Shown: piece after piece, positions 1 to 64,000 of the stretch
Layout: every line of letters starts with the position of its first letter
Numbering within the stretch: position 1 is the first letter of the stretch
Source: a virus
Length of the DNA: 64,000 bases
Reading direction: 5' to 3' (one strand)
Virus record (IMG/VR): IMGVR_UViG_3300020442_002030
Span: 847 to 64,846 of that record
The notes under the pieces: generated by a model
Told to the model about the DNA's origin: nothing
Database searches by the model: none
The model's input: the letters and a program-made list of their open reading frames with translations, nothing else
Translations under genes and position numbers: made by a program

Positions 1-2
1 CT

Positions 3-1154
3 GATGTAATATTAGATGAAACAAATCCATTAGTAACTGAAGGTATAGTTGGATTAGGTAAAATTGGACACATATCATTTATCCCAATGAACAAAGGTTC
101 AGTAGAAGGTGATGGGGGTGATAACTTCGCAGCTCCTATGGATAAAAACTTTAACACACTACCAATCAAAAACGAAAAGGTAGATATTTTTAATACAAAG
201 ACTGGTTACTTCTACAGAAGGAGTAATGATAATATTACACCAAACATAGATACATCATCAACACTTATCTCTGATTTCTTTAAAAGATTTGAAGAAAAAG
301 AAAATAGTAAAGATGATTATCAATCTACATCAAATACTGGTATAGCTAATAAATCAACATCAGATAGTGGTGAAGATAATAAATTAGGTGAAGTATTTGA
401 AGATAAGCAAAATGATATACATCCATTGAGATATTATGAAGGTGATACTTTAGTTGAATCAAGATTTGGACAATCAATAAGATTTAGTGGATATAATAAT
501 GAAGATGGAACATTATCACCAACAATCATATTAAGAAATAGAGAAAACGATGTATCACAAAATGATACTGAATTTGGTAGCACCACCAACGAAGATGTAA
601 ACAGAGATGGTTCTACTATTGTATTATCATCATTAAACTATAAATTAGATTTTCAACCAGGTGTTGTTGATGATGGTGGTTCATCAAACTTTGATAACAA
701 ACCAAATTCATTTACTGATTATCCATCTGAGTTAATTGGTGACCAAATATTAATTAATAGTGGTAGAGTTATAATATCAGCAAAAGAATCTGAAATGATT
801 TTTTATTCAAAAGGTAATTATGGGTTTATATCAGATGGTGGGTTATCAATAGATAATAAAGGTGGTATTACCGCTAACATAGAAGATGATTCAATTTTTA
901 CAACAAATAATAAAGATTTTACAATAGAAACAGGAGCTAATGGTGAAATTCATTTAGGTAATGGTAGTGGAGAAGAACCTTTAGTTAAGGGTGACCAATT
1001 AGTTGATGTATTATCACAACTTATAGATGCTATAAATCAGATGACTCACCCAACACCTGCAGGTCCATCTGGTCCACCTGTTAATGCAGCAGTGTTTAGC
1101 CAAATAAAACAAAAGCTAAGTATTATATTAAGTAAGAAAAATTTCGTAGACTAA
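3..1154 (+). CDS. Baseplate hub/spike-type (gp5/VgrG/gpV-like) protein, 5'-truncated by the window edge
   Basis: The frame is open from base 3 (DVILDETNPLVTEGIVG...) into the tracked ORF at 87. The C-terminus has short beta-repeats and ends LVKGDQLVDVLSQLIDAI..THPTPAGPSGPP, typical of spike/baseplate-V proteins. It lies upstream of gp25- and gp6-like genes. Confidence 0.6.
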   Translation, partial: DVILDETNPLVTEGIVGLGKIGHISFIPMNKGSVEGDGGDNFAAPMDKNFNTLPIKNEKVDIFNTKTGYFYRRSNDNITPNIDTSSTLISDFFKRFEEKENSKDDYQSTSNTGIANKSTSDSGEDNKLGEVFEDKQNDIHPLRYYEGDTLVESRFGQSIRFSGYNNEDGTLSPTIILRNRENDVSQNDTEFGSTTNEDVNRDGSTIVLSSLNYKLDFQPGVVDDGGSSNFDNKPNSFTDYPSELIGDQILINSGRVIISAKESEMIFYSKGNYGFISDGGLSIDNKGGITANIEDDSIFTTNNKDFTIETGANGEIHLGNGSGEEPLVKGDQLVDVLSQLIDAINQMTHPTPAGPSGPPVNAAVFSQIKQKLSIILSKKNFVD

Positions 1155-1155
1155 A

Positions 1156-1932
1156 ATGAGTTGGGGTGTATTTCGTTCAAATATGTTAAGGTATATGAAA
1201 AACCCAACAGGAGTTTCATCATCACAAGCATATGCTAAAAAGATTACATTCGAATATGATATGTGTATGCGTAGAGGTATTCAAGGAATAAATCTATGTT
1301 CGGTACAAAAAGGAAATACTCAAGCTATGGAATCTTTAATAGCAGTAACACTCGCACAATGTTTCGCTAATCCAGGTCCAGCATTATCACCATTAATTAA
1401 AAATTTAGGTAGTGCTTTTAAAGCATATTGGGCTGGTGCAACAATGAATCCATTTCCGATTCCACCAATCCCAGCACCTGGCGCTATACAAAATATTGTA
1501 GTAACACAAAACCTATGTATTAATCCTGGCACTTGGGTAGCTCAGTTTCCAACACCACCAGTATTATCATCTGCGTTTTTAGTTGATTTTATTATATTAG
1601 CTGCACAAATTCACTTACTTACATTAAAGGGTATGATTTATACAACATCAATGTATCCTGCAGCACCATCCCCTGTTCCAGCTCCTGGTGTGATTCAATG
1701 GAGTGGATATATAATACCAGGTGGTTTTGGTCGTGATGGTGATGATGATAATTCTGATGGAGAACCAAACTCAGATTGGCAACCATTAAATACTGATAAC
1801 GTACCGAACTCTAAACCATTTGTTGAGGGAGCATTATTTAATTCTGGAGATGTTGTTGAGTATGATGGTAAGTTTTATATAGCTCAAAATCCTGAAAAAA
1901 ACGGAGAACGATGTTGGAATGTACCATTCTGA
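1156..1932 (+). CDS. Pro-rich putative virion protein with C-terminal carbohydrate-binding-like motif
   Basis: 258-aa ORF within the baseplate cluster. Pro-rich core, acidic linker (DGDDDNSDG), then FNSGDVVEYDGKFYIA resembling CBM5/12 (ChtBD3). Confidence 0.45.
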   Translation: MSWGVFRSNMLRYMKNPTGVSSSQAYAKKITFEYDMCMRRGIQGINLCSVQKGNTQAMESLIAVTLAQCFANPGPALSPLIKNLGSAFKAYWAGATMNPFPIPPIPAPGAIQNIVVTQNLCINPGTWVAQFPTPPVLSSAFLVDFIILAAQIHLLTLKGMIYTTSMYPAAPSPVPAPGVIQWSGYIIPGGFGRDGDDDNSDGEPNSDWQPLNTDNVPNSKPFVEGALFNSGDVVEYDGKFYIAQNPEKNGERCWNVPF

Positions 1933-1952
1933 GAGTAAAATATTATTAGTGT

Positions 1953-1961
1953 ATATTTATA
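1953..1961 (+). promoter_or_regulatory. ATATTTATA putative late promoter
   Basis: Exact motif in the intergenic gap before ATG 1980; the same motif occurs in 10 of 11 long gaps. Confidence 0.6.
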
Positions 1962-1979
1962 TTAAAACAGAAAACAATT

Positions 1980-2537
1980 ATGGATTCGAAAAAATTAGTA
2001 AAAGTAATCAAAGCGTTAGTAGAAGCTGAGGTATCTAAAAGACAAGAAGTTTTTCTAAAGAAAACTTTTCCTAAGATTTTAGATGAAGCAGTAAAGGCAA
2101 GAATGAAAACTATTACTTCTAATAAAACAGAAGAAGTAGACCCGTTTTCATTAGCTAATGCAGTATTAGATGAAGATAGAAAAGAATCTCAACCAGTTGT
2201 TGAGAATCAAACATATACTAAGAACCCTATGTTAAACCAAGTACTAAACGAAACTCTACAGAGTGGTGTTACTGATACGATGGATAAAACAGTTACATTT
2301 GGAACACACAACGTAGCAGCTGCTGGTGGAGGAACACCTGTAGGACAAAGTGGTATCCAATCTTTTAGAGAGGAGATGGCTCAAAAGATGGGATTACAAC
2401 CAATGGGACAACAATCAGCACCACAACCACAAGGTTTAGGAGTACAGACTGGTGTGCCTGGTTTAGATAAGATTCTTAACAGAGATAATTCAGAGCTTGT
2501 AAAAGCTATGACTAGAAAAAGAGGAGTAGGAGCATAA
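1980..2537 (+). CDS. Hypothetical virion-associated protein
   Basis: 185-aa ORF after the motif. N-terminus MDSKKLVKVIKALVEAEV resembles the leaders of the head-region small proteins. Confidence 0.5.
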   Translation: MDSKKLVKVIKALVEAEVSKRQEVFLKKTFPKILDEAVKARMKTITSNKTEEVDPFSLANAVLDEDRKESQPVVENQTYTKNPMLNQVLNETLQSGVTDTMDKTVTFGTHNVAAAGGGTPVGQSGIQSFREEMAQKMGLQPMGQQSAPQPQGLGVQTGVPGLDKILNRDNSELVKAMTRKRGVGA

Positions 2538-2538
2538 G

Positions 2539-2970
2539 ATGGCTTATGAGTTGAATAAAAAGATTGTAATCGATACTGAAGAGTTTAACAACTTTGCAGT
2601 AGGTATTACATTACCAATACAAAGAGGTAATGAAGGATATTTCAGACAATCTTTTAGAACATTCGACCAAATCCGTTCCAACTTAAAAAATTTATTACTT
2701 ACCAAAAGAGGGGAAAGAATATTTCAGCCAGATTTTGGAAGTGGGTTACATGATTTGTTGTTCAATCCTGCAACAGAGAAATTTGAAGAGGATTTAGAAA
2801 CTACAATAAATGATGCAGTAGCTAAATGGTTACCTTATGTTATAGTAGAAGATATTAACATTGATATAAGTAAAGAAATGACTGATAATAATCAAGCTAA
2901 AGTATCTTTGAAGTTTAGACAAGAAGGAGACCAAACGTTAGATACATTAACATTTTTGGTAGAGGAATAA
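2539..2970 (+). CDS. Baseplate wedge protein, gp25/GPW family
   Basis: 143 aa with IRSNLKNLLLTKRGERIFQPDFGSGLHDLLF and AVAKWLPYV, the gp25-family signature; SD-like AGGAG upstream. Confidence 0.9.
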   Translation: MAYELNKKIVIDTEEFNNFAVGITLPIQRGNEGYFRQSFRTFDQIRSNLKNLLLTKRGERIFQPDFGSGLHDLLFNPATEKFEEDLETTINDAVAKWLPYVIVEDINIDISKEMTDNNQAKVSLKFRQEGDQTLDTLTFLVEE

Positions 2971-2971
2971 T

Positions 2972-5023
2972 ATGGCATTAAATAATCAAATAAAAAGTTT
3001 TAAAGATAAAGGTAAAGATATTAAATACCTTAATAAAGATTTCGTTGATTTTAGAACCAACCTAATTGAATTTGCTAAAACTTACTTCCCAACAACATAT
3101 AATGATTTTAATGAATCATCGCCAGGTATGATGTTTATAGAAATGGCATCATATATCGGTGATGTATTAGGATATTATATTGATGATACTTTAAAGGAAT
3201 CATTGATTACTACTGCTGAAGATAGAGAAAATATATTTGAATTAGCTAAAATGATGGGGTATAAAGCTAAAGCAACAACTCCAGCTACAACTAAGTTAAG
3301 TGTATTTCAATTAGTACCATCAAGAAGATTAACAAACCCAATCTCATCGGGTGATTTAGCATTTGAACCTGATACTGATTATTACCTAAGAGTAAAAGAA
3401 GGTATGGAGTTAGATGCCGATGGTGTACAATTTAGAACAACAGAACTTGTAGATTTCGCAGATGCTGATGAAAGAGAAATAAGTGTATATGAAAGAGATG
3501 CATCAACGAATAATCCAAAGTTTTATTTGGTAAAAAAATATGTAGATGTAATATCAGCTACGGAAAAACAAATAGAAATAACTTTTGGTACAACTCAAGA
3601 AGAATACGCAAGAATAGATATACCTGATAATAATGTTATCAGTATCTATGATGTTAGAGATGGTAACAATAACAAATACTATCAAGTACCATACTTAGGA
3701 CAAGAGATGGTTTACGTTGAGTATTCAAATACAGAATCTCAAGATAAAGATTTATCTCAATTTAAAAATACAGTACCATCAATTCTTAAATTAATAAAAA
3801 CACCAAGAAGATTTAAAGCAGTATCCAATTCAAATGGAACAACTACAATTGAATTTGGTAGTGGTGATGCTGGTAAGAATGATGAATTATTAATACCTAC
3901 ATTTAAAAATGTTGGATTAGGATTACCTAATTCTATTGATAAATTAGGAGAATCTTTTGACCCATCAAACTTCTTACTTACTAAATCATACGGACAATCA
4001 CCAAAGAACACAACAATGACTGTAAAGTATTTAGTAGGTGGTGGTGTAGAATCAAACGTTGGTCAAAATAAAATACAAAGAATTACTAAAGTTGAGTTTG
4101 ATGAAGATTTATCAGCATTTGATGATGGAGCAAGAAATCTTTACTCAACTGTAAAGAACTCATTAGCAGTAGATAATGACCAACCAGCAACTGGTGGTAG
4201 AGGAGCGGAAACATTAGAAGAGATAAGACAAAACGCTATAGCTAACTTTGGTTCACAAAACAGAGCAGTAACATCTAAAGATTATCAAGTAAGAGCATTA
4301 TCAATGCCACCTAAGTTTGGTAATATCACAAAAGCATTTTGTACAGCTGATGGTAACTTAGATGATAATTCACCTGGCTCTATACTTGCTTCACCAACGG
4401 CATTGAACGAATTTTCTAAGTTGGTGCAAGATTTACAAGCTGATGGTAAGAATACTGATAAACAAATCAAAGAGCAAGTTTCTAAATTCTTATCAAATAA
4501 AAAAACAAATACAAAAGAAAAAAATAATCCATTCGCAGTAAACTTATATGTTTTAGGATATGATTCTAATAAAAAATTAACTTCTCTTAATAGAGCAGTA
4601 AAAGAAAACGCTAAAACTTATTTAAATGAATTTAGAATGTTAACCGATGGTGTAAATATGATTGATGGATTCATTATAAATGTAGGTTTAGATTTTGAAA
4701 TAAGAGTTTATAGAGATTATAATAAAAGAGAAGTATTAACTAATTGTATAAACGCACTTAAAGAATACTTTGAAATAGATAAATGGACATTTAACATGCC
4801 AATCAACATTGGTGAAGTTGAAATGTTAATAGGAAATATAGAGGGAGTACAATCCGTAGTTAAAACAGAGTTTAAAAACTTATGTGGAGGTACTTCAGGT
4901 TATTCACCAAACGCATACGATATCAAAGGAGCAACAAAGAATAAACAAATTTATCCTTCGTTAGACCCATCGATATTTGAAGTTAAATACCCTGATAGGG
5001 ATATAAGAGGGAGAGTTGTATAA
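2972..5023 (+). CDS. Baseplate wedge subunit, T4 gp6/Baseplate-J-like
   Basis: NKDFVDFRTNLIEFAKTYFP, DFNESSPGMMFIEMASYIGDVL, GGRGAETLEEIRQNA and QNRAVTSKDY motifs; directly follows gp25. Confidence 0.9.
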   Translation: MALNNQIKSFKDKGKDIKYLNKDFVDFRTNLIEFAKTYFPTTYNDFNESSPGMMFIEMASYIGDVLGYYIDDTLKESLITTAEDRENIFELAKMMGYKAKATTPATTKLSVFQLVPSRRLTNPISSGDLAFEPDTDYYLRVKEGMELDADGVQFRTTELVDFADADEREISVYERDASTNNPKFYLVKKYVDVISATEKQIEITFGTTQEEYARIDIPDNNVISIYDVRDGNNNKYYQVPYLGQEMVYVEYSNTESQDKDLSQFKNTVPSILKLIKTPRRFKAVSNSNGTTTIEFGSGDAGKNDELLIPTFKNVGLGLPNSIDKLGESFDPSNFLLTKSYGQSPKNTTMTVKYLVGGGVESNVGQNKIQRITKVEFDEDLSAFDDGARNLYSTVKNSLAVDNDQPATGGRGAETLEEIRQNAIANFGSQNRAVTSKDYQVRALSMPPKFGNITKAFCTADGNLDDNSPGSILASPTALNEFSKLVQDLQADGKNTDKQIKEQVSKFLSNKKTNTKEKNNPFAVNLYVLGYDSNKKLTSLNRAVKENAKTYLNEFRMLTDGVNMIDGFIINVGLDFEIRVYRDYNKREVLTNCINALKEYFEIDKWTFNMPINIGEVEMLIGNIEGVQSVVKTEFKNLCGGTSGYSPNAYDIKGATKNKQIYPSLDPSIFEVKYPDRDIRGRVV

Positions 5024-6081
5024 TGTATTATTTTTTAACCGCATCTAAAGACGCTAGTATATTTCTACAACAACCAACTCAAAATACTGGGTTGGATGAA
5101 ATATTAGAAGTATCTAAAGTTTATTATGGTTCACTTAAAGATACTGCTAGAACTTTAATTAAATTTGATACAAATACACTATCAGCTAGTTTAGCAAATG
5201 GTGATGTAACTATGAGTGTTGCTGAATTAGTTCTTAGAGAAACTGAACCAACAGAAATCCCTTTATCATATTCGTTAGAAATAAATCCTGTTTCACAAAG
5301 TTGGGAAATGGGTAATGGTACTCGATTTGATGATATATCAACAACTGGTGTAACTTGGAACTACAGAGATAGTGGTTCTAATTGGTTACCAACTAATGTA
5401 CCAAATAGTGGTAGTGCAACTGGTTCATTCGATGGTAAGGGTGGTATGTGGTACACCGCATCCCAAGCTACTCGTTCTTATGATTACGAATCATCTGATT
5501 TGATTGTTGATGTATCTTCATCACTTTCATTTTGGTTAGATGGTGGATATCCAAACGAAGGATTTATTATAAAGCACGAATCACAAAAAGAAAACAATGA
5601 TATTGATTATGGACAATTAAAATTCTTTAGTAAAGAAACACATACAATATATCAACCAAAGATTAGAATCGGTTGGGATGATAGTAGATATGAAACTGGT
5701 TCACTACAAGCGTTACCAGAAGAATACAAAGTATCATTGAAAAGATTGAAAAAATCATATAAAGCCGGTGGAAGATACGATATAGAGGTATTCGCAAGAG
5801 AGTTGTATCCACAAAAAACTTTTCAAAACACATTTGGATACTCCACAGGCAGCTTACTTCCAACATCATCTTTCTACCAAATAAGAGACAACGAAAGTAA
5901 TGATATTATTATTCCTTTCGGTGATTATTCTAAACTAAGTACATATGGAAACAAAAGTAGAATTAGTTTAGATTTAACAAATTTTGAAGTAAATAGAAGT
6001 TATAAGGTAGAGTTGAAAATAGAACGAACAGGTTCTGCTGAATACTTTGATGATGATTATATATTTGAAGTAACTGAATAA
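5023..6081 (+). CDS. Putative baseplate/tail structural protein (beta-sandwich)
   Basis: 352 aa, coupled by TAATG; S/T/G-rich; NEGFIIK..FFSKETHTIYQPKIRIGWDD pattern. Confidence 0.55.
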   Translation: MYYFLTASKDASIFLQQPTQNTGLDEILEVSKVYYGSLKDTARTLIKFDTNTLSASLANGDVTMSVAELVLRETEPTEIPLSYSLEINPVSQSWEMGNGTRFDDISTTGVTWNYRDSGSNWLPTNVPNSGSATGSFDGKGGMWYTASQATRSYDYESSDLIVDVSSSLSFWLDGGYPNEGFIIKHESQKENNDIDYGQLKFFSKETHTIYQPKIRIGWDDSRYETGSLQALPEEYKVSLKRLKKSYKAGGRYDIEVFARELYPQKTFQNTFGYSTGSLLPTSSFYQIRDNESNDIIIPFGDYSKLSTYGNKSRISLDLTNFEVNRSYKVELKIERTGSAEYFDDDYIFEVTE

Positions 6082-7145
6082 TGGCATTAGATAAAGAGAT
6101 AAGAGTTAAAGAACTAAACGCAAGTGGTTCATCCGCAGTGAAGTCTATCGACCCTTATGGTAGACACAACTTCTTTGCTGAGCAAATGAAAGAAGTAAAC
6201 GGGTCTATGGATGGAGAGATGTTCAGTAAGTTGAAAAAACCAAAATACGATGAGGAACAACTTATACTTGCTTTAGATACTGATGTGGATGAACTAATTC
6301 CACAAGCTCCAGATGATTTACCTGATGTTGTATTACGAAGTGAATATGATGCTTTACAAGCATTATTAGATGAAGCTAACGAAACAATAGCAAGTTTAAA
6401 TCAAACTTTATCTCAGTTAAGAGCAAAGATATCTGATTTAGAATCACAAATAGCTGGATTAAAATCTGAGTTAGATGCTTCACTTATTAGAGTAGCAGTA
6501 GCTGAGAATTCAGCAGAAGCAGCTTCTGATAAATTTGCACAAACCGCTTTAGATTTACAACAAGCTATTCAAAAATCAATAGCAGAAGCAATCGAAAGAG
6601 TTTCATTGGAAGCACAAGTAGAAGGTTTGGTAGCACAGAAAGAAGCATTAGTAGCTCAAGTCGGTACATTAGAAGAACAACTAAAAGGTAAAACGGCTGA
6701 ATTAGCATCTGGTGGTGACCAATCAGCTAGTGGTAAATGGACTTATAGAGTTGAACCAGAAGGAGACCCTACTAAACCTCCATTCTTTTATCATACTTCA
6801 GAATGGAGAAGAGATAAAACGCCAGGATTGGTAAATGGTGAACAAATAATAATTCTTAACACTACTGAAAATGATATTACATATCAAATAACATATCCAA
6901 CATTGGGGGGAAAAGTTCCATTAACAGGAGCAAAAACAAAAACAATAACAGCTGGAAATTCAGCATCAATACCTGTTTCGTTTGATTTATCTAAGGCATA
7001 TGGTAAAAGAAATTTAGAGCCGTGGAAAAGAACTGTAGGTTGGAAGGGTAGCGCTTCTAATTATAATGGTGATATAAAAATAAGTGGTGGTGGTGATACT
7101 GTAACAATAGGTGCAAGAATTTATAAAGAAAGAGATGGTGGATAA
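6081..7145 (+). CDS. Coiled-coil structural protein with C-terminal Ig-like beta domain
   Basis: Central Leu/Ala heptads (LQALLDEANETIASLNQTLSQLRAKISDLESQIAGL); C-terminal beta-rich segment NTTENDITYQITY..TITAGNSASIPVSFD. Confidence 0.55.
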   Translation: MALDKEIRVKELNASGSSAVKSIDPYGRHNFFAEQMKEVNGSMDGEMFSKLKKPKYDEEQLILALDTDVDELIPQAPDDLPDVVLRSEYDALQALLDEANETIASLNQTLSQLRAKISDLESQIAGLKSELDASLIRVAVAENSAEAASDKFAQTALDLQQAIQKSIAEAIERVSLEAQVEGLVAQKEALVAQVGTLEEQLKGKTAELASGGDQSASGKWTYRVEPEGDPTKPPFFYHTSEWRRDKTPGLVNGEQIIILNTTENDITYQITYPTLGGKVPLTGAKTKTITAGNSASIPVSFDLSKAYGKRNLEPWKRTVGWKGSASNYNGDIKISGGGDTVTIGARIYKERDGG

Positions 7146-9214
7146 TGGCAATTAAAAACTTTAAAGAAGTATTGCAAAAAGAAGCTCAAAGAGTTGATAT
7201 CAAAGATAGAAAAATCTTTGAAAGAGGAACTTTGCCATCTTTCTTTGGTAGAGGTGAAACAGATACTATTGAGTTTATCCTTTACGATAATGGAGATAAC
7301 CAATTACCACAAGGTGAAAATGGTAAGTTAGTTAGATATGTAAATATTGCAGATATTGAAAATATTAGAAAATATATTTTAATTGCAAGAGGTAAAACCT
7401 CTAATTCAAATGCTGAATATTTTGTAGATATTGAAAGGTTAATAAATGAAGCTGGATATAAGAACGGATTATTTAGAACACAAATTACTCTATTGAATAA
7501 AAGGGTTGGTAGTGAAGCAAATCAAAACAAAGTATGGATTCACGAAATAGCACCATCAAGAACAGAAATTAGAGTTCTTCCAATTAAACCTGATAGTAAA
7601 TTAATGGAAGATGATTTAAATAATAGATACAATATTTTTTTAAGAAATGGTGAATTTAGAGATGATGTTGTAAATAGATTAGATGGATTTATTGATACTA
7701 TCTCTACAGAAAGTGTACTAAAAAAAGTAAATAGTTTATATGGTAGTGATTGGATTAAAAATCTACAAAAAGAATTTAAAATAGATAGCTTTGAAAGATT
7801 TATAGATACTTGTGTTATAAAATCAAAAGAAGCTATAGGGTATTATATTAGAAATAGACAATATAAAATTACAAGTAAAGATTATGGTAAACCAATGTTG
7901 GTAAACAAAAACCAACAAAGCTTCGATATATCAACTTTAGTAAAAACATCTAATGAAATCATTTGTGATGTTATTGCTTTTAATTTACCAAAAAGAAATG
8001 TAAATACACAAAATGTAGCATCAACTACAAAATTAGAATCGATAGATAGAATAGAAACTGTTCTACAAAAATTTGGAAAATCTAAAAAAATAGATACTGA
8101 TGTTTCGGTTACTAAACGTGTAATAAAACCATTAAAAGTAACTAAAGCAAAAGTTGGTAATCTAAGTACACCAAGAAAAGTAAAAGAAAAACCAGCTCCA
8201 CCAACACCTATTAAAATAGTATCTCCACCAAAAAGATATTACTTTTATCAGTTATTAAATCTTCCCGAAAAAAGAAGAGGAATTTTTAGAAGAAGAAAAA
8301 AAGATTTTAAGGTTGTACGATATACAAAAATGGATGGAGATAGTGTATCATTTACATTACCAGATGGTAGGTCAGCAAGAATATGTGCATTGGAAGGTAG
8401 TGTAAAAGCTGATAAAGGTGTAAGAGTAGAAAAGAAAGAATTGTGTGTAACAGATACGCCTGTTCCAACATTTGTTGAACCTAAAGTTAAGGATGAAATC
8501 AAACCAATTGAATTGACAAAAGAACAAAAGGAACTAATTAAAAATTTACCTGATATCGATACAATTAAAGAAAATATAAAATTTGAGTTTCAACCAATCA
8601 AATTTGATATGGAAAAAATGAAAAGGGAAATAGCTAAAAACATAAAACTTCCTAAAATTACTTTTCCAAAGTATATTGGTGCACCTGGAGCTACAGGTGA
8701 TGCAGGTGCTGCCAGAGGATTTTTCCTTAATGTAGGAAATCCTTTTCAACAAAACAATACAGGTGGATTAAATATTAAAAGAGGTAGAAATCCTTTTGTA
8801 AAAAGAAGAAATGATAAAGTAAGTAAAAGAAAACCAACTCCAAAACCAAGAGTTAAAACACCATCTCCATTTAATAGAAATCCATTTATACCACAAAGTA
8901 TAAAACCAATTAAAACAAATAAACCTGCATTAACGCAGGTAAGAAAAAGAGCGTTTCAAAATATAGTTAGTCCGAAAAAGAGTAGGGTAAAATCAAGACC
9001 ATCACCAGCACCTAAAGCGGCTCCAGTAATATTTCCAAAGCCATCTAGGGGTAGGGTTTCATTACCAAAATCATCTCCAAGAAAGAAGAGTAGTATATTT
9101 AATAGACGTAAAAGTAGAACGAGAACTAAACCTACAACATTTTTAGGTAGAAAGCCGTTAACACCAAGAACTAAAAAAAGGAGTATCTTCGGTAGAAGAA
9201 GAAGAGGTAGATAA
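7145..9214 (+). CDS. Putative structural protein with Lys/Arg/Pro-rich C-terminal tail
   Basis: 689-aa ORF coupled at both ends by TAATG; the last ~150 aa are low-complexity and basic. Confidence 0.5.
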   Translation: MAIKNFKEVLQKEAQRVDIKDRKIFERGTLPSFFGRGETDTIEFILYDNGDNQLPQGENGKLVRYVNIADIENIRKYILIARGKTSNSNAEYFVDIERLINEAGYKNGLFRTQITLLNKRVGSEANQNKVWIHEIAPSRTEIRVLPIKPDSKLMEDDLNNRYNIFLRNGEFRDDVVNRLDGFIDTISTESVLKKVNSLYGSDWIKNLQKEFKIDSFERFIDTCVIKSKEAIGYYIRNRQYKITSKDYGKPMLVNKNQQSFDISTLVKTSNEIICDVIAFNLPKRNVNTQNVASTTKLESIDRIETVLQKFGKSKKIDTDVSVTKRVIKPLKVTKAKVGNLSTPRKVKEKPAPPTPIKIVSPPKRYYFYQLLNLPEKRRGIFRRRKKDFKVVRYTKMDGDSVSFTLPDGRSARICALEGSVKADKGVRVEKKELCVTDTPVPTFVEPKVKDEIKPIELTKEQKELIKNLPDIDTIKENIKFEFQPIKFDMEKMKREIAKNIKLPKITFPKYIGAPGATGDAGAARGFFLNVGNPFQQNNTGGLNIKRGRNPFVKRRNDKVSKRKPTPKPRVKTPSPFNRNPFIPQSIKPIKTNKPALTQVRKRAFQNIVSPKKSRVKSRPSPAPKAAPVIFPKPSRGRVSLPKSSPRKKSSIFNRRKSRTRTKPTTFLGRKPLTPRTKKRSIFGRRRRGR

Positions 9215-12200
9215 TGTTTAATAGAAGAGGAAAAAGTATATTTAATAGTAGTCCATTAGCAAGGTCATATGGTAGTGCTTCTAAAAAAAGAAATACTAAT
9301 ATTGGCGCTAGGAATCTGACACCTAATGCTTTTAATCAATTAGGTACTATTAGAACAAATGTTAGTTTTCCTCAACCAAAAGTTATCGTACCTGCTCAAG
9401 TAAAAACTCAATTATTAAGAGCTAGGGTTGAACAAAAAAAGCAACCGGTGATATCAAAACCTGCACCAAAACCAGCTCAACCAAAACCACAACCAAAGAA
9501 TCCACCTGTGGTAATAAGAAAACCAGCTCCTAAAGTAGTAACAAAAACAAGACAAGTTGTACCAGCAGCTTTAAATTTACAACCAAGAGGAGCAAGTACA
9601 GCAAATCTAATACCAGTTGGTTTATTTAAAACTAAACCACCTATTCAAGATAAAGGATTTAAAGATGTAGCTCCACGAGAACCAAAAATTCCAGTAAACT
9701 TACAAGTTGGAAATAGAACTAGAAGTGTATCTTCTGTTATTAAAAGTGAACCAAGACGTAATACAAACATCCAACCAATGGGTGCTATATTACAAGATGT
9801 TGCTGATAGAATAGAAGCAAGAGCATTAGAAAATCAGGGATTAAGTGCAGCTGAACTTACAAATAGTAGAGGTGTAATAGAAAACAGAATTGCACAAAAC
9901 CTTACTAAAAATGATTTTGGAATAAGAGAAAAAGATTTAGCATTAGCTGGTGAAGAGTTAAGAGATGCTAGAGGAAATAGATTTACAAGTGGTGTTGTTA
10001 AGTTCGACCAAGGACAGAGAGAAGTAACGGAAATAAAAACAATCCCAACAGTATCAGGAGAAGTAGCAATTAATGTTACATCAACACCTACAGGTGCTGA
10101 AGTAATCGTAAATGGTACTAACTCAACTAAAAGAACAAATACACAATTATTCTTTTCTCAAAAAGAATTACTTGCTAAAAAAACAATTAGAGTTAGAAGA
10201 ACTGGATATAATAAATCTAATATTTACTATACCATACAAAGTAAATTACAAACAAAAAGTAGAATATATTATAAACCTACTGTTATTGAACCTGATAGCG
10301 ATAGAGATGTATTTGATGATATAGGTTCACCAAGTTTTATAAGAGCTGGATTAGACCCATTAAGAGAAGGTAGATTTACTCAAGCTGGAGGAGTATTAGC
10401 TGGAGAAAGAGGTTTTTCTGTAAACAGAACTCCCAAAGAACAAGCGAGATTCGGAAGTCAAGTTAAACCAAGAGTAAAAATAGAAGAAAGAAAAAGTCAA
10501 TATGTAATTGATATAAAAAAGTTTGTAAATGGAAAACAACAAAACTTTATAACAGCATCAACAGGAAAAAGTTTTACATTACCATTCGCTCTAAGTAAAG
10601 TACAGGTAGATGATGATATTGATATCGATATAGATGTGGATGATGATGTTGATACACCACCACCAACTCCATCTCCTGAATTATTGGTGATAGCTGAAGC
10701 TGGTGATGATATTAGAGGAAAATATGCAGCTACTATCACACAAAAATATTCTGAAGTTAATAGAGTTGGTACAGATACATTTAAGTGTAAACAACCATTT
10801 GAGATTTTACTTAGAGCAAAACAACCTGATAATTATAAAATTGTAAAATTTAAAGTAATTAAAGGGAGTGCTGATAGTGATACTTCAAATGGATTCGAAA
10901 CAGTACCTGCTAATGAAATTACTTTATCAGTAAACGGACCTATGACTGTTGTTATAGATTTTGAAAAAGTAGTTCCAATCGTAGTACCATCTGTAAGATT
11001 AAGTGGTACATCATTTAAATACAATATAGCACAACCACAACAAATACCATTAGGTTATGATTCTACAAACGCAGATAAAACAACCTTTAAGTTAAATAAA
11101 ACAACTCTTGTTGAGAACGATGATAGTGGTGTATTTACAATAAGTAATAAAATGTTTAACGCTGGTGTTGGTCAATACACTGGATATGTTATTCCATCTA
11201 ATGATGGTTATGGTGATGGTACACCTGTTAGATTTTCTATAAATGTTGTAAATGAAGTAGAAGTAAAAACTCCTGATATTGTAAACATATCATATCCACA
11301 ATTATTAAAAGGTGCAGATTTTGCAGGATACGATGTTCCATTCTCTATTCAATATCAATCAGTAAATACAAATTTTGTAAACATTTATTTAGGTAGTAAG
11401 AAAAATCCATATGGTAAGTTCTCACCAAATCAAAGTGTAGAATTTAATGTTCAAAGTGTAATTAAAAAATTAAATGGTGCTTACAAAGAAGATGGTGATT
11501 CAATAACATTTACGATTTTATTACAACCACACAACACATCTACCAAAAAAGAAGTAATCGGTAAATTAGAATCTGTAGAGATTGAATTTGTAAAATCTGA
11601 TTTAGAATTACCAAGAGGAACAACAATAGACCAACTATGTGATGCGTTTGATTTCGATACAACTTTGTTTGATGATGATACATCAAAATACTTAACGCAT
11701 TTGGCTCACTTTGGTGATGGTGATAATAAACTAATTACAACTTGGGATACTGATGACCAAACCTTCGCAGAATATGATACGAACAATTTATTAAATTTAC
11801 CAGACCCAAATAATAAGAAAGATGGATTCGATGCATTAGTTCTTAAAATGTATGAACCATTACCTAAAGAAGTACAACCAAATCAGGAGTTATGGATTTC
11901 TAAAATCATAACAAGACCTGTTATTGAAGAGGTATCAATAGTTGATGATTCAGAAGAGTATTGTGTAAGATTAAAAGGACCTAACTTTATGATTAATGAG
12001 TGTGGTTCTCCTGCTGATACTGGATTTGAACTTATAGATGATTTAGTAGCTAGTGGTTCAAAATCATCAGCAAAACTTATAGATACATTTGTATCTTCAT
12101 CTGGTGTTGATACTAAAAAATTAGATATTCAATATGTTTCTTCTTCATACGATTATATAGAAACAGAATATGGATACTCTGTAGATGGAACTATATCTGA

Positions 12201-15105
12201 AACATATAGGTTTGATAATTTCGTACACTTTGGTTCAGCAGAAGAAAGAGCTAGAAACTATTTTTACAAAGTATCACTATTAGAAACTTACAAAAATAGT
12301 ATTGCTACAATAGAAAGTGGTAGTGGTTCTTCAACAGGTTCGTTATCATTACTAAGAGAAAAAGAATCATTACAAAAGAAAATAAATGATGTAAAAGCTA
12401 ACTTTGATGGATATGAACATTTCCTAACAGATTCTACATCATCATTAGCATATCCAAAAGAATCAGATGGAGTATCACTTCAATCAACTGGTAGTGGTGA
12501 TGCAGTAGCTTGGTACAATACTTTATTAGTATCTTCATCAGCATATGATAGAAACAATGTAGATTATTTACCTAACAATGTTCCACAATATATTAAAAAC
12601 GATGATGAGCAAACTGATTTCATAATGTTCTTAGATATGATTGGGCATCACTTTGATATTCTATGGAGTTATGTTAAGGCATTAAAGAAAAATATTAAAG
12701 TTGAAGAAAAACAAAGAATCGGTATTAGTGATGATATGTTAAAACATATCCTTAAAAATTATAGTTGGATTCCACATTCTTCACAATCAACAAAAACATT
12801 ATGGGAGTATGTTTTAGGGTATAAAGATTCAACACAAACCCAAAAATTAGCTAAGACTGGTAAAGAATACGAAAGTACAATATGGAGAAGGATTTTAAAT
12901 AATCTTCCATATCTACTAAAACACAAAGGTACTCGTAGAGGATTAAGTGCAGTACTTTCTACATATGGTATTCCATCATCACTTCTTACTATTATGGAGT
13001 TTGGTGGACCAAGACAAGAAGAATCACAAACTTCTACATTTACATTTGATGATAGAACATCCGCAGTAAAAATGCCTAACGATGTAGATAATTCAAAAAT
13101 ATTAGTAGATTGGAAATTAGAAAATGGTGTATCTTCATCACATGCGGTTGAGGTTAGATTTAAAACAGATAATGTACATACTCAATCACTTATAACCAAT
13201 GAACCATATTGGAATGTTAAATTAGAACATATGCATGGTAATATGGGTAGATTAAACTTTTCATCTTCATTCGGTGAAGTAACTACCGAAAGTGGTTCTT
13301 TATTTAATAATGAATTTACACAATTAGTAATCAATGTAAACCATCATTCAGCATCAGAAGCTGGAGCATCAGAATCTATTGAATTGGTTGCTATGCAAGA
13401 TTTCCAAAGTAGAATCAGAATGGCTATAAGTTCATCTACTGAATTTACATCATCAATTAATACATTCTATAGTGGTTCTCAATTGGCATTTGGTGATGGG
13501 TTTACTGGTTCATTAGATGAAGTAAGAATATGGAGTTCATCACTATCATCATCAGTAATTCAAGACCACACATTGATGCCAGAAAAAACAAATGGTAATC
13601 ACATTTCTTCATCTACAGAAGATTTAATGTTAAGATTGGATTTTGAAAAACCAAAGAATTTAAATGTATCTCAATCTATACCAAACGTAGCACCTGATAC
13701 AGGTTCTAATGGAACAATCAGATACGCTGGTTCAGCAACTGGTAGTGGATTTGGTGATAATTCAACATATCCATATCATTATGAAGTATATGATAGAACT
13801 GTAACCGCTAAAGTTCCAGCTATGGGATTTGGACCTGCAGATAAATTTAGATTTGAATCGGCATCATTAGTACAAAACTTATCTTATAGACAAAGAGCTA
13901 CTAAAAAATCATTTGATACTGCACCATTAGATTCAAATAGATTAGGTATATTCTTATCACCATCTAAAGAATTAAATATGGATATCATCAAAACATTACC
14001 TGATTTCAGTATTGATGATTATATTGGAGACCCATCTCACCAATATTTAGATGAGTATCCTGATTTGGTAAATTTAAAAGAATATGTCTTTGGTAGATAT
14101 AACTTAAACATATACGAATATATTAATATTATAAAATATATTGATAAATCTTTATTTGAAACAATAAAGCAAATGATTCCTGCTAGGGTTAAGGTAGTTG
14201 ATGGATTATTAATAGAACCTCATATTTTACATAGAAATAAAGAAGAAAGAAAAAAACCTACTGCAGAATTAATGGAATCTAAAGAGGGGGTTGAGGATGT
14301 ATCAAGAGGTTCGGTTATTGGTATTAGTTCATCGGTAGAGCAGGAAGAAGCTACATTAGATTTAGAAAACGTAATTGATATTCAACCAACAATACCACAA
14401 TATGAAACTATTGTTAGTGAAAGTACTCAACCTGATTTAGTAATAAATTACAATGATTATAATGCAACTGTAACAGATTCAAAAATTGAAGATTTATCTG
14501 GAAACAGATTAGATTATGAAGTAATATTAGATGCTGAATCATCTCAATCGTTATTAAGTGAATTAGATGTATTCAATAGTCAAATAATTGGATTAGACCC
14601 AGATGGTATTAGTAGAGCTGGGTTTGGTATTGTAGCATCAAATGGATTTACTATTAGAACAACCAGAGATAAATTTAACAATTACAAAAAAGAAAAACTT
14701 AGAGTTTGGGTTGTTAAAAAAGAAAAGAAATTTAAACAAAAAGTACAACTTAATCCATTAGATAGTTCATTGGGTAGTATAGTTTCTGAATCAGTAGTGA
14801 GAACTAAAACTATCGTATCGTTCACATCACCATCAGGTTCATTAGCAAATACTATTGGTAATGTTGATACAGATGGAACTGTAGTACAAGTAACACCATT
14901 GGAAGGATATTTACCAACACATTATAGAAACACATCAGATTTAACAACTGGTATGGAAAATTTATTCTTCAAAGGTTGTAAACAAACACAAGCTACAACC
15001 TTAGATGGAACACCTCCAGTAGAGGTATTTACTACGAATCCTAACACATTAAAAGTATCAGATAGTGGTAGGGGAAGTGGTGAACCGATATTAGAGATAG
15101 AATAA
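9214..15105 (+). CDS. Large baseplate/tail protein (basic N-terminus, PEGA-like and LamG-like domains)
   Basis: 1963 aa. INVTSTPTGAEVIVNG is PEGA-like. YLLKHKGTRRGLSAVLSTYGIP resembles gp7/tail-protein-I motifs. AVEVRFKT...FTGSLDEVRIW is LamG-like. Confidence 0.6.
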   Translation: MFNRRGKSIFNSSPLARSYGSASKKRNTNIGARNLTPNAFNQLGTIRTNVSFPQPKVIVPAQVKTQLLRARVEQKKQPVISKPAPKPAQPKPQPKNPPVVIRKPAPKVVTKTRQVVPAALNLQPRGASTANLIPVGLFKTKPPIQDKGFKDVAPREPKIPVNLQVGNRTRSVSSVIKSEPRRNTNIQPMGAILQDVADRIEARALENQGLSAAELTNSRGVIENRIAQNLTKNDFGIREKDLALAGEELRDARGNRFTSGVVKFDQGQREVTEIKTIPTVSGEVAINVTSTPTGAEVIVNGTNSTKRTNTQLFFSQKELLAKKTIRVRRTGYNKSNIYYTIQSKLQTKSRIYYKPTVIEPDSDRDVFDDIGSPSFIRAGLDPLREGRFTQAGGVLAGERGFSVNRTPKEQARFGSQVKPRVKIEERKSQYVIDIKKFVNGKQQNFITASTGKSFTLPFALSKVQVDDDIDIDIDVDDDVDTPPPTPSPELLVIAEAGDDIRGKYAATITQKYSEVNRVGTDTFKCKQPFEILLRAKQPDNYKIVKFKVIKGSADSDTSNGFETVPANEITLSVNGPMTVVIDFEKVVPIVVPSVRLSGTSFKYNIAQPQQIPLGYDSTNADKTTFKLNKTTLVENDDSGVFTISNKMFNAGVGQYTGYVIPSNDGYGDGTPVRFSINVVNEVEVKTPDIVNISYPQLLKGADFAGYDVPFSIQYQSVNTNFVNIYLGSKKNPYGKFSPNQSVEFNVQSVIKKLNGAYKEDGDSITFTILLQPHNTSTKKEVIGKLESVEIEFVKSDLELPRGTTIDQLCDAFDFDTTLFDDDTSKYLTHLAHFGDGDNKLITTWDTDDQTFAEYDTNNLLNLPDPNNKKDGFDALVLKMYEPLPKEVQPNQELWISKIITRPVIEEVSIVDDSEEYCVRLKGPNFMINECGSPADTGFELIDDLVASGSKSSAKLIDTFVSSSGVDTKKLDIQYVSSSYDYIETEYGYSVDGTISETYRFDNFVHFGSAEERARNYFYKVSLLETYKNSIATIESGSGSSTGSLSLLREKESLQKKINDVKANFDGYEHFLTDSTSSLAYPKESDGVSLQSTGSGDAVAWYNTLLVSSSAYDRNNVDYLPNNVPQYIKNDDEQTDFIMFLDMIGHHFDILWSYVKALKKNIKVEEKQRIGISDDMLKHILKNYSWIPHSSQSTKTLWEYVLGYKDSTQTQKLAKTGKEYESTIWRRILNNLPYLLKHKGTRRGLSAVLSTYGIPSSLLTIMEFGGPRQEESQTSTFTFDDRTSAVKMPNDVDNSKILVDWKLENGVSSSHAVEVRFKTDNVHTQSLITNEPYWNVKLEHMHGNMGRLNFSSSFGEVTTESGSLFNNEFTQLVINVNHHSASEAGASESIELVAMQDFQSRIRMAISSSTEFTSSINTFYSGSQLAFGDGFTGSLDEVRIWSSSLSSSVIQDHTLMPEKTNGNHISSSTEDLMLRLDFEKPKNLNVSQSIPNVAPDTGSNGTIRYAGSATGSGFGDNSTYPYHYEVYDRTVTAKVPAMGFGPADKFRFESASLVQNLSYRQRATKKSFDTAPLDSNRLGIFLSPSKELNMDIIKTLPDFSIDDYIGDPSHQYLDEYPDLVNLKEYVFGRYNLNIYEYINIIKYIDKSLFETIKQMIPARVKVVDGLLIEPHILHRNKEERKKPTAELMESKEGVEDVSRGSVIGISSSVEQEEATLDLENVIDIQPTIPQYETIVSESTQPDLVINYNDYNATVTDSKIEDLSGNRLDYEVILDAESSQSLLSELDVFNSQIIGLDPDGISRAGFGIVASNGFTIRTTRDKFNNYKKEKLRVWVVKKEKKFKQKVQLNPLDSSLGSIVSESVVRTKTIVSFTSPSGSLANTIGNVDTDGTVVQVTPLEGYLPTHYRNTSDLTTGMENLFFKGCKQTQATTLDGTPPVEVFTTNPNTLKVSDSGRGSGEPILEIE

Positions 15106-15128
15106 TTTATTTAATTTTTAAAAAAGTT

Positions 15129-15137
15129 ATATTTATA
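15129..15137 (+). promoter_or_regulatory. ATATTTATA putative late promoter
   Basis: Exact motif in the gap before ATG 15166. Confidence 0.6.
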
Positions 15138-15165
15138 TATTGTAAACATATAGGGAATAAACATT

Positions 15166-15792
15166 ATGGCATATTTAGATAACACAGAAATCACAGTAGA
15201 TGCTATCCTTACCAAAAAAGGTAGAGAGAAGCTAGCAACAGGTGAAGGTCTTAATATTACGAGATTCGCATTAGGGGATGATGAGATTGATTATGGTTTA
15301 TACGAACCAGCTCACCCAAAAGGTTCTGCATATTATGATGCAGCTATCAAAGCGATTCCAGTCTTAGAGGCATCACCAGACGAAACACAAGTATTAAGAT
15401 ATAAATTGGTAACTTTACCAAAAGGAACAACTAAGATTCCAAAAGTGGAATTTGGTATTCCTTCTATCGCAGTAAATCAAGATAGTGGTGAGGTATCACT
15501 AAGTCCAACTACATCTCCTTCAGGTAATTCATCTGCAGGATATACTGTAGTATTAGCAAATAAAAACGCTGGTACAGTTGTAGGTAGTGGATTGGCAGTA
15601 TCAGCAGGTTCGGTACCTGTATTCTTAGGCGATGAAGTAACAACTACAGCAGCTGTAGAAGCAGGATTAAAATTTACGTTTATTCCTAATCCGAACATTA
15701 CTGAAACAATTAAAACAACGATAACGGTATATGGAAATGAAACAGGTGGTTCACAAACGATTCCTGTTACGATTACATATGTAACAACTTAA
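15166..15792 (+). CDS. Putative tail/baseplate structural protein
   Basis: 208 aa; VDAILTKKGREKLA..ITRFALGDDEIDY resembles tail-collar N-terminal motifs. Confidence 0.55.
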   Translation: MAYLDNTEITVDAILTKKGREKLATGEGLNITRFALGDDEIDYGLYEPAHPKGSAYYDAAIKAIPVLEASPDETQVLRYKLVTLPKGTTKIPKVEFGIPSIAVNQDSGEVSLSPTTSPSGNSSAGYTVVLANKNAGTVVGSGLAVSAGSVPVFLGDEVTTTAAVEAGLKFTFIPNPNITETIKTTITVYGNETGGSQTIPVTITYVTT

Positions 15793-15807
15793 AGAGGGTA
15801 AAAAATT

Positions 15808-17058
15808 ATGGCAGAAATAGCAGGACAACAAGGAGCAGCGTTAACTAATGAGTTAGCACAGTATCTACAAAACGCCGATGGTGATGTCTCTTCTGAAGAA
15901 TTAGCTGGTATTATTAATGAATACCTAAGTGGTGGTGACCAGCTAGTAACAGATGGGGGAGCCGTTGGTTCTGGAATTTACAAAAGATTTAGTGAATTTG
16001 ACCAGATAACAGGTAAAGTTGAAATCGTAACAACAGGACTTTGGACTGGTGATACGGGTTCATTAGCAGAACATCACACTGGTTCTCAAGCACAATCAGC
16101 ATCAGCTGATTATTTTTATAATATTTACAACACCGCATCAAATGGTGAATTACAATACGCAGTAGCATACGGACATATTAGTGGTAGTGGTTCAGTTGCC
16201 CTCTCAACTAACGATAACGCTAAGTTCCCAACTAAAGCAACATATATGCAGTATCGTTCTTATCTATTAGGACAAGAAGATTCTCACTTTACATTTGCAT
16301 CAGCTTCAGGTACGGGCCATAATACTGAAGATATTTTTGTAATTAATGTAGCAAGAGCAAGATATAAAGAATCAATGGATGCCGGAAACTGGTCACTTAA
16401 ATTAAGTGGTTCAAGAGGAGCTATTACACTTATCGATGATAGTGGTAAGAAGTTCTCAGATACAGTAGGAAAAGCAGGTAGAGTATTTGATGTAGTAAGT
16501 GGTTCACTTAACTTAGGTTCTTCAGCAGAAGCAACGATAGATAGTAGATATACATCAGGTTCTACAGATGGTAATAATTTTTCAGTAGGACAAGGATATG
16601 GTATCTTCTATCCAGACCAAGGAATTATCGTACTTAATCCTGGCGCAATAGAAGCAGAGATTGGATTCTCTCACCATACAGGTTCGAGTGTAACATTCTC
16701 AACAACTGGTTCAAACTTTACTGGGGTAGATGCTGATAAAAAAGCACATCACTGGATATACGCAGCTATTAAGAATGGAGCAGATTTCGAAGCAAGAAGA
16801 ACTGAAAACGTATCTACATCACATTACTTTGTTAGAGCAAACAACAGAGAGTTTAACTTCTCTAACAACCCAACATTTGTAAGTGGTTCAGATAACGCAT
16901 TCGCAGTATCATCTTTCAAAAGAGACCCAAGAGTTTATATAACAACAATTGGATTATATAACAATGCAAACGAAATGTTAGCAGTGGCTAAAACATCACA
17001 ACCGATTGCAAAATCGTTTGATAAAGAAGTATTAGTAAAAGTTAAATTAGACTTTTAA
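15808..17058 (+). CDS. Tail-collar/fibre-attachment-like structural protein
   Basis: C-terminal YITTIGLYNNANEMLAVAKTSQPI matches the tail-collar (gpH N-terminal-like) motif; rich in SGS/TGS. Confidence 0.6.
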   Translation: MAEIAGQQGAALTNELAQYLQNADGDVSSEELAGIINEYLSGGDQLVTDGGAVGSGIYKRFSEFDQITGKVEIVTTGLWTGDTGSLAEHHTGSQAQSASADYFYNIYNTASNGELQYAVAYGHISGSGSVALSTNDNAKFPTKATYMQYRSYLLGQEDSHFTFASASGTGHNTEDIFVINVARARYKESMDAGNWSLKLSGSRGAITLIDDSGKKFSDTVGKAGRVFDVVSGSLNLGSSAEATIDSRYTSGSTDGNNFSVGQGYGIFYPDQGIIVLNPGAIEAEIGFSHHTGSSVTFSTTGSNFTGVDADKKAHHWIYAAIKNGADFEARRTENVSTSHYFVRANNREFNFSNNPTFVSGSDNAFAVSSFKRDPRVYITTIGLYNNANEMLAVAKTSQPIAKSFDKEVLVKVKLDF

Positions 17059-17089
17059 ACCGTAGGCACGCATTTTCAAACAAAGTAAG

Positions 17090-17119
17090 AACCTCATCAA
17101 AAGTGAGGTTTTTCTTTTT
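17090..17119 (+). terminator. Rho-independent terminator
   Basis: Stem AACCTCA (17090-17096) / TGAGGTT (17104-17110), 7-nt loop, followed by TTTCTTTTT, just after stop 17058. Confidence 0.75.
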
Positions 17120-17122
17120 GTG

Positions 17123-17131
17123 ATATTTATA
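17123..17131 (+). promoter_or_regulatory. ATATTTATA putative late promoter
   Basis: Immediately after the terminator, followed by GAGGAG and ATG 17149. Confidence 0.65.
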
Positions 17132-17148
17132 TAGAGGAGTAATATCAT

Positions 17149-18417
17149 ATGTTTAAAGAAATACCAGCAGAAAATTCAAATGTAAGACCGTTTAGGACTC
17201 ATAAGAGCTATATACATAGTTCAGGTAGTTATAATATCTATACGGCTCGTTCAGCATCTATTAGTGAATATGATTTAAGTAGTTTTAGTGATGGAGGAGC
17301 TTATGACTTAGATACATTCTTTGACCCAATCAATGAAGCAAAGAGTAATGAGTTTTATCAGAGAATGTTGTATCAATCAACATACGCAAAATACTATCAC
17401 CCATCTACAAAACAATCACCATTAATCGGTGGTGGTAGAATTTCTAAATTCGCATATGGTAATCAAAAAACACTTACAAATGTAATTGAGTTATTACCAC
17501 TATCCCAATCTCAATTTGGTGAAGAAATAAAACCAGGTTCTGTAGAATTATACATAGATACTCCAAAAGTAGAATCTAAAGTAATTAAGATTGTAGATGA
17601 TGGATTTGGTAATTTAATTGAATCTACAAGATGTGCTGAGATAAAATATTTAAATAACGAAACTGGAGAAATCCATTTCGGTAACTTTGATGGTGATGAA
17701 TGGCATGGTACTACAGATTTAACAAATTTTGAAAGTGGTTCGTTAAACGTATTAACGATTACACCAATTGGTTCAGCTGATACTAGAGCAACGGCTATGA
17801 ACGCTGTATCAATTCTTACAATGGATTTTGAATGTGGTATTATTAGATTTGAAGATGATGATAATCCATTTGGTTTAATTACGAATTGGCCTGAGTATGT
17901 AATTGGTAATGTGTTTTATTCAGATGGGTTGATTGTAATGAATGATTCTAATTGTACAACATTGAAAAATGGATATACTCTTAAATACAAAGCAACTCAC
18001 ACAATTTACGAATATGAATACTTTTTAGAAGTGGGAGATTGTGAGTTTAATTTTTCACAAAACCCAACAGCAGTAACAGTATTTAAAAGCGGTTCATACG
18101 ATTTTGTAACAACACCAATCGTAAGTGGAGAACCAGGAAAAACAATAAAGATTAGAGAAAACTATAGTATAGATAGAGTACCATACTATAGTGGTTCGGT
18201 TACATCATCAGTTACTAACGAATATGTTAGTGGTAGTTGGGATGATTATTGGAACTCAGGTTCAATAGATTTGACTGGTTCATATTTAGCACCATTTATT
18301 ACAACTATCGGATTATACAATGAAAGTAATGAAATGTTAGCAGTTGCTAAGTTACCAAAACCAATTAAGAACTTACCTGACTATCCAGTTAACTTCATTG
18401 TTAGAATTGATGTTTAA
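17149..18417 (+). CDS. Tail-collar-like structural protein, paralogous C-terminus to 15808
   Basis: C-terminal FITTIGLYNESNEMLAVAKLPKPI and EFNFSQNPT, against EFNFSNNPT in the upstream gene. Confidence 0.6.
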   Translation: MFKEIPAENSNVRPFRTHKSYIHSSGSYNIYTARSASISEYDLSSFSDGGAYDLDTFFDPINEAKSNEFYQRMLYQSTYAKYYHPSTKQSPLIGGGRISKFAYGNQKTLTNVIELLPLSQSQFGEEIKPGSVELYIDTPKVESKVIKIVDDGFGNLIESTRCAEIKYLNNETGEIHFGNFDGDEWHGTTDLTNFESGSLNVLTITPIGSADTRATAMNAVSILTMDFECGIIRFEDDDNPFGLITNWPEYVIGNVFYSDGLIVMNDSNCTTLKNGYTLKYKATHTIYEYEYFLEVGDCEFNFSQNPTAVTVFKSGSYDFVTTPIVSGEPGKTIKIRENYSIDRVPYYSGSVTSSVTNEYVSGSWDDYWNSGSIDLTGSYLAPFITTIGLYNESNEMLAVAKLPKPIKNLPDYPVNFIVRIDV

Positions 18418-18428
18418 TTAAAAAACTT

Positions 18429-18437
18429 ATATTTATA
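18429..18437 (+). promoter_or_regulatory. ATATTTATA putative late promoter
   Basis: Exact motif followed by AAGAGG and ATG 18455. Confidence 0.6.
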
Positions 18438-18454
18438 TAAAAGAGGAAAATATT

Positions 18455-18634
18455 ATGGCTTCAATAATGGACTTATTTAAAGCATCTGAATTTTCTAAAT
18501 TAGGAAAATCAAACGCAGACAAAACCCCTATCTCAGTAGATGGTGGGAAGGATATATCTAAACCATCAAACTTAGAAAAAGCTAGAGGCGGAAAACTAAA
18601 TCTAAAACCTTACTCAGATTCAGTTGAACGATAA
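18455..18634 (+). CDS. Small hypothetical protein, 59 aa (not in the ORF track)
   Basis: Hand-translated MASIMDLFKASEFSKLGKSNADKTPISVDGGKDISKPSNLEKARGGKLNLKPYSDSVER*; has an SD-like AGAGG and the promoter motif, and fills the gap. Confidence 0.75.
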   Translation: MASIMDLFKASEFSKLGKSNADKTPISVDGGKDISKPSNLEKARGGKLNLKPYSDSVER

Positions 18635-18645
18635 ACTTTTTGACT

Positions 18646-19050
18646 ATGCCCACATGGAAATATGAAGGTAAGCTGATTACCGAAATTTCCGATATGCCTG
18701 AAGATTCAATAGGATTTATATATAAAATCAGAAAGAAATTTACAGGCGAATTCTATATCGGAAGAAAATCTTTATACGCACACCGAACACTACCACCACT
18801 AAAAGGTACAAAGAGAAAAAGAAAGGTAGTAAAAGAATCAAATTGGAAACAATACCAATCATCACATGCTGAAGTAAAGAAATGGGATGGTGATGATATT
18901 GAAAAATTCATCTTACGATTCTGTAAAACAAAGAAAGCAATGACTTATTATGAGTTAGAAGAACAGATAAAACACAATGTTTTGTATGAATCTCATTGTT
19001 TCAATGATAATATTTTAGGAAAATTTTTTAGAAAAGATTTGGAAAATTGA
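18646..19050 (+). CDS. GIY-YIG family nuclease
   Basis: GFIYKIRKKFTGEFYIGRK motif, conserved E (YYELEEQ) and N (FNDNILG). ATG 18646 is preferred over TTG 18640. Confidence 0.75.
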   Translation: MPTWKYEGKLITEISDMPEDSIGFIYKIRKKFTGEFYIGRKSLYAHRTLPPLKGTKRKRKVVKESNWKQYQSSHAEVKKWDGDDIEKFILRFCKTKKAMTYYELEEQIKHNVLYESHCFNDNILGKFFRKDLEN

Positions 19051-19069
19051 AAAATTTTTCGTATATTTA
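19038..19069 (+). promoter_or_regulatory. Candidate host-type (Bacteroidota-like) promoter TTTG-N20-TATATTTA
   Basis: TTTG at 19038-19041 and TATATTTA at 19062-19069. The Bacteroidota consensus is TTTG-N19-21-TAnnTTTG; this has one mismatch. Confidence 0.4.
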
Positions 19070-19105
19070 CATCGTATGTTGTATATTTTAGAAAAATAAT
19101 GCTTT

Positions 19106-19780
19106 ATGAACGATATTTTTAAAGGACCTGTTTACGATTTTTTAGTAAATAAAAGTATTAATAATAAAAATGATTGGGGTGGTAATGGTGGTACATTAGA
19201 TGCATCAACTTCTAAACATTTAGAAAATTCTAAAAAAGGTAATACTTTTATGAGAGAATTTTTAAAAAGTATATCACCAAAGAATATTATAGAAACTGGA
19301 ACAAACTATGGTTCATTCAGTTTTACCTGTTATGAAACGCTTTCAGATTTTAATCTATATACTTGTGATAATTATGATTTAGATGGAAGTGGATGTCCAT
19401 CAGAAGAATGTATTCAATTTATAAACAATCACTATAAAGATGATAAAGTAAAATATTATAATTTAGCATCTTGGGATTTTTTAGATGAAATAAAAAAACT
19501 TAATATAAAGTTTGATTTGGCATGGTTAGATAGTGACCACCAATATAGATTTTTAAAAAAAGAATTAGATACTGTAGCTGAAATGGATGTACCATATATT
19601 ATGGTTGATGATTTTTGGAATTTAAGAGATATACAAATGGCTGTATTTGATTTTCTAAAAGAAAATGAAGAATATAGATTTCATTCATTTAGTAACATAA
19701 GACAAGATATCGGTTCGATAGCAATATTAGTAAAAACAGGAAAAGAACAAAGTTTATATGACTCTAACTCAGAGGGATAA
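19106..19780 (+). CDS. Class I SAM-dependent methyltransferase (Methyltransf_24-like)
   Basis: IIETGTNYGSFS motif I; FDLAWLDSDH; IMVDD. Confidence 0.8.
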   Translation: MNDIFKGPVYDFLVNKSINNKNDWGGNGGTLDASTSKHLENSKKGNTFMREFLKSISPKNIIETGTNYGSFSFTCYETLSDFNLYTCDNYDLDGSGCPSEECIQFINNHYKDDKVKYYNLASWDFLDEIKKLNIKFDLAWLDSDHQYRFLKKELDTVAEMDVPYIMVDDFWNLRDIQMAVFDFLKENEEYRFHSFSNIRQDIGSIAILVKTGKEQSLYDSNSEG

Positions 19781-20702
19781 ATCGGTTATAATTAACATTT
19801 TGGATGAAGTTTTGGGTGTTGGTACATCTCTTAGAGGAGATGAACAAGCACATCACTGTCCATTTTGTCATCACCATAAAAAGAAGTTACAAATAAATTT
19901 GAATACACAAAAGTGGCATTGCTGGGTTTGTGATGCAAAAGGTAAAAAGATTCAAACTCTTTTAAAACGTTTGCATGTTGATTCAAAAAGGATACGAAAA
20001 GTTTTTGAAATATATGGTGATGATTATATCGTTTCAGCAACTCCTACCGATGAAGAAAAGGTAGAACTAAGGTTACCATCAGAATTTAAATCTCTATTGG
20101 TAGAACCGAAAGGTTTGAATCCATTATATAGAAAGGTGGTACAATATGCAAAAGATAGAGGTATTACTAAGGAAGATATTATTCGTTATAATATTGGTTA
20201 TTGTGATGGTGGTATTTACACCAATCGTATTATTATTCCGAGTTACGATAGAGATAATAGACTCAATTACTTCATCGCACGGTCTGTATTCTCTGAGGAA
20301 AAATTTAAGTATAAAAATCCGCCGGTATCGAAGAATGTTACGGTGTTTGAAAATCAAATCAATTGGCAAAAACCTATTACACTTTGTGAAGGAGTTTTTG
20401 ATGCGATGAGTATCAAACGTAATGCTATCCCCCTTTTGGGTAAGTTTATTCCAAAAACTCTAATGGATAATATCTATAAAAAAGGTGTAAAAGAAATAAA
20501 AATATTATTAGATAAAGATGCACAAGACCAAGCTCTTTACTATGTAAATTATTTTATGAATAACGGAATTACAGTTACGAACATCTTACCTACAGAAAAA
20601 GATGCTGGAGATATGGGATTCTCAGAAGTTAATAAAATCTTAAAACAAACAAAGAAAAGTGGATTTGAAGATATTATCTCTCAAAAACTAATGGGTATAT
20701 AA
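19758..20702 (+). CDS. DNA primase (Zn finger + TOPRIM)
   Basis: CPFCHHH...WHCWVC zinc ribbon; CEGVFDAMSI and LDKDA TOPRIM motifs. Confidence 0.92.
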   Translation: MTLTQRDKSVIINILDEVLGVGTSLRGDEQAHHCPFCHHHKKKLQINLNTQKWHCWVCDAKGKKIQTLLKRLHVDSKRIRKVFEIYGDDYIVSATPTDEEKVELRLPSEFKSLLVEPKGLNPLYRKVVQYAKDRGITKEDIIRYNIGYCDGGIYTNRIIIPSYDRDNRLNYFIARSVFSEEKFKYKNPPVSKNVTVFENQINWQKPITLCEGVFDAMSIKRNAIPLLGKFIPKTLMDNIYKKGVKEIKILLDKDAQDQALYYVNYFMNNGITVTNILPTEKDAGDMGFSEVNKILKQTKKSGFEDIISQKLMGI

Positions 20703-21784
20703 TGGAACAAAAGGTAAGAGAAAGTAGTGTAGATAAGTTTTTTAATGATTATAAAATCATTGTAGCTACACATGAAAGTCAATTATTTAAAAAATTTAAA
20801 AGAGATGCTATATCAGAACATCAACAACATAGACCCATTATGTTGGATTGTGTTACTTATGATTTATTAATAGATGATGTAGCTTATCAAGCTGCATTAA
20901 ATAATGGAGCTGATTATATAGTAACTTCTAATCTATATCATATAGGAAAACCAAATCATATTTTATATGATTGTAAGTTGTATCAAACGTTTTTTTATTT
21001 AGAAAGGGAAATGTACTTTGAAGATTTACTAAAAAAGAGTTTGAGTTTTTTAAGATTAAAAAATTTTACATTTTTAGCAAACCATATAAGATTTGAAAGA
21101 TTAGAGATATTTGATTGGTTGTATAAAAAAGGAATTTTAAATAATGGTATTGTGAATATGCCAAACCTAAACGGTGTATCTGAAGATGAAATAGATTATT
21201 GTTTAAGAAATGAACAGAAGGAAGAATATCTAAAATACAATTATGATTTTTTACCAATTAACGCAGATTTAGTTCCAAAGAAATCTTTTACTGAAGATGC
21301 AAAACATCAAAAATGGTATGGTGAAGAGAAAGGATGGAGTGATGTTGATGATTATGGTGAATCATATAATCCTATGTTATACTTAAATTCTTATTTTGAA
21401 ATATTATCAGAAACATACTATTATATACAAGATATGAGATTAGATGAAGGAAGAACTGTTAATCAAATTTCAGAAAAAACATTAAAACCAATACTACATT
21501 GTTTACCTCATTTCTGTTTAACTCAATCAAACTACTATAAAAAATTAGAAGAGTTTGGATTATCATTTAAAAGTAAAATATTTAAATCAGTTTGGGAATT
21601 TGATTCAATGGAAGCTGGTACAGAAAAAACAAAAAAGTTTTTAGAAGCTAATGAGTGGTTGTTTGATTTATCAAGAAAAGAATTACATGAACTATATGTA
21701 GATGCTTTTCCAGAACTAAACAACAACAAAAAAATATTGATGAAAAACTTTAAACTAACAATACCAAAAAGAGAAGTAATTTGA
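20702..21784 (+). CDS. GT10-like (GT-B) glycosyltransferase-family protein, paralog 1
   Basis: NSYFEILSET...ISEKTLKPILHCLPHF motif shared with three other ORFs; resembles the fucosyltransferase donor motif (FEN..Y.TEK). Confidence 0.5.
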   Translation: MEQKVRESSVDKFFNDYKIIVATHESQLFKKFKRDAISEHQQHRPIMLDCVTYDLLIDDVAYQAALNNGADYIVTSNLYHIGKPNHILYDCKLYQTFFYLEREMYFEDLLKKSLSFLRLKNFTFLANHIRFERLEIFDWLYKKGILNNGIVNMPNLNGVSEDEIDYCLRNEQKEEYLKYNYDFLPINADLVPKKSFTEDAKHQKWYGEEKGWSDVDDYGESYNPMLYLNSYFEILSETYYYIQDMRLDEGRTVNQISEKTLKPILHCLPHFCLTQSNYYKKLEEFGLSFKSKIFKSVWEFDSMEAGTEKTKKFLEANEWLFDLSRKELHELYVDAFPELNNNKKILMKNFKLTIPKREVI

Positions 21785-22542
21785 AAAACATTTTAACTTT
21801 AGGTTGTAGTTTTATGAGAGGATTTCCTGATAGAGGAAAAGAAAAAAGAGCAGTTGGTTATCACATAGGTAATAAACTAAACTTAACTCATTTAAATGGT
21901 GCGATATCATCTGGTGGTAATGATTTACTATTTGATAATTTTTTATCGATAGAACAAAATAGGGAAACTCTAACTACGTTTGAAGATATAAAGCATGAAA
22001 CCATTTCACCTGATGATACATTTGTTATAATAGGATTAACTGAACCAGCTAGAAGGTGTGTTTGGTGGGAGGGGAAGTATAGTCCAACATTTAGACCTTA
22101 CGCTGAAGAGTTTTGTGATTTCAAATTACCTACAGAGGTAAACTACTATTTTTCACAAGAAGAAATAATTTATTACAACAACATAAAAAATATAATTCTA
22201 ATTTACAATTATTTAAAAGCTAAAAACTATAAATTTGTAATCTTAGAAGGTTTAAAAAATGACTTTCATTTGATGGATAAATTTGTAAGTGTGGAAACAC
22301 CTACAATGTTTAATTTATTACGATTAGAACTTAAAAACATAAAAGAATCCAAAGAATGGATAGGAGAGTGTTACAGAGAATGGATAGTATCAAATTCTAA
22401 AAATCCAATGTATGCTGATGATGAAAAAACAATTTTGGATTATTCTGAATTTATAAGATTAGATAAACACCCAACAGAAGAGGGAGCTGAAGCATTTGCT
22501 GATTACTTATTGAAAACATATACTGATAAATTTAAAATATGA
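21781..22542 (+). CDS. SGNH-fold (GDSL-like) protein, paralog 1
   Basis: LGCSF block I, GGND-like block, LDKHPTEEG block V; TTG start overlapping the upstream TGA. Confidence 0.65.
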   Translation: MKNILTLGCSFMRGFPDRGKEKRAVGYHIGNKLNLTHLNGAISSGGNDLLFDNFLSIEQNRETLTTFEDIKHETISPDDTFVIIGLTEPARRCVWWEGKYSPTFRPYAEEFCDFKLPTEVNYYFSQEEIIYYNNIKNIILIYNYLKAKNYKFVILEGLKNDFHLMDKFVSVETPTMFNLLRLELKNIKESKEWIGECYREWIVSNSKNPMYADDEKTILDYSEFIRLDKHPTEEGAEAFADYLLKTYTDKFKI

Positions 22543-23639
22543 TTTACACATTAGAAGTAAATTTTGGTGATGGTATCTATATACAACTGAGTGAGATTTT
22601 ACATAAGGCTGGTGTTAAATTTGAAACATTAACTTATGATTTAGGAAACCAATTACATTCTGTATCTGTAGATAATAATATTTTTGATTTTGTAAAATCA
22701 AAAGTAAATAAAGATGATACACTTATCATTGAATCATCATATTTTTTAAGTGAGGCATATGAAAAATTTAATTTTGATGTATTAGATACACTTCCATGTA
22801 AAACATTTATATTTCATTCTGAAAGTACTTTTATAGATAAACCAAATGTATTTAATCCACACTACTCTTTAAATAATGTAAATGAAAAAATACCTAATTT
22901 TTACTTATTAAATTTTGGATTATCAAAGCATAGATGGTTAGTACATATGTTATTTGAAAGATATCACAAAATGTATAGAGATAAAATATTTTATTCTACA
23001 AATGGTGTTTTTAAACCACATAGAACTTTAGTGTATAGTTTACTAAAAGAAAATAATCTTTTAGATAAAACGTATTATTCATATCAAGCATATAGTAATT
23101 TTGATGAAGATTATGAAACTCATTTCAAAGATATCAAAATAGGATATCCAATAACAGAAAAATATTTTAATTCATTAAAATCAGAATTACCAATTGTATT
23201 AGATTATGATTGGGTTGGTAAAGTAGACCAATCATCTCTTACATTACCATATACAATGAATTCATATATCTCATTAGTATGTTGTACAAATTATGTACAA
23301 ACAGCTGAACTATACACATCGGAAAAAATATTTAAACCATTTTTCTCATTTCATATACCAATATTTTTTGGAGTTAGAGGATTGTATGGTGTATTAAAAA
23401 AATTAGGATTTTATTTGTTTGATGATTTAATTGATTTATCCTTTGATGATATTACTGATGATGGTGAACGAATCTATAGTGCGTTTGACCAAGTCATTAC
23501 AATTAACTCAATAGGAAAAAAGAGAATCCATCAATACTATAGAGAAAAACATGCTGAACTATTACACAATTTTAATTTACTTAAAACACTAAGTGATACT
23601 CAGTTAAAATATTTAAACAAAATAATTTATGGTAATTAA
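22539..23639 (+). CDS. GT10-like glycosyltransferase-family protein, paralog 2
   Basis: KPHRTLVYSLLKENNL and NSYISLVCCT...YTSEKIFKPFFSFHIPIFFG motifs. Confidence 0.5.
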   Translation: MIYTLEVNFGDGIYIQLSEILHKAGVKFETLTYDLGNQLHSVSVDNNIFDFVKSKVNKDDTLIIESSYFLSEAYEKFNFDVLDTLPCKTFIFHSESTFIDKPNVFNPHYSLNNVNEKIPNFYLLNFGLSKHRWLVHMLFERYHKMYRDKIFYSTNGVFKPHRTLVYSLLKENNLLDKTYYSYQAYSNFDEDYETHFKDIKIGYPITEKYFNSLKSELPIVLDYDWVGKVDQSSLTLPYTMNSYISLVCCTNYVQTAELYTSEKIFKPFFSFHIPIFFGVRGLYGVLKKLGFYLFDDLIDLSFDDITDDGERIYSAFDQVITINSIGKKRIHQYYREKHAELLHNFNLLKTLSDTQLKYLNKIIYGN

Positions 23640-26600
23640 TAAAATATACCACCTTGCAGATTTACACATTAGAAATCTGAAGAGACACAAAGAATACAGA
23701 GAAGTATTTAACAAATTCTTAAAACAAGTTAAACAAGACAATATAGAAGATTCTATCATCTATATTGCTGGTGATATCGCTCATGCTAAAACAGAGATGT
23801 CACCCGAATTAGTGCAGGAGATTAGTTGGTTTCTAACTGAATGTGCTAAACTTAGAGAGACTGTGCTAATCACAGGTAACCACGATTGTAACTTAAATAA
23901 TAACTACAGACTAGATGTACTTACGCCTATTATCGAAAATCTCTCTAATCCTCGAATCCATTATCTTCGTGATACTGGTACTTACAATATCCATAATCTT
24001 ACTTTTGTTGTCTATTCTATACTTGATAGCAAGGAAAATTGGCCTAAAGGAGATACCATTGATGGAAGGAATAAAATCTGCCTTTTTCACGGGCCTGTAA
24101 ACGATTCCAAAACTGATGTTGGGTATATTGTATCATCTAATTCATTCACCGAAGAAATGTTCGATGGATTTGATATGGCTCTATTGGGAGATATTCACAA
24201 AAGACAAACTATTGGAGGAGACCATATCGCCTATGCTGGTTCTATGATTCAACAAAATCATGGTGAATCTTTAGAAAAGCATGGATACTTACTATGGGAT
24301 GTACCTACTCGTACATTCGAAGAATTTAACATTCCTAATGATTATGGATTCTACACATTAGATGTAGATAACGGAGTTGTTCCTGATGTAGATGATATGC
24401 CTAAGAAACCTCGATTGAGAGTTAGGATATCAAATACTGACCCATCCCAAATCAAAAGGGCTTTAACTGAAATCAAAAAGAAATACAAAGTACAAGAGTT
24501 TACTGTAACTCGGATGGATACTTTAACTAAACAGAAAATCGGTGATTTCGATACGAACTTAACCATCGGTAATGTTAGGGATGTTGAATTACAAAACGAA
24601 CTCATCAAAGGATATTTGGAAAGACAATATTTGGCAGATGATGATACAATAGATAAGATTCAGCAAATCAACAGAGATATCAATACTAAACTTACAGATG
24701 ATGATGTAACTCCTAACATACAATGGATACCACAATCATTTGAGTTTACCAATATGTTTTCGTATGGTGAGAATAACAAAGTGGACTTTACTAAAACAAA
24801 AGGTATCGTTGGTATATTCGCTCCTAATGCTAGTGGTAAATCAGCTCTCTTTGATGCATTATCGTTTTGTGTATATGATAAGACAAGTAGAACGTATATT
24901 GCTAAGAACATTCTAAACAATCGTAAAACACACTTCAGATGTAAACTACACTTCCAAATAGATGAGATAGATTACTACATTGAGAGAAGAGCTAAGTTAA
25001 TCAACCACGGAAGAAATCTAAAGGTTGATGTAGATTTTTGGAAAGATGAGGATGGATTAATCACTTCACTTAATGGTGAACAGAGAAAGGATACAAACAA
25101 ATCAATTATACAATACTTAGGTAAGTATGAGGATTTCGTACTTACAACTTTATCACTACAAGGTGATAACGCACTATTCATAGATAAATCACAATCGGAA
25201 AGAAAAGAGATATTAGCTCAATTTATGGGGGTAGATATCTTTGATAAACTATATGGATTAGCAAGTGATGAGAATAGGGATAACGCTTCACTTATCAGAA
25301 AATTCAAGAGTGATGATTTTACGACCCGACTCGCCGATATCGAAAACGACCTTAAAACTTCTATTGAGGAGTATGGGGAAATGGAGAAGGAACAAGAAAC
25401 TGCTAAAGGTAAAGAAGAGGATTTACAAAATCAAATTGTAAGATTAAATGAGAAGATTGTAAAGTTAAATGCTGATAGTGGTGTATCGATTGAGGAATTG
25501 GAAAAAAGATTAAAAATCTTAGAAAAGAAAAAAGATAAGGTAAATACCGATAAAGATTCAATACAAAACAGAATCACCCAAAGAGAAGAACTTCAGATAA
25601 CATTAGAGGAGATTTTAGATAAATTTGATGAAGAAGTATTAGAAGAGGGAATGGATTCTCTAAGCGAAGCAAGAGTAGACTTTAACAAAATAGAATCTGA
25701 TTTAGATAAAATACAAATAAAATTAGATTCTTTGTATGAAAGAAAAGAACATTTAGATTCACACAAATACAATGAAGATTGTGATATCTGTATGGAAAAC
25801 TCTCAAACAATATTAGAGCAAAAGGAAAAGGTAGATAGAGAATTAGATGAAAAAGAATCGGAAAATAAAGAACTAAAATCTAAATTATCTGAATTACAAA
25901 TTAAAATAGATTCTTTAAAAACTTTAGAAGAAGAATGGAAAAACTTTAACGAAGCTAAAGAAAAAGAAGATAAGATAGATAGAGAGATATCTCAACTTAT
26001 TAACAAGTTATCAACAATTGAGACCGAAGAATTTAAGAATTCTACACAAATCGCTCAACAGGAGCAACTTATAGAAGAATATTATAAGAACGAAAAACAG
26101 ATTAAGAAAAATAAAGAAGTTAGAGATGAGATTGTAGATGTTCGTTCTGATTTAACAAAAATAAAACAAATAATCAGAAATAATAATACCGATATTCTAA
26201 GGATGAATGGTACGATATCTGCTTTACAAAATCAAAAAGAAACAATCGAAGATAGAATTAAAGAGGTAAAAGATTTAGAAGAAACTCATAATCTATTTGA
26301 GTATTATCTTAACTCATTGGGTAGAGATGGTGTATCGTATGAGTTGATACAGAAAGCATTGCCTATGATTGAAGGTGAAGTAAATAACATCTTAGGACAA
26401 ATTGTTGACTTTGGGATGCAGTTGGAGATGGATGGTAAGAACGTTAACGCATTTATCGTTTACGATGACCAGAAGTGGGGATTAGAGATGTGTAGTGGTA
26501 TGGAAAGGTTTATATCAGGTTTGGCAATTAGAATCGCTCTAATCAACGTATGTAACTTACCAAGACCAAACTTCTTAGTAATTGATGAAGGGTTCGGTAC

Positions 26601-26763
26601 ATTAGATAATGAAAACTTAACATCTCTTTATATGTTATTCGCATATTTAAAGACACAATTTGATTTCGTTATGATTATATCACACATCGATTCAATGAGA
26701 GATGTTGTTGATAGTTTAGTAGAAATTAAAAAAGTAAATGGATTTAGTAACGTAAAATTTTAA
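23629..26763 (+). CDS. Fused Mre11/SbcD (gp47) nuclease - Rad50/SbcC (gp46) ATPase
   Basis: N-terminal DLH, GD, GNHD, FHG and GDIH phosphoesterase motifs; Walker A PNASGKS; coiled coil with CDIC zinc hook; signature CSGMER; Walker B VIDEGFG; H-loop ISH. Confidence 0.93.
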   Translation: MVINKIYHLADLHIRNLKRHKEYREVFNKFLKQVKQDNIEDSIIYIAGDIAHAKTEMSPELVQEISWFLTECAKLRETVLITGNHDCNLNNNYRLDVLTPIIENLSNPRIHYLRDTGTYNIHNLTFVVYSILDSKENWPKGDTIDGRNKICLFHGPVNDSKTDVGYIVSSNSFTEEMFDGFDMALLGDIHKRQTIGGDHIAYAGSMIQQNHGESLEKHGYLLWDVPTRTFEEFNIPNDYGFYTLDVDNGVVPDVDDMPKKPRLRVRISNTDPSQIKRALTEIKKKYKVQEFTVTRMDTLTKQKIGDFDTNLTIGNVRDVELQNELIKGYLERQYLADDDTIDKIQQINRDINTKLTDDDVTPNIQWIPQSFEFTNMFSYGENNKVDFTKTKGIVGIFAPNASGKSALFDALSFCVYDKTSRTYIAKNILNNRKTHFRCKLHFQIDEIDYYIERRAKLINHGRNLKVDVDFWKDEDGLITSLNGEQRKDTNKSIIQYLGKYEDFVLTTLSLQGDNALFIDKSQSERKEILAQFMGVDIFDKLYGLASDENRDNASLIRKFKSDDFTTRLADIENDLKTSIEEYGEMEKEQETAKGKEEDLQNQIVRLNEKIVKLNADSGVSIEELEKRLKILEKKKDKVNTDKDSIQNRITQREELQITLEEILDKFDEEVLEEGMDSLSEARVDFNKIESDLDKIQIKLDSLYERKEHLDSHKYNEDCDICMENSQTILEQKEKVDRELDEKESENKELKSKLSELQIKIDSLKTLEEEWKNFNEAKEKEDKIDREISQLINKLSTIETEEFKNSTQIAQQEQLIEEYYKNEKQIKKNKEVRDEIVDVRSDLTKIKQIIRNNNTDILRMNGTISALQNQKETIEDRIKEVKDLEETHNLFEYYLNSLGRDGVSYELIQKALPMIEGEVNNILGQIVDFGMQLEMDGKNVNAFIVYDDQKWGLEMCSGMERFISGLAIRIALINVCNLPRPNFLVIDEGFGTLDNENLTSLYMLFAYLKTQFDFVMIISHIDSMRDVVDSLVEIKKVNGFSNVKF

Positions 26764-27449
26764 TGAAGAAATTATATACATATGGTTGTTCTTTTACGCA
26801 AGGAATGTGGGAATATGATAATTCACAAACTGGCGAAGGTGAAGTTCAGCTTGGTAAAAAACGAATACCTTTTGAATATGGAACTCAAGAAAATTGGGGA
26901 ACTCAATTAGCAAAAGATTTAAATTTAGAATATATCAATGTTGGACTTGAAGGTAGTGGTCCACTATATTCTATTAGTCAAGTTCAAAAAGATTTAGCTA
27001 AGTATGAAAAAGATGATTTGGTGATATTACAACTTAGTTATGCTGATAGAAAGTTTTCACATTTAATTCACATAAATCCACCACATTCACAAGCGGAACA
27101 TAGAAATATTATAGAAAGAACAGCAGAGTGGATTAAGAAAGAAAAAACACACGAATTAGAAAATGATTATATTTGTGGTATAATTAATGCATTAAATGGT
27201 ATGGGTGTAAATTTTTATTTTTGGATAACACAAGAAATACCTGAACAATGGAATTTTGTAAATAAGTATGATAAGCATAGATTGATATTTGATGGCAACG
27301 ATACATATGTACAATGGATGCATAGTAGGGGTTCGAAGATGATGTATTATGATTGGTCGGTCAATCCCCTAAATCCAGTAGATATCCATCAAAACATAAT
27401 TGGTCATACCGCTCAAAAAGAGATATTTAAAAGGCAAATACAAATATGA
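26763..27449 (+). CDS. SGNH-fold protein, paralog 2
   Basis: YGCSFTQG; NVGLEGSG; VDIHQNIIGH. Confidence 0.65.
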   Translation: MKKLYTYGCSFTQGMWEYDNSQTGEGEVQLGKKRIPFEYGTQENWGTQLAKDLNLEYINVGLEGSGPLYSISQVQKDLAKYEKDDLVILQLSYADRKFSHLIHINPPHSQAEHRNIIERTAEWIKKEKTHELENDYICGIINALNGMGVNFYFWITQEIPEQWNFVNKYDKHRLIFDGNDTYVQWMHSRGSKMMYYDWSVNPLNPVDIHQNIIGHTAQKEIFKRQIQI

Positions 27450-28327
27450 GTATAAGAGTAATTGTAACTGGTGGAGCAGGATTTATTGGTTCTTCGTTTG
27501 CTAACTTATGTGTTAGTAAAGGATTAGATGTTTTGGTAGTAGATAAACTAACATATGCTTCTAATGTTGATGTTATCCCTAATATACCAATTTTAAAAAA
27601 AGATATATGTGATGTTACCGAAGAAGATTTAGGTGAGTATGATTTCTTAGTAAACTTTGCAGCTGAATCACACGTTGATAACTCAATCAAAGATGGTAAA
27701 CCTTTTGTAAAAACAAATATAGAAGGAACATATAATCTTTTAGAATTAGCTAGAAAAAATCCAAAGTTACAAAAATTTGTACAAATCAGTACCGATGAGG
27801 TTTATGGTGATTTAGATTTATTAGATATTGATGCATCGTTTGAACAAAACTTTTTATATCCATCATCTTACTACTCAGCAACAAAAGCATCGGCTGATAT
27901 GTTAGTTTATAGTTGTGGACATACGTTTGGATTACCTTATGTTATAACTCGTACTTGTAACAACTTTGGTATTAACCAACATAGTGAAAAGTTTATCCCC
28001 ACAATCATGCGTTCTATAAAGGAGGATAAACCAATACCTGTATATGGTGATGGTAAACAAATTAGAGAATGGATATGGGTTGAGGATAATGTTAAAGAAA
28101 TCTTAAAACTAATGTTGTACAAAGAAGGTACTTATAATATCGGTAGTGGTGATACTTTACAAAATATAGATATTGTAGCTCACATAGCATTTCTTTTAGG
28201 TAAAGCACCAAAGTATGAATTTGTAGAAGATAGAAAAGGACACGATAGGAGATATACATTAGATACAGATTTTGAAAAACCAAAAATAACAAAAACATTA
28301 TTTCAATATTTGAAGGAACAATTATGA
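27446..28327 (+). CDS. rmlB: dTDP-glucose 4,6-dehydratase
   Basis: TGGAGFIGS, DKLTYAS, FAAESHVDNSI, STDEVYG, YSATKAS, DRKGHDRRY. Confidence 0.92.
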   Translation: MSIRVIVTGGAGFIGSSFANLCVSKGLDVLVVDKLTYASNVDVIPNIPILKKDICDVTEEDLGEYDFLVNFAAESHVDNSIKDGKPFVKTNIEGTYNLLELARKNPKLQKFVQISTDEVYGDLDLLDIDASFEQNFLYPSSYYSATKASADMLVYSCGHTFGLPYVITRTCNNFGINQHSEKFIPTIMRSIKEDKPIPVYGDGKQIREWIWVEDNVKEILKLMLYKEGTYNIGSGDTLQNIDIVAHIAFLLGKAPKYEFVEDRKGHDRRYTLDTDFEKPKITKTLFQYLKEQL

Positions 28328-29157
28328 TAGGAATTATAGGACAAGGATTTGTTGGTAACGCTGTTTATCAAAAGTTTAAAAATTATTTTGATGTTTTAAC
28401 TTATGATTTAGATGAATCAAAATCTAATTCTACAAAAGAAGATTTACTTTTTAAATGTAATACTATATTTTTATGTTTACCAACTCCGATGAATACTGAT
28501 GGTAGTTGTAATGTTGATATCTTACAAAGAGAATTAGAAAACATAGATTTAATTACCGATAATCAAGAAATAAAAAAAACTATAGTGGTAAAATCTACAG
28601 TATCGCCAGGTACAACAAATAAATGGAATTCATCATATGAATCATTGGATATAGTATTCAATCCTGAATTTCTTACTGAAGCAAATGCGGTAGAAGATTT
28701 TAACAATCAAAATAGAATTATATTAGGAGGACCAAGACCAGCTACTACAGAATTAAGAAGAATGTATTCTAAGGTATTTCCAAAAGCACATATAATTAAA
28801 ACGGATTCTACTCATGCTGAAATGGTAAAGTATTTAACAAATTCATTTTTAGCAACAAAAGTATCCTTCGCTAATGAAATTTATCAGATATGTGATAAAT
28901 TAAATATTGATTACGATAAAGTAGTTGAATATGCTACCTTAGATGATAGATTAGGTAAATCACATTGGAATGTACCAGGACCTGATGGTGATTTTGGGTT
29001 TGGTGGACATTGTTTACCTAAAGATTTATCAGCATTGATTTATTTAGCTATGAATTTACATACTGAAACTAATGTTCTTAATGCCGTTGAGGAAACAAAC
29101 GATGTGGTTAGGAAGAATAGAGATTGGGAGAATATGAAAGGTAGAGCAGTTGTTTAA
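28324..29157 (+). CDS. ugd: UDP-glucose/GDP-mannose dehydrogenase family, short form
   Basis: GQGFVG, CLPTP, KSTV.PG, NPEFL, EMVKY..NSFLATKVSFANE, GFGGHCLPKD; 277 aa, no C-terminal UDP-binding domain. Confidence 0.85.
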   Translation: MIGIIGQGFVGNAVYQKFKNYFDVLTYDLDESKSNSTKEDLLFKCNTIFLCLPTPMNTDGSCNVDILQRELENIDLITDNQEIKKTIVVKSTVSPGTTNKWNSSYESLDIVFNPEFLTEANAVEDFNNQNRIILGGPRPATTELRRMYSKVFPKAHIIKTDSTHAEMVKYLTNSFLATKVSFANEIYQICDKLNIDYDKVVEYATLDDRLGKSHWNVPGPDGDFGFGGHCLPKDLSALIYLAMNLHTETNVLNAVEETNDVVRKNRDWENMKGRAVV

Positions 29158-29172
29158 CAATTCTACTTTTAC

Positions 29173-29181
29173 ATATTTATA
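29173..29181 (+). promoter_or_regulatory. ATATTTATA putative late promoter
   Basis: Exact motif, only 3 nt before ATG 29185. Confidence 0.55.
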
Positions 29182-29184
29182 TGT

Positions 29185-32100
29185 ATGGCAGTATTAAAAA
29201 AATATTCACCCTTACAGAATATACGAAACTATAAGGTCTTTATTGAAGATGGGGATATGGATTCCGCATACTTCAATGTAACTGAATTAGAAAAAACTCT
29301 TACTGGTGGTAAGAATGCATTTCTTTTTGAGGGTAGTCCATTTCTTAGAAAGGGTTCTAAAGTTAGATTCGAAGCATTAGATGTAGAGGGTAATACTCTT
29401 TATATTGAGCCAGGTGTACAATCAGGAAAAACATTTAAAGATGGTACATCAATTGTTATGGCTATTCATATTTATGATGATACTCCGATTGGTATAGGTT
29501 CATTACAAATAGCAGCTGAATTAGAAACTTATATAGATGAAAGAGGTATAGAAAGAAAAGTACCTGAAGAATTCAGAGGAAGGCCAAATATTAGATGGAC
29601 TCAAACATTTAAAATAAATCCTAAACTTCCAAATAAAACTCAAGTAAGATTTTTTAAAAGACCAACATTTTCTGTTACTGAAATAGAAAAACCTCTATTG
29701 GTAAAAACAGAAATGACATTGAACAAATCAGGTTCAGTTATTGGTATACCTGAAGTGCCAGATACGGGTTCTGATTTTTCTACTTGGACTGCTCCATCAC
29801 AATATAGAATAAAATTAGAAGAAGGAAATAAGTTTACTCAATCAATGGAAGAGAACACAACTCTTCAAATTCCTTCTTTGGGATACTCATCATCGGTATT
29901 GGAAGTTGTTAACGCAGATGAGATGTTGGTTAGAAAACCTTATCTTATTAATAATATAGTACACGAATTCCAACCAGTATCTTATTCACTACAATTCGAA
30001 TCTGTAGAAGATGCAGTTGTAACTGGTTCAAATGTTACTGCATCATACGCTGAGATAAGATTAGAAAATCTAAAAACATTTACTGGTGATGTAGCAAGAA
30101 TAAAAATATTTAGGAAATCAAGAAATGATTTAGGAGATTTCCAAGTTGTACAAGAAAATAAATTAGATGCAACTGAGCTACTAAGAGATTTTTCAGTAAA
30201 TGATAGAACTGTAATTAATTATGGTAAACTAAGAAGGGAAAATATAGTATCAGAAGAAGGTGATGTTTACTATACAACATCATCGGGTGTAGAAATACAC
30301 AATGATAAATTAATTAACTCATTAGAAGTAAAAGGAAATCATTCTGTAGAATCAGCTGGTACTATTGGTGAGTTTGAAATAGTAAGTGGTTCTGAGTATT
30401 CATTCAAATATAATGCTAGATACTCTGGTTCAGGAGAATCGGTAAATACAGATACGCTTAGATTCCTAATTGTAACATCATCTAATAATAGTGGTAATCC
30501 TACAGTAACTTCTCAATCTATAGATTTACTTAGTGGTTCTATTGATAGAAACTCAGCTGGATTAGGTAATATCCAAAGAATACAAAAAAACTTTTTTGCA
30601 GAAACAACTGGTAAATGTCAAATTAGAGTAGAAGCAAATACAGCCGCATCAACAGGTAGATTTTTATTTAGTAGATTATCTCTAAAGAATGCTGAAGAAT
30701 CTTCATATTCACCTGATGAATATACTGCGATTGTAGATATTCCAAGAAAGAATCCAACAGAACAATTTGATTTTAGAGTAGAGTTTTATGATATTAATAA
30801 CAACTTTATTCCAATCAAAGTAGAACAAAGTGTACCATTTACAAAGGGTAATCAAGCAATAGGATTAGAAGCATCGATTAACGTAAAGAATAGTGGTATA
30901 GCAGATGCTGGTGATATCTTAAATGTTCAAGGTGGAGTGGTACAGATAGCTAGTACAAATATTCAATCATCAACTATTGCAGGGTTAGGAGACCCAACAA
31001 ACTTTTCAACTGAGTTAGCAGCTGCTACATCATCCTTAAAAATACAAACAACAAATCTACAGATTGCTACCGCATCATTAGGAGCAGATATTACTTCATC
31101 TTTAGCTGCTGGAGCAGTATCAGCATCTAATGCAGCTCAATCAGCATCGTTAGCAGAAGATAAAGCTGATACCGCAATTGTTGGAAATCAAAATGCAGTA
31201 TTGAGTGGTTCAGCAGCTGCTTCAACTGCTCAATCAAATGCTGAAACTTTTGCTACTACGGCAGCAAACAATGCAACTCTTAGTGGTTCATTATCAGCAT
31301 CGATAGCTATTACTGGAAATGAAAATGCAGTATTGAGTGGTTCAGCATTTGCTACCATAACTGGAGATAATTCTGTACTTAGTGGTTCAGCATTCGCATC
31401 AGATGCGGTAACAAGTGGTTCGGAGTTTGCAGCTAATGCAGCTCTATCAGCATCAGCTAGTGGTTCAGTAGACCCATCTACTGGATTAATTACAAAAGCA
31501 GTTGCACCATCGAGTGATGGTTTATATTTAGGTGCATCCAATTTAGGATTTTATGAAAGTGGTCAATGGAGAACCTATATGGATGATGATGGACAATTTT
31601 TCCTAACTGGTAGTAACAATAATAACTATTTAAGGTGGAATGGTACAACATTAGAAATTGGTGGTTCTATTGTATTAACAAATGGTTCACCTGGTGTTGA
31701 TTTAACACCACTTAATGATTTTACTTCATCACAAGATAGTATAAACTCCAACTTAAACTCTGAAACATCTTCAATAAATTCTTCACTTGGAAATATAAAC
31801 GCTGCAACATCATCTTACTTAGGTACTTCTACTCAATTCGATTTTGGTGGAAATGGATTTACATTAGACCCAGTATCAATAAATGGAGCCGGATTATATT
31901 TGGGTTCTGATAAATTAGGATACTATAATAATTCTGAGTGGAAAACCTATATGGATAATAGTGGACAATTTTTCTTAGGTGGTACAAGCGGTAATTTAAC
32001 TTGGGATGGTACTAACTTATTGATAAATGGTACTGTAACAGCAAGTGCTGGATACATAGGAACACCAACAGATGGATTCAATATTAATTCAGATTATATC

Positions 32101-33498
32101 GGTAATGGTAAATCTTCATTAACAGATTCGAATGATGGGGTATATATTGGAACTGATGGTATAGCATTAGGGGCAAGTAGTGTATTTAAAGTTACAGATA
32201 GTGGAAACATAACGGCAACAAATGCTAGTATAACAGGTTCTATTAATGCAGGAAATGGTCAAATAGCTGGTTGGAATTTGGATGGTAATAAATTAGTTTC
32301 CAACAATGAATCAATGAGTTTAGATTCAGCAAACGAAAAAATTACGATTACCGATAGATTAACAATACGAACAGGTGGATTATCTTCAACATCAGCAGGT
32401 TCGGTAAGTGTTACATCGCCAGCTCATACATTTAACTCCCAAACATTTAGTTCACCAGCTGCATTTGATACAACAGAAAATGCTGATTCAAATGGTAGTG
32501 GAACAGTATCATTTACTTCAACAGGAACTTATAGTGTAACACTTACAAATCAATTTGATGCTTCAAATACGTTTAGTGTAAGTAATGGATGGAGTGGTAT
32601 GTTCCAATATAAAACTGTATTACAATTTAGAACAGCAGGTAGTGGTGGTGGTTCATTGATAGGTGAGATAATTTTAGCTCAACAACAAGATTTTCCACCT
32701 GCTACTGGTGGTTCATATAATAAAGATTTAGATACATACACTTCTCAGCAATATTTAAATATGACCCAAACAGGCACAATATATCTTTGGGTAGTTGAGA
32801 AGTATTTTTATCAACCTGCTGATACTTCTATTACTATAACAAAAAACTCATATACAAAATCTACAGTAAGTGGAATTTCATTTGCAAAACAAAATACATT
32901 TTCAGAAGTTACTGAGTATGGATTTTTAGCAGCTAGAAGTGCTACAAACTTTGTTAAGTTAACCACATTAGAAAATCAAGTATTACAAGCTGAAGGTGAA
33001 TCGATACTTAATGGAACAGTTAGAGTAGAAGATGATAACCAATATGATTTAGGAGACCCAAGTAATAGATGGGATGATGTATATGCAACCAATGCTACAA
33101 TTCAAACATCTGATAGAAATGATAAAACTCACATTAGTGGTTCTGATTTAGGATTAGATTTTATAAATGATTTAAGACCTGTAAAGTATAAATGGATTAG
33201 TGGAAGTAGATATCATTATGGATTAGTTGCTCAAGAAGTATCAGAATCGCTTCAATCCTCTTCAATACATACTGATGATTTTGCAGGATATATTGAAAAC
33301 GAAATATGGGAAAGTGGTAGTCACGAATGGACAATCGATTCAATAAATGAATACGGATGGGATACTGGAAGTTTTACATATAGTAGACAATCATTAGGAT
33401 TGAGATATTCAGAAATGATTTCACCAATGATTAAAGCAATCCAAGAGTTATCAGCAAAGGTGGTACAACTAGAAAATCAAATAAGCGGTTCTGAGTGA
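29185..33498 (+). CDS. Tail fibre/spike with C-terminal intramolecular chaperone (Peptidase S74)
   Basis: C-terminal TSDRNDKT..LGLDFINDLRPVKYKW..GLVAQEV..LRYSEMISPMIKAIQEL; internal Ala/Ser repeats and duplicated beta modules. Confidence 0.85.
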   Translation: MAVLKKYSPLQNIRNYKVFIEDGDMDSAYFNVTELEKTLTGGKNAFLFEGSPFLRKGSKVRFEALDVEGNTLYIEPGVQSGKTFKDGTSIVMAIHIYDDTPIGIGSLQIAAELETYIDERGIERKVPEEFRGRPNIRWTQTFKINPKLPNKTQVRFFKRPTFSVTEIEKPLLVKTEMTLNKSGSVIGIPEVPDTGSDFSTWTAPSQYRIKLEEGNKFTQSMEENTTLQIPSLGYSSSVLEVVNADEMLVRKPYLINNIVHEFQPVSYSLQFESVEDAVVTGSNVTASYAEIRLENLKTFTGDVARIKIFRKSRNDLGDFQVVQENKLDATELLRDFSVNDRTVINYGKLRRENIVSEEGDVYYTTSSGVEIHNDKLINSLEVKGNHSVESAGTIGEFEIVSGSEYSFKYNARYSGSGESVNTDTLRFLIVTSSNNSGNPTVTSQSIDLLSGSIDRNSAGLGNIQRIQKNFFAETTGKCQIRVEANTAASTGRFLFSRLSLKNAEESSYSPDEYTAIVDIPRKNPTEQFDFRVEFYDINNNFIPIKVEQSVPFTKGNQAIGLEASINVKNSGIADAGDILNVQGGVVQIASTNIQSSTIAGLGDPTNFSTELAAATSSLKIQTTNLQIATASLGADITSSLAAGAVSASNAAQSASLAEDKADTAIVGNQNAVLSGSAAASTAQSNAETFATTAANNATLSGSLSASIAITGNENAVLSGSAFATITGDNSVLSGSAFASDAVTSGSEFAANAALSASASGSVDPSTGLITKAVAPSSDGLYLGASNLGFYESGQWRTYMDDDGQFFLTGSNNNNYLRWNGTTLEIGGSIVLTNGSPGVDLTPLNDFTSSQDSINSNLNSETSSINSSLGNINAATSSYLGTSTQFDFGGNGFTLDPVSINGAGLYLGSDKLGYYNNSEWKTYMDNSGQFFLGGTSGNLTWDGTNLLINGTVTASAGYIGTPTDGFNINSDYIGNGKSSLTDSNDGVYIGTDGIALGASSVFKVTDSGNITATNASITGSINAGNGQIAGWNLDGNKLVSNNESMSLDSANEKITITDRLTIRTGGLSSTSAGSVSVTSPAHTFNSQTFSSPAAFDTTENADSNGSGTVSFTSTGTYSVTLTNQFDASNTFSVSNGWSGMFQYKTVLQFRTAGSGGGSLIGEIILAQQQDFPPATGGSYNKDLDTYTSQQYLNMTQTGTIYLWVVEKYFYQPADTSITITKNSYTKSTVSGISFAKQNTFSEVTEYGFLAARSATNFVKLTTLENQVLQAEGESILNGTVRVEDDNQYDLGDPSNRWDDVYATNATIQTSDRNDKTHISGSDLGLDFINDLRPVKYKWISGSRYHYGLVAQEVSESLQSSSIHTDDFAGYIENEIWESGSHEWTIDSINEYGWDTGSFTYSRQSLGLRYSEMISPMIKAIQELSAKVVQLENQISGSE
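31190..31347 (+). repeat. 26-bp exact direct repeat within the tail-fibre SGS repeat tract
   Basis: AAAATGCAGTATTGAGTGGTTCAGCA at 31190-31215 and 31322-31347 (encodes NAVLSGSA). Confidence 0.85.
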
Positions 33499-34481
33499 AA
33501 TTATTAGTAACAACTGGTTTCGGAAATATCATACAAGGTGGAGCTGATGTATGGACAAATCATTTTATTGATTTAGTACTTCCACAACTTTCAGATGATT
33601 ATTTTATCTTTGTAGATGGTAGAAAACCTGTTGGATTTGAAACATCTTTAACAAATTATCATTTTCATTACGATAATCCTAAAAAATCAGAACAACTTTT
33701 AGAAGATTGTGAAGAAATCCACTTCTTACATGCGAATTATCACAAAAGAGAACATCTTTGGAAACATAAAGATAAATGGGGTAATATATTTGTACATGCA
33801 TATTTACCCGATATGTTAAAGTATGGTGATTCTACAAAACAATTTCAAACTAACATAGATACTAAAGCAGTTGATGATTTGATGAAGTATTGTAAACAAA
33901 GAATTTGGATAGGATTAACAGATTCACAATTATTTACAGATTATCCTGATAATACCATAACAATTCCAAACTTTTATGAATTTAAAGAAGATTTGTTATT
34001 AGAAAAATTATCAGATTCTAAAATTGGATTTACTTCTCGTATTGAATCTCGTAAAAATGTTCATTATTTGGATAATCATAGAGGATTTGTTTTAAGTGGC
34101 AAATACGATTGGAAAAATATAGTAGAAACAAATCAGTATAACTTTAGTGGTATAAAATTTTATCAATGGGACTCTGAGATATTAGATTTATTTATGTGTA
34201 AAGATTGGAGTATCTCACATTCTTGCCACACCAATGAACCTTTTGGATATTCAATCTTTCAAGCCGTTGATTATGGAAAACTTCCGATACTACATTCCGA
34301 TTGGGGAGATGTAGATTACAAATATAGAGCATCATCAAAAGAAGAGTTTGATTCTATGGTAGAAATCATATGTAGAGATTCTTACGCAGAACTATTAGAA
34401 AATTGGATGAGATTATCTGAATGGATGCTTAAATACTCCAATAAATGGAAGTGGAGAGATGAGATAAAAAATCTATTTTAA
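33495..34481 (+). CDS. GT-B (GT4-like) glycosyltransferase
   Basis: GFTSRIESRKN and NEPFGYSIFQAVDYGKLPIL (E-x7-E-like motif); GTG start overlapping the upstream TGA. Confidence 0.7.
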   Translation: MKLLVTTGFGNIIQGGADVWTNHFIDLVLPQLSDDYFIFVDGRKPVGFETSLTNYHFHYDNPKKSEQLLEDCEEIHFLHANYHKREHLWKHKDKWGNIFVHAYLPDMLKYGDSTKQFQTNIDTKAVDDLMKYCKQRIWIGLTDSQLFTDYPDNTITIPNFYEFKEDLLLEKLSDSKIGFTSRIESRKNVHYLDNHRGFVLSGKYDWKNIVETNQYNFSGIKFYQWDSEILDLFMCKDWSISHSCHTNEPFGYSIFQAVDYGKLPILHSDWGDVDYKYRASSKEEFDSMVEIICRDSYAELLENWMRLSEWMLKYSNKWKWRDEIKNLF

Positions 34482-34506
34482 TTTTTTCCGTTTTCTATAT
34501 TTTTAT

Positions 34507-34515
34507 ATATTTATA
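34507..34515 (+). promoter_or_regulatory. ATATTTATA putative late promoter heading the glycan operon
   Basis: Exact motif in gap 34482-34538. Confidence 0.6.
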
Positions 34516-34538
34516 TACAACACCATAATCTAAACCAA

Positions 34539-35318
34539 ATGTCTTTACTTAATTTAGGTTTAATAGAAAAATACATATCAAACAATCAAGTCAAAAAAAG
34601 GGATACGAATGGTAAACCTTTTACTGATATTGTACCTGTTCCATATAGATGGACACATGGAGCAACTGATTTACATTTAGGTGATGGTATGATTATATAT
34701 TCTACCATACAAATGATGAGAGCAAAGGTATGTGTATGTTTAGGAAGTGGTGGTGGATTTATTCCTCGTATAATGACACAAGCGAGAGTAGATTTGCATG
34801 ACCAAAAAATATTTACAGGTCTAAAACAGATGGAGTGGGGTGATTGTGGTACTACATTCGTAGTTGATGCAGATAACGGAGTAGGAGGGTTTACTGATTG
34901 GACGGATAAACGTTCATTCTTTAGAAAAAACTTCGATTGTAGAGTTATCTTAGATACCACCGAAAACGCATTTTATAACTTCTTTGTTAAGGAAGATATA
35001 AAGATAGATTACCTACACATAGATGCGGGTCATTCGTATGATGATGTTAAAAATGATTTTACTCTTTACTCAAGTATCTTATCGGATTATGGTGTAATTT
35101 CAATCCACGATACAGATGAATCTTTTGAAAAAGAACTCATCGTAACAGAAGATGTAAAAGAAAAAAACCATCATGCTCCATTTGATGGACCTAATAAACT
35201 CATAAAAGAACTAAAAGAAAGTAACGAATGGGAACTTTTCAATTTCTTCAACAACGGAGTGATGAAAGAAAAACCATCTACAACTGGGTTGACACTGATA
35301 CAAAGATGCAGGATTTAA
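34539..35318 (+). CDS. Class I SAM-dependent methyltransferase (Methyltransf_24-like)
   Basis: CVCLGSGGGF; IDYLHIDAGHSYDDVKND; GVISIHD. Confidence 0.8.
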   Translation: MSLLNLGLIEKYISNNQVKKRDTNGKPFTDIVPVPYRWTHGATDLHLGDGMIIYSTIQMMRAKVCVCLGSGGGFIPRIMTQARVDLHDQKIFTGLKQMEWGDCGTTFVVDADNGVGGFTDWTDKRSFFRKNFDCRVILDTTENAFYNFFVKEDIKIDYLHIDAGHSYDDVKNDFTLYSSILSDYGVISIHDTDESFEKELIVTEDVKEKNHHAPFDGPNKLIKELKESNEWELFNFFNNGVMKEKPSTTGLTLIQRCRI

Positions 35319-36166
35319 ACTTAGTAACTGTAGTTGGACATAACATCACTATGTTACCACATATGTTGGAATACTATCAGCAATTTGTGGAGAAAAAAAA
35401 TATCTTTATCGTAGTTTATCGACAAGATGAAAACGATGGGATATTAGAACAAATTGAAAACTTGGGATTGACTCCTTACAAAGTAGTAACCGAACCAAAG
35501 TTTCATTGGGAAAAAGTAACTGAACTTTATAATGAAGTAAAGATGACTAAACCAAACGATTGGTGGATTGTATCGGATGATGATGAAATTCAGATTTATC
35601 CAAAACCAATTGAAGAAATGATTGATGAATGTGAAGTAAAAGGATGGGAGTTTATCACAGGTGGATTCTTGGATAGGATTGGAGAGGATGGGAGTTTTCC
35701 CATCGTAGATAGCGAAACTAATATATGGGAAGTATTTCCATATAGTGGTTTTTTTAGGTATCCACTTAGTGGAGCTTGTCCAAACAAAGTGTGTGTAATG
35801 AAAGGAAAGATTCAAATAACAAACGGACAGCATTATGCACACATTGATGGAAAAGATGTGTGGGGTAAAGAGGGTGTAGAACATCCACTTAGATATCCAC
35901 CAGGTAGAGGTGAAGGATTTATACAAGTTCATCACTTCAAATGGGATTCAACTGTTTTAGAACGATTAAAAGAAGTTTCAGAAACAGAAGAAGATTACAC
36001 TTTTTGGAAAGAATACAAAAAGATGTACAAAGCAATCGAAGTTTTCGATTGGAAAATTGATATTAATAATCCGTTATTCGGTTTAGTTAGAAATATACCG
36101 ATTCAAAATGAACATTGGGATTATCAGTATTGGAATAGATTAACAAAAGGAATATTAAAAATTTAA
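35306..36166 (+). CDS. GT-A (GT2-like) glycosyltransferase
   Basis: WWIVSDDDE DxD motif; VHHFKW. ATG 35306 (MQDLNLVTVVG) is preferred over the tracked start 35228. Confidence 0.7.
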   Translation: MQDLNLVTVVGHNITMLPHMLEYYQQFVEKKNIFIVVYRQDENDGILEQIENLGLTPYKVVTEPKFHWEKVTELYNEVKMTKPNDWWIVSDDDEIQIYPKPIEEMIDECEVKGWEFITGGFLDRIGEDGSFPIVDSETNIWEVFPYSGFFRYPLSGACPNKVCVMKGKIQITNGQHYAHIDGKDVWGKEGVEHPLRYPPGRGEGFIQVHHFKWDSTVLERLKEVSETEEDYTFWKEYKKMYKAIEVFDWKIDINNPLFGLVRNIPIQNEHWDYQYWNRLTKGILKI

Positions 36167-36170
36167 AATT

Positions 36171-36395
36171 ATGGCAAAGAAAGCAGCAAAAGTAGAAGAA
36201 GCAAGTATCTCAGCTAATGGTGGAGGTTTTGACCCTATTTTAGAGGAAAGAAAAGTAAAAGCATTAGAAAAGATAGCTAACTCAGTAGATGCACTTACTT
36301 TATGGTTTGAAGAAATCGATAAAGAAGAATGGGGACCAAGAATGGAATGGTATTTATCGTTATGGAAAGATAAGTACATAGGTAAGGATGAATAA
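36171..36395 (+). CDS. Small hypothetical protein
   Basis: 74-aa ORF that fills the space between coupled genes. Confidence 0.6.
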   Translation: MAKKAAKVEEASISANGGGFDPILEERKVKALEKIANSVDALTLWFEEIDKEEWGPRMEWYLSLWKDKYIGKDE

Positions 36396-37812
36396 ATTAG
36401 GTATCATAGTACCTTACAGAAATCGATTCGAGCATCTTAAAAAATTCAAAAAATCTATTATAGATTATTTGGATTCAAATTCTTATGAAAATTATGTTGT
36501 AATAATTGTAGAGCAAGATGATGCAAGATTATTCAATCGTGGAATGCTTTTAAATATTGGATTTGAAGAAGCTGAAAAACAGGGTTGTGATTATGTAGTT
36601 TTTCACGATGTAGATATGTTACCGATTTATGTAAACTATTCATATCATAGTAAACCTCTTCATTTAGCTACTAATTTTGTATTGGATGATGAAGAAAAAG
36701 AAAGAACAATCTTTGATGAATATTTTGGCGGAGTAACAATGTTTCCTGTTGATACATTTAAAAAAATAGATGGTTACTCTAACAAATACTGGGGATGGGG
36801 TTATGAAGATGATGATTTACGATTTAGATGTGAAGAAAAAAATATACCTTTAAAAATTAAGAAAATTAAAAACTATAAACCGATTGGTAAATCTTTAAAG
36901 TTAAATGGAATAAACGCCTATGTAAAGGTAAAAAATACTATAGATTTTAGAAGTAGTTTTTCTATATTTATTTCTTTTTATCCAGACAAATTATATTTAA
37001 ATCACAAAAAGAAATCAGATGAATTTACGGCATTTAGTATTCCTGGTTATGATTTAGCATTAGGTTACACATCGTTTTCAAGATATAATTTTTGCTTCTT
37101 TGATTCACAACTAAAACCATATTATGTTAATTCAACTATTAAAAAGAATCATAAAACAAATATGATGATAGTATTTAATTCAGTTGATAAAAAAGTAAAA
37201 ATTTATCAAGATGGTGAACTGATTGGTGAAACAGAAGAATATAGAAAGTTATTTCCATATCACAAAGAAGAACATTATTATTTAGGAGTTGGTAATCCAA
37301 TCAGAGAAGAAATACCTAATTTTTTTAAAGGATATATAAATTCATTTGCACAATGGAACACACCTTTATCAGAAGATGAGGTAAAACATTATTCATCATT
37401 AGAAAGTGAGTTATTAAATCATAATTACAAAAATTATAATTCTTTGGAATATCTAAATGTATATTATGATGCAAATCATATAAAAGATTATAAACTGATA
37501 GATATTTCAGAAAATGGAAATGAAGGTGAAATTATTAATTGTGAAATAGTAGATTTAGATATACCAAAATATACAAATGTAAAAATACCATATAGAAGAA
37601 AGGGTTTATTTAAATCATTAAAACATGATGAAAATGGATTCGATGGGCAGCAGTGGAAAGATAAATCTACAAGATATAATCAACTAAGATTTTTAAATGA
37701 AGTATCTAATCACCCATCTTTAATAAACAATGATGGATTATCTACATTAAAATATCACACTTATGGTAAAAGTGAAGAAAATAATATAATACATATGAAT
37801 GTTGGAATTTAA
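36388..37812 (+). CDS. GT7 (beta-1,4-galactosyltransferase-like) with inserted LamG domain
   Basis: IIVPYRNR, FNRGMLLNIG, FHDVDMLP, YFGGV, GYSNKYWGWGYEDDD, then a ~230-aa ConA/LamG-like insert, then KSLKH...DGLSTLKY. Confidence 0.85.
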   Translation: MNKLGIIVPYRNRFEHLKKFKKSIIDYLDSNSYENYVVIIVEQDDARLFNRGMLLNIGFEEAEKQGCDYVVFHDVDMLPIYVNYSYHSKPLHLATNFVLDDEEKERTIFDEYFGGVTMFPVDTFKKIDGYSNKYWGWGYEDDDLRFRCEEKNIPLKIKKIKNYKPIGKSLKLNGINAYVKVKNTIDFRSSFSIFISFYPDKLYLNHKKKSDEFTAFSIPGYDLALGYTSFSRYNFCFFDSQLKPYYVNSTIKKNHKTNMMIVFNSVDKKVKIYQDGELIGETEEYRKLFPYHKEEHYYLGVGNPIREEIPNFFKGYINSFAQWNTPLSEDEVKHYSSLESELLNHNYKNYNSLEYLNVYYDANHIKDYKLIDISENGNEGEIINCEIVDLDIPKYTNVKIPYRRKGLFKSLKHDENGFDGQQWKDKSTRYNQLRFLNEVSNHPSLINNDGLSTLKYHTYGKSEENNIIHMNVGI

Positions 37813-37821
37813 AATTAACTT

Positions 37822-38298
37822 ATGAAAGAACAAAAACAAATAGTAGGATTTACTGCAGGAAATTTTGATTTAATTCATCCGGGTTACGTTTATACGTTTG
37901 AAGCAGCTAAACAACATTGTGATAAATTCATAGTGTTTTTACATAGAGACCCATCTGAACATAGAAAATCAAAATACAAACCTGTTATTCCTATACACGA
38001 AAGATATCGTACATTGATGGCTATAAGATACATCGATGAAGTTTATGTATATCAAACAGAAGAAGAACTCAGAGGATTAATAGAGTTTTTTAAACCCGAT
38101 ATAAGAATCTTAGGTGAAGATTATATTGGTAAATCATTTACAGGTGATGACTTACCACCAAAGGTTGTATATACAACTCGAGCACATGGTTGGTCAACAA
38201 CTAAGATGAAGGATATGATTGCTATGCAAACAATCAAACAAAATCCTGAAATAAAAGAAGCAGCAGAGTTTTTTGAAAGAAAAATGGAAATGGATTAA
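37822..38298 (+). CDS. Cytidylyltransferase, TagD/RfaE-II-like (HIGH family)
   Basis: AGNFDLIHPGY; ERYRTLMAIRYIDEV; KPDIRILGEDY; WSTT. Confidence 0.85.
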   Translation: MKEQKQIVGFTAGNFDLIHPGYVYTFEAAKQHCDKFIVFLHRDPSEHRKSKYKPVIPIHERYRTLMAIRYIDEVYVYQTEEELRGLIEFFKPDIRILGEDYIGKSFTGDDLPPKVVYTTRAHGWSTTKMKDMIAMQTIKQNPEIKEAAEFFERKMEMD

Positions 38299-39740
38299 TG
38301 AAGTTAGGAGTTTGTGTACCATATAGAAACAGAGAAGCTCATTTAAAAGAGTTTGTACCAAAAGTTGGAGCATATTTAGAATCCAAAGGTATAGATTATT
38401 GTATGTACTTTGCTCATCAAGTAGATGATAAGTTATTTAACAGAGGAGCAACGAAAAATGTAGCAGCTAAACATGCCTTTGAGGATGGATGTGATTACAT
38501 TGTATGGCATGATATAGATATGATACCAGAAGAGGGAACTGATTACTCTTTTCCTGAAAAAACTCCGATTCATATAGCAACAAATATATCTCAAATGAAT
38601 TACGAACTAAAATATCAAGAATATTTTGGTGGAGCAGTACTTTTTAACAAAGAACAAGTTGAAAGAACCAATGGATACTCAAATGATTATTGGGATTGGG
38701 GTATGGAGGATGATGATTTGTTTTGGAGATGTTATTTGGAAGGATATGCTAATGTAAGAGAAATAGAAATTGGTATAGAAAACTTTTTAAGGTTTAATGG
38801 TAGTACTTCAAAGGTAACAATACCAGTCGATAGGGGTATAGCACATCTAACATCCAAATCACATACAGTTTCAGTATTGGTAAAAGCAAATCAGCAAGAA
38901 GAAAAAGTTCCTATATGGTTGGTTGGTGATTGGGATAGAAGATTTTGTGAATATCCAATAATTAGAAGAGCTGGTTACGATTGGGGATTGAGTTATAACA
39001 ATAGTAGAGCATATACATCACTACTATGGAATCACAAAAAAGAAGCTCTATATCAATGGATGAAAAGATACGAAAATTATTGGAGTTGGATAACCCTATC
39101 AGTAGATGTTGAAAATAATAAAATACATTTTTACTTAAATGGAAATGAATCAGATGCAAGACATGGACATGGAACTCATTCACCACTTAGTTTTGATGGT
39201 AAACTAAAAAGATATGGTTCTGTACCATTTACATTAGGACACACAACTTCAGTTGGAGAAAGAGATGCTAGTAGGTTCTTTAGAGGTGATATAGCAAAAG
39301 TAATGTTATGGGATAGAAAGTTAGAAGCTGATGAAATCAAACAATTAACAAATAATATTCCATCAGATGGATTAAAACTCCACTACGAATTTAAAAATGG
39401 TGAAGCAAAAGATATTAGTGGTAATGATTATGATGGTGAAGTGAATACAATAACTACTGGAACGGAATTAATTAAATTATCACAACCACCAATCCCACAT
39501 CGTAGAGCTGGTAGAATGTTTTGTTTACCACACAAAGATGAGGGATTAATATCAGATGATAAAGGACAAGATAGGTGGGCTAAGGGAGAAACTACCGCAA
39601 GAAATGAAAGAAGATACGTTTTAGAAATGCAGCAAGGTAAGTGGGATTATAAATCTGATGGTATTAAACAATTAAAATATGAATTGGTTAGTATAGAGGA
39701 AATAAACCCGAATGCAAAAATGATAAATGTAAAGTTTTAA
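38298..39740 (+). CDS. GT7 glycosyltransferase with inserted LamG domain, paralog 2
   Basis: VPYRNRE, FNRGATKN, WHDIDMIP, YFGGA, GYSNDYWDWGMEDDD, LamG insert (FFRGDIAKVMLWD..KDISGND), then FCLPH...SDGIKQLKY. Confidence 0.85.
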   Translation: MKLGVCVPYRNREAHLKEFVPKVGAYLESKGIDYCMYFAHQVDDKLFNRGATKNVAAKHAFEDGCDYIVWHDIDMIPEEGTDYSFPEKTPIHIATNISQMNYELKYQEYFGGAVLFNKEQVERTNGYSNDYWDWGMEDDDLFWRCYLEGYANVREIEIGIENFLRFNGSTSKVTIPVDRGIAHLTSKSHTVSVLVKANQQEEKVPIWLVGDWDRRFCEYPIIRRAGYDWGLSYNNSRAYTSLLWNHKKEALYQWMKRYENYWSWITLSVDVENNKIHFYLNGNESDARHGHGTHSPLSFDGKLKRYGSVPFTLGHTTSVGERDASRFFRGDIAKVMLWDRKLEADEIKQLTNNIPSDGLKLHYEFKNGEAKDISGNDYDGEVNTITTGTELIKLSQPPIPHRRAGRMFCLPHKDEGLISDDKGQDRWAKGETTARNERRYVLEMQQGKWDYKSDGIKQLKYELVSIEEINPNAKMINVKF

Positions 39741-39753
39741 TATATATTAATAT

Positions 39754-41187
39754 ATGAGTGAAGAGAAATTAACGGAAGGATTAGACCTACACCACGAAAA
39801 TAAATGGTTTAGGGAAACTAAAAACAAATTAGATAAAGTTGGTTGTGGATTTTGTTTAGCTAAGTGGACACAAGTTACACTACAATTACAAACAGGGCAT
39901 ACACATTCATGCCACCATCCAAAAACACACAAAATACCTGTTACGGAAATATCAAGAAATCCATCAGCACTTCATAATACTCTTTTTAAGAAAAGAAGAA
40001 GAAAAGAAATGTTGGAAGGTAAAAGACCTAAAGAGTGTGATTATTGTTGGAATGTAGAAGATAATTCAAATCAATTTTCAGATAGGGTTTTTAAATCAAA
40101 TGAAAGTTGGTCAGCTCCTCATTATGAAGAAATTAAAAACTTAGATTGGAGAAGTGATTTTAATCCACGTTATGTAGAGGTTGCATTTTCTCATACTTGT
40201 AACTTTAAGTGTTCTTATTGTGGACCTGCTTATTCAACAACTTGGCAGCAAGAAGTTGAAAAGTTTGGGGGATATCCAACATCGGATAATTTTAACTCTA
40301 TAGAAAGACATATTCAAGAAGATAAATGGCCTCAAAAACAAACTGAACATAATCCATATGTAGAAGCATTTTGGAAATGGTGGCCAGATTTATATAGAGA
40401 TTTACACACATTTAGAATTACTGGAGGTGAACCACTTTTATCTAAAGATACTTGGAAGGTATTAGATTATATTATTGAAGAAAAGAATCCAAATAAAAAT
40501 CTTCAATTGGCAATCAACTCTAATTTAGGTATTGATGATAAATTGGTTGATAGATTTATTGATAAAATAAACAAAATTTGTGATGAGGATAGAGTTAAAG
40601 AATTTATTATCTTTACATCAGTTGATACTTGGGGTAAGCAAGCTGAATATATTAGAACAGGTTTGGAATTTAATAGATTTTGGGATAATATAAATAAGAT
40701 TCTTACAAAGTGTCCAAGAGTAAATGTAACAATCATGTCAACATACGGATGTTTATCAGTACCAAATTACAAAAAATTAATTGAAGGTGTTTATGATTTG
40801 AAAAAAACATATGGAAGTAGAGATAGGTATTGGGCATCAGCTGTATTTTTAGATTCATCATATCTAAGATATCCTTGGCATCAAAGTGTACAGATTTTAG
40901 ATGATAAATGGCATAATGAAGTTTTAGAGCAAGCTAAATTATTGTACTTTATGGGTGTTCCTATTTTCGACCACAACTATATAGGATATTCTGATATAGA
41001 AATACAAAAAGTAAAAAGAATACATGATTGGATGACAGCCGAAAAAGACCCAAAACATATAAAAACATCAATGCAAAACTTTTATAGATATTTTAACGCT
41101 CACGATAGAAGAAGAGATACAGATTTTATTTCAACTTTTCCTGAATTAGAATATTTTTACGAAAAATGTAAAAAATTATGCTTATAA
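39754..41187 (+). CDS. Radical SAM protein with N-terminal twitch/SPASM-like Cys cluster
   Basis: CNFKCSYC; ITGGEPLL; N-terminal CLAKW..SCHH..ECDYCW. Confidence 0.88.
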   Translation: MSEEKLTEGLDLHHENKWFRETKNKLDKVGCGFCLAKWTQVTLQLQTGHTHSCHHPKTHKIPVTEISRNPSALHNTLFKKRRRKEMLEGKRPKECDYCWNVEDNSNQFSDRVFKSNESWSAPHYEEIKNLDWRSDFNPRYVEVAFSHTCNFKCSYCGPAYSTTWQQEVEKFGGYPTSDNFNSIERHIQEDKWPQKQTEHNPYVEAFWKWWPDLYRDLHTFRITGGEPLLSKDTWKVLDYIIEEKNPNKNLQLAINSNLGIDDKLVDRFIDKINKICDEDRVKEFIIFTSVDTWGKQAEYIRTGLEFNRFWDNINKILTKCPRVNVTIMSTYGCLSVPNYKKLIEGVYDLKKTYGSRDRYWASAVFLDSSYLRYPWHQSVQILDDKWHNEVLEQAKLLYFMGVPIFDHNYIGYSDIEIQKVKRIHDWMTAEKDPKHIKTSMQNFYRYFNAHDRRRDTDFISTFPELEYFYEKCKKLCL

Positions 41188-41915
41188 AACATAGACAACC
41201 TTGGCACATAACTCAAAATAGAGTTTACGGATTTACTGATGTAAAAACCGCTGATACAATGCAAAATGATTATACATTTTATATTGATTATGAATTAAAA
41301 GTAGGTCCACCTACAGATAAAAACTTGTATAGTAAATCAATATTTGTAAGACCAGGAATGCATTATGGTTTGATAATGAAACCTGATATTTTTAAAATAG
41401 CATGGGAGTTTTGGACAGATTTGGATGGTGAAAAAAAATATTATGATGTTTCGTATGAAGCAGATGAAGAAACTTTCTATGATAATTACTTTGTAATTGT
41501 AAAACATTCTGTTAAACAAAAAACATTTACGATTTCAATAACAAATAAATCTATTGGAGTTAAAAAAACATTAGTGCAAGAATACGAAGGAACATTAGCT
41601 GATTACACACATGCTCCTTTTAACTTTGGTATAGCTAACTTTGATACACACATTCCAAGAGAACATATGGGATATTGTGAGTATGAATTACATGATGTTG
41701 GGTTGTTTACACAATTACATTCAGATATATCTGTATTAGATATGATAACTGCAAACAAAGGTTGTGGAAGAACTCCTAAGAAAATGTTAAGTAATCCTAT
41801 CTTTGTATTAAATATGGATGAAACTACATTATATAAAGTTTGGGATTTAAGTGGAAATTGCTTCTACTTAGATTACAATTTAGACCTAAGTAAAAAATTG
41901 AAAAAAGCAATATGA
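41178..41915 (+). CDS. Stand-alone ConA/LamG-like domain protein
   Basis: PFNFG..GYCEYELHDVGLF..VWDLSGN pattern similar to the GT7 inserts. Confidence 0.4.
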   Translation: MLIKHRQPWHITQNRVYGFTDVKTADTMQNDYTFYIDYELKVGPPTDKNLYSKSIFVRPGMHYGLIMKPDIFKIAWEFWTDLDGEKKYYDVSYEADEETFYDNYFVIVKHSVKQKTFTISITNKSIGVKKTLVQEYEGTLADYTHAPFNFGIANFDTHIPREHMGYCEYELHDVGLFTQLHSDISVLDMITANKGCGRTPKKMLSNPIFVLNMDETTLYKVWDLSGNCFYLDYNLDLSKKLKKAI

Positions 41916-42307
41916 AAAATGTATTATTTGATACTGTTTGTCCACATGGATATGTTGTGAATGGTTACAATAAAAACAAACTAATCAACGAATTTAAAAA
42001 ACACCAAAACAAAGTACATATTGATTTGGGTAATATGGATTATGTGTATCAGAATGAAAAAGGATACAATTGTTTTTTATTGTATGGTGATTGGAGACAA
42101 ATAGATAATAAAAAAGAATATCTATACATTATTGATTTAGATAACCCAAATGTAAAATTAAATAATATAAGTGATGCAATAATACGATTTCAAATAAATC
42201 ACTTGGTAAAATTTAGGATAATTAATAAATCCAAAAGAAAATTAACAGAAAAAGAACAATTTACACTTCGTAAAATACAAAATAATATTGAAGAGTATGC
42301 AATATGA
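41912..42307 (+). CDS. Hypothetical protein, possibly an N-terminal fragment of the GT10-like family
   Basis: 131 aa; MKNVLFDTVCPHGYVVNG resembles MKHYQVFDTYYNGCELPNG (49039). Confidence 0.45.
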   Translation: MKNVLFDTVCPHGYVVNGYNKNKLINEFKKHQNKVHIDLGNMDYVYQNEKGYNCFLLYGDWRQIDNKKEYLYIIDLDNPNVKLNNISDAIIRFQINHLVKFRIINKSKRKLTEKEQFTLRKIQNNIEEYAI

Positions 42308-43277
42308 TAAAATTTTAATAACAGGTGGAGCTGGATACTTAGGTTCGGTGATTACACAATCATTTTTTAACAGAGGTATGGTAGAAAAGCTTGTTATTTA
42401 TGATAACTTAATGTATAATCAAACATCATCGATGAATTTTGCTCATCAAAAGAACTTTGAGTTTGTGTATGGTGATGTTAGAGATAAGAAATTATTAAAA
42501 AAGTACGTTGATGAAGCTGATATTATCATTCCACTAGCGGCAATCGTTGGATTTCCTGCTTGTGAGAGGGATAAAGAGCTCGCAACTGCGGTGAACTATG
42601 AGCATGTAAGATATATTTGTGAATTAATTAAGGATACTGATAAAAAAATCGTATATCCTAACACAAATAGTGGTTACGGAATAGGAGAGGATGGTATTTG
42701 TACCGAAGATAGCCCGTTAAATCCGATATCTCATTATGGAATTACCAAAGTCAATGCCGAAAAAGAAGTTTTAGGTGTTGGTGGTATATCACTAAGATTG
42801 GCAACAGTCTTTGGTTCATCAATGAGAATGAGGATGGACTTATTGGTAAATGAATTTGTGTATAAAGCACTAACTGATAAGTACATCACCATTTTCGAAA
42901 AAGATTTCGTAAGAAATTACATACACATCAGAGATGTAGCACACACTTTTATGTTTATGTTAGAAAGATATGAAAAATATAGTGGAGAAATCTTCAATGT
43001 AGGATTATCAAAAGCTAATTTATCAAAAGAGCAATTAGTAGAACTTATAAAAACATATATTTCTGATTTTGCAATCACATATTCTGATTTCTATCAAGAT
43101 CCTGATAAAAGAAACTACATAGTTAGTAACGAAAAATTAGAAAAAACTGGATGGGTCTCTATGTATAGTTTAGAAGATGGTATAGAAGAGTTGATAAAAA
43201 CATATTCTGTACTAATATCAGATTTAAGTTCAAAATATAGAAATGGATTCCCTTTAGGTTATGGCAATAGGACGTAG
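42297..43277 (+). CDS. NAD-dependent sugar epimerase/dehydratase (extended SDR)
   Basis: TGGAGYLGS; LAAIVG; YGITK; LRLATVFG. ATG 42297 is preferred over TTG 42288. Confidence 0.88.
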   Translation: MQYDKILITGGAGYLGSVITQSFFNRGMVEKLVIYDNLMYNQTSSMNFAHQKNFEFVYGDVRDKKLLKKYVDEADIIIPLAAIVGFPACERDKELATAVNYEHVRYICELIKDTDKKIVYPNTNSGYGIGEDGICTEDSPLNPISHYGITKVNAEKEVLGVGGISLRLATVFGSSMRMRMDLLVNEFVYKALTDKYITIFEKDFVRNYIHIRDVAHTFMFMLERYEKYSGEIFNVGLSKANLSKEQLVELIKTYISDFAITYSDFYQDPDKRNYIVSNEKLEKTGWVSMYSLEDGIEELIKTYSVLISDLSSKYRNGFPLGYGNRT

Positions 43278-43866
43278 TATATATTATAAAGAAAGAAGCT
43301 GGAACGATTTCCACATTTATTCATCAAAAATCTTAACTGGTGGAGTAAAAATCATACAACCATCTGTATATCACGAGCAGAGAGGTGAAATATCAACAAC
43401 ATATCATTCAGATTACTATGATAGATTGATTCCTGTAGAAGAAAGAGAAAAAGGAGTACAATTTAAGCATGATAGGTATTCAAAATCAGAGGAAGGTGTA
43501 CTTAGGGGTTTACATTGGGATGATAAGACTTGGAAAATGGTATCTTGTCTGCATGGAAAGATATATTTGGTGGTTTTGGATGTAAGAGGTGGTAATACCA
43601 ACAGAAATCCACAATATGGTAGTTGGGAAACTTACATTTTATCACCATCAACACAAACACAAGTGTTAATACCACCAGGTTTTGCTAATGGACACTATGT
43701 GATGGAAAAAAACTCTATATTCTACTACAAATTAGCATATGAGGGTGAATTTGTAGATGTAGATAAACAAAAAACAATAAAATGGAATAGTAAAAAGTTC
43801 AATATAGAGTGGCCTTGTACTAATCCAATAATTTCTAAAAGAGATAGAAATGGAAAAAATTCTTAA
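43261..43866 (+). CDS. rmlC: dTDP-4-dehydrorhamnose 3,5-epimerase family
   Basis: SKSEEGVLRGLHW; GKIYLVVLDVR; IPPGFANGH; YYKL. Confidence 0.88.
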   Translation: MAIGRSIYYKERSWNDFHIYSSKILTGGVKIIQPSVYHEQRGEISTTYHSDYYDRLIPVEEREKGVQFKHDRYSKSEEGVLRGLHWDDKTWKMVSCLHGKIYLVVLDVRGGNTNRNPQYGSWETYILSPSTQTQVLIPPGFANGHYVMEKNSIFYYKLAYEGEFVDVDKQKTIKWNSKKFNIEWPCTNPIISKRDRNGKNS

Positions 43867-44491
43867 TTTAGATTATCACGAAGATAGATGGGTTGATGGT
43901 AACTGGTCAGCTCAAGACTTGATAGATTTTGAAGATGATATTATAAAACATTGGGAAAATGGAGAAATCAGAGGACCAATACACCTATCAAATGGTAATG
44001 AAAAACAACTAATAAAAATATTTGAAAAAGTGGGAGTAGATGATTGGGTATTCTCAACTTGGAGGTCTCACTACCACGCTTTGTTACATGGAGTAGAACC
44101 ATCTGTATTAAAACAGAAGATATTAGATGGTAAATCAATTACAATAGTAGATAAAAATTCAAAATTTTACTCATCAGCTATTGTGACTGGTACTTTACCG
44201 ATTGCACTTGGGGTTGCTAAATCAATTAAGTACAATGGTGGTAATGATAAGGTTTGGGTTTTCTTAGGAGATATGGCTTTTGAGAGTGGAATCTTCTATG
44301 AAGTTCACAAATATGCAAGAAATTATGATTTACCACTTCATTTTGTGGTAGAAGATAATGGTGTATCAACAAACACACCAACATTAGATACATGGAGTGG
44401 TATTCAGAGAGAAATACCAGAAGATGTAATTTATTATAAGTATGAATCAAAGTATCCGCATTATGGTACTGGTAAATGGGTAGTATTTTAA
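43850..44491 (+). CDS. TPP-dependent enzyme, E1-alpha-like subunit (short)
   Basis: GPIHLSNGNE, STWRSHYHAL, and a TPP motif GD-x28-N (GDMAFESG..VVEDN) with PDH E1-alpha spacing; 213 aa. Confidence 0.82.
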   Translation: MEKILNLDYHEDRWVDGNWSAQDLIDFEDDIIKHWENGEIRGPIHLSNGNEKQLIKIFEKVGVDDWVFSTWRSHYHALLHGVEPSVLKQKILDGKSITIVDKNSKFYSSAIVTGTLPIALGVAKSIKYNGGNDKVWVFLGDMAFESGIFYEVHKYARNYDLPLHFVVEDNGVSTNTPTLDTWSGIQREIPEDVIYYKYESKYPHYGTGKWVVF

Positions 44492-45444
44492 TGACAACAA
44501 AAGGGAGAATATTAGTTACAGGTTGTAGTGGTTTAGTTGGAACTCATTTAGTTCACAAACTATTAGATTATGGATACTCAGTTGTAGGTGTTGATTTAAA
44601 ATATTCAAAACAACTACCAGATGATGATAAATTTATATTTCAAAATGTAGATTTAAGAGATTCAGATGAAGTTAATGTATTATTTGACCATTATGAGTTT
44701 CATGGAGTCATAAATTCGTTTGGAATCAAAGGTTCACCTGTTAGAGCAAAAGAAAGACCTATTGATTTCTTAGAACCATCTATAAAAGTAAACACAAACA
44801 TTATTGATAACTCTGTAAAGTATAATTGTTGGTTAGTATTTATGAGTTCGGTTGGTGTTTACGAACCATCTGAAGTATTTGTAGAAGATACTGTTTGGAA
44901 AACACTTCCATCACCAAATGATTGGTTTCCATCTTGGAGTAAAAGAATACCTGAACTTTATTTAGAAGCTTATAAAGTACAAGAAGGTTACAATAGATAT
45001 ACAATCGTAAGACCAGCAAATATTTTTGGTGAATACGATAACTTTGGTGAAGGTGCAACTGTAATCGGAGCAACTTGTAGAAAGGTTTACGAATCAGATG
45101 GTGAAATTGAAGCATGGGGAGATGGAACACCAACGAGAGATTTCATATACGCTGGAGATGTTGCAGATGGTTGTATTAAATGTTACGAAGATAAGTTACA
45201 CATAACAACTAACTTAGGTAGTGGTGAAGAAATATCAATCAAAAGAATGATTGAAACAGTTTCTAAAGTTAGTGAGAAAGAAATAAAAATAAATTGGGAT
45301 ACTTCAAAACCAAATGGTGATATGAGAAGAAGAATGAGTACTAAAATACAAAAGGAATATAATCTATTACCAAAATTAGGATTTGAAGAGGGAATACGAA
45401 GAACATATAAGCATTATGAAAACATTCGATATAGTCATAGGTAA
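44491..45444 (+). CDS. GDP-L-fucose-synthase-like epimerase/reductase
   Basis: TGCSGLVG; RPANIFGEYDNF; WGDGTPTRDFIY; KPNGDMRR. ATG 44491 overlaps the upstream TAA. Confidence 0.8.
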   Translation: MTTKGRILVTGCSGLVGTHLVHKLLDYGYSVVGVDLKYSKQLPDDDKFIFQNVDLRDSDEVNVLFDHYEFHGVINSFGIKGSPVRAKERPIDFLEPSIKVNTNIIDNSVKYNCWLVFMSSVGVYEPSEVFVEDTVWKTLPSPNDWFPSWSKRIPELYLEAYKVQEGYNRYTIVRPANIFGEYDNFGEGATVIGATCRKVYESDGEIEAWGDGTPTRDFIYAGDVADGCIKCYEDKLHITTNLGSGEEISIKRMIETVSKVSEKEIKINWDTSKPNGDMRRRMSTKIQKEYNLLPKLGFEEGIRRTYKHYENIRYSHR

Positions 45445-46186
45445 TGGGTGTTCATTTACACAAGGAGGTGGATTAAATAATTATGAAATTCACAAATTCC
45501 TTACAGGAGTAGATGAAAAAGATATGACCAAATTAGATGCTTTTATGTTTAAAAATTCATATCCAGCTTTTTTAGGTAAATTACTAAATTGTAAATGGTA
45601 TAATAACTCTTTAAGTTGTGCATCAAACGATTTAATAATTCAAAGAGGAATGGATATAGTAAAACAATTTAGAAATAAAAAAATATTGATTATAAACCAA
45701 TTATCAATACCAGCTAGGTTGGGTGTAAGAAAGGGAAACAAATATATAAGTTTTAATAATACAGAAGGACAATTAGTTTATGATGTATCAAATGGAAATT
45801 TAAAAAACCCTAAATATAGAGACCATTCAAATTATTCAAAAAATGAGATAGATGATTTTTATAAAAAATATCTGTTAGATGTCTATGATGTATCAGCTCA
45901 TTGGAAAGGAATCCGATATATGATGGAACTATATAATGGATGGTGTGAAAAAAATAATGTTTTAAATTACTGGTTGTGTTATACTGATTACGAAGAAGTT
46001 CGTAATATAGATAGAATGATAAAACTACAACCAGAATCGGAACATACATATAAACAATCAATATGTGCTTGGTCTGATGAAAAAAGATATCAATTAAGAC
46101 ATATAAAAAATATTCCTGAGGATGATTCTCATTTATCAATCGAAGGACATAAAGAATTAGCAAATATTATATACAATACAATATGA
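45416..46186 (+). CDS. SGNH-fold protein, paralog 3
   Basis: NGCSFTQG; CASND; DDSHLSIEGH. ATG 45416 is preferred. Confidence 0.65.
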   Translation: MKTFDIVIGNGCSFTQGGGLNNYEIHKFLTGVDEKDMTKLDAFMFKNSYPAFLGKLLNCKWYNNSLSCASNDLIIQRGMDIVKQFRNKKILIINQLSIPARLGVRKGNKYISFNNTEGQLVYDVSNGNLKNPKYRDHSNYSKNEIDDFYKKYLLDVYDVSAHWKGIRYMMELYNGWCEKNNVLNYWLCYTDYEEVRNIDRMIKLQPESEHTYKQSICAWSDEKRYQLRHIKNIPEDDSHLSIEGHKELANIIYNTI

Positions 46187-47166
46187 AAAAGGAAGATAAA
46201 ATTTTAGTTACTGGAGCGGCGGGATTTATAGGTTCTCGTTTAATCAAAATGTTATACGAAAATGGTTACAAGAATCTACGGACAACATCATATAGTAGAA
46301 CTCTTAGAGAGTTGTATGATGGAGTGGAATTCATAAAGGGAAACTTACAAGATAGAACCTTTTGCGAGAGAGTTTCAAAAGATGTAGATGTGGTATTCCA
46401 TTGTGCAGCTAATACAAGCAACGCACTGGACACGAAGGTAAATCCCCTTCTCCACGTAACTCCTAATGTAGAGATGAATGTAAACCTTATGGAACAGAGT
46501 TGGAGAAACAAAGTTCGTAAGTTTATGTTTATTTCTTCAAATACAACTTATCCAGATGTAGGTGATGAGTATTGTACAGAAGATATGAATGTACAAACAC
46601 CAAACATCTATCCTGTATATAAAGCAGTAGGTTGGATGAAACGATATGGAGAAACACTTTGTGATTTCTTTTCAAATCAAATACACAATCCGATGCAGTG
46701 TATAATCATCAGACCTTCAAATGCATTCGGTCCGAATGATAAATACGATTTTGAAAAGTGTCACGTTACACCTGCTAATATTAGAAAAGTAGCAGATAAT
46801 TTGAATCCAATTCCACTATGGGGTGATGGTACTGAAGTAAGAGATGTAATTCACGTTGATGATATGGTAAGTGGTTTTATGAAAGTAGCTGAAGAAGTTG
46901 ATACTTATGATATCTACAATGTATGTTATGGTGAGGGGCATACTGTTATGGAAGTATTAGAACTTATCAAAGAATTAGAGGGGAACGACAATCCAATCGA
47001 ATTCGTAAACAACAAAGCCCCTATGATTCCTAAAAGATTATTATCAAATGAGAAACTGAGAAAGTTGGGATGGAAACCTAAATACGATTTAAGAAGTGGA
47101 TTAAAAGATGCACTTGAGTGGTACAAAGAACACCGAGATGAATATGACCCAAATTCAAAACCATAA
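46183..47166 (+). CDS. GDP-L-fucose-synthase-like epimerase/reductase, paralog 2
   Basis: TGAAGFIGS; RPSNAFGPNDKYD..CHVTPA; WGDGTEVRDVIHVDD. Confidence 0.8.
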   Translation: MKKEDKILVTGAAGFIGSRLIKMLYENGYKNLRTTSYSRTLRELYDGVEFIKGNLQDRTFCERVSKDVDVVFHCAANTSNALDTKVNPLLHVTPNVEMNVNLMEQSWRNKVRKFMFISSNTTYPDVGDEYCTEDMNVQTPNIYPVYKAVGWMKRYGETLCDFFSNQIHNPMQCIIIRPSNAFGPNDKYDFEKCHVTPANIRKVADNLNPIPLWGDGTEVRDVIHVDDMVSGFMKVAEEVDTYDIYNVCYGEGHTVMEVLELIKELEGNDNPIEFVNNKAPMIPKRLLSNEKLRKLGWKPKYDLRSGLKDALEWYKEHRDEYDPNSKP

Positions 47167-47169
47167 GTT

Positions 47170-47718
47170 ATGAGCAAACCAAAATTTACACCATATGTAG
47201 ATGCACTTACAGAAGCAATGAAACTTTGTATGGATAACCCATCTACAATTTTTATAGGACAACAAATTGTTTATTATGGAAACCCAATGAGTAAAACAAT
47301 TGAGGGATTGCCAAAAGAAAGAATGATTGAAACACCCGTTATGGAAGAAACACAAATGGGTATGAGTATGGGATTGGCTATGGCAGGTCATCAAGTGGTT
47401 ACCTTTTATCCAAGATGGGATTTCTTAATTCTTGCATGTAATCAATTGGTAAATCATTTGGATAAATTAGAGGCAATGTCTGATGGTGAATGGAAACCAA
47501 ATGTGATTGTAAGAGTTGGTAAAGGTTCAGATAAACCACTGGATCCTGGTCATCAACATAAAGCAGATTACACCGAACCATTTAAACAAATATTAACTAA
47601 TGCAACTGTGAACGAATTAAAAAATCCAAATGATATTTTACCTGCTTATAAAAAAGCACTAAGTGAAGGTGGAATACATATTTTAGTTGAATATCCTGAG
47701 TTGTATTATGCAGAATAA
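47170..47718 (+). CDS. TPP-dependent enzyme, E1-beta-like pyrimidine-binding domain only
   Basis: ETPVMEETQMGMSMGLAMAG; NQLVNH; PGHQH; 182 aa, no C-terminal transketolase domain. Confidence 0.8.
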   Translation: MSKPKFTPYVDALTEAMKLCMDNPSTIFIGQQIVYYGNPMSKTIEGLPKERMIETPVMEETQMGMSMGLAMAGHQVVTFYPRWDFLILACNQLVNHLDKLEAMSDGEWKPNVIVRVGKGSDKPLDPGHQHKADYTEPFKQILTNATVNELKNPNDILPAYKKALSEGGIHILVEYPELYYAE

Positions 47719-49042
47719 ATATTTTAGTAAATTTTTAGTAACTTACGATTTTTTATTAGATGGTGATGTACAACCAAATGCTACAGATTTTTCTGATGAT
47801 AGAAAAGTTTGGCAAGAAGTTTTACATGGGAGTATATCTTCACTAAATTATATACCAACTTATTTAACGGATTTAGATGAGTATAAAAATTATAAATTAT
47901 TATATTTCATAAATCCATACTCATCTTTTGATAAAGGATTTGGTGACTTCAATAAAGATTTTTTGTTAGGTTCTATACCAAACCCAACCTTAGATAAATT
48001 AATAAGTGATGATAGATTCTACATAGTTATTTACTATCCAAATGAAGGGTGGGTTGATTACCAAAGCTTAAAACATATTCATTCTTGGTTTAAAAATGAA
48101 GGAATTGATTTAAATAGATTGATTCTAATTAATTCAAATTTTAAAATAAAAGAATGGTATTCTGAATTTGTAGATAAAGTAAGAATGAAATCCAGAATAA
48201 ATGTTGCTCCACATCATTGGGCACTGGATGATGTACCAACCGAATATATTAGTGCAGTAGGTGATGAGAATCAATCGATTAATATGGAATATAAAATAGA
48301 AAATAAAAAATATGATTTTAATTTTCTAAACAGAGCTAATAGAAAACATAGATTTCTTATGATATTAAATTTATACAAAGAAAATTTGGTAAAAAATAAT
48401 TTAGTTTCATATGACTTAAACTTTGATGATAGTGGAAATGATGAAGAAGAAATTTATGAAAAAAGAAGATGTGATATACAGGACTTTCACAATTATTATG
48501 ATGATGATTCAGAATATGAATATATGCTCTCATTGTACAATGAGTTATATGAAACGTTACCAAAAAAAGTTGTAGATTTTGAAGATAAGAAAAGTATTTT
48601 CGGATTACAAATGGAAACTGACATTCCGTACAAAGATTCTATGTTTACCATAGTTGGAGAATCATACTTTACAGAAAATCAAAACATAGGTTATTTATCA
48701 GAAAAGGTATTTAAACCAATAGCACATCATCACCCTTTTATAATAATTGGTGTTCCTGGTTTGTTAAAATATTTAAGAGAGTTAGGATTTAAAACATTTG
48801 AACCATATATAAATGAATCATACGATTTAGAATATGATTATATTAAAAGGTTTTTTTTAATTTTGGATGAAATAAAAAGATTATGTAATTTATCAGATGC
48901 CGAAAAGATAGAATGGATGAATGGAGTTTTACCAATTATAGAACATAATTATGAAAACCTAAAAAAAATAGAAAAAGAAAATCAAAACATAGATGTTATT
49001 GATAAGATAGCAAATGTAGTTTTTAAAAAGAATGTATCGTGA
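47708..49042 (+). CDS. GT10-like glycosyltransferase-family protein, paralog 3
   Basis: FLNRANRKHR; DSMFTIVGES..GYLSEKVFKPIAHHHPFIIIG..GFKTFEPYINESYD. ATG 47708 is preferred. Confidence 0.55.
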   Translation: MQNKYFSKFLVTYDFLLDGDVQPNATDFSDDRKVWQEVLHGSISSLNYIPTYLTDLDEYKNYKLLYFINPYSSFDKGFGDFNKDFLLGSIPNPTLDKLISDDRFYIVIYYPNEGWVDYQSLKHIHSWFKNEGIDLNRLILINSNFKIKEWYSEFVDKVRMKSRINVAPHHWALDDVPTEYISAVGDENQSINMEYKIENKKYDFNFLNRANRKHRFLMILNLYKENLVKNNLVSYDLNFDDSGNDEEEIYEKRRCDIQDFHNYYDDDSEYEYMLSLYNELYETLPKKVVDFEDKKSIFGLQMETDIPYKDSMFTIVGESYFTENQNIGYLSEKVFKPIAHHHPFIIIGVPGLLKYLRELGFKTFEPYINESYDLEYDYIKRFFLILDEIKRLCNLSDAEKIEWMNGVLPIIEHNYENLKKIEKENQNIDVIDKIANVVFKKNVS

Positions 49043-50475
49043 AACACTATCAAGTATTTGACACTTATTACAATGGATGTGAACTTCCAAATGGCACTGA
49101 TTTTGGAAAGTTAAATGGGCATTATCTTGAGCATAGAGATATGTGTATTAGAAATGAAGATTGGGGTGATGCGTATGATATTAATTCTTGGTATATTAAA
49201 GAAACGGGAAGAGTATTTCCTGTTTCATTACATGAGGATGAACGATTACAACACATTTTAGATTTAAAAAATATACCAATATGTGAAGTAGATAATGTAG
49301 AGGATGGTGTTTTTATATATCAATTAAATATGATGGGAGGGGAAGGATTATCTTTTCCTGATGATATTAATGAAAAATCAATATTACATTTTATTTCTGA
49401 AAAAGCATTGGAGTATATAAAAAATGGAAAATTTAAATTTGTAATAAATTATTTTGTTGAAGGTGTTTTTGAATATCATCATTTTAATAATCTACATAAA
49501 CATTTAGAAGAATTAGAAATACCATCTGAAAAAGTATATTTTATTTTCGGAGGTTATAATACAGATAATTGGTATGAGGCTTTTTGTAAAAGATACAATA
49601 TTAAAAATAAAATAAATATTGTTGAATTAAGTTGGGTTCGATTGCACAAATTTGAAGAATTTTTTCATATGGCTAGAGATGTGAATAAAAACAAATTTTT
49701 GAACAATGAATATGTTGTAGAAAAAAAGAAGTATGATTTTTTATGTTACAATAGAAGATTGAGATTACATAGACAATTATTTTTAGCATACTTAAAAAGA
49801 TATAATTTATTGGATAATAATTTGGTAGGTTATGATTATACATTTTCAGAAAATAAACATTTAGTAAATAGTTTTGATAGTTTTAAACATCACGATATTT
49901 GGCCATATGCTAGATTTTTAAAAAATGAGTTTAATTATTTATGGAATGAAAATCCAAAACAAATTGTTGATGTAGAAGATGTTAGCAACATTATAGGGGG
50001 AACTATTCAATCGGAAAGAAAAGAACCATACCAAAATACAATGTTTTCGGTTGTTACTGAAACATCTTTACGAAGTACCCAATATTATTTATCAGAAAAG
50101 GTATTTAAACCAATAGGACAAAAACACCCATTTGTTGTTATTGGAAGTCATTTAACTTTACAAGAATTAAAACGATGGGGATTCAAAACATTTGAACCAT
50201 ATATAAATGAATCATATGACAATGAACCAAATCACTTTAGAAGATTAGAAATGGTTTTACAAGAAACAAAAAGGTTATGCAGTTTATCAGATGAAGAAAA
50301 AATACAATTCCAAAAAAACGTTTTACCCATTATTAAATTTAATTGGAATCATATGATTGATTTATATGATAGTAATTACGAATGGTTAGAAGAAAAGATG
50401 AAAGAATTAGGTTATGAATTTGAACATAAAGAATTTATTTCAAAACATCCAGTTAGAGATATAAAGATTATTTAA
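49039..50475 (+). CDS. GT10-like glycosyltransferase-family protein, paralog 4
   Basis: CYNRRLRLHR; NTMFSVVTET..YLSEKVFKPIGQKHPFVVIG..GFKTFEPYINESYD; GTG start. Confidence 0.55.
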   Translation: MKHYQVFDTYYNGCELPNGTDFGKLNGHYLEHRDMCIRNEDWGDAYDINSWYIKETGRVFPVSLHEDERLQHILDLKNIPICEVDNVEDGVFIYQLNMMGGEGLSFPDDINEKSILHFISEKALEYIKNGKFKFVINYFVEGVFEYHHFNNLHKHLEELEIPSEKVYFIFGGYNTDNWYEAFCKRYNIKNKINIVELSWVRLHKFEEFFHMARDVNKNKFLNNEYVVEKKKYDFLCYNRRLRLHRQLFLAYLKRYNLLDNNLVGYDYTFSENKHLVNSFDSFKHHDIWPYARFLKNEFNYLWNENPKQIVDVEDVSNIIGGTIQSERKEPYQNTMFSVVTETSLRSTQYYLSEKVFKPIGQKHPFVVIGSHLTLQELKRWGFKTFEPYINESYDNEPNHFRRLEMVLQETKRLCSLSDEEKIQFQKNVLPIIKFNWNHMIDLYDSNYEWLEEKMKELGYEFEHKEFISKHPVRDIKII

Positions 50476-50479
50476 ATAT

Positions 50480-51271
50480 ATGGAATTAGAAAATGAAAAA
50501 ACAATATATTTTGTAGGATGTAGTTACACATGGGGAGCTGGTTTAGAGTTTGAATATTATAATGCACATAAAGGTTGGAGTATTGATAAAATAAATAAAG
50601 AAAATGATATGTCCGTAAATAGATTAGAAAATGGAACATATCATGCAGCAGAATATAGAAGAAAAAATAGATTTGGTAATTTAGTAGCTAAACACTTTAA
50701 TGTAAATCACGAAGTTTTAAATGTTGGAAATGGTGGTAATAATGGATACACAATACATTTAATACAATCATCAACAATTAGTGTTGCAAAAATTCTTATT
50801 GTTCAGTTGAGTTTTTATGGTAGAAGTTGGACATTTCAAAATCAAAAAAAATTTAATACAGAAAAGTACATAAATAGTGGTAACACTTATATTACAGATA
50901 ATTTTTCCAAAGAAGATTTACTAAACGAGTGCCATACTCAAATATGGAATATTTACAAAGAAGCTTATTTCGAAAGAAAACAAAAAAATAAAGACCATCC
51001 TCAAATTTATTTCATAGCTTGGCATAAAGAATTTGGAGAAGTTTTGAAAAATAAATTTTCAAATCATTTTATTCCAATACATATAGATGGGATAGATTAC
51101 AATTCATTTGAAGATACATCTTTAGATTTTAATAATCCCAATATAAAACATAAATATAATATGAGATTATGTGATATTTTAGATGGTTGTCCTGATACCC
51201 ATTTAAGTTCTATAGGACATAAAATAGTTGCGGATTCAATTATAAAAAAAATAAAAAATGAATATATTTAA
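50480..51271 (+). CDS. SGNH-fold protein, paralog 4
   Basis: VGCSYTWG; NGGNN; PDTHLSSIGH. Confidence 0.65.
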   Translation: MELENEKTIYFVGCSYTWGAGLEFEYYNAHKGWSIDKINKENDMSVNRLENGTYHAAEYRRKNRFGNLVAKHFNVNHEVLNVGNGGNNGYTIHLIQSSTISVAKILIVQLSFYGRSWTFQNQKKFNTEKYINSGNTYITDNFSKEDLLNECHTQIWNIYKEAYFERKQKNKDHPQIYFIAWHKEFGEVLKNKFSNHFIPIHIDGIDYNSFEDTSLDFNNPNIKHKYNMRLCDILDGCPDTHLSSIGHKIVADSIIKKIKNEYI

Positions 51272-51371
51272 AAAGATACTAACTTGGTACAAAGATTGGA
51301 AGTTGGAAAGAAAGTATAAAAAAAGAATAAAGGAGCTCAAAAAGAGAGACCCGTTTATTTACAAAAAATAA
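51258..51371 (+). CDS. Small basic protein, 37 aa (not in the ORF track)
   Basis: Hand-translated MNIFKKILTWYKDWKLERKYKKRIKELKKRDPFIYKK*; overlaps the upstream stop by 14 nt. Confidence 0.6.
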   Translation: MNIFKKILTWYKDWKLERKYKKRIKELKKRDPFIYKK

Positions 51372-51390
51372 TCCCCTTTCTTATAATCTT

Positions 51391-51399
51391 ATATTTATA
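51391..51399 (+). promoter_or_regulatory. ATATTTATA putative late promoter
   Basis: Exact motif in the gap before ATG 51418. Confidence 0.6.
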
Positions 51400-51417
51400 T
51401 ACTGATAAGGTGTATTT

Positions 51418-54400
51418 ATGAGTCAACTAAGCGATTTCTTAGCAGAACAGATTCTTATGGAAGAATCTAAAATCAAAAAGACTGTGGTGGTCTATGTTGG
51501 TAGATTCCAACCCATGCACAAAGGACACTTCAAAACTTTCCAACATCTTCAGAAAAAGTTTGGAAAAGCTGATGTGTACATAGGTACATCCAACAAAACA
51601 GAAAAAGGACGTTCACCTTTTAACTTTAAAGAAAAAGTAAAAATTATGACAACGATGTTTGGAATACCAAAATCCAAAATCGTACAAGTCAAAAACCCAT
51701 ATAATCCACAAGAAGTTCTTAAAAGATTTAACAAAGAAACTACGGCATTTGTAACTGTTGTAGGGCAGAAGGATGCTAGTAGATTATCACACAAATACTT
51801 TCAAAAGTATGATGGTAATCCAACAGAAGGATATGAAGATAGAGGATACCTTTATGTAGCACCGATGCAAGGTGGGGCAATAAGTGGTACTGAAGTTAGA
51901 CAAGGATTATCGATGGGTTCTGATGACCAGAAAGAAAAGTTCTTCAAAGATAGAGCTTATGGTAAGTTCAACAAAACTATATTCCAAATGGTAACTGATA
52001 AACTTAGTGAAGGTTTGTTTGTACCAAAAGAAATTATAGAAGAATATATGATGGAGATATCCACTGGTGGTTTAGGTGGACAGGATGTGGATGATGGACC
52101 AAACTTCTTTATACCAAATTATAAAACATTCAGAAAAGTAGCAGCTGATAGAGCAGCTAAATTAGGATACACCGTAGTCAATATGATTGGTGATGAGAAG
52201 TTCGAAGATTACTATGAACATCCCGAATATCCCGATGGACCTCAGAAAGCAGTATCTTATTTTCCAGCAGGTGTAATTGGTACGATGACTCCAAACAACC
52301 AAATTGATATCTACTCAAGTGGTGCATATTCTAATTGGTATAAGCATGTTACTCGTAAAGCTGCTATGGTAGGATATGATGTAATCAAAAAGTTAGATGT
52401 TAATAAAGATGATAAAGAACAATCAACTGATGATGCAAAGGGAGCAAAGGATTTAGAGAAAGAATTTGAATCATCACTAACTGAGATGATTAAGTTACCT
52501 GTAAAGGTTGGAGATACTATTCTAATGGGTAGATTCAAAAACAAAAAAGTAGTAGTTAAATCAATTGGTAAGGATGAGCATGGGATGCCAACTATCAATG
52601 GTAAGAAGGTTGTAACTTTCCGACTAATGAAAGAAGGATTTACAATTGAATTAGAAGAAAGTTGTGATAAACCAATGAAAGATGAAACCGAAGAACAATT
52701 TAGAACGAGATGTTTCGGAGTAAATCCATTAGCACAACCACCAAAGGGGTTAATGAGAGTTGGTGAAGATGTGGAGGAAAGTAAGGGTAGATTAAGACCA
52801 GCTGACCTATTAAGAAGAAAAGCAGCAATGGCTGGTAAGAGAGCACAAATAGCAAGAAGAAGAGCAAGAACAATGAAGAGAAGAAAACCTCTTGCTAAAC
52901 TAAAAAAGATTGCATACAAAAAAGCATACTTACAAGTTTATGATGAGTTTATGAAGGATTTATTTCCTGGTATGAAGAAAAAGGATTTATCAATTCAACA
53001 AGCAAAGGTAGTTCATAAAAATGTATTGAGAAAAAAGAAAAGAGTTCAGAAGAGAGCAAGATTCAGATTCCTTCCAGCTTTGAGAGCAAAAGAAGCAGAT
53101 AAGTTTGATGGTAAAGAAGCAGCAAGAATCCCAAGAAAAAAAGGACAACATAGACAATCATCTTCACATTCTGATTTATATACTGATGAGAATCCAAAAG
53201 GTACAATCAAAGGATTGAAGTTCGCAACAGTTGATGATGCTAAAAAATCTGTAAGTAAGATTAAGAGTAGTGGTAAATCTCATGCACACAAAATCCAAGC
53301 TGCTGTAGCTATGGAACAAAGAGCTAAAGAGATGGGTAAGAAATCACAAGCTGCAGTTTATAGAGCATACATCAATAAGATGAAAAAGAAAACCAAAGCT
53401 AAGAACGAAACTTTGGGTTATCCTTCTAAAGAGGATATGAAAAAAATAAATCAACGATTGGATAATCAAAGAAAAAATACTGATTCAAATAAAGAGTATC
53501 AATATCATACGATAAAAGAAAATATAAATGAATCAAAACTTTTAATGGAAGGTGGTGCATACGGACATATGAACCATCCATTTGATTCAGATGTAAACCT
53601 TACATTTGGACAATTAAAAGATATTGTGAATAGAGCGTTAGATGGAACGTTAGAAAACACAAGAGAAAAAACTGATGGACAGGCATTGGCTATTAGTTGG
53701 AGAGATAACCGATTGGTTGCTGCTCGTAATAAAGGACACCTTAAAAATAAAGGAGAGAATGCCTTAGATATAAAGGGAGTATCGGACAAGTTTCAAGGAA
53801 GAGGAGGACTGAGCGATGCATACAACTTTGCGATGAGAGATTTATCTAAGGCTATTTCCTCCTTATCAGAAAAACAAAGAGAAAAGGTTTTCAAAGGTGG
53901 AGCTTGTTTTATGAACTTAGAGGTAATTTATCCAACATCTGTTAATGTAGTACCTTATGGACAAGCACTCTTAGTATTTCACGGAACAATGGAGTATGAT
54001 GAAGAGGGTGTAGCTATTGGTGAGAATCAAGGAGCTGCTAGAGTGTTAGCTGGTATGATTAAACAAGTCAATCAAAATGTTCAATCATCATATACAATAG
54101 AAGGACCGCCGGTTGTTAAATTACCGAAATCGCAAGACCTTTCTAAAAAGAAATCTGTATATAGTGGTAAAATAAAAAGATTACAAAAGAAATATAATCT
54201 TAAAGATACAGATGGTGTAGCAGAATACCATCAAGCTTTTTGGGAAAACTATGTAGACAAAAAATCACCTACTACATTAGATAACAAAACCAAAATGGGA
54301 TTAGTTAAAAGATGGGCTTTCTTTGATAAGAAGTTTAGATTAGATTCTAAAAATATTTCCGATTCAAAAACATTAGATTGGGCAAAGAAAACCGATAAAG

Positions 54401-54747
54401 AAAAACATAGTAAAATAGCTAAAGATAATATTAGACCATTTGAAGATATCTTCTTAGGTTTAGGTGCAGAAGTGTTACAATTTGTAAGTTCAGCATTGAC
54501 TGTAAATCCTGATTCGGCTATTAGAGATATGAAAAAACGTTTAGATAAAACAATCAAAGATGTTAGGAAATCAGGTGATGTAAAGAAAATCCAAAAATTA
54601 AAATTAGAACTTCAAAGATTAAATTCTATTGGAGGTGCTAAAAAGATAGTACCAAATGAAGGTATTGTTTTTACATATAACGGAAAAACGTTCAAACTTA
54701 CAGGAACATTTGCACCTCTAAACCAAATATTAGGTATCTTCTTCTAA
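51418..54747 (+). CDS. Multi-domain protein: HIGH-family nucleotidyltransferase, several small domains, basic core-like domain, C-terminal ligase-like domain
   Basis: N-terminal GRFQPMHKGH and ISGTEVR; central Arg/Lys-rich helix; C-terminal EKTDG...EGIV...K. Confidence 0.7.
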   Translation: MSQLSDFLAEQILMEESKIKKTVVVYVGRFQPMHKGHFKTFQHLQKKFGKADVYIGTSNKTEKGRSPFNFKEKVKIMTTMFGIPKSKIVQVKNPYNPQEVLKRFNKETTAFVTVVGQKDASRLSHKYFQKYDGNPTEGYEDRGYLYVAPMQGGAISGTEVRQGLSMGSDDQKEKFFKDRAYGKFNKTIFQMVTDKLSEGLFVPKEIIEEYMMEISTGGLGGQDVDDGPNFFIPNYKTFRKVAADRAAKLGYTVVNMIGDEKFEDYYEHPEYPDGPQKAVSYFPAGVIGTMTPNNQIDIYSSGAYSNWYKHVTRKAAMVGYDVIKKLDVNKDDKEQSTDDAKGAKDLEKEFESSLTEMIKLPVKVGDTILMGRFKNKKVVVKSIGKDEHGMPTINGKKVVTFRLMKEGFTIELEESCDKPMKDETEEQFRTRCFGVNPLAQPPKGLMRVGEDVEESKGRLRPADLLRRKAAMAGKRAQIARRRARTMKRRKPLAKLKKIAYKKAYLQVYDEFMKDLFPGMKKKDLSIQQAKVVHKNVLRKKKRVQKRARFRFLPALRAKEADKFDGKEAARIPRKKGQHRQSSSHSDLYTDENPKGTIKGLKFATVDDAKKSVSKIKSSGKSHAHKIQAAVAMEQRAKEMGKKSQAAVYRAYINKMKKKTKAKNETLGYPSKEDMKKINQRLDNQRKNTDSNKEYQYHTIKENINESKLLMEGGAYGHMNHPFDSDVNLTFGQLKDIVNRALDGTLENTREKTDGQALAISWRDNRLVAARNKGHLKNKGENALDIKGVSDKFQGRGGLSDAYNFAMRDLSKAISSLSEKQREKVFKGGACFMNLEVIYPTSVNVVPYGQALLVFHGTMEYDEEGVAIGENQGAARVLAGMIKQVNQNVQSSYTIEGPPVVKLPKSQDLSKKKSVYSGKIKRLQKKYNLKDTDGVAEYHQAFWENYVDKKSPTTLDNKTKMGLVKRWAFFDKKFRLDSKNISDSKTLDWAKKTDKEKHSKIAKDNIRPFEDIFLGLGAEVLQFVSSALTVNPDSAIRDMKKRLDKTIKDVRKSGDVKKIQKLKLELQRLNSIGGAKKIVPNEGIVFTYNGKTFKLTGTFAPLNQILGIFF

Positions 54748-54771
54748 TAATTACGTTTTTACAATTTAGTG

Positions 54772-54780
54772 ATATTTATA
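54772..54780 (+). promoter_or_regulatory. ATATTTATA putative late promoter
   Basis: Exact motif in the gap before ATG 54808. Confidence 0.6.
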
Positions 54781-54807
54781 TATACATATATAATATGTTA
54801 AAATAGT

Positions 54808-55473
54808 ATGGCAAAAGAATTCAAAAGAAAATACATGCATCCAACTCGTAGGAAACTATCCGATATGGTTAGAACGGGTGGTGAATATGATAAAAATTCA
54901 CAAATTGGATGGACTTCTAAGAAAGAAGATAGAAAAGTTGGTGATGTTTGGGAAGATGAACATTACAGATATGAAAAGAAAGATGGTTATACCTTAAAGA
55001 CAGGTAAAAACTCTGAAGTATTTTCAGATATTAGAAAATATCTAGCAGAGCAAAATAAATGTAAAGGTACAGATTGTAAGCATGTTGGTGAATTCGGACC
55101 AAACAATAAAAAATTAATTCGTAAAACTGGATTCTGTATTTCTTGTAATAAAGAAATGGAAAGAGAATTAAGAATAAATGGCATTTACGAAGAGTACGAA
55201 AAATATAAAATGTTTTCGAATGCTATGGCAGATGGTATTTTAAGATTAGATGCTATAGAGCAAGATATAAAAGATTTGAAACAAACTTACGAACAACTAA
55301 ATGAGGAAGGTGAGGTTATTGAAACTTATACTCTTCCAAGACCTGTAGAAGAAATGAAAGCAGAAATGCGTGAGTTTGTTGAGAAGAGTAAAATAGAGTT
55401 GGAAGATATAAAACAAAAAAGAGAAGAATCCTTCCAACGAATAAAGGAGAAAAATTATGAGCATATTCTTTAG
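54808..55473 (+). CDS. Hypothetical protein with Cys cluster and C-terminal coiled coil
   Basis: CKGTDC...CISC putative Zn site; two genes upstream of the terminase. Confidence 0.55.
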   Translation: MAKEFKRKYMHPTRRKLSDMVRTGGEYDKNSQIGWTSKKEDRKVGDVWEDEHYRYEKKDGYTLKTGKNSEVFSDIRKYLAEQNKCKGTDCKHVGEFGPNNKKLIRKTGFCISCNKEMERELRINGIYEEYEKYKMFSNAMADGILRLDAIEQDIKDLKQTYEQLNEEGEVIETYTLPRPVEEMKAEMREFVEKSKIELEDIKQKREESFQRIKEKNYEHIL

Positions 55474-56173
55474 TTTAATACTGAAACGATGGAGAGAATT
55501 ATTTATTCTACTCCTGATTGGTATCATCCTCTTTATGAGAGGTTGTGATACAGATTATAACGGAGACAAAGAACTTGTTGAAGTTGATGGAGAACAATTT
55601 GAATTGTTAGAACAGAAAATAGATACTGTAGTTGTAGAAAAAGAAGTGTATGTTGAAAAATACATACCAAAATATATTACAAAGGAAGTAATCAAAGAAG
55701 TAGAGATACCAATTGATGTAGATACACTAAAAATCATACAAGATTATTTTGCATCTTACAAAGTTGTTGATACTTTACAATTAGCATACGATTTTCCTGA
55801 TGAAGTTACAGATTCAGCTGGAAACAAACCATCGGGTGATTTAGGATTTGGTATTTTAACTGATGTAATATCACAAAACTCTATACAATCAAGAGAAATC
55901 GAATGGGCTTTCAAAATTCCAACTGTTTACAACACAAAAATTGTAAAAGAATTACCAAAAACTGAATGGTACTTAGGATTTGGTGGTGGATTTGATAAAC
56001 CTAACTTTATAAACAATCTTAGAGGTAGTTTATTACTTAAAACTAAAAAACAAAAAATGTTTAGTTTAGATTTAGGAGTTTCCAATCAAATACAAGACAA
56101 TCTTACTGGTAATTCTAAATTAGAGCCATTTATTGGTGGTTCTATGTATTGGAAATTAGGTAAAAAAGATTAG
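55457..56173 (+). CDS. Putative membrane-anchored/lipoprotein (spanin-like candidate)
   Basis: Hydrophobic stretch LFILLLIGIILF followed by MRGC; C-terminal amphipathic beta-strands. Confidence 0.45.
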   Translation: MSIFFSLILKRWRELFILLLIGIILFMRGCDTDYNGDKELVEVDGEQFELLEQKIDTVVVEKEVYVEKYIPKYITKEVIKEVEIPIDVDTLKIIQDYFASYKVVDTLQLAYDFPDEVTDSAGNKPSGDLGFGILTDVISQNSIQSREIEWAFKIPTVYNTKIVKELPKTEWYLGFGGGFDKPNFINNLRGSLLLKTKKQKMFSLDLGVSNQIQDNLTGNSKLEPFIGGSMYWKLGKKD

Positions 56174-57753
56174 TGGCTAGTTTAAAAGATATAATTAAGA
56201 TTGAATATCAGAAGTGTGCGAAAGACCCGATACACTTTATGAAGAAGTATTGTTATATCCAACATCCTGTTAGGGGAAAGATACCTTTTCACTTATTTCA
56301 ATTCCAAGAAAGAACTCTTACACAATTTGATGAGAATAGATATAATATAGTTCTCAAATCAAGACAAACTGGTATATCAACTTTGGTAGCTGGGTTTTCT
56401 TTATGGAAAATGTTGTTCAATTCAGATTTTAATGTATTAGTAATCGCAACTAAACAAGAGGTAGCTAAGAACTTAGTTACAAAGGTAAGATATATGAATG
56501 ATAACTTACCATCTTGGTTAAAACAAACTGCTATAGAAGATAACAAACTATCTTTGAGATACTCAAATGGTTCTCAGATAAAAGCAACATCAGCAGCTGG
56601 TGATGCTGGACGTTCTGAAGCACTATCCTTATTAGTATTTGATGAGGCAGCGTTCATTGATAAGATTGAAGATATATGGGTATCAGCACAATCTACCTTA
56701 TCTACTGGTGGTAGTGCAGTTATCCTTTCAACACCAAATGGTGTAGGTAATTTCTTTCATAAGACATGGGTAGGAGCTGAAGAAGAGGAAAATGGATTCA
56801 ATACAATTAGATTACATTGGAGTGTACACCCTGAAAGAGACCAAAGTTGGAGAGATGAGCAAGAAAAACTATTAGGACCAAAAGGAGCAGCACAAGAATG
56901 TGATTGTGATTTTGTTTCTTCTGGTGATACTGTGATTGACCCTCAACTTCTTATGTTCTACAAAGAAACACATATACAAGAACCAATTGAAAAGACTGGA
57001 TTCGATGGAAACCTTTGGAAGTGGGAATATCCTGATTACAACAAAAGTTATATGGTTGTAGCGGATGTAGCTAGGGGAGATTCAACAGATTACTCTGCTT
57101 GTCACGTCTTTGATGTTGAACAAGCTTCACAAGTAGCTGAGTATAAAGGTAAATTAGATACAAAAGACTTTGGAAACTTCTTAGTTGCATTAGCAACTGA
57201 GTATAACAACGCATTATTAGTAGTTGAAAACGCAAATATAGGTTGGGCAGTAATCCAACAAGTAATTGATAGAGGATATCCTAACTTATTTTATATGAGT
57301 AAGGATTTAAAATATGTAGATGTAGAAAATCAGATGACAAACAAATATCGAAGAGAAGAAAGAGGTATGATAGCTGGTTTTAGTACTACATCTAAGACAA
57401 GACCTCTGATTATATCTAAATTAGATGATTATTTCAGAGAAAAATCTTGTATGGTTCGTTCATCACGACTTATAGATGAATTATTTACATTTATATGGAG
57501 TGGAAATAGAGCTGAGGCAATGAAAGGTTATAATGATGATTTAACTATGTCATTCGCAATCGGATTGTGGGTTAGAGATACCGCTTTGAGATTAAGACAG
57601 GAAGGTATTGATTTAACAAAACAAGCTTTGGGTAGTATTGGACAACAAACACATGGACAAGGTGTCTATGGTGGTGGTAGTTCATTAGATAGAAACCCTT
57701 GGACACAGAAGGTTGGTGATACCGATGAGGATTTGACTTGGTTAATTAGGTAA
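56173..57753 (+). CDS. terL: Terminase large subunit (T4 gp17-like)
   Basis: KSRQTGIST Walker A; LLVFDEAAF Walker B; LSTPNG; ADVARG and DDLTMS nuclease motifs; GTG start. Confidence 0.95.
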   Translation: MASLKDIIKIEYQKCAKDPIHFMKKYCYIQHPVRGKIPFHLFQFQERTLTQFDENRYNIVLKSRQTGISTLVAGFSLWKMLFNSDFNVLVIATKQEVAKNLVTKVRYMNDNLPSWLKQTAIEDNKLSLRYSNGSQIKATSAAGDAGRSEALSLLVFDEAAFIDKIEDIWVSAQSTLSTGGSAVILSTPNGVGNFFHKTWVGAEEEENGFNTIRLHWSVHPERDQSWRDEQEKLLGPKGAAQECDCDFVSSGDTVIDPQLLMFYKETHIQEPIEKTGFDGNLWKWEYPDYNKSYMVVADVARGDSTDYSACHVFDVEQASQVAEYKGKLDTKDFGNFLVALATEYNNALLVVENANIGWAVIQQVIDRGYPNLFYMSKDLKYVDVENQMTNKYRREERGMIAGFSTTSKTRPLIISKLDDYFREKSCMVRSSRLIDELFTFIWSGNRAEAMKGYNDDLTMSFAIGLWVRDTALRLRQEGIDLTKQALGSIGQQTHGQGVYGGGSSLDRNPWTQKVGDTDEDLTWLIR

Positions 57754-57767
57754 TAATAAAAAATTAT

Positions 57768-57776
57768 ATATTTATA
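57768..57776 (+). promoter_or_regulatory. ATATTTATA putative late promoter
   Basis: Exact motif followed by AAGGAG and ATG 57793. Confidence 0.65.
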
Positions 57777-57792
57777 GTGTAAGGAGTTAATT

Positions 57793-58209
57793 ATGGATGA
57801 TATTACAAAAGCATTATATAGTAATCACTTAAACATTATCAGAAATGAAGCCGAAGAGGTTGAAGAGTATGATGTAGTGAACGAACAAGACATTAAAGAA
57901 CTTATTGAATATTTAAAACATTACAAACCTGATGTAAATGAAGCAGAATATCAAGGTAGAAAAGTAAAATTGGGTAAACCAATGAGAGGTGATGTTAAAA
58001 AATTCAAAGTTTACGTTAAAAACCCAAAAGGAAACGTAGTAAAAGTGAATTTCGGACATGGTGGTTCATCCGCAAAGAAAGCAGGTCAAAAAACTATGCA
58101 AATCCAAAAGGATATACCATCAAGAAGAAAAGCATTCAGAGCAAGACACAACTGTGATAATCCTGGCCCAAGACATAAGGCTAGATATTGGAGTTGTAGA
58201 GCTTGGTAA
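57793..58209 (+). CDS. Head-region small protein
   Basis: EAEYQGRKVKL..VNFG..RRKAFRARHNC..ARYWSCRAW; located between terminase and portal. Confidence 0.7.
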   Translation: MDDITKALYSNHLNIIRNEAEEVEEYDVVNEQDIKELIEYLKHYKPDVNEAEYQGRKVKLGKPMRGDVKKFKVYVKNPKGNVVKVNFGHGGSSAKKAGQKTMQIQKDIPSRRKAFRARHNCDNPGPRHKARYWSCRAW

Positions 58210-58238
58210 TAAAGGTTATATAATTAAAGCAAACACAA

Positions 58239-59969
58239 ATGGCAGATACTTCATTTTTCGGTAGATTAAGAAAACTATTCGCTACACAAGCAGTCGTTAG
58301 AGTCGATGCTAAAGGTAGAAGAAAAGTTTCTGATGTCGATATGAGACAAAAAACAAACTTATCTCATCTAAGAGACCGATACACAAAATTACAAAAAGGA
58401 TTTTACGAATCAGCAGGTGCAGCCCAATCAATGGCATACCAACAAGTTCGTAGAGAATTATTCAGAGATTATGATGCGATGGATAATGACCCTATTTTGG
58501 CATCAGCATTAGATATATACGCTGATGAATCAACACTAAAGAACGAATATGGTGATATTCTTACAGTTCGTTCATCGAATGAGCAAGTACAACAGATTCT
58601 AAACAACTTATTCTATGATGTACTAAATATTGAGTTCAATCTTTGGCCTTGGGTAAGAAATATGTGTAAGTATGGAGATTTCTTCCTTTCATTGGAGATG
58701 GCTGAGGGTAAAGGTATTGTAAACGTAACTCCTTTATCTGTTTATAATACAGAAAGATTAGAAAATACAGACCCTAACAATCCAAACTTTGTAAAATTCC
58801 ACGTAGAAGATGATGCATTAGGTAAAGTGGATTACGATAACTTCGAAATAGCACACTTTAGATTGTTAGCAGATACAAACTTCCTACCATATGGTAAAGC
58901 TATGATTGAAAATGGTAGAAGATTATGGAAACAATTATCTTTGATGGAAGATGCTATGTTGATTCATAGAATTATGAGAGCACCTGAAAAGAGAGTGTTC
59001 AAAATTGATATAGGTAACATCCCACCAAACGAAGTGGATAACTATATGCAAAGAATCATCAACAAAATGAAGAAGATTCCATTTGTTGACCAAAATACAG
59101 GTGATTACAACCTAAAATACAATATACAAAACCTTACAGAAGATTTTTACTTACCAGTTAGAGGTGGTGATAGTGGTACTAACATCGAAAACCTATCAGG
59201 TTTAGAGTTTAGTAACATTGAAGATATCGATTATCTTAAAAACAAACTATTCGCAGCTCTTAAAATACCAAAAGCTTATTTAGGATACGAAGAGCAGGTT
59301 AATGGTAAGGCAACATTAGCAGCTGAAGATGTTAGATTCGCAAGAACAATTGAAAGAATCCAAAGAATTGTAATTTCTGAGTTAACAAAGATTGCAATCG
59401 TTCACTTATACTCACAAGGTATTACAGATGCAGAGTTGACTAACTTTGAATTAGGATTGGTTAACCCATCAATGATATATGAGCAAGAAAAAGTAAATCT
59501 TTGGAGTGAAAAGATTAGATTAGCACAAGATATTCAAGGGTTGAATATGTTATCTAAGGAATGGGTATATGATAATATCTTTAAATTGAGTAGAGGTGAA
59601 TCTGATAAACAAAGAGAAACGATGATTGAAGATTTAAAAGATAGATACAGATTCCGTTCAATCGAAGATGAGGGTAATGACCCAGCTAAAGAAGATGAGG
59701 AAGCTATGGATGTTGAAGAATCTTTGGAAAATCTTAAAAATGAGTTAAAAGATAAAGGTGGTAGACCGAGAGAAGGTAATACTTATAAGAAAGACAAACA
59801 TCCTTATGGTAGAGACCCTCTTGGGGACAAAGAACGCAAATCTGCGTTGAAGAAGGAAACCAGGTTATCATCTGATAAAATTAAGAGTATAGTTAATGGT
59901 GTTTCATCAAAACGAAAGTTTCTCAAAGAGACAGATATGTTGGATGAAAATAACATTATAGATGAATAA
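58239..59969 (+). CDS. Portal protein (T4 gp20-like)
   Basis: ASALDIYADE; LMEDAMLIHRIMRAPEKRVFKIDIGNIP; EDFYLPVRG; AAEDVRFARTIERIQ. Confidence 0.95.
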   Translation: MADTSFFGRLRKLFATQAVVRVDAKGRRKVSDVDMRQKTNLSHLRDRYTKLQKGFYESAGAAQSMAYQQVRRELFRDYDAMDNDPILASALDIYADESTLKNEYGDILTVRSSNEQVQQILNNLFYDVLNIEFNLWPWVRNMCKYGDFFLSLEMAEGKGIVNVTPLSVYNTERLENTDPNNPNFVKFHVEDDALGKVDYDNFEIAHFRLLADTNFLPYGKAMIENGRRLWKQLSLMEDAMLIHRIMRAPEKRVFKIDIGNIPPNEVDNYMQRIINKMKKIPFVDQNTGDYNLKYNIQNLTEDFYLPVRGGDSGTNIENLSGLEFSNIEDIDYLKNKLFAALKIPKAYLGYEEQVNGKATLAAEDVRFARTIERIQRIVISELTKIAIVHLYSQGITDAELTNFELGLVNPSMIYEQEKVNLWSEKIRLAQDIQGLNMLSKEWVYDNIFKLSRGESDKQRETMIEDLKDRYRFRSIEDEGNDPAKEDEEAMDVEESLENLKNELKDKGGRPREGNTYKKDKHPYGRDPLGDKERKSALKKETRLSSDKIKSIVNGVSSKRKFLKETDMLDENNIIDE

Positions 59970-59991
59970 ATTCTCTTTAATAAATATTTTT

Positions 59992-60000
59992 ATATTTATA
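59992..60000 (+). promoter_or_regulatory. ATATTTATA putative late promoter
   Basis: Exact motif in the gap before ATG 60037. Confidence 0.6.
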
Positions 60001-60036
60001 ATAGAGATTTAGTATTCTATCAAATTAGGAAGTAAA

Positions 60037-60912
60037 ATGAAAAAAATTAAACATAGTAAGTTTAAGAATACCGGAATTCTGTTTGAACTATTGGTCAGAC
60101 AGATAACTTTTGAAGTCTTAAACGGAGATAATAACGAAAACGCACAAAAAATTCTCAAAGAATTTTATAACAATAGGACAGAATTAGGAAAAGAACTAAG
60201 ATTATATCAAATGCTTTCTGAAGAAAAGTATAAATCAGAGAGTAGAGCAGAAAAATTTATTGATACTATCTTAGAAGCTAGAAAAAGAATTGATGCAAAA
60301 AAGTTAACTAAAGAAAAATACAATTTAGTTAAAAAAATTCAAGAATCTTTTGATATTAATCAATTTTTATCATCACCAATTACAAACTATAAGGTGATGG
60401 CTTCCATTTATAAAATATTTGAATCTCAAAACAAAGAAAATTACGATATAAAAGATGTATTTAATTCAAAGTACACTATCGTAGAAAACTTAATAGGTGG
60501 TGAATTAGAAAATAAAGCACAACTTGTTGAGGATAAAACAATTTCAGAGTTTAAAACTCAGAATAAAGAAGAAAGATTCTTAACATATAAAGTATTGTTA
60601 GAAACTTTCAATAAAAAACATCAAAAATTAAATGAATCTCAAAAAGCATTGTTAAAAAACTATATTAACAATGTAAGTAATACTTCCAAATTTACAGAAT
60701 ACTATACTCAACAACTCAAAGAAGTCATTACTCAGTTGGTAAAACAACATAAAGAGGTTAAAGATAAGGTTACGAAAATAAAGTTAAAAGAAACTATCAA
60801 TGTTTTGAAAAAAACAAAAATTGGTAGGGTAGTTTCAGACAATCAGGTTTCTGCTATGATGATAGCATATGAATTGATTAGTGAAATAAAAAATGTTAGA
60901 AACAAAGCTTAA
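60037..60912 (+). CDS. Helical hypothetical protein of the head module
   Basis: 291-aa ORF after the portal, beginning MKKIKHSKFKNTGILFELLVRQIT. Confidence 0.65.
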   Translation: MKKIKHSKFKNTGILFELLVRQITFEVLNGDNNENAQKILKEFYNNRTELGKELRLYQMLSEEKYKSESRAEKFIDTILEARKRIDAKKLTKEKYNLVKKIQESFDINQFLSSPITNYKVMASIYKIFESQNKENYDIKDVFNSKYTIVENLIGGELENKAQLVEDKTISEFKTQNKEERFLTYKVLLETFNKKHQKLNESQKALLKNYINNVSNTSKFTEYYTQQLKEVITQLVKQHKEVKDKVTKIKLKETINVLKKTKIGRVVSDNQVSAMMIAYELISEIKNVRNKA

Positions 60913-61351
60913 AGAATATATTCGTAATCTTGTTCAGGAAATGGAAGAAGAGTTGGAAGAGGTAACTACAACAGCCAATATTGATGGCTTCGATACTCCC
61001 TACGCTTTTACTGGTAAGAAAAAGAAGAACAAAGAAAAGAGAAAAAGAATAGCTCAACAAATGGGATATAGGATTGTAGGCGAAGGTAAGAAGATAAAAA
61101 GACCTGTAAATAGATGGTTAGAGTTGAAGAATGATGAAACGAAAACTCCAAATCATAAATTAGCTTTAGGATTAAAAGAATTAAAATATCAATTAGCTGA
61201 AGTTGAGATGTTCTTTAGATGGTACAATAAGATTCGTTCTATGAATGAGTTAAACAAAGATAAGTATTGGAAAAGAACAAATACTCATATTTATAAGATA
61301 AAGGAAAGGTTAATTAATATTGTTAATAGTATAAAGGAGTTAGACCAATGA
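60893..61351 (+). CDS. Hypothetical head-region protein
   Basis: 152 aa; leader KLKEYIRNLVQE, then EVTTTANIDGFDTPYAF. Confidence 0.6.
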   Translation: MLETKLKEYIRNLVQEMEEELEEVTTTANIDGFDTPYAFTGKKKKNKEKRKRIAQQMGYRIVGEGKKIKRPVNRWLELKNDETKTPNHKLALGLKELKYQLAEVEMFFRWYNKIRSMNELNKDKYWKRTNTHIYKIKERLINIVNSIKELDQ

Positions 61352-61542
61352 AAATATCAAAGGAAAGATTAAAAGAAATCATAAAAGATGTATTGAGAGA
61401 AGAAACAGAATATCAGAAGTTCTTTGCTAAGGCATTGAAAAAATCTGGTAAGTCTATTCCTCAAATGTCTGATGAAGAAAAGAAAGCATTTTTTAACAAA
61501 ATCGATTCTGCTTGGAAGGGCAAAGGCGAAAAAAAAGGTTAA
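61348..61542 (+). CDS. Small head-region protein
   Basis: 64 aa, SD-like AAGGAG, leader RLKEIIKDVLREE. Confidence 0.65.
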   Translation: MKISKERLKEIIKDVLREETEYQKFFAKALKKSGKSIPQMSDEEKKAFFNKIDSAWKGKGEKKG

Positions 61543-61545
61543 AAA

Positions 61546-61731
61546 ATGAAAGTAGAAAGGTTGAAACAAATCGTTAAAGAAGAAATACTAATCCATAAGT
61601 ATGGTGGTGTTTCTATTATTAATGAAGAGGTAACTAACGAAGATGAAGATAAGATTCGTAAGATTATCAGACAAGAGGTTTCAGCAATATTTTTTGAATT
61701 ATTTAAAAAACGTAGAAGTTGGGGAGCATAA
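61546..61731 (+). CDS. Small head-region protein
   Basis: 61 aa, leader RLKQIVKEE and internal KIRKIIRQE. Confidence 0.6.
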   Translation: MKVERLKQIVKEEILIHKYGGVSIINEEVTNEDEDKIRKIIRQEVSAIFFELFKKRRSWGA

Positions 61732-62315
61732 TGAAAAATTTACTTATAGAAACACAATTATTCGAAGGTAAAATAAACGAAGATTCATCAGGTAGAACTA
61801 TCGTAAAGGGAATCTTGCAGAGAGCTGAAGCGCCTAACCAAAACGAAAGAGTCTATCCTAAAGAAATTCTAATGAGAGAAGCTAAGAAGTATGAAACTCT
61901 CATTAAAGAAAGAAGAGCATTGGGTGAGTTAGACCATCCAGAATCTTCTGTAATAAATTTAAAGAACGTATCACACAACGTTAGAGAAATCCATTGGGAA
62001 GGAAATGATTTGATGGGAACTGTTGAAATCCTCCCAACACCATCTGGTAACATTCTTAAAGAATTGTTAAAAGCTGGTATTCTATTAGGTATCTCATCAA
62101 GAGGTATGGGTTCAGTAGAACCAAGAAATAATGGTGGTGTAACTGTTGGTGATGATTTCGAACTAATAGGTTGGGATTTTGTATCCAACCCGTCTACGCA
62201 TGGTGCATTTATGACTCCAATGAACGAATCAAAACAATATGTTACTGAGGAAGTTTGTGGAGATTATTGTAAAGCACACGATTTAATAAGAGAAATAATA
62301 ACGGAATTATCATGA
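61731..62315 (+). CDS. Prohead core protease (T4 gp21-like)
   Basis: NQNERVYP; ALGELDHP; VSH; GISSRGMGSV; DFVSNPST. ATG 61731 overlaps the upstream TAA. Confidence 0.92.
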   Translation: MKNLLIETQLFEGKINEDSSGRTIVKGILQRAEAPNQNERVYPKEILMREAKKYETLIKERRALGELDHPESSVINLKNVSHNVREIHWEGNDLMGTVEILPTPSGNILKELLKAGILLGISSRGMGSVEPRNNGGVTVGDDFELIGWDFVSNPSTHGAFMTPMNESKQYVTEEVCGDYCKAHDLIREIITELS

Positions 62316-63631
62316 TAAAATTAGGTGGATTAATAGATTTAAAACCAATTACTGAAGCAGATGTTTTCACTGCTACGAGTAAAGAAACTGGTACAACTTC
62401 TGTATTCAAATCAAAAGCAGCAAGAGATGCTGCAATCAAAGCAGGTACACACGAAAAAAGAAAAGATGATAAGGATGGTGCAGTAAAAGACCCAACCGAT
62501 AAACCGAAAGTAAACATATTCAATAAAGATAAGGCAGCGAAGGGAGGTGACTCTTCTGCCGGGCAAAAAGATAAAGATGAACCTAAATCATCTGCACCTA
62601 AATTAGATAAAGATGGTGATGGAGGAATGAGTTCGGATACAGCCATCTCAGTAAAAGATTACCTAAATAAAGAATTAGGATTAGATGGAAGTGTAGATTT
62701 AAATAGTGGTGGTGCAATTGAATATATGGTAGGTGATTCAAGAAACGCAATTACTATTGGTAATGATGAAATTGATGGAAAACCATTTTCAGTATCATTA
62801 AGTGATATAGATACTGGAGAAGATAATGATACTTATAAATCATTTGATAACCAAGAAGATGCTGTAGCATACGCTAAAGAGTTAGGACAAAAACTTAAAG
62901 GTGGAAAAGAAGAACCTAAAGATGATAGTGATAATCTTTCACAACCTAACTCAGTAAAAGGAACTGGTCAAGCAGACCCTAAAGTTAATAAAGCAGTTCG
63001 TAAAGCTGCACAGAAAGCTGGAATTACACCACAAAAGTTAGGTAAAGAAGAATATGAAAAGAAAATGGCTCAAGCCGCATATGAAGCATTAACTGATGCT
63101 AACTTCCATACTGAAGCAAGATGGTTAGTTGCTGATTTAGAAGGTAAACCTGAATTGAGAGAAAAGCCAAATTACCCATCGATAGATGATAAAGATTATG
63201 ATAAAAAGATAGATGCGATTAGAAGTAAGTACGCTTCTCAATATGCGGATAATGTGGATGATGATGCATATGAATTAGGAGTAAAATCATCTCAAGAATC
63301 TGGATGGGCTGGAGCTACAGCAATCGAAGGTCTGGTATATGATTTAAAAATGAATGGTTCTCATAAATTAGCAAATACAATATTAAAATCTTTTAAAGAT
63401 GCAAGTTCATCTCGTAACGAAGGAAGATTGAAGTTAGGAAATTTATTACCAGAAGGTAAACACAAAAAACTTGAAAGAGATTTAAAAAACTTAGCAGGTG
63501 TTGCAAAGATTGATTTTTCAGAAGCACTTGAATCTTTAGAAGAAGATGGTGTTCTTGAGGCAATGGACCATTTAGATAATCTTATGGATAGAATCAAAGA
63601 TGTTCACAAACAACTGAAGAGGAAAAGTTAA
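62312..63631 (+). CDS. Acidic multi-segment head-region protein
   Basis: 439 aa; leader MIKLGGLIDLKPITE; Asp/Lys-rich linkers; second leader-like segment RLKLGNLLPE. Confidence 0.65.
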   Translation: MIKLGGLIDLKPITEADVFTATSKETGTTSVFKSKAARDAAIKAGTHEKRKDDKDGAVKDPTDKPKVNIFNKDKAAKGGDSSAGQKDKDEPKSSAPKLDKDGDGGMSSDTAISVKDYLNKELGLDGSVDLNSGGAIEYMVGDSRNAITIGNDEIDGKPFSVSLSDIDTGEDNDTYKSFDNQEDAVAYAKELGQKLKGGKEEPKDDSDNLSQPNSVKGTGQADPKVNKAVRKAAQKAGITPQKLGKEEYEKKMAQAAYEALTDANFHTEARWLVADLEGKPELREKPNYPSIDDKDYDKKIDAIRSKYASQYADNVDDDAYELGVKSSQESGWAGATAIEGLVYDLKMNGSHKLANTILKSFKDASSSRNEGRLKLGNLLPEGKHKKLERDLKNLAGVAKIDFSEALESLEEDGVLEAMDHLDNLMDRIKDVHKQLKRKS

Positions 63632-63632
63632 G

Positions 63633-63848
63633 ATGATAAAGTTAAAAGATATTATTGAACAAAAGAAAGTATTGGAAGAGCTAGGACTTAACGAAGGACC
63701 TTCTACTGAAGAAAAAAGAATTGCTATGTTGGCTGTTAGAAAACAAGCCAAATATAGAACTGTAAGTTTAGAACAAGCAATACAAGACCAAATTAACGCT
63801 CTTATGGATTTACAAAGAGATATTAAGAGAGGTAAAAAGATTAAATAA
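63633..63848 (+). CDS. Small head-region protein
   Basis: 71 aa; leader MIKLKDIIE; GAGG upstream. Confidence 0.6.
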   Translation: MIKLKDIIEQKKVLEELGLNEGPSTEEKRIAMLAVRKQAKYRTVSLEQAIQDQINALMDLQRDIKRGKKIK

Positions 63849-63856
63849 GGAGAGAT

Positions 63857-64000
63857 ATGAAACTAACAGATATACTTAAAGAATCAGAAGATAGAGGATT
63901 ATCTAACGAAGTTAAAAAACACTTCTTAGAAATCGTTTCTACATACAACAAATATCAAGAATCAATGGATAGAAAATCTGATATCATTGAAGTTGCTGAA
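63857..64000 (+). CDS. Head-region protein, 3'-truncated by the window edge
   Basis: AAGGAG SD-like sequence; MKLTDILKESEDRGLSNEVKKHFLEIVSTY... open to base 64000. Confidence 0.7.
   Translation, partial: MKLTDILKESEDRGLSNEVKKHFLEIVSTYNKYQESMDRKSDIIEVAE

What the first reader, a model, noticed from the sequence alone, without database searches (positions are those of the whole stretch)
33495..51371. Late-type ~18 kb glycan operon between tail-fibre and head genes: candidate self-contained virion glycosylation system
Seen: from 34539 to 51371 about 20 genes overlap or abut with no gap over ~13 nt. They encode GT2-like, two GT7-LamG and two GT10-like transferases, RmlC, three SDR reductases, a split TPP enzyme, a cytidylyltransferase, a methyltransferase, two SGNH proteins and a radical SAM enzyme; a GT4-like gene is coupled directly to the tail-fibre stop (GTGA, 33495). 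The operon is headed by the same ATATTTATA motif as the baseplate, tail and head genes. Established: chloroviruses and mimiviruses glycosylate their capsids with their own enzymes, and some mycobacteriophages glycosylate virion proteins. Inference: this is a donor-synthesis, transfer and tailoring pathway (methylation, acylation, branching) expressed with morphogenesis, more elaborate than the few-transferase cassettes I know from tailed phages. Alternatives are host-surface remodelling or DNA hypermodification.
Basis: partly seen in the sequence, partly recalled or inferred. Interest (0 to 1): 0.85.

Follow-up and report, generated by a model that had tools for sequence, protein, structure and literature searches.

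The report
Conserved late glycan-building cassette of marine phages
This uncultured marine T4-like phage carries a real, tightly packed operon of about 20 genes for building and tailoring sugars. Its first eight genes form a cassette kept in the same place in hundreds of uncultured large phages, most likely to decorate the virus particle, but what the sugars are attached to has not been shown.

Summary
Nineteen + strand genes (34539-51271) abut with gaps of 13 nt or less, and a GT-B gene is coupled to the tail-fibre stop. The operon follows the ATATTTATA motif that also precedes the structural genes.

The gene calls are mostly right:
- Confirmed: two GT7-LamG enzymes, RmlC-like, three SDRs, split E1-type ThDP enzyme, nucleotidyltransferase, methyltransferase, N-twitch radical SAM.
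- "GT10-like" is shown only as GT-B fold.
- "SGNH" rests on motifs and weak hits.

New here: the locus has two parts.
- **Core:** GT-B, MT, GT2, a 74-aa protein, two GT7-LamG enzymes, the radical SAM enzyme and a free LamG protein. The radical SAM gene has 574 relatives in IMG/VR. The best 80 loci are syntenic, always downstream of an S74-chaperone fibre gene. The cassette lies 16-23 kb upstream of the portal gene in complete 202-287 kb relatives.
- **Downstream part:** hypervariable.

No operon protein is membrane-bound. Complete relatives lack a priming transferase and a flippase, and two of three lack a ThyA-type hydroxymethylase.

Virion glycosylation is the best reading (about 0.5) but is unproven. 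No cultured phage carries the cassette. The scan flagged the same cassette on other DNA.

The parts
29185..33498 (+). Distal tail fibre, 1437 aa, 22% Ser+Thr, with a C-terminal Peptidase_S74 intramolecular chaperone. It is preceded by the ATATTTATA motif at 29173. It is the upstream neighbour of the cassette and a candidate acceptor.
   Evidence: The N-terminal 560 aa are 43% identical in the complete relative G001. The rest is unrelated even in the closest relative, L003.
33495..34481 (+). GT-B fold glycosyltransferase (GT4/GT1-like, also T4 AGT-like). Its start overlaps the fibre stop (GTGA).
   Evidence: Atlas features 0.97 to GT1/GT4 and AGT clusters. EPFGYSIF..A.D.GK.P motif; 39 invariant columns in 25 homologues. 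Present in 43 of 81 loci. No Pfam hit.
34507..34515 (+). ATATTTATA promoter-like motif heading the operon, 23 nt before the ATG at 34539.
   Evidence: The same motif precedes the MT gene in the closest relatives L003, L006 and L009-L012.
34539..35318 (+). Class I SAM methyltransferase (Methyltransf_24). Core gene.
   Evidence: 38.3 bits, cut-off 26.3. Found in 65 of 81 loci; median 58% identity by tblastn.
35228..36166 (+). GT-A/GT2-like glycosyltransferase with a DDD motif. Likely true start at ATG 35306. Core gene.
   Evidence: Pfam GT2_4 at 22 bits, below the cut-off. Found in 70 of 81 loci. Start and sequence.
36171..36395 (+). s74: a 74-aa helical acidic protein of unknown role. Core gene.
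   Evidence: Alignment A1: invariant L32, E33, W45, W54, R57 and Y61; no conserved Cys, Ser or Thr. tblastn matches in 70 of 80 relatives' loci, median 67% identity. 139 clusters at 50% identity among 1.84 billion representative proteins; nearly all are small proteins.
36388..37812 (+). GT7 (beta-1,4-galactosyltransferase-like) enzyme with a LamG/ConA-like lectin domain inserted before the C-terminal GT7 segment. Copy a; DVD and EDDD motifs intact.
   Evidence: The LamG insert is much more divergent than the catalytic part.
37822..38298 (+). Small nucleotidyltransferase (RfaE domain II / TagD-like) with a conserved HPGY in place of HxGH. Accessory gene, present in only 10 of 81 loci.
38298..39740 (+). 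GT7-LamG enzyme, copy b; DID and EDDD motifs intact. Core gene.
   Evidence: Single-sequence search of PDB sequences: beta4GalT1/7 at E 1e-26. Profile search: 7.6e-47, with a weak second stretch on the GT7 C-terminus; the insert matches sialidase CBM40 and pentraxin lectin domains.
39754..41187 (+). N-terminal-twitch radical SAM enzyme. This is the anchor gene of the conserved cassette.
   Evidence: NF033640 at 351.8 bits, cut-off 170. Invariant C34, C53, C95, C98 and C149, C153, C156. Model pLDDT 91.6. Only generic radical SAM fold matches. 574 relatives in IMG/VR.
41178..41915 (+). Free-standing LamG/ConA-like protein, translationally coupled to the radical SAM gene and predicted to bind it. 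Core gene.
   Evidence: Atlas 0.98 to Laminin_G_3. Found in 72 of 81 loci directly after the radical SAM gene. Complex prediction ipSAE 0.72 against a best control of 0.00.
41912..42307 (+). 131-aa protein of unknown function. Rare: 3 loci.
42288..47718 (+). Nucleotide-sugar module with an SGNH-like gene inside it: SDR1 (42288), RmlC-like epimerase (43261), E1-alpha-like ThDP PP-domain subunit (43850), SDR2 (44476), SGNH-like (45383), SDR3 (46183) and E1-beta-like Pyr-domain subunit (47170).
   Evidence: The module occurs in about 31-37 of 80 related loci. E1-alpha has 4604 metagenomic homologues, some from Tara.
47687..50475 (+).
   Evidence: Alignment A2. Model pLDDT 78.8. Fold matches are T4 BGT, SdgB, GtfA and OtsA, with no GT10 among the best 50. 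Atlas 0.79 to GT10 clusters. The family is in 63 of 81 loci.
50480..51271 (+). SGNH-like esterase or acyltransferase, the second such gene in the operon and its last gene.
   Evidence: GCS...DTHL motifs. Profile search of PDB sequences gives weak SGNH hits.
20702..23639 (+).
   Evidence: They cluster with genes of the variable part in other loci. They are absent from this position in G001.
27446..29157 (+). SDR nucleotide-sugar epimerase/dehydratase (27446) and a short UDP-glucose dehydrogenase-like protein (28324), just upstream of the fibre.
   Evidence: The short UGD form recurs in 10 loci.

Best explanation
**Shown**
- The region is a genuine glycan-biosynthesis operon of an uncultured marine T4-like ('Far-T4'-type) myovirus.
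- It lies in the structural gene block and follows the same promoter-like motif as baseplate, fibre and head genes.
- It has two parts:
  1. A conserved core, syntenic in the best 80 of 574 related IMG/VR loci, always downstream of an S74-chaperone tail-fibre gene. The core is [GT-B], methyltransferase, GT2-like, a 74-aa protein, two GT7 enzymes each carrying an inserted lectin-like LamG domain, an N-twitch radical SAM enzyme and a free LamG protein.
  2. A hypervariable tailoring part. In this phage it holds a deoxy/branched-sugar nucleotide module (three SDRs, an RmlC-like epimerase and a split E1-type ThDP enzyme), two more GT-B transferases and SGNH-like enzymes.
- All proteins are soluble.

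**Inferred**
- The core enzymes build a conserved inner oligosaccharide in the cytoplasm late in infection.
- GT2 and GT-B start the chain. The two GT7 enzymes extend it, held on the growing glycan by their LamG domains.
- The radical SAM enzyme, docked to its own LamG partner, and the methyltransferase modify it.
- The variable enzymes add lineage-specific sugars (here probably a 6-deoxy, C-branched sugar) and O-acyl groups.
- The most likely acceptor is a virion protein made at the same time, such as the fibre, capsid or a decoration protein. That would give each phage lineage its own glycan coat.
For: - **Packing and motif:**. There is no excess of sigma-70-like promoters or terminators inside the operon.
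- **Families:**
- **Core and variable architecture, and fixed position after an S74 fibre:**
- **Same layout 16-23 kb upstream of the portal in relatives:** G001-G003 are complete (CheckV 100%) at 202-287 kb; G004 is a 176-kb fragment (51%). G001 is collinear over the whole window.
- **Soluble enzymes:** highest 19-residue Kyte-Doolittle hydropathy is 1.51 or less in every operon protein.
- **No lipid-carrier pathway:** no priming phosphoglycosyltransferase (PF02397, PF00953) and no Wzx flippase (PF01943) in the complete relatives.
- **LamG modules evolve much faster than catalytic parts:** median bit-score ratio (pairwise BLAST bit score divided by the self score) is 0.08-0.41 against 0.57-0.73. 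The inserts resemble carbohydrate-binding CBM40 and pentraxin domains.
- **Radical SAM and free LamG are predicted to bind:** ipSAE 0.72, best control 0.00. In the tool's calibration this mark was reached by 58 of 80 solved complexes and 2 of 110 mismatched pairs; the counts are rough here because my own alignments were used.
- **Mosaic exchange:** 90% nucleotide identity to L003 begins exactly at the fibre stop.
- **RNA:** fragments of the operon occur in marine metatranscriptome libraries of three studies.
- **Precedent (my own knowledge):** chlorovirus capsid glycans and mycobacteriophage capsid and tail-tube glycans are made by soluble virus-encoded transferases. Freeman et al. 2023 is cited in PMC12619734.
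Against: - No direct evidence that any virion protein is glycosylated, and no acceptor has been identified.
- Fibre similarity does not track LamG similarity. Pairs with related fibres have unrelated free LamG proteins.
- The 'late' label rests on motif sharing only. The motif is not the T4 late consensus, and the RNA data cannot give timing or exclude DNA carry-over.
- Peripheral, soluble transferases also act on lipid-linked host intermediates in ordinary O-antigen pathways, so the absence of membrane segments is not decisive.
- The closest cultured relatives (Mel-JY01, immuto) lack the cassette, so it is not needed to build this type of virion.
- The chemistry of the radical SAM enzyme, the role of s74 and the identity of every sugar are unknown.
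Confidence: 0.5

Rival explanations
1. Host-envelope remodelling. The soluble transferases act on the host's own lipid-linked LPS, capsule or glycoprotein precursors at the inner face of the membrane. Host flippases export the altered glycan. This would change the receptor so that other phages are excluded, or so that progeny are not trapped on debris.
For: - The published reading for glycosyltransferase and radical SAM cassettes beside tail-fibre genes in the hypervariable region of pelagimyophages is O-chain modification (PMC7029224).
- The locus adjoins the host-recognition gene and is hypervariable like it.
- Gene content resembles O-antigen clusters: SDRs, RmlC, UGD, transferases and acyl-modifying enzymes.
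- Many O-antigen transferases have no membrane segment (my own knowledge).
Against: - No priming transferase, flippase or polymerase in the locus or in complete relatives.
- The operon shares its promoter-like motif with morphogenesis genes rather than lying among early genes. That is late for changing an outer surface before lysis.
- A strictly conserved eight-gene core across phages whose fibres are unrelated fits a phage-internal acceptor better than many different host glycans.
Confidence: 0.22
2. Product centred on the small protein or on a soluble molecule. In one version the 74-aa protein is the acceptor or primer that is glycosylated and modified by the radical SAM enzyme, like a modified peptide or glycoprotein. 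In the other version the pathway makes a free glycoside or oligosaccharide with a role in infection.
For: - s74 is one of the most conserved genes of the core and always lies between the transferases.
- The nearest solved folds of the radical SAM enzyme include peptide maturases (SkfB, CteB, SuiB, anSME) as well as sugar-nucleoside enzymes (BlsE, AprD4, viperin).
- Cellular homologues of the radical SAM enzyme occur as tandem arrays in Bdellovibrionota, a pattern seen in natural-product loci.
Against: - s74 has no conserved Cys, Ser or Thr. Its conserved part is a helical core, and its tails are variable and charged.
- No protease, exporter or recognition-element domain is present.
- Fold matches are weak (TM 0.3-0.5) and generic.
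- Lectin-like modules on three enzymes suggest a polymeric glycan acceptor.
Confidence: 0.13
3. DNA hypermodification. The transferases glycosylate modified bases in phage DNA to evade restriction, as T4 AGT and BGT do, with an unusually elaborate glycan.
For: - The GT-B gene at 33495 resembles T4 alpha-glucosyltransferase clusters as closely as GT4 clusters by language-model features (0.97).
- The best fold match of the 478-aa GT-B protein is T4 beta-glucosyltransferase.
- Virus transferases can build multi-sugar DNA glycans (Pyle et al. 2024, cited in PMC12619734).
Against: - Two of three complete cassette-bearing genomes (G002, G003) have no ThyA-family gene that could serve as a dCMP or dUMP hydroxymethylase.
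- The locus lies in the structural block under the structural-gene motif, not with replication genes.
- The fold and feature similarities are generic to GT-B (TM 0.3-0.4).
- GT7, lectin domains and SGNH enzymes have no precedent in DNA modification (my own knowledge).
Confidence: 0.07

Closest known systems
Mycobacteriophage virion glycosylation cassettes (Che8 / cluster F type; Freeman et al. 2023, cited in PMC12619734)
   Same: Phage-encoded soluble glycosyltransferases lie next to structural genes and act in the cytoplasm on proteins made late.
   Different: Those cassettes have two or three transferases and rely on host sugar donors. Here there are about 20 genes, with a radical SAM enzyme, lectin modules, a nucleotide-sugar module and acyl and methyl tailoring. 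No sequence relation was found. The glycosylation of virions is proven there and unproven here.
Chlorovirus (PBCV-1) capsid glycan machinery (A064R, A111/114R, A075L)
   Same: This comparison rests on my own knowledge. The virus encodes its own cytoplasmic transferases and a methyltransferase. The result is a conserved core glycan with strain-specific outer decoration, which matches the core-plus-variable gene architecture seen here.
   Different: That is a eukaryotic giant virus with different enzyme families and a known N-linked acceptor (Vp54). There is no radical SAM enzyme and no GT7-LamG enzyme.
LPS and glycosyltransferase clusters in the hypervariable tail-fibre region of T4-like cyanophages and pelagimyophages (PMC7029224)
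   Same: Large T4-like marine phages carry glycan genes and radical SAM cassettes beside variable fibre genes. Sugar genes of the RfaE, UGD and deoxysugar type are present.
   Different: Those clusters are described as variable, GT8-rich and without a conserved core, and are read as host O-chain modification. Here a strictly syntenic eight-gene core is kept across a whole phage family. The cultured pelagiphage and cyanophage genomes in the GenBank phage collection have no homologue of the radical SAM or GT7-LamG genes.
'Moraphages', 200-307 kb aquatic phages with predicted Bacteroidota hosts (PMC12619734)
   Same: They are large aquatic T4-related phages with four core orthogroups of putative glycosyltransferases. 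Genome size, habitat and structural gene set are comparable.
   Different: Whether it is the same lineage could not be checked, because their sequences are not in the tools. That paper does not describe the cassette, the radical SAM enzyme or the LamG modules, and it leaves the transferases' role open.
Eukaryotic beta-1,4-galactosyltransferases (GT7; beta4GalT1, beta4GalT7)
   Same: The catalytic N-part aligns at E 7.6e-47. The DxD and WGxEDDD motifs and the C-terminal DGLxxLxY element are kept.
   Different: The phage enzymes are soluble and have no membrane anchor. They carry a lectin-like domain of roughly 200 aa inserted before the C-terminal segment. Donor and acceptor are unknown.

Membership tests
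Virus-encoded virion glycosylation system (mycobacteriophage or chlorovirus type) | Glycans covalently attached to virion structural proteins | not testable with these tools
   Needs purified virions. No cultured phage carries the cassette.
Virus-encoded virion glycosylation system (mycobacteriophage or chlorovirus type) | Virus-encoded soluble transferases that do not depend on a lipid-carrier and export pathway | tested here: met
   No membrane-like segment in any operon protein. No PF02397, PF00953 or PF01943 in complete relatives.
Virus-encoded virion glycosylation system (mycobacteriophage or chlorovirus type) | Expression together with morphogenesis genes | tested here: inconclusive
   The promoter-like motif is shared with structural genes. 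Contigs from RNA libraries show presence only, not timing.
Wzx/Wzy- or ABC-dependent O-antigen or capsule gene cluster | Initiating phosphoglycosyltransferase, flippase or transporter, and polymerase | tested here: not met
   None in the locus. None in G001-G003. Wzy itself was not searched for.
Wzx/Wzy- or ABC-dependent O-antigen or capsule gene cluster | Nucleotide-sugar synthesis genes together with several transferases and tailoring enzymes | tested here: met
Phage DNA glycosylation (T4 AGT/BGT type) | Hydroxymethyl-pyrimidine synthesis by a ThyA-family hydroxymethylase | tested here: not met
   PF00303 is absent from the complete relatives G002 and G003 and present only in G001. The window's own genome is only about 35% complete.
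Phage DNA glycosylation (T4 AGT/BGT type) | Specific similarity to AGT or BGT beyond the GT-B fold | tested here: inconclusive
   Atlas 0.97 to both AGT and GT4 clusters. BGT is the top fold match, but at TM 0.29-0.35. No Pfam AGT hit.
Glycosyltransferase family 7 (beta4GalT-like) | GT7 N and C Pfam domains above cut-off; DxD and WGxEDDD motifs | tested here: met
   Both genes score 57-66 bits against cut-offs of 23-27. PDB sequence matches at E 1e-26 and 7.6e-47. Motifs are present in both copies.
Glycosyltransferase family 10 (fucosyltransferase) | Pfam Glyco_transf_10 above cut-off, or a GT10 structure as the nearest fold | tested here: not met
   No Pfam hit for 47687 or 49039. The profile search of PDB sequences found nothing. 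The best 50 fold matches are other GT-B families. The only support is Atlas 0.79 to GT10 clusters and a GT10-like EK..KPI motif. The GT-B fold itself is met.
SGNH/GDSL hydrolase superfamily | Block I Ser, block III Gly-x-Asn-Asp and block V His in order; family profile match | tested here: inconclusive
   G22, S24, N82 and H250 are invariant, and the consensus reads GCSFT / GxSND / HPSxxGH. Only weak SGNH hits (E 0.02-0.07) in the profile search of PDB sequences. No Pfam hit.
N-terminal twitch radical SAM family (NCBIfam NF033640) | Score above the curated cut-off; CxxxCxxC motif plus an N-terminal Cys cluster | tested here: met
   351.8 bits against a cut-off of 170. C149, C153, C156 and C34, C53, C95, C98 are invariant in 33 sequences.
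dTDP-4-dehydrorhamnose 3,5-epimerase (RmlC equivalog) | TIGR01221 above its equivalog cut-off | tested here: not met
   111.5 bits against a cut-off of 155.75. The Pfam superfamily domain is met, at 122 bits against 27. This makes it an RmlC-like sugar epimerase of unknown nucleotide specificity.
Radical SAM peptide-modification (RiPP) system | Precursor peptide with conserved modifiable residues next to the maturase | tested here: not met
   s74 has no conserved Cys, Ser or Thr. Its invariant residues are L, E, W, W, R and Y in a helical core.

The most novel reading that the evidence does not exclude
A whole family of large (about 175-290 kb) marine and freshwater T4-like phages coats its virions with a self-made glycan. 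The glycan would be built like a bacterial O-antigen. It would have a conserved inner core made by a fixed eight-gene cassette, with lectin-guided GT7 enzymes and a radical SAM-LamG heterodimer doing radical chemistry on a polymer-bound sugar. It would also have a hypervariable outer part that is exchanged by recombination together with the tail fibre. That would amount to phage 'serotypes'.
Probability: 0.35. Interest if true: 0.85.

Novelty: new variant of a known kind. Interest (0 to 1): 0.72.

Why it matters
Virus-made glycans on tailed-phage particles are known only from a few mycobacteriophages with two or three transferases.

This cassette has at least 574 relatives in IMG/VR. Near-identical DNA occurs in marine metagenomes of several studies. 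Its position is fixed in complete 202-287 kb genomes.

If it decorates virions, glycan coats would be a common and diversifying trait of abundant ocean phages. That would bear on adsorption, decay, grazing, aggregation and host defence.

Three components have no characterised counterpart:
- GT7 enzymes with an inserted lectin domain.
- A radical SAM enzyme with a lectin partner.
- A minimal split E1-type ThDP enzyme in a sugar pathway.

The work also gives a clean, testable core of eight genes instead of one long idiosyncratic operon.

Tried and rejected
- **Nucleotide search:** megablast of the whole locus against GenBank phages found no match.
- **Cultured phages:** tblastn of the radical SAM gene hit only Ralstonia jumbo phage RsoM2USA (38% identity). 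Its neighbourhood has an SDR but none of the other cassette genes. GT7-LamG has no match in any GenBank phage. The GT-B gene matches only one uncultured 484-kb phage.
- **Profile searches of PDB sequences:** nothing meaningful for the GT-B gene, the 'GT10-like' pair or the free LamG protein.
- **Radical SAM fold search:** only generic radical SAM matches (TM 0.3-0.5), so no chemistry can be assigned.
- **Fibre-LamG covariation (partial Mantel test):** weak correlations also appeared with the catalytic parts and were driven by a few close pairs. Pairs with related fibres have unrelated LamG proteins. This neither supports nor excludes the fibre as acceptor.
- **Homologues of the E1-alpha-like subunit:** thousands of metagenomic proteins carry only automatic names, so the pathway could not be identified. 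A literature search for E1-type branched-sugar enzymes returned nothing relevant.
- **Literature searches for the cassette, NF033640 or GT7-LamG in phages:** no description found.
- **Bacterial context of the radical SAM family:** mostly Bdellovibrionota, often in tandem arrays and without the cassette, so it gave no functional clue.
- **RNA-library contigs:** they show presence only.
- **RiPP-like reading of s74:** considered and judged unlikely, because no modifiable residue is conserved.

Full report
**What the window is.** The window is almost all of a 64,851-base IMG/VR virus record that CheckV rates about 35% complete. All genes run on the + strand. PHROG and Pfam scans find baseplate wedge proteins, a fused SbcC/SbcD-like nuclease, a fibre with a Peptidase_S74 chaperone, large terminase, a gp20-type portal and a gp21-type prohead protease. 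The portal is 49% identical to Microcystis phage Mel-JY01, 47% to Flavobacterium phage immuto and 34% to Rhodothermus phage RM378. This is therefore a distant T4-like myovirus. Near-identical DNA is held by marine metagenomes of several studies. An identical copy of one of its proteins lies on a 214,610-base contig.

**The observation.** From 34539 to 51271 there are 19 ORFs whose junctions overlap or leave at most 13 nt. A further gene starts at GTG 33495, inside the fibre's stop (GTGA). ATATTTATA occurs 11 times, always on the + strand. Ten of the 11 sit in the few intergenic spacers, about 20-40 nt before a start codon: ahead of baseplate, fibre (29173), operon (34507), the 1109-aa gene (51391) and the head-module genes. 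The count alone is only mildly above chance (5.8 expected; 2 of 100 shuffles reach 11). The placement is the signal. Inside the operon there is no excess of sigma-70-like promoters or terminators. In the closest relatives the motif again precedes the methyltransferase gene.

**Gene identities.** Pfam and NCBIfam confirm the following:
- a Methyltransf_24 enzyme;
- two proteins with GT7 N and C domains plus Laminin_G_3;
- a small nucleotidyltransferase, closest to RfaE domain II and TagD;
- an N-twitch radical SAM enzyme (NF033640, 352 bits);
- three extended SDRs;
- an RmlC-like epimerase, above the Pfam cut-off but below the RmlC equivalog cut-off;
- a minimal split E1-type ThDP enzyme, with a PP-domain subunit of 213 aa and a Pyr-domain subunit of 182 aa.

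Other calls are less secure:
- The GT2 call is weak (22 bits), but the protein has a DDD motif.
- The 328-aa protein is GT-B by language-model features (0.97 to GT1/GT4 clusters and equally to T4 AGT clusters).
- The 245-aa protein after the radical SAM gene is a LamG/ConA-like domain (0.98).
- The two 'GT10-like' paralogues model as GT-B enzymes (pLDDT 78.8). Their nearest solved folds are T4 BGT, SdgB, GtfA and OtsA, not a GT10 enzyme. GT10 membership is not established.
- The SGNH assignment rests on invariant Gly, Ser, Asn and His, on the consensus blocks GCSFT / GxSND / HPSxxGH, and on weak hits to SGNH proteins in a profile search of PDB sequences. A third copy lies at 21781.

**The main new result: a conserved core.** The radical SAM protein has 574 relatives in IMG/VR, and the best 80 are 60-87% identical. 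Mapping the window's proteins on those 80 loci, and clustering all 1,557 ORFs, gives a strictly syntenic core:
- [GT-B, 43 of 81 loci];
- methyltransferase (65);
- GT2-like (70);
- 74-aa protein (58 by clustering; 70 of the 80 relatives by tblastn);
- two, sometimes three, GT7-LamG enzymes (76);
- radical SAM enzyme (81);
- free LamG protein (72).

Upstream there is regularly a large fibre protein, or a fragment, with the Peptidase_S74 chaperone.

Downstream the content changes from locus to locus:
- the SDR/RmlC/E1 module occurs in about 31-37 loci;
- GT-B enzymes of the '47687/49039' family occur in 63;
- other components are SGNH-like genes, short UGD-like genes, many unnamed families, and in two loci five tandem radical SAM genes;
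- the nucleotidyltransferase occurs in only 10 loci.

**Position in complete genomes.** Three complete relatives (CheckV 100%: 287, 238 and 202 kb) and one 176-kb fragment carry the cassette 16-23 kb upstream of a portal that is 77, 59, 60 and 43% identical. G001 is collinear with the whole window from baseplate to prohead protease. It lacks the window's extra glycan genes at 20702-23639 and 27446-29157, which are therefore accessory insertions.

**What is and is not in databases.**
- Among GenBank phages only Ralstonia jumbo phage RsoM2USA has a homologue of the radical SAM gene, without the cassette.
- No GenBank phage has the GT7-LamG enzyme.
- Mel-JY01 and immuto have other genes at this position.
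- The cassette is thus widespread in uncultured phages and absent from cultured ones.
- A 2025 paper on 200-307 kb aquatic 'moraphages' reports four core glycosyltransferase orthogroups without resolving their role. It does not mention the radical SAM enzyme. This may be the same lineage, but I could not check.
- Earlier first-reader notes of this scan describe the same gene set on other DNA.

**How the parts fit together.**
- The GT7 profile aligns to beta4GalT1 residues 65-218 (E 7.6e-47). After the insert it aligns weakly again to residues 239-281 (the DGLxxLxY element). The insert itself matches the carbohydrate-binding CBM40 domains of sialidases NanB and NanC, and pentraxins.
- Both window copies keep the DxD and EDDD motifs.
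- The radical SAM enzyme models with high confidence (pLDDT 91.6), but its fold matches are generic (SkfB, CteB, BlsE, anSME, viperin, AprD4; TM 0.3-0.5).
- It is predicted to bind the free LamG protein: ipSAE 0.72 against a best control of 0.00. In the tool's calibration this mark was reached by 58 of 80 solved complexes and 2 of 110 mismatched pairs; the counts are rough here because my own alignments were used. The interface uses the conserved termini of the LamG protein.
- So three core enzymes each have a lectin-like module, fused or as a partner.
- These modules diverge far faster than the catalytic parts. Median bit-score ratio (pairwise BLAST bit score divided by the self score): radical SAM 0.67, GT7b catalytic part 0.73 and GT7a catalytic part 0.57. 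Against these: GT7b insert 0.41, GT7a insert 0.23, free LamG 0.08 and fibre 0.00.
- Against the closest relative, L003, 90% nucleotide identity starts exactly at 33496, the base after the fibre's last sense codon. It is interrupted at the GT7a insert, the free LamG gene and some tailoring genes. These are module swaps by recombination.

**What the acceptor could be.**
- No operon protein has a membrane-like segment. Across 1,557 ORFs, only 33 exceed the threshold, mostly in Rossmann-fold enzymes.
- Complete relatives have no priming phosphoglycosyltransferase of either family and no Wzx-type flippase. The phage therefore cannot run a lipid-linked export pathway by itself.
- Two of three complete relatives have no ThyA-family gene, which the known DNA-glycosylation routes need to make hydroxymethyl pyrimidines.
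- The 74-aa protein has a conserved helical core and no conserved Cys, Ser or Thr, so it does not look like a modified peptide. Its family is small, with 139 clusters at 50% identity, nearly all of them small proteins.
- A test for covariation between fibre and LamG similarity was inconclusive.
- Short contigs from marine metatranscriptome libraries of three studies cover parts of the operon at 95-99% identity. This is compatible with transcription in nature but says nothing on timing.

**Verdict.** The most economical reading is a cytoplasmic, late-expressed pathway that builds a glycan with a conserved inner part and a lineage-specific outer part on an acceptor the phage itself supplies, most likely a virion protein. 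I put this at about 0.5. The rivals are host-envelope remodelling through host carriers (0.22), a product centred on s74 or a soluble molecule (0.13) and DNA modification (0.07).

The sugar made by the SDR/RmlC/E1 module is probably a 6-deoxy sugar carrying a two-carbon branch. I infer this by analogy with E1-type enzymes of branched-sugar antibiotic pathways. That is my own knowledge and was not tested here.

Its interpretation is plausible but unproven, and it should be recast as one instance of a conserved, undescribed phage cassette.

Noticed in passing
window 51391-54747: A 1109-aa protein follows its own ATATTTATA motif. It has an N-terminal NMNAT/cytidylyltransferase-like domain and about 900 aa of unknown sequence. 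It is conserved upstream of the terminase in Mel-JY01 (639 aa), immuto (907 aa, annotated 'NadR'), G001 and L011/L012. It is a core gene of the lineage, not a head gene, and its role is unknown.
   Followed up: partly
window 37822-38298 and L003, L006, L007, L010-L013, L071, L072: The small nucleotidyltransferase has HPGY where the family signature is HxGH. The Tyr is conserved in all ten phage copies.
   Followed up: partly
L091-L167 (bacterial genome contigs): Cellular homologues of the N-twitch radical SAM enzyme (38-48% identity) are concentrated in Bdellovibrionota (Bdellovibrionales, Bacteriovoracaceae, Halobacteriovorax). They often form tandem arrays of up to eight paralogues. They lack the GT7, MT, GT2 and s74 genes.
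   Followed up: partly
L068:10040-17558 and L069: Two phage loci carry five radical SAM paralogues in tandem after the core cassette, in place of the free LamG gene.
   Followed up: no
L089, L102 (also L090): Contigs with the phage cassette (68-69% identity for the radical SAM enzyme) are binned in Pelagibacter / Pelagibacterales MAGs. The likely cause is similar low G+C content or co-abundance. This is a weak hint at the host, or a binning artefact.
   Followed up: no
window 23629-26763: A single 1044-aa ORF joins an SbcD-like nuclease part (residues 4-347) to an SbcC-like ATPase part (302-1043). These are T4 gp47 and gp46 fused into one protein. It is 65% identical in G001.
   Followed up: no
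window 18417-18640: The 222-nt 'gap' holds an ATATTTATA motif at 18429 followed by a Shine-Dalgarno-like AGAGGA and a small ORF below the listing threshold.
   Followed up: no
window, all 11 motif sites: The reverse complement of the motif, TATAAATAT, contains the T4 late-promoter consensus TATAAATA. On the coding strand, however, the motif reads TATTTATA. Whether a gp55-like factor reads it is unknown.
   Followed up: no
window 28324-29157 and 10 related loci: The UDP-glucose dehydrogenase-like protein is a short form (255-277 aa). It lacks the start of the NAD domain and the whole C-terminal UDP-binding domain, and this short form recurs in relatives.
   Followed up: no
H17: LR756508.1 128876-129853: An uncultured 484-kb phage has a homologue (33% identity) of the fibre-coupled GT-B gene about 17 kb upstream of its portal. 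The layout resembles the window's, but no radical SAM or GT7 gene was detected there.
   Followed up: no
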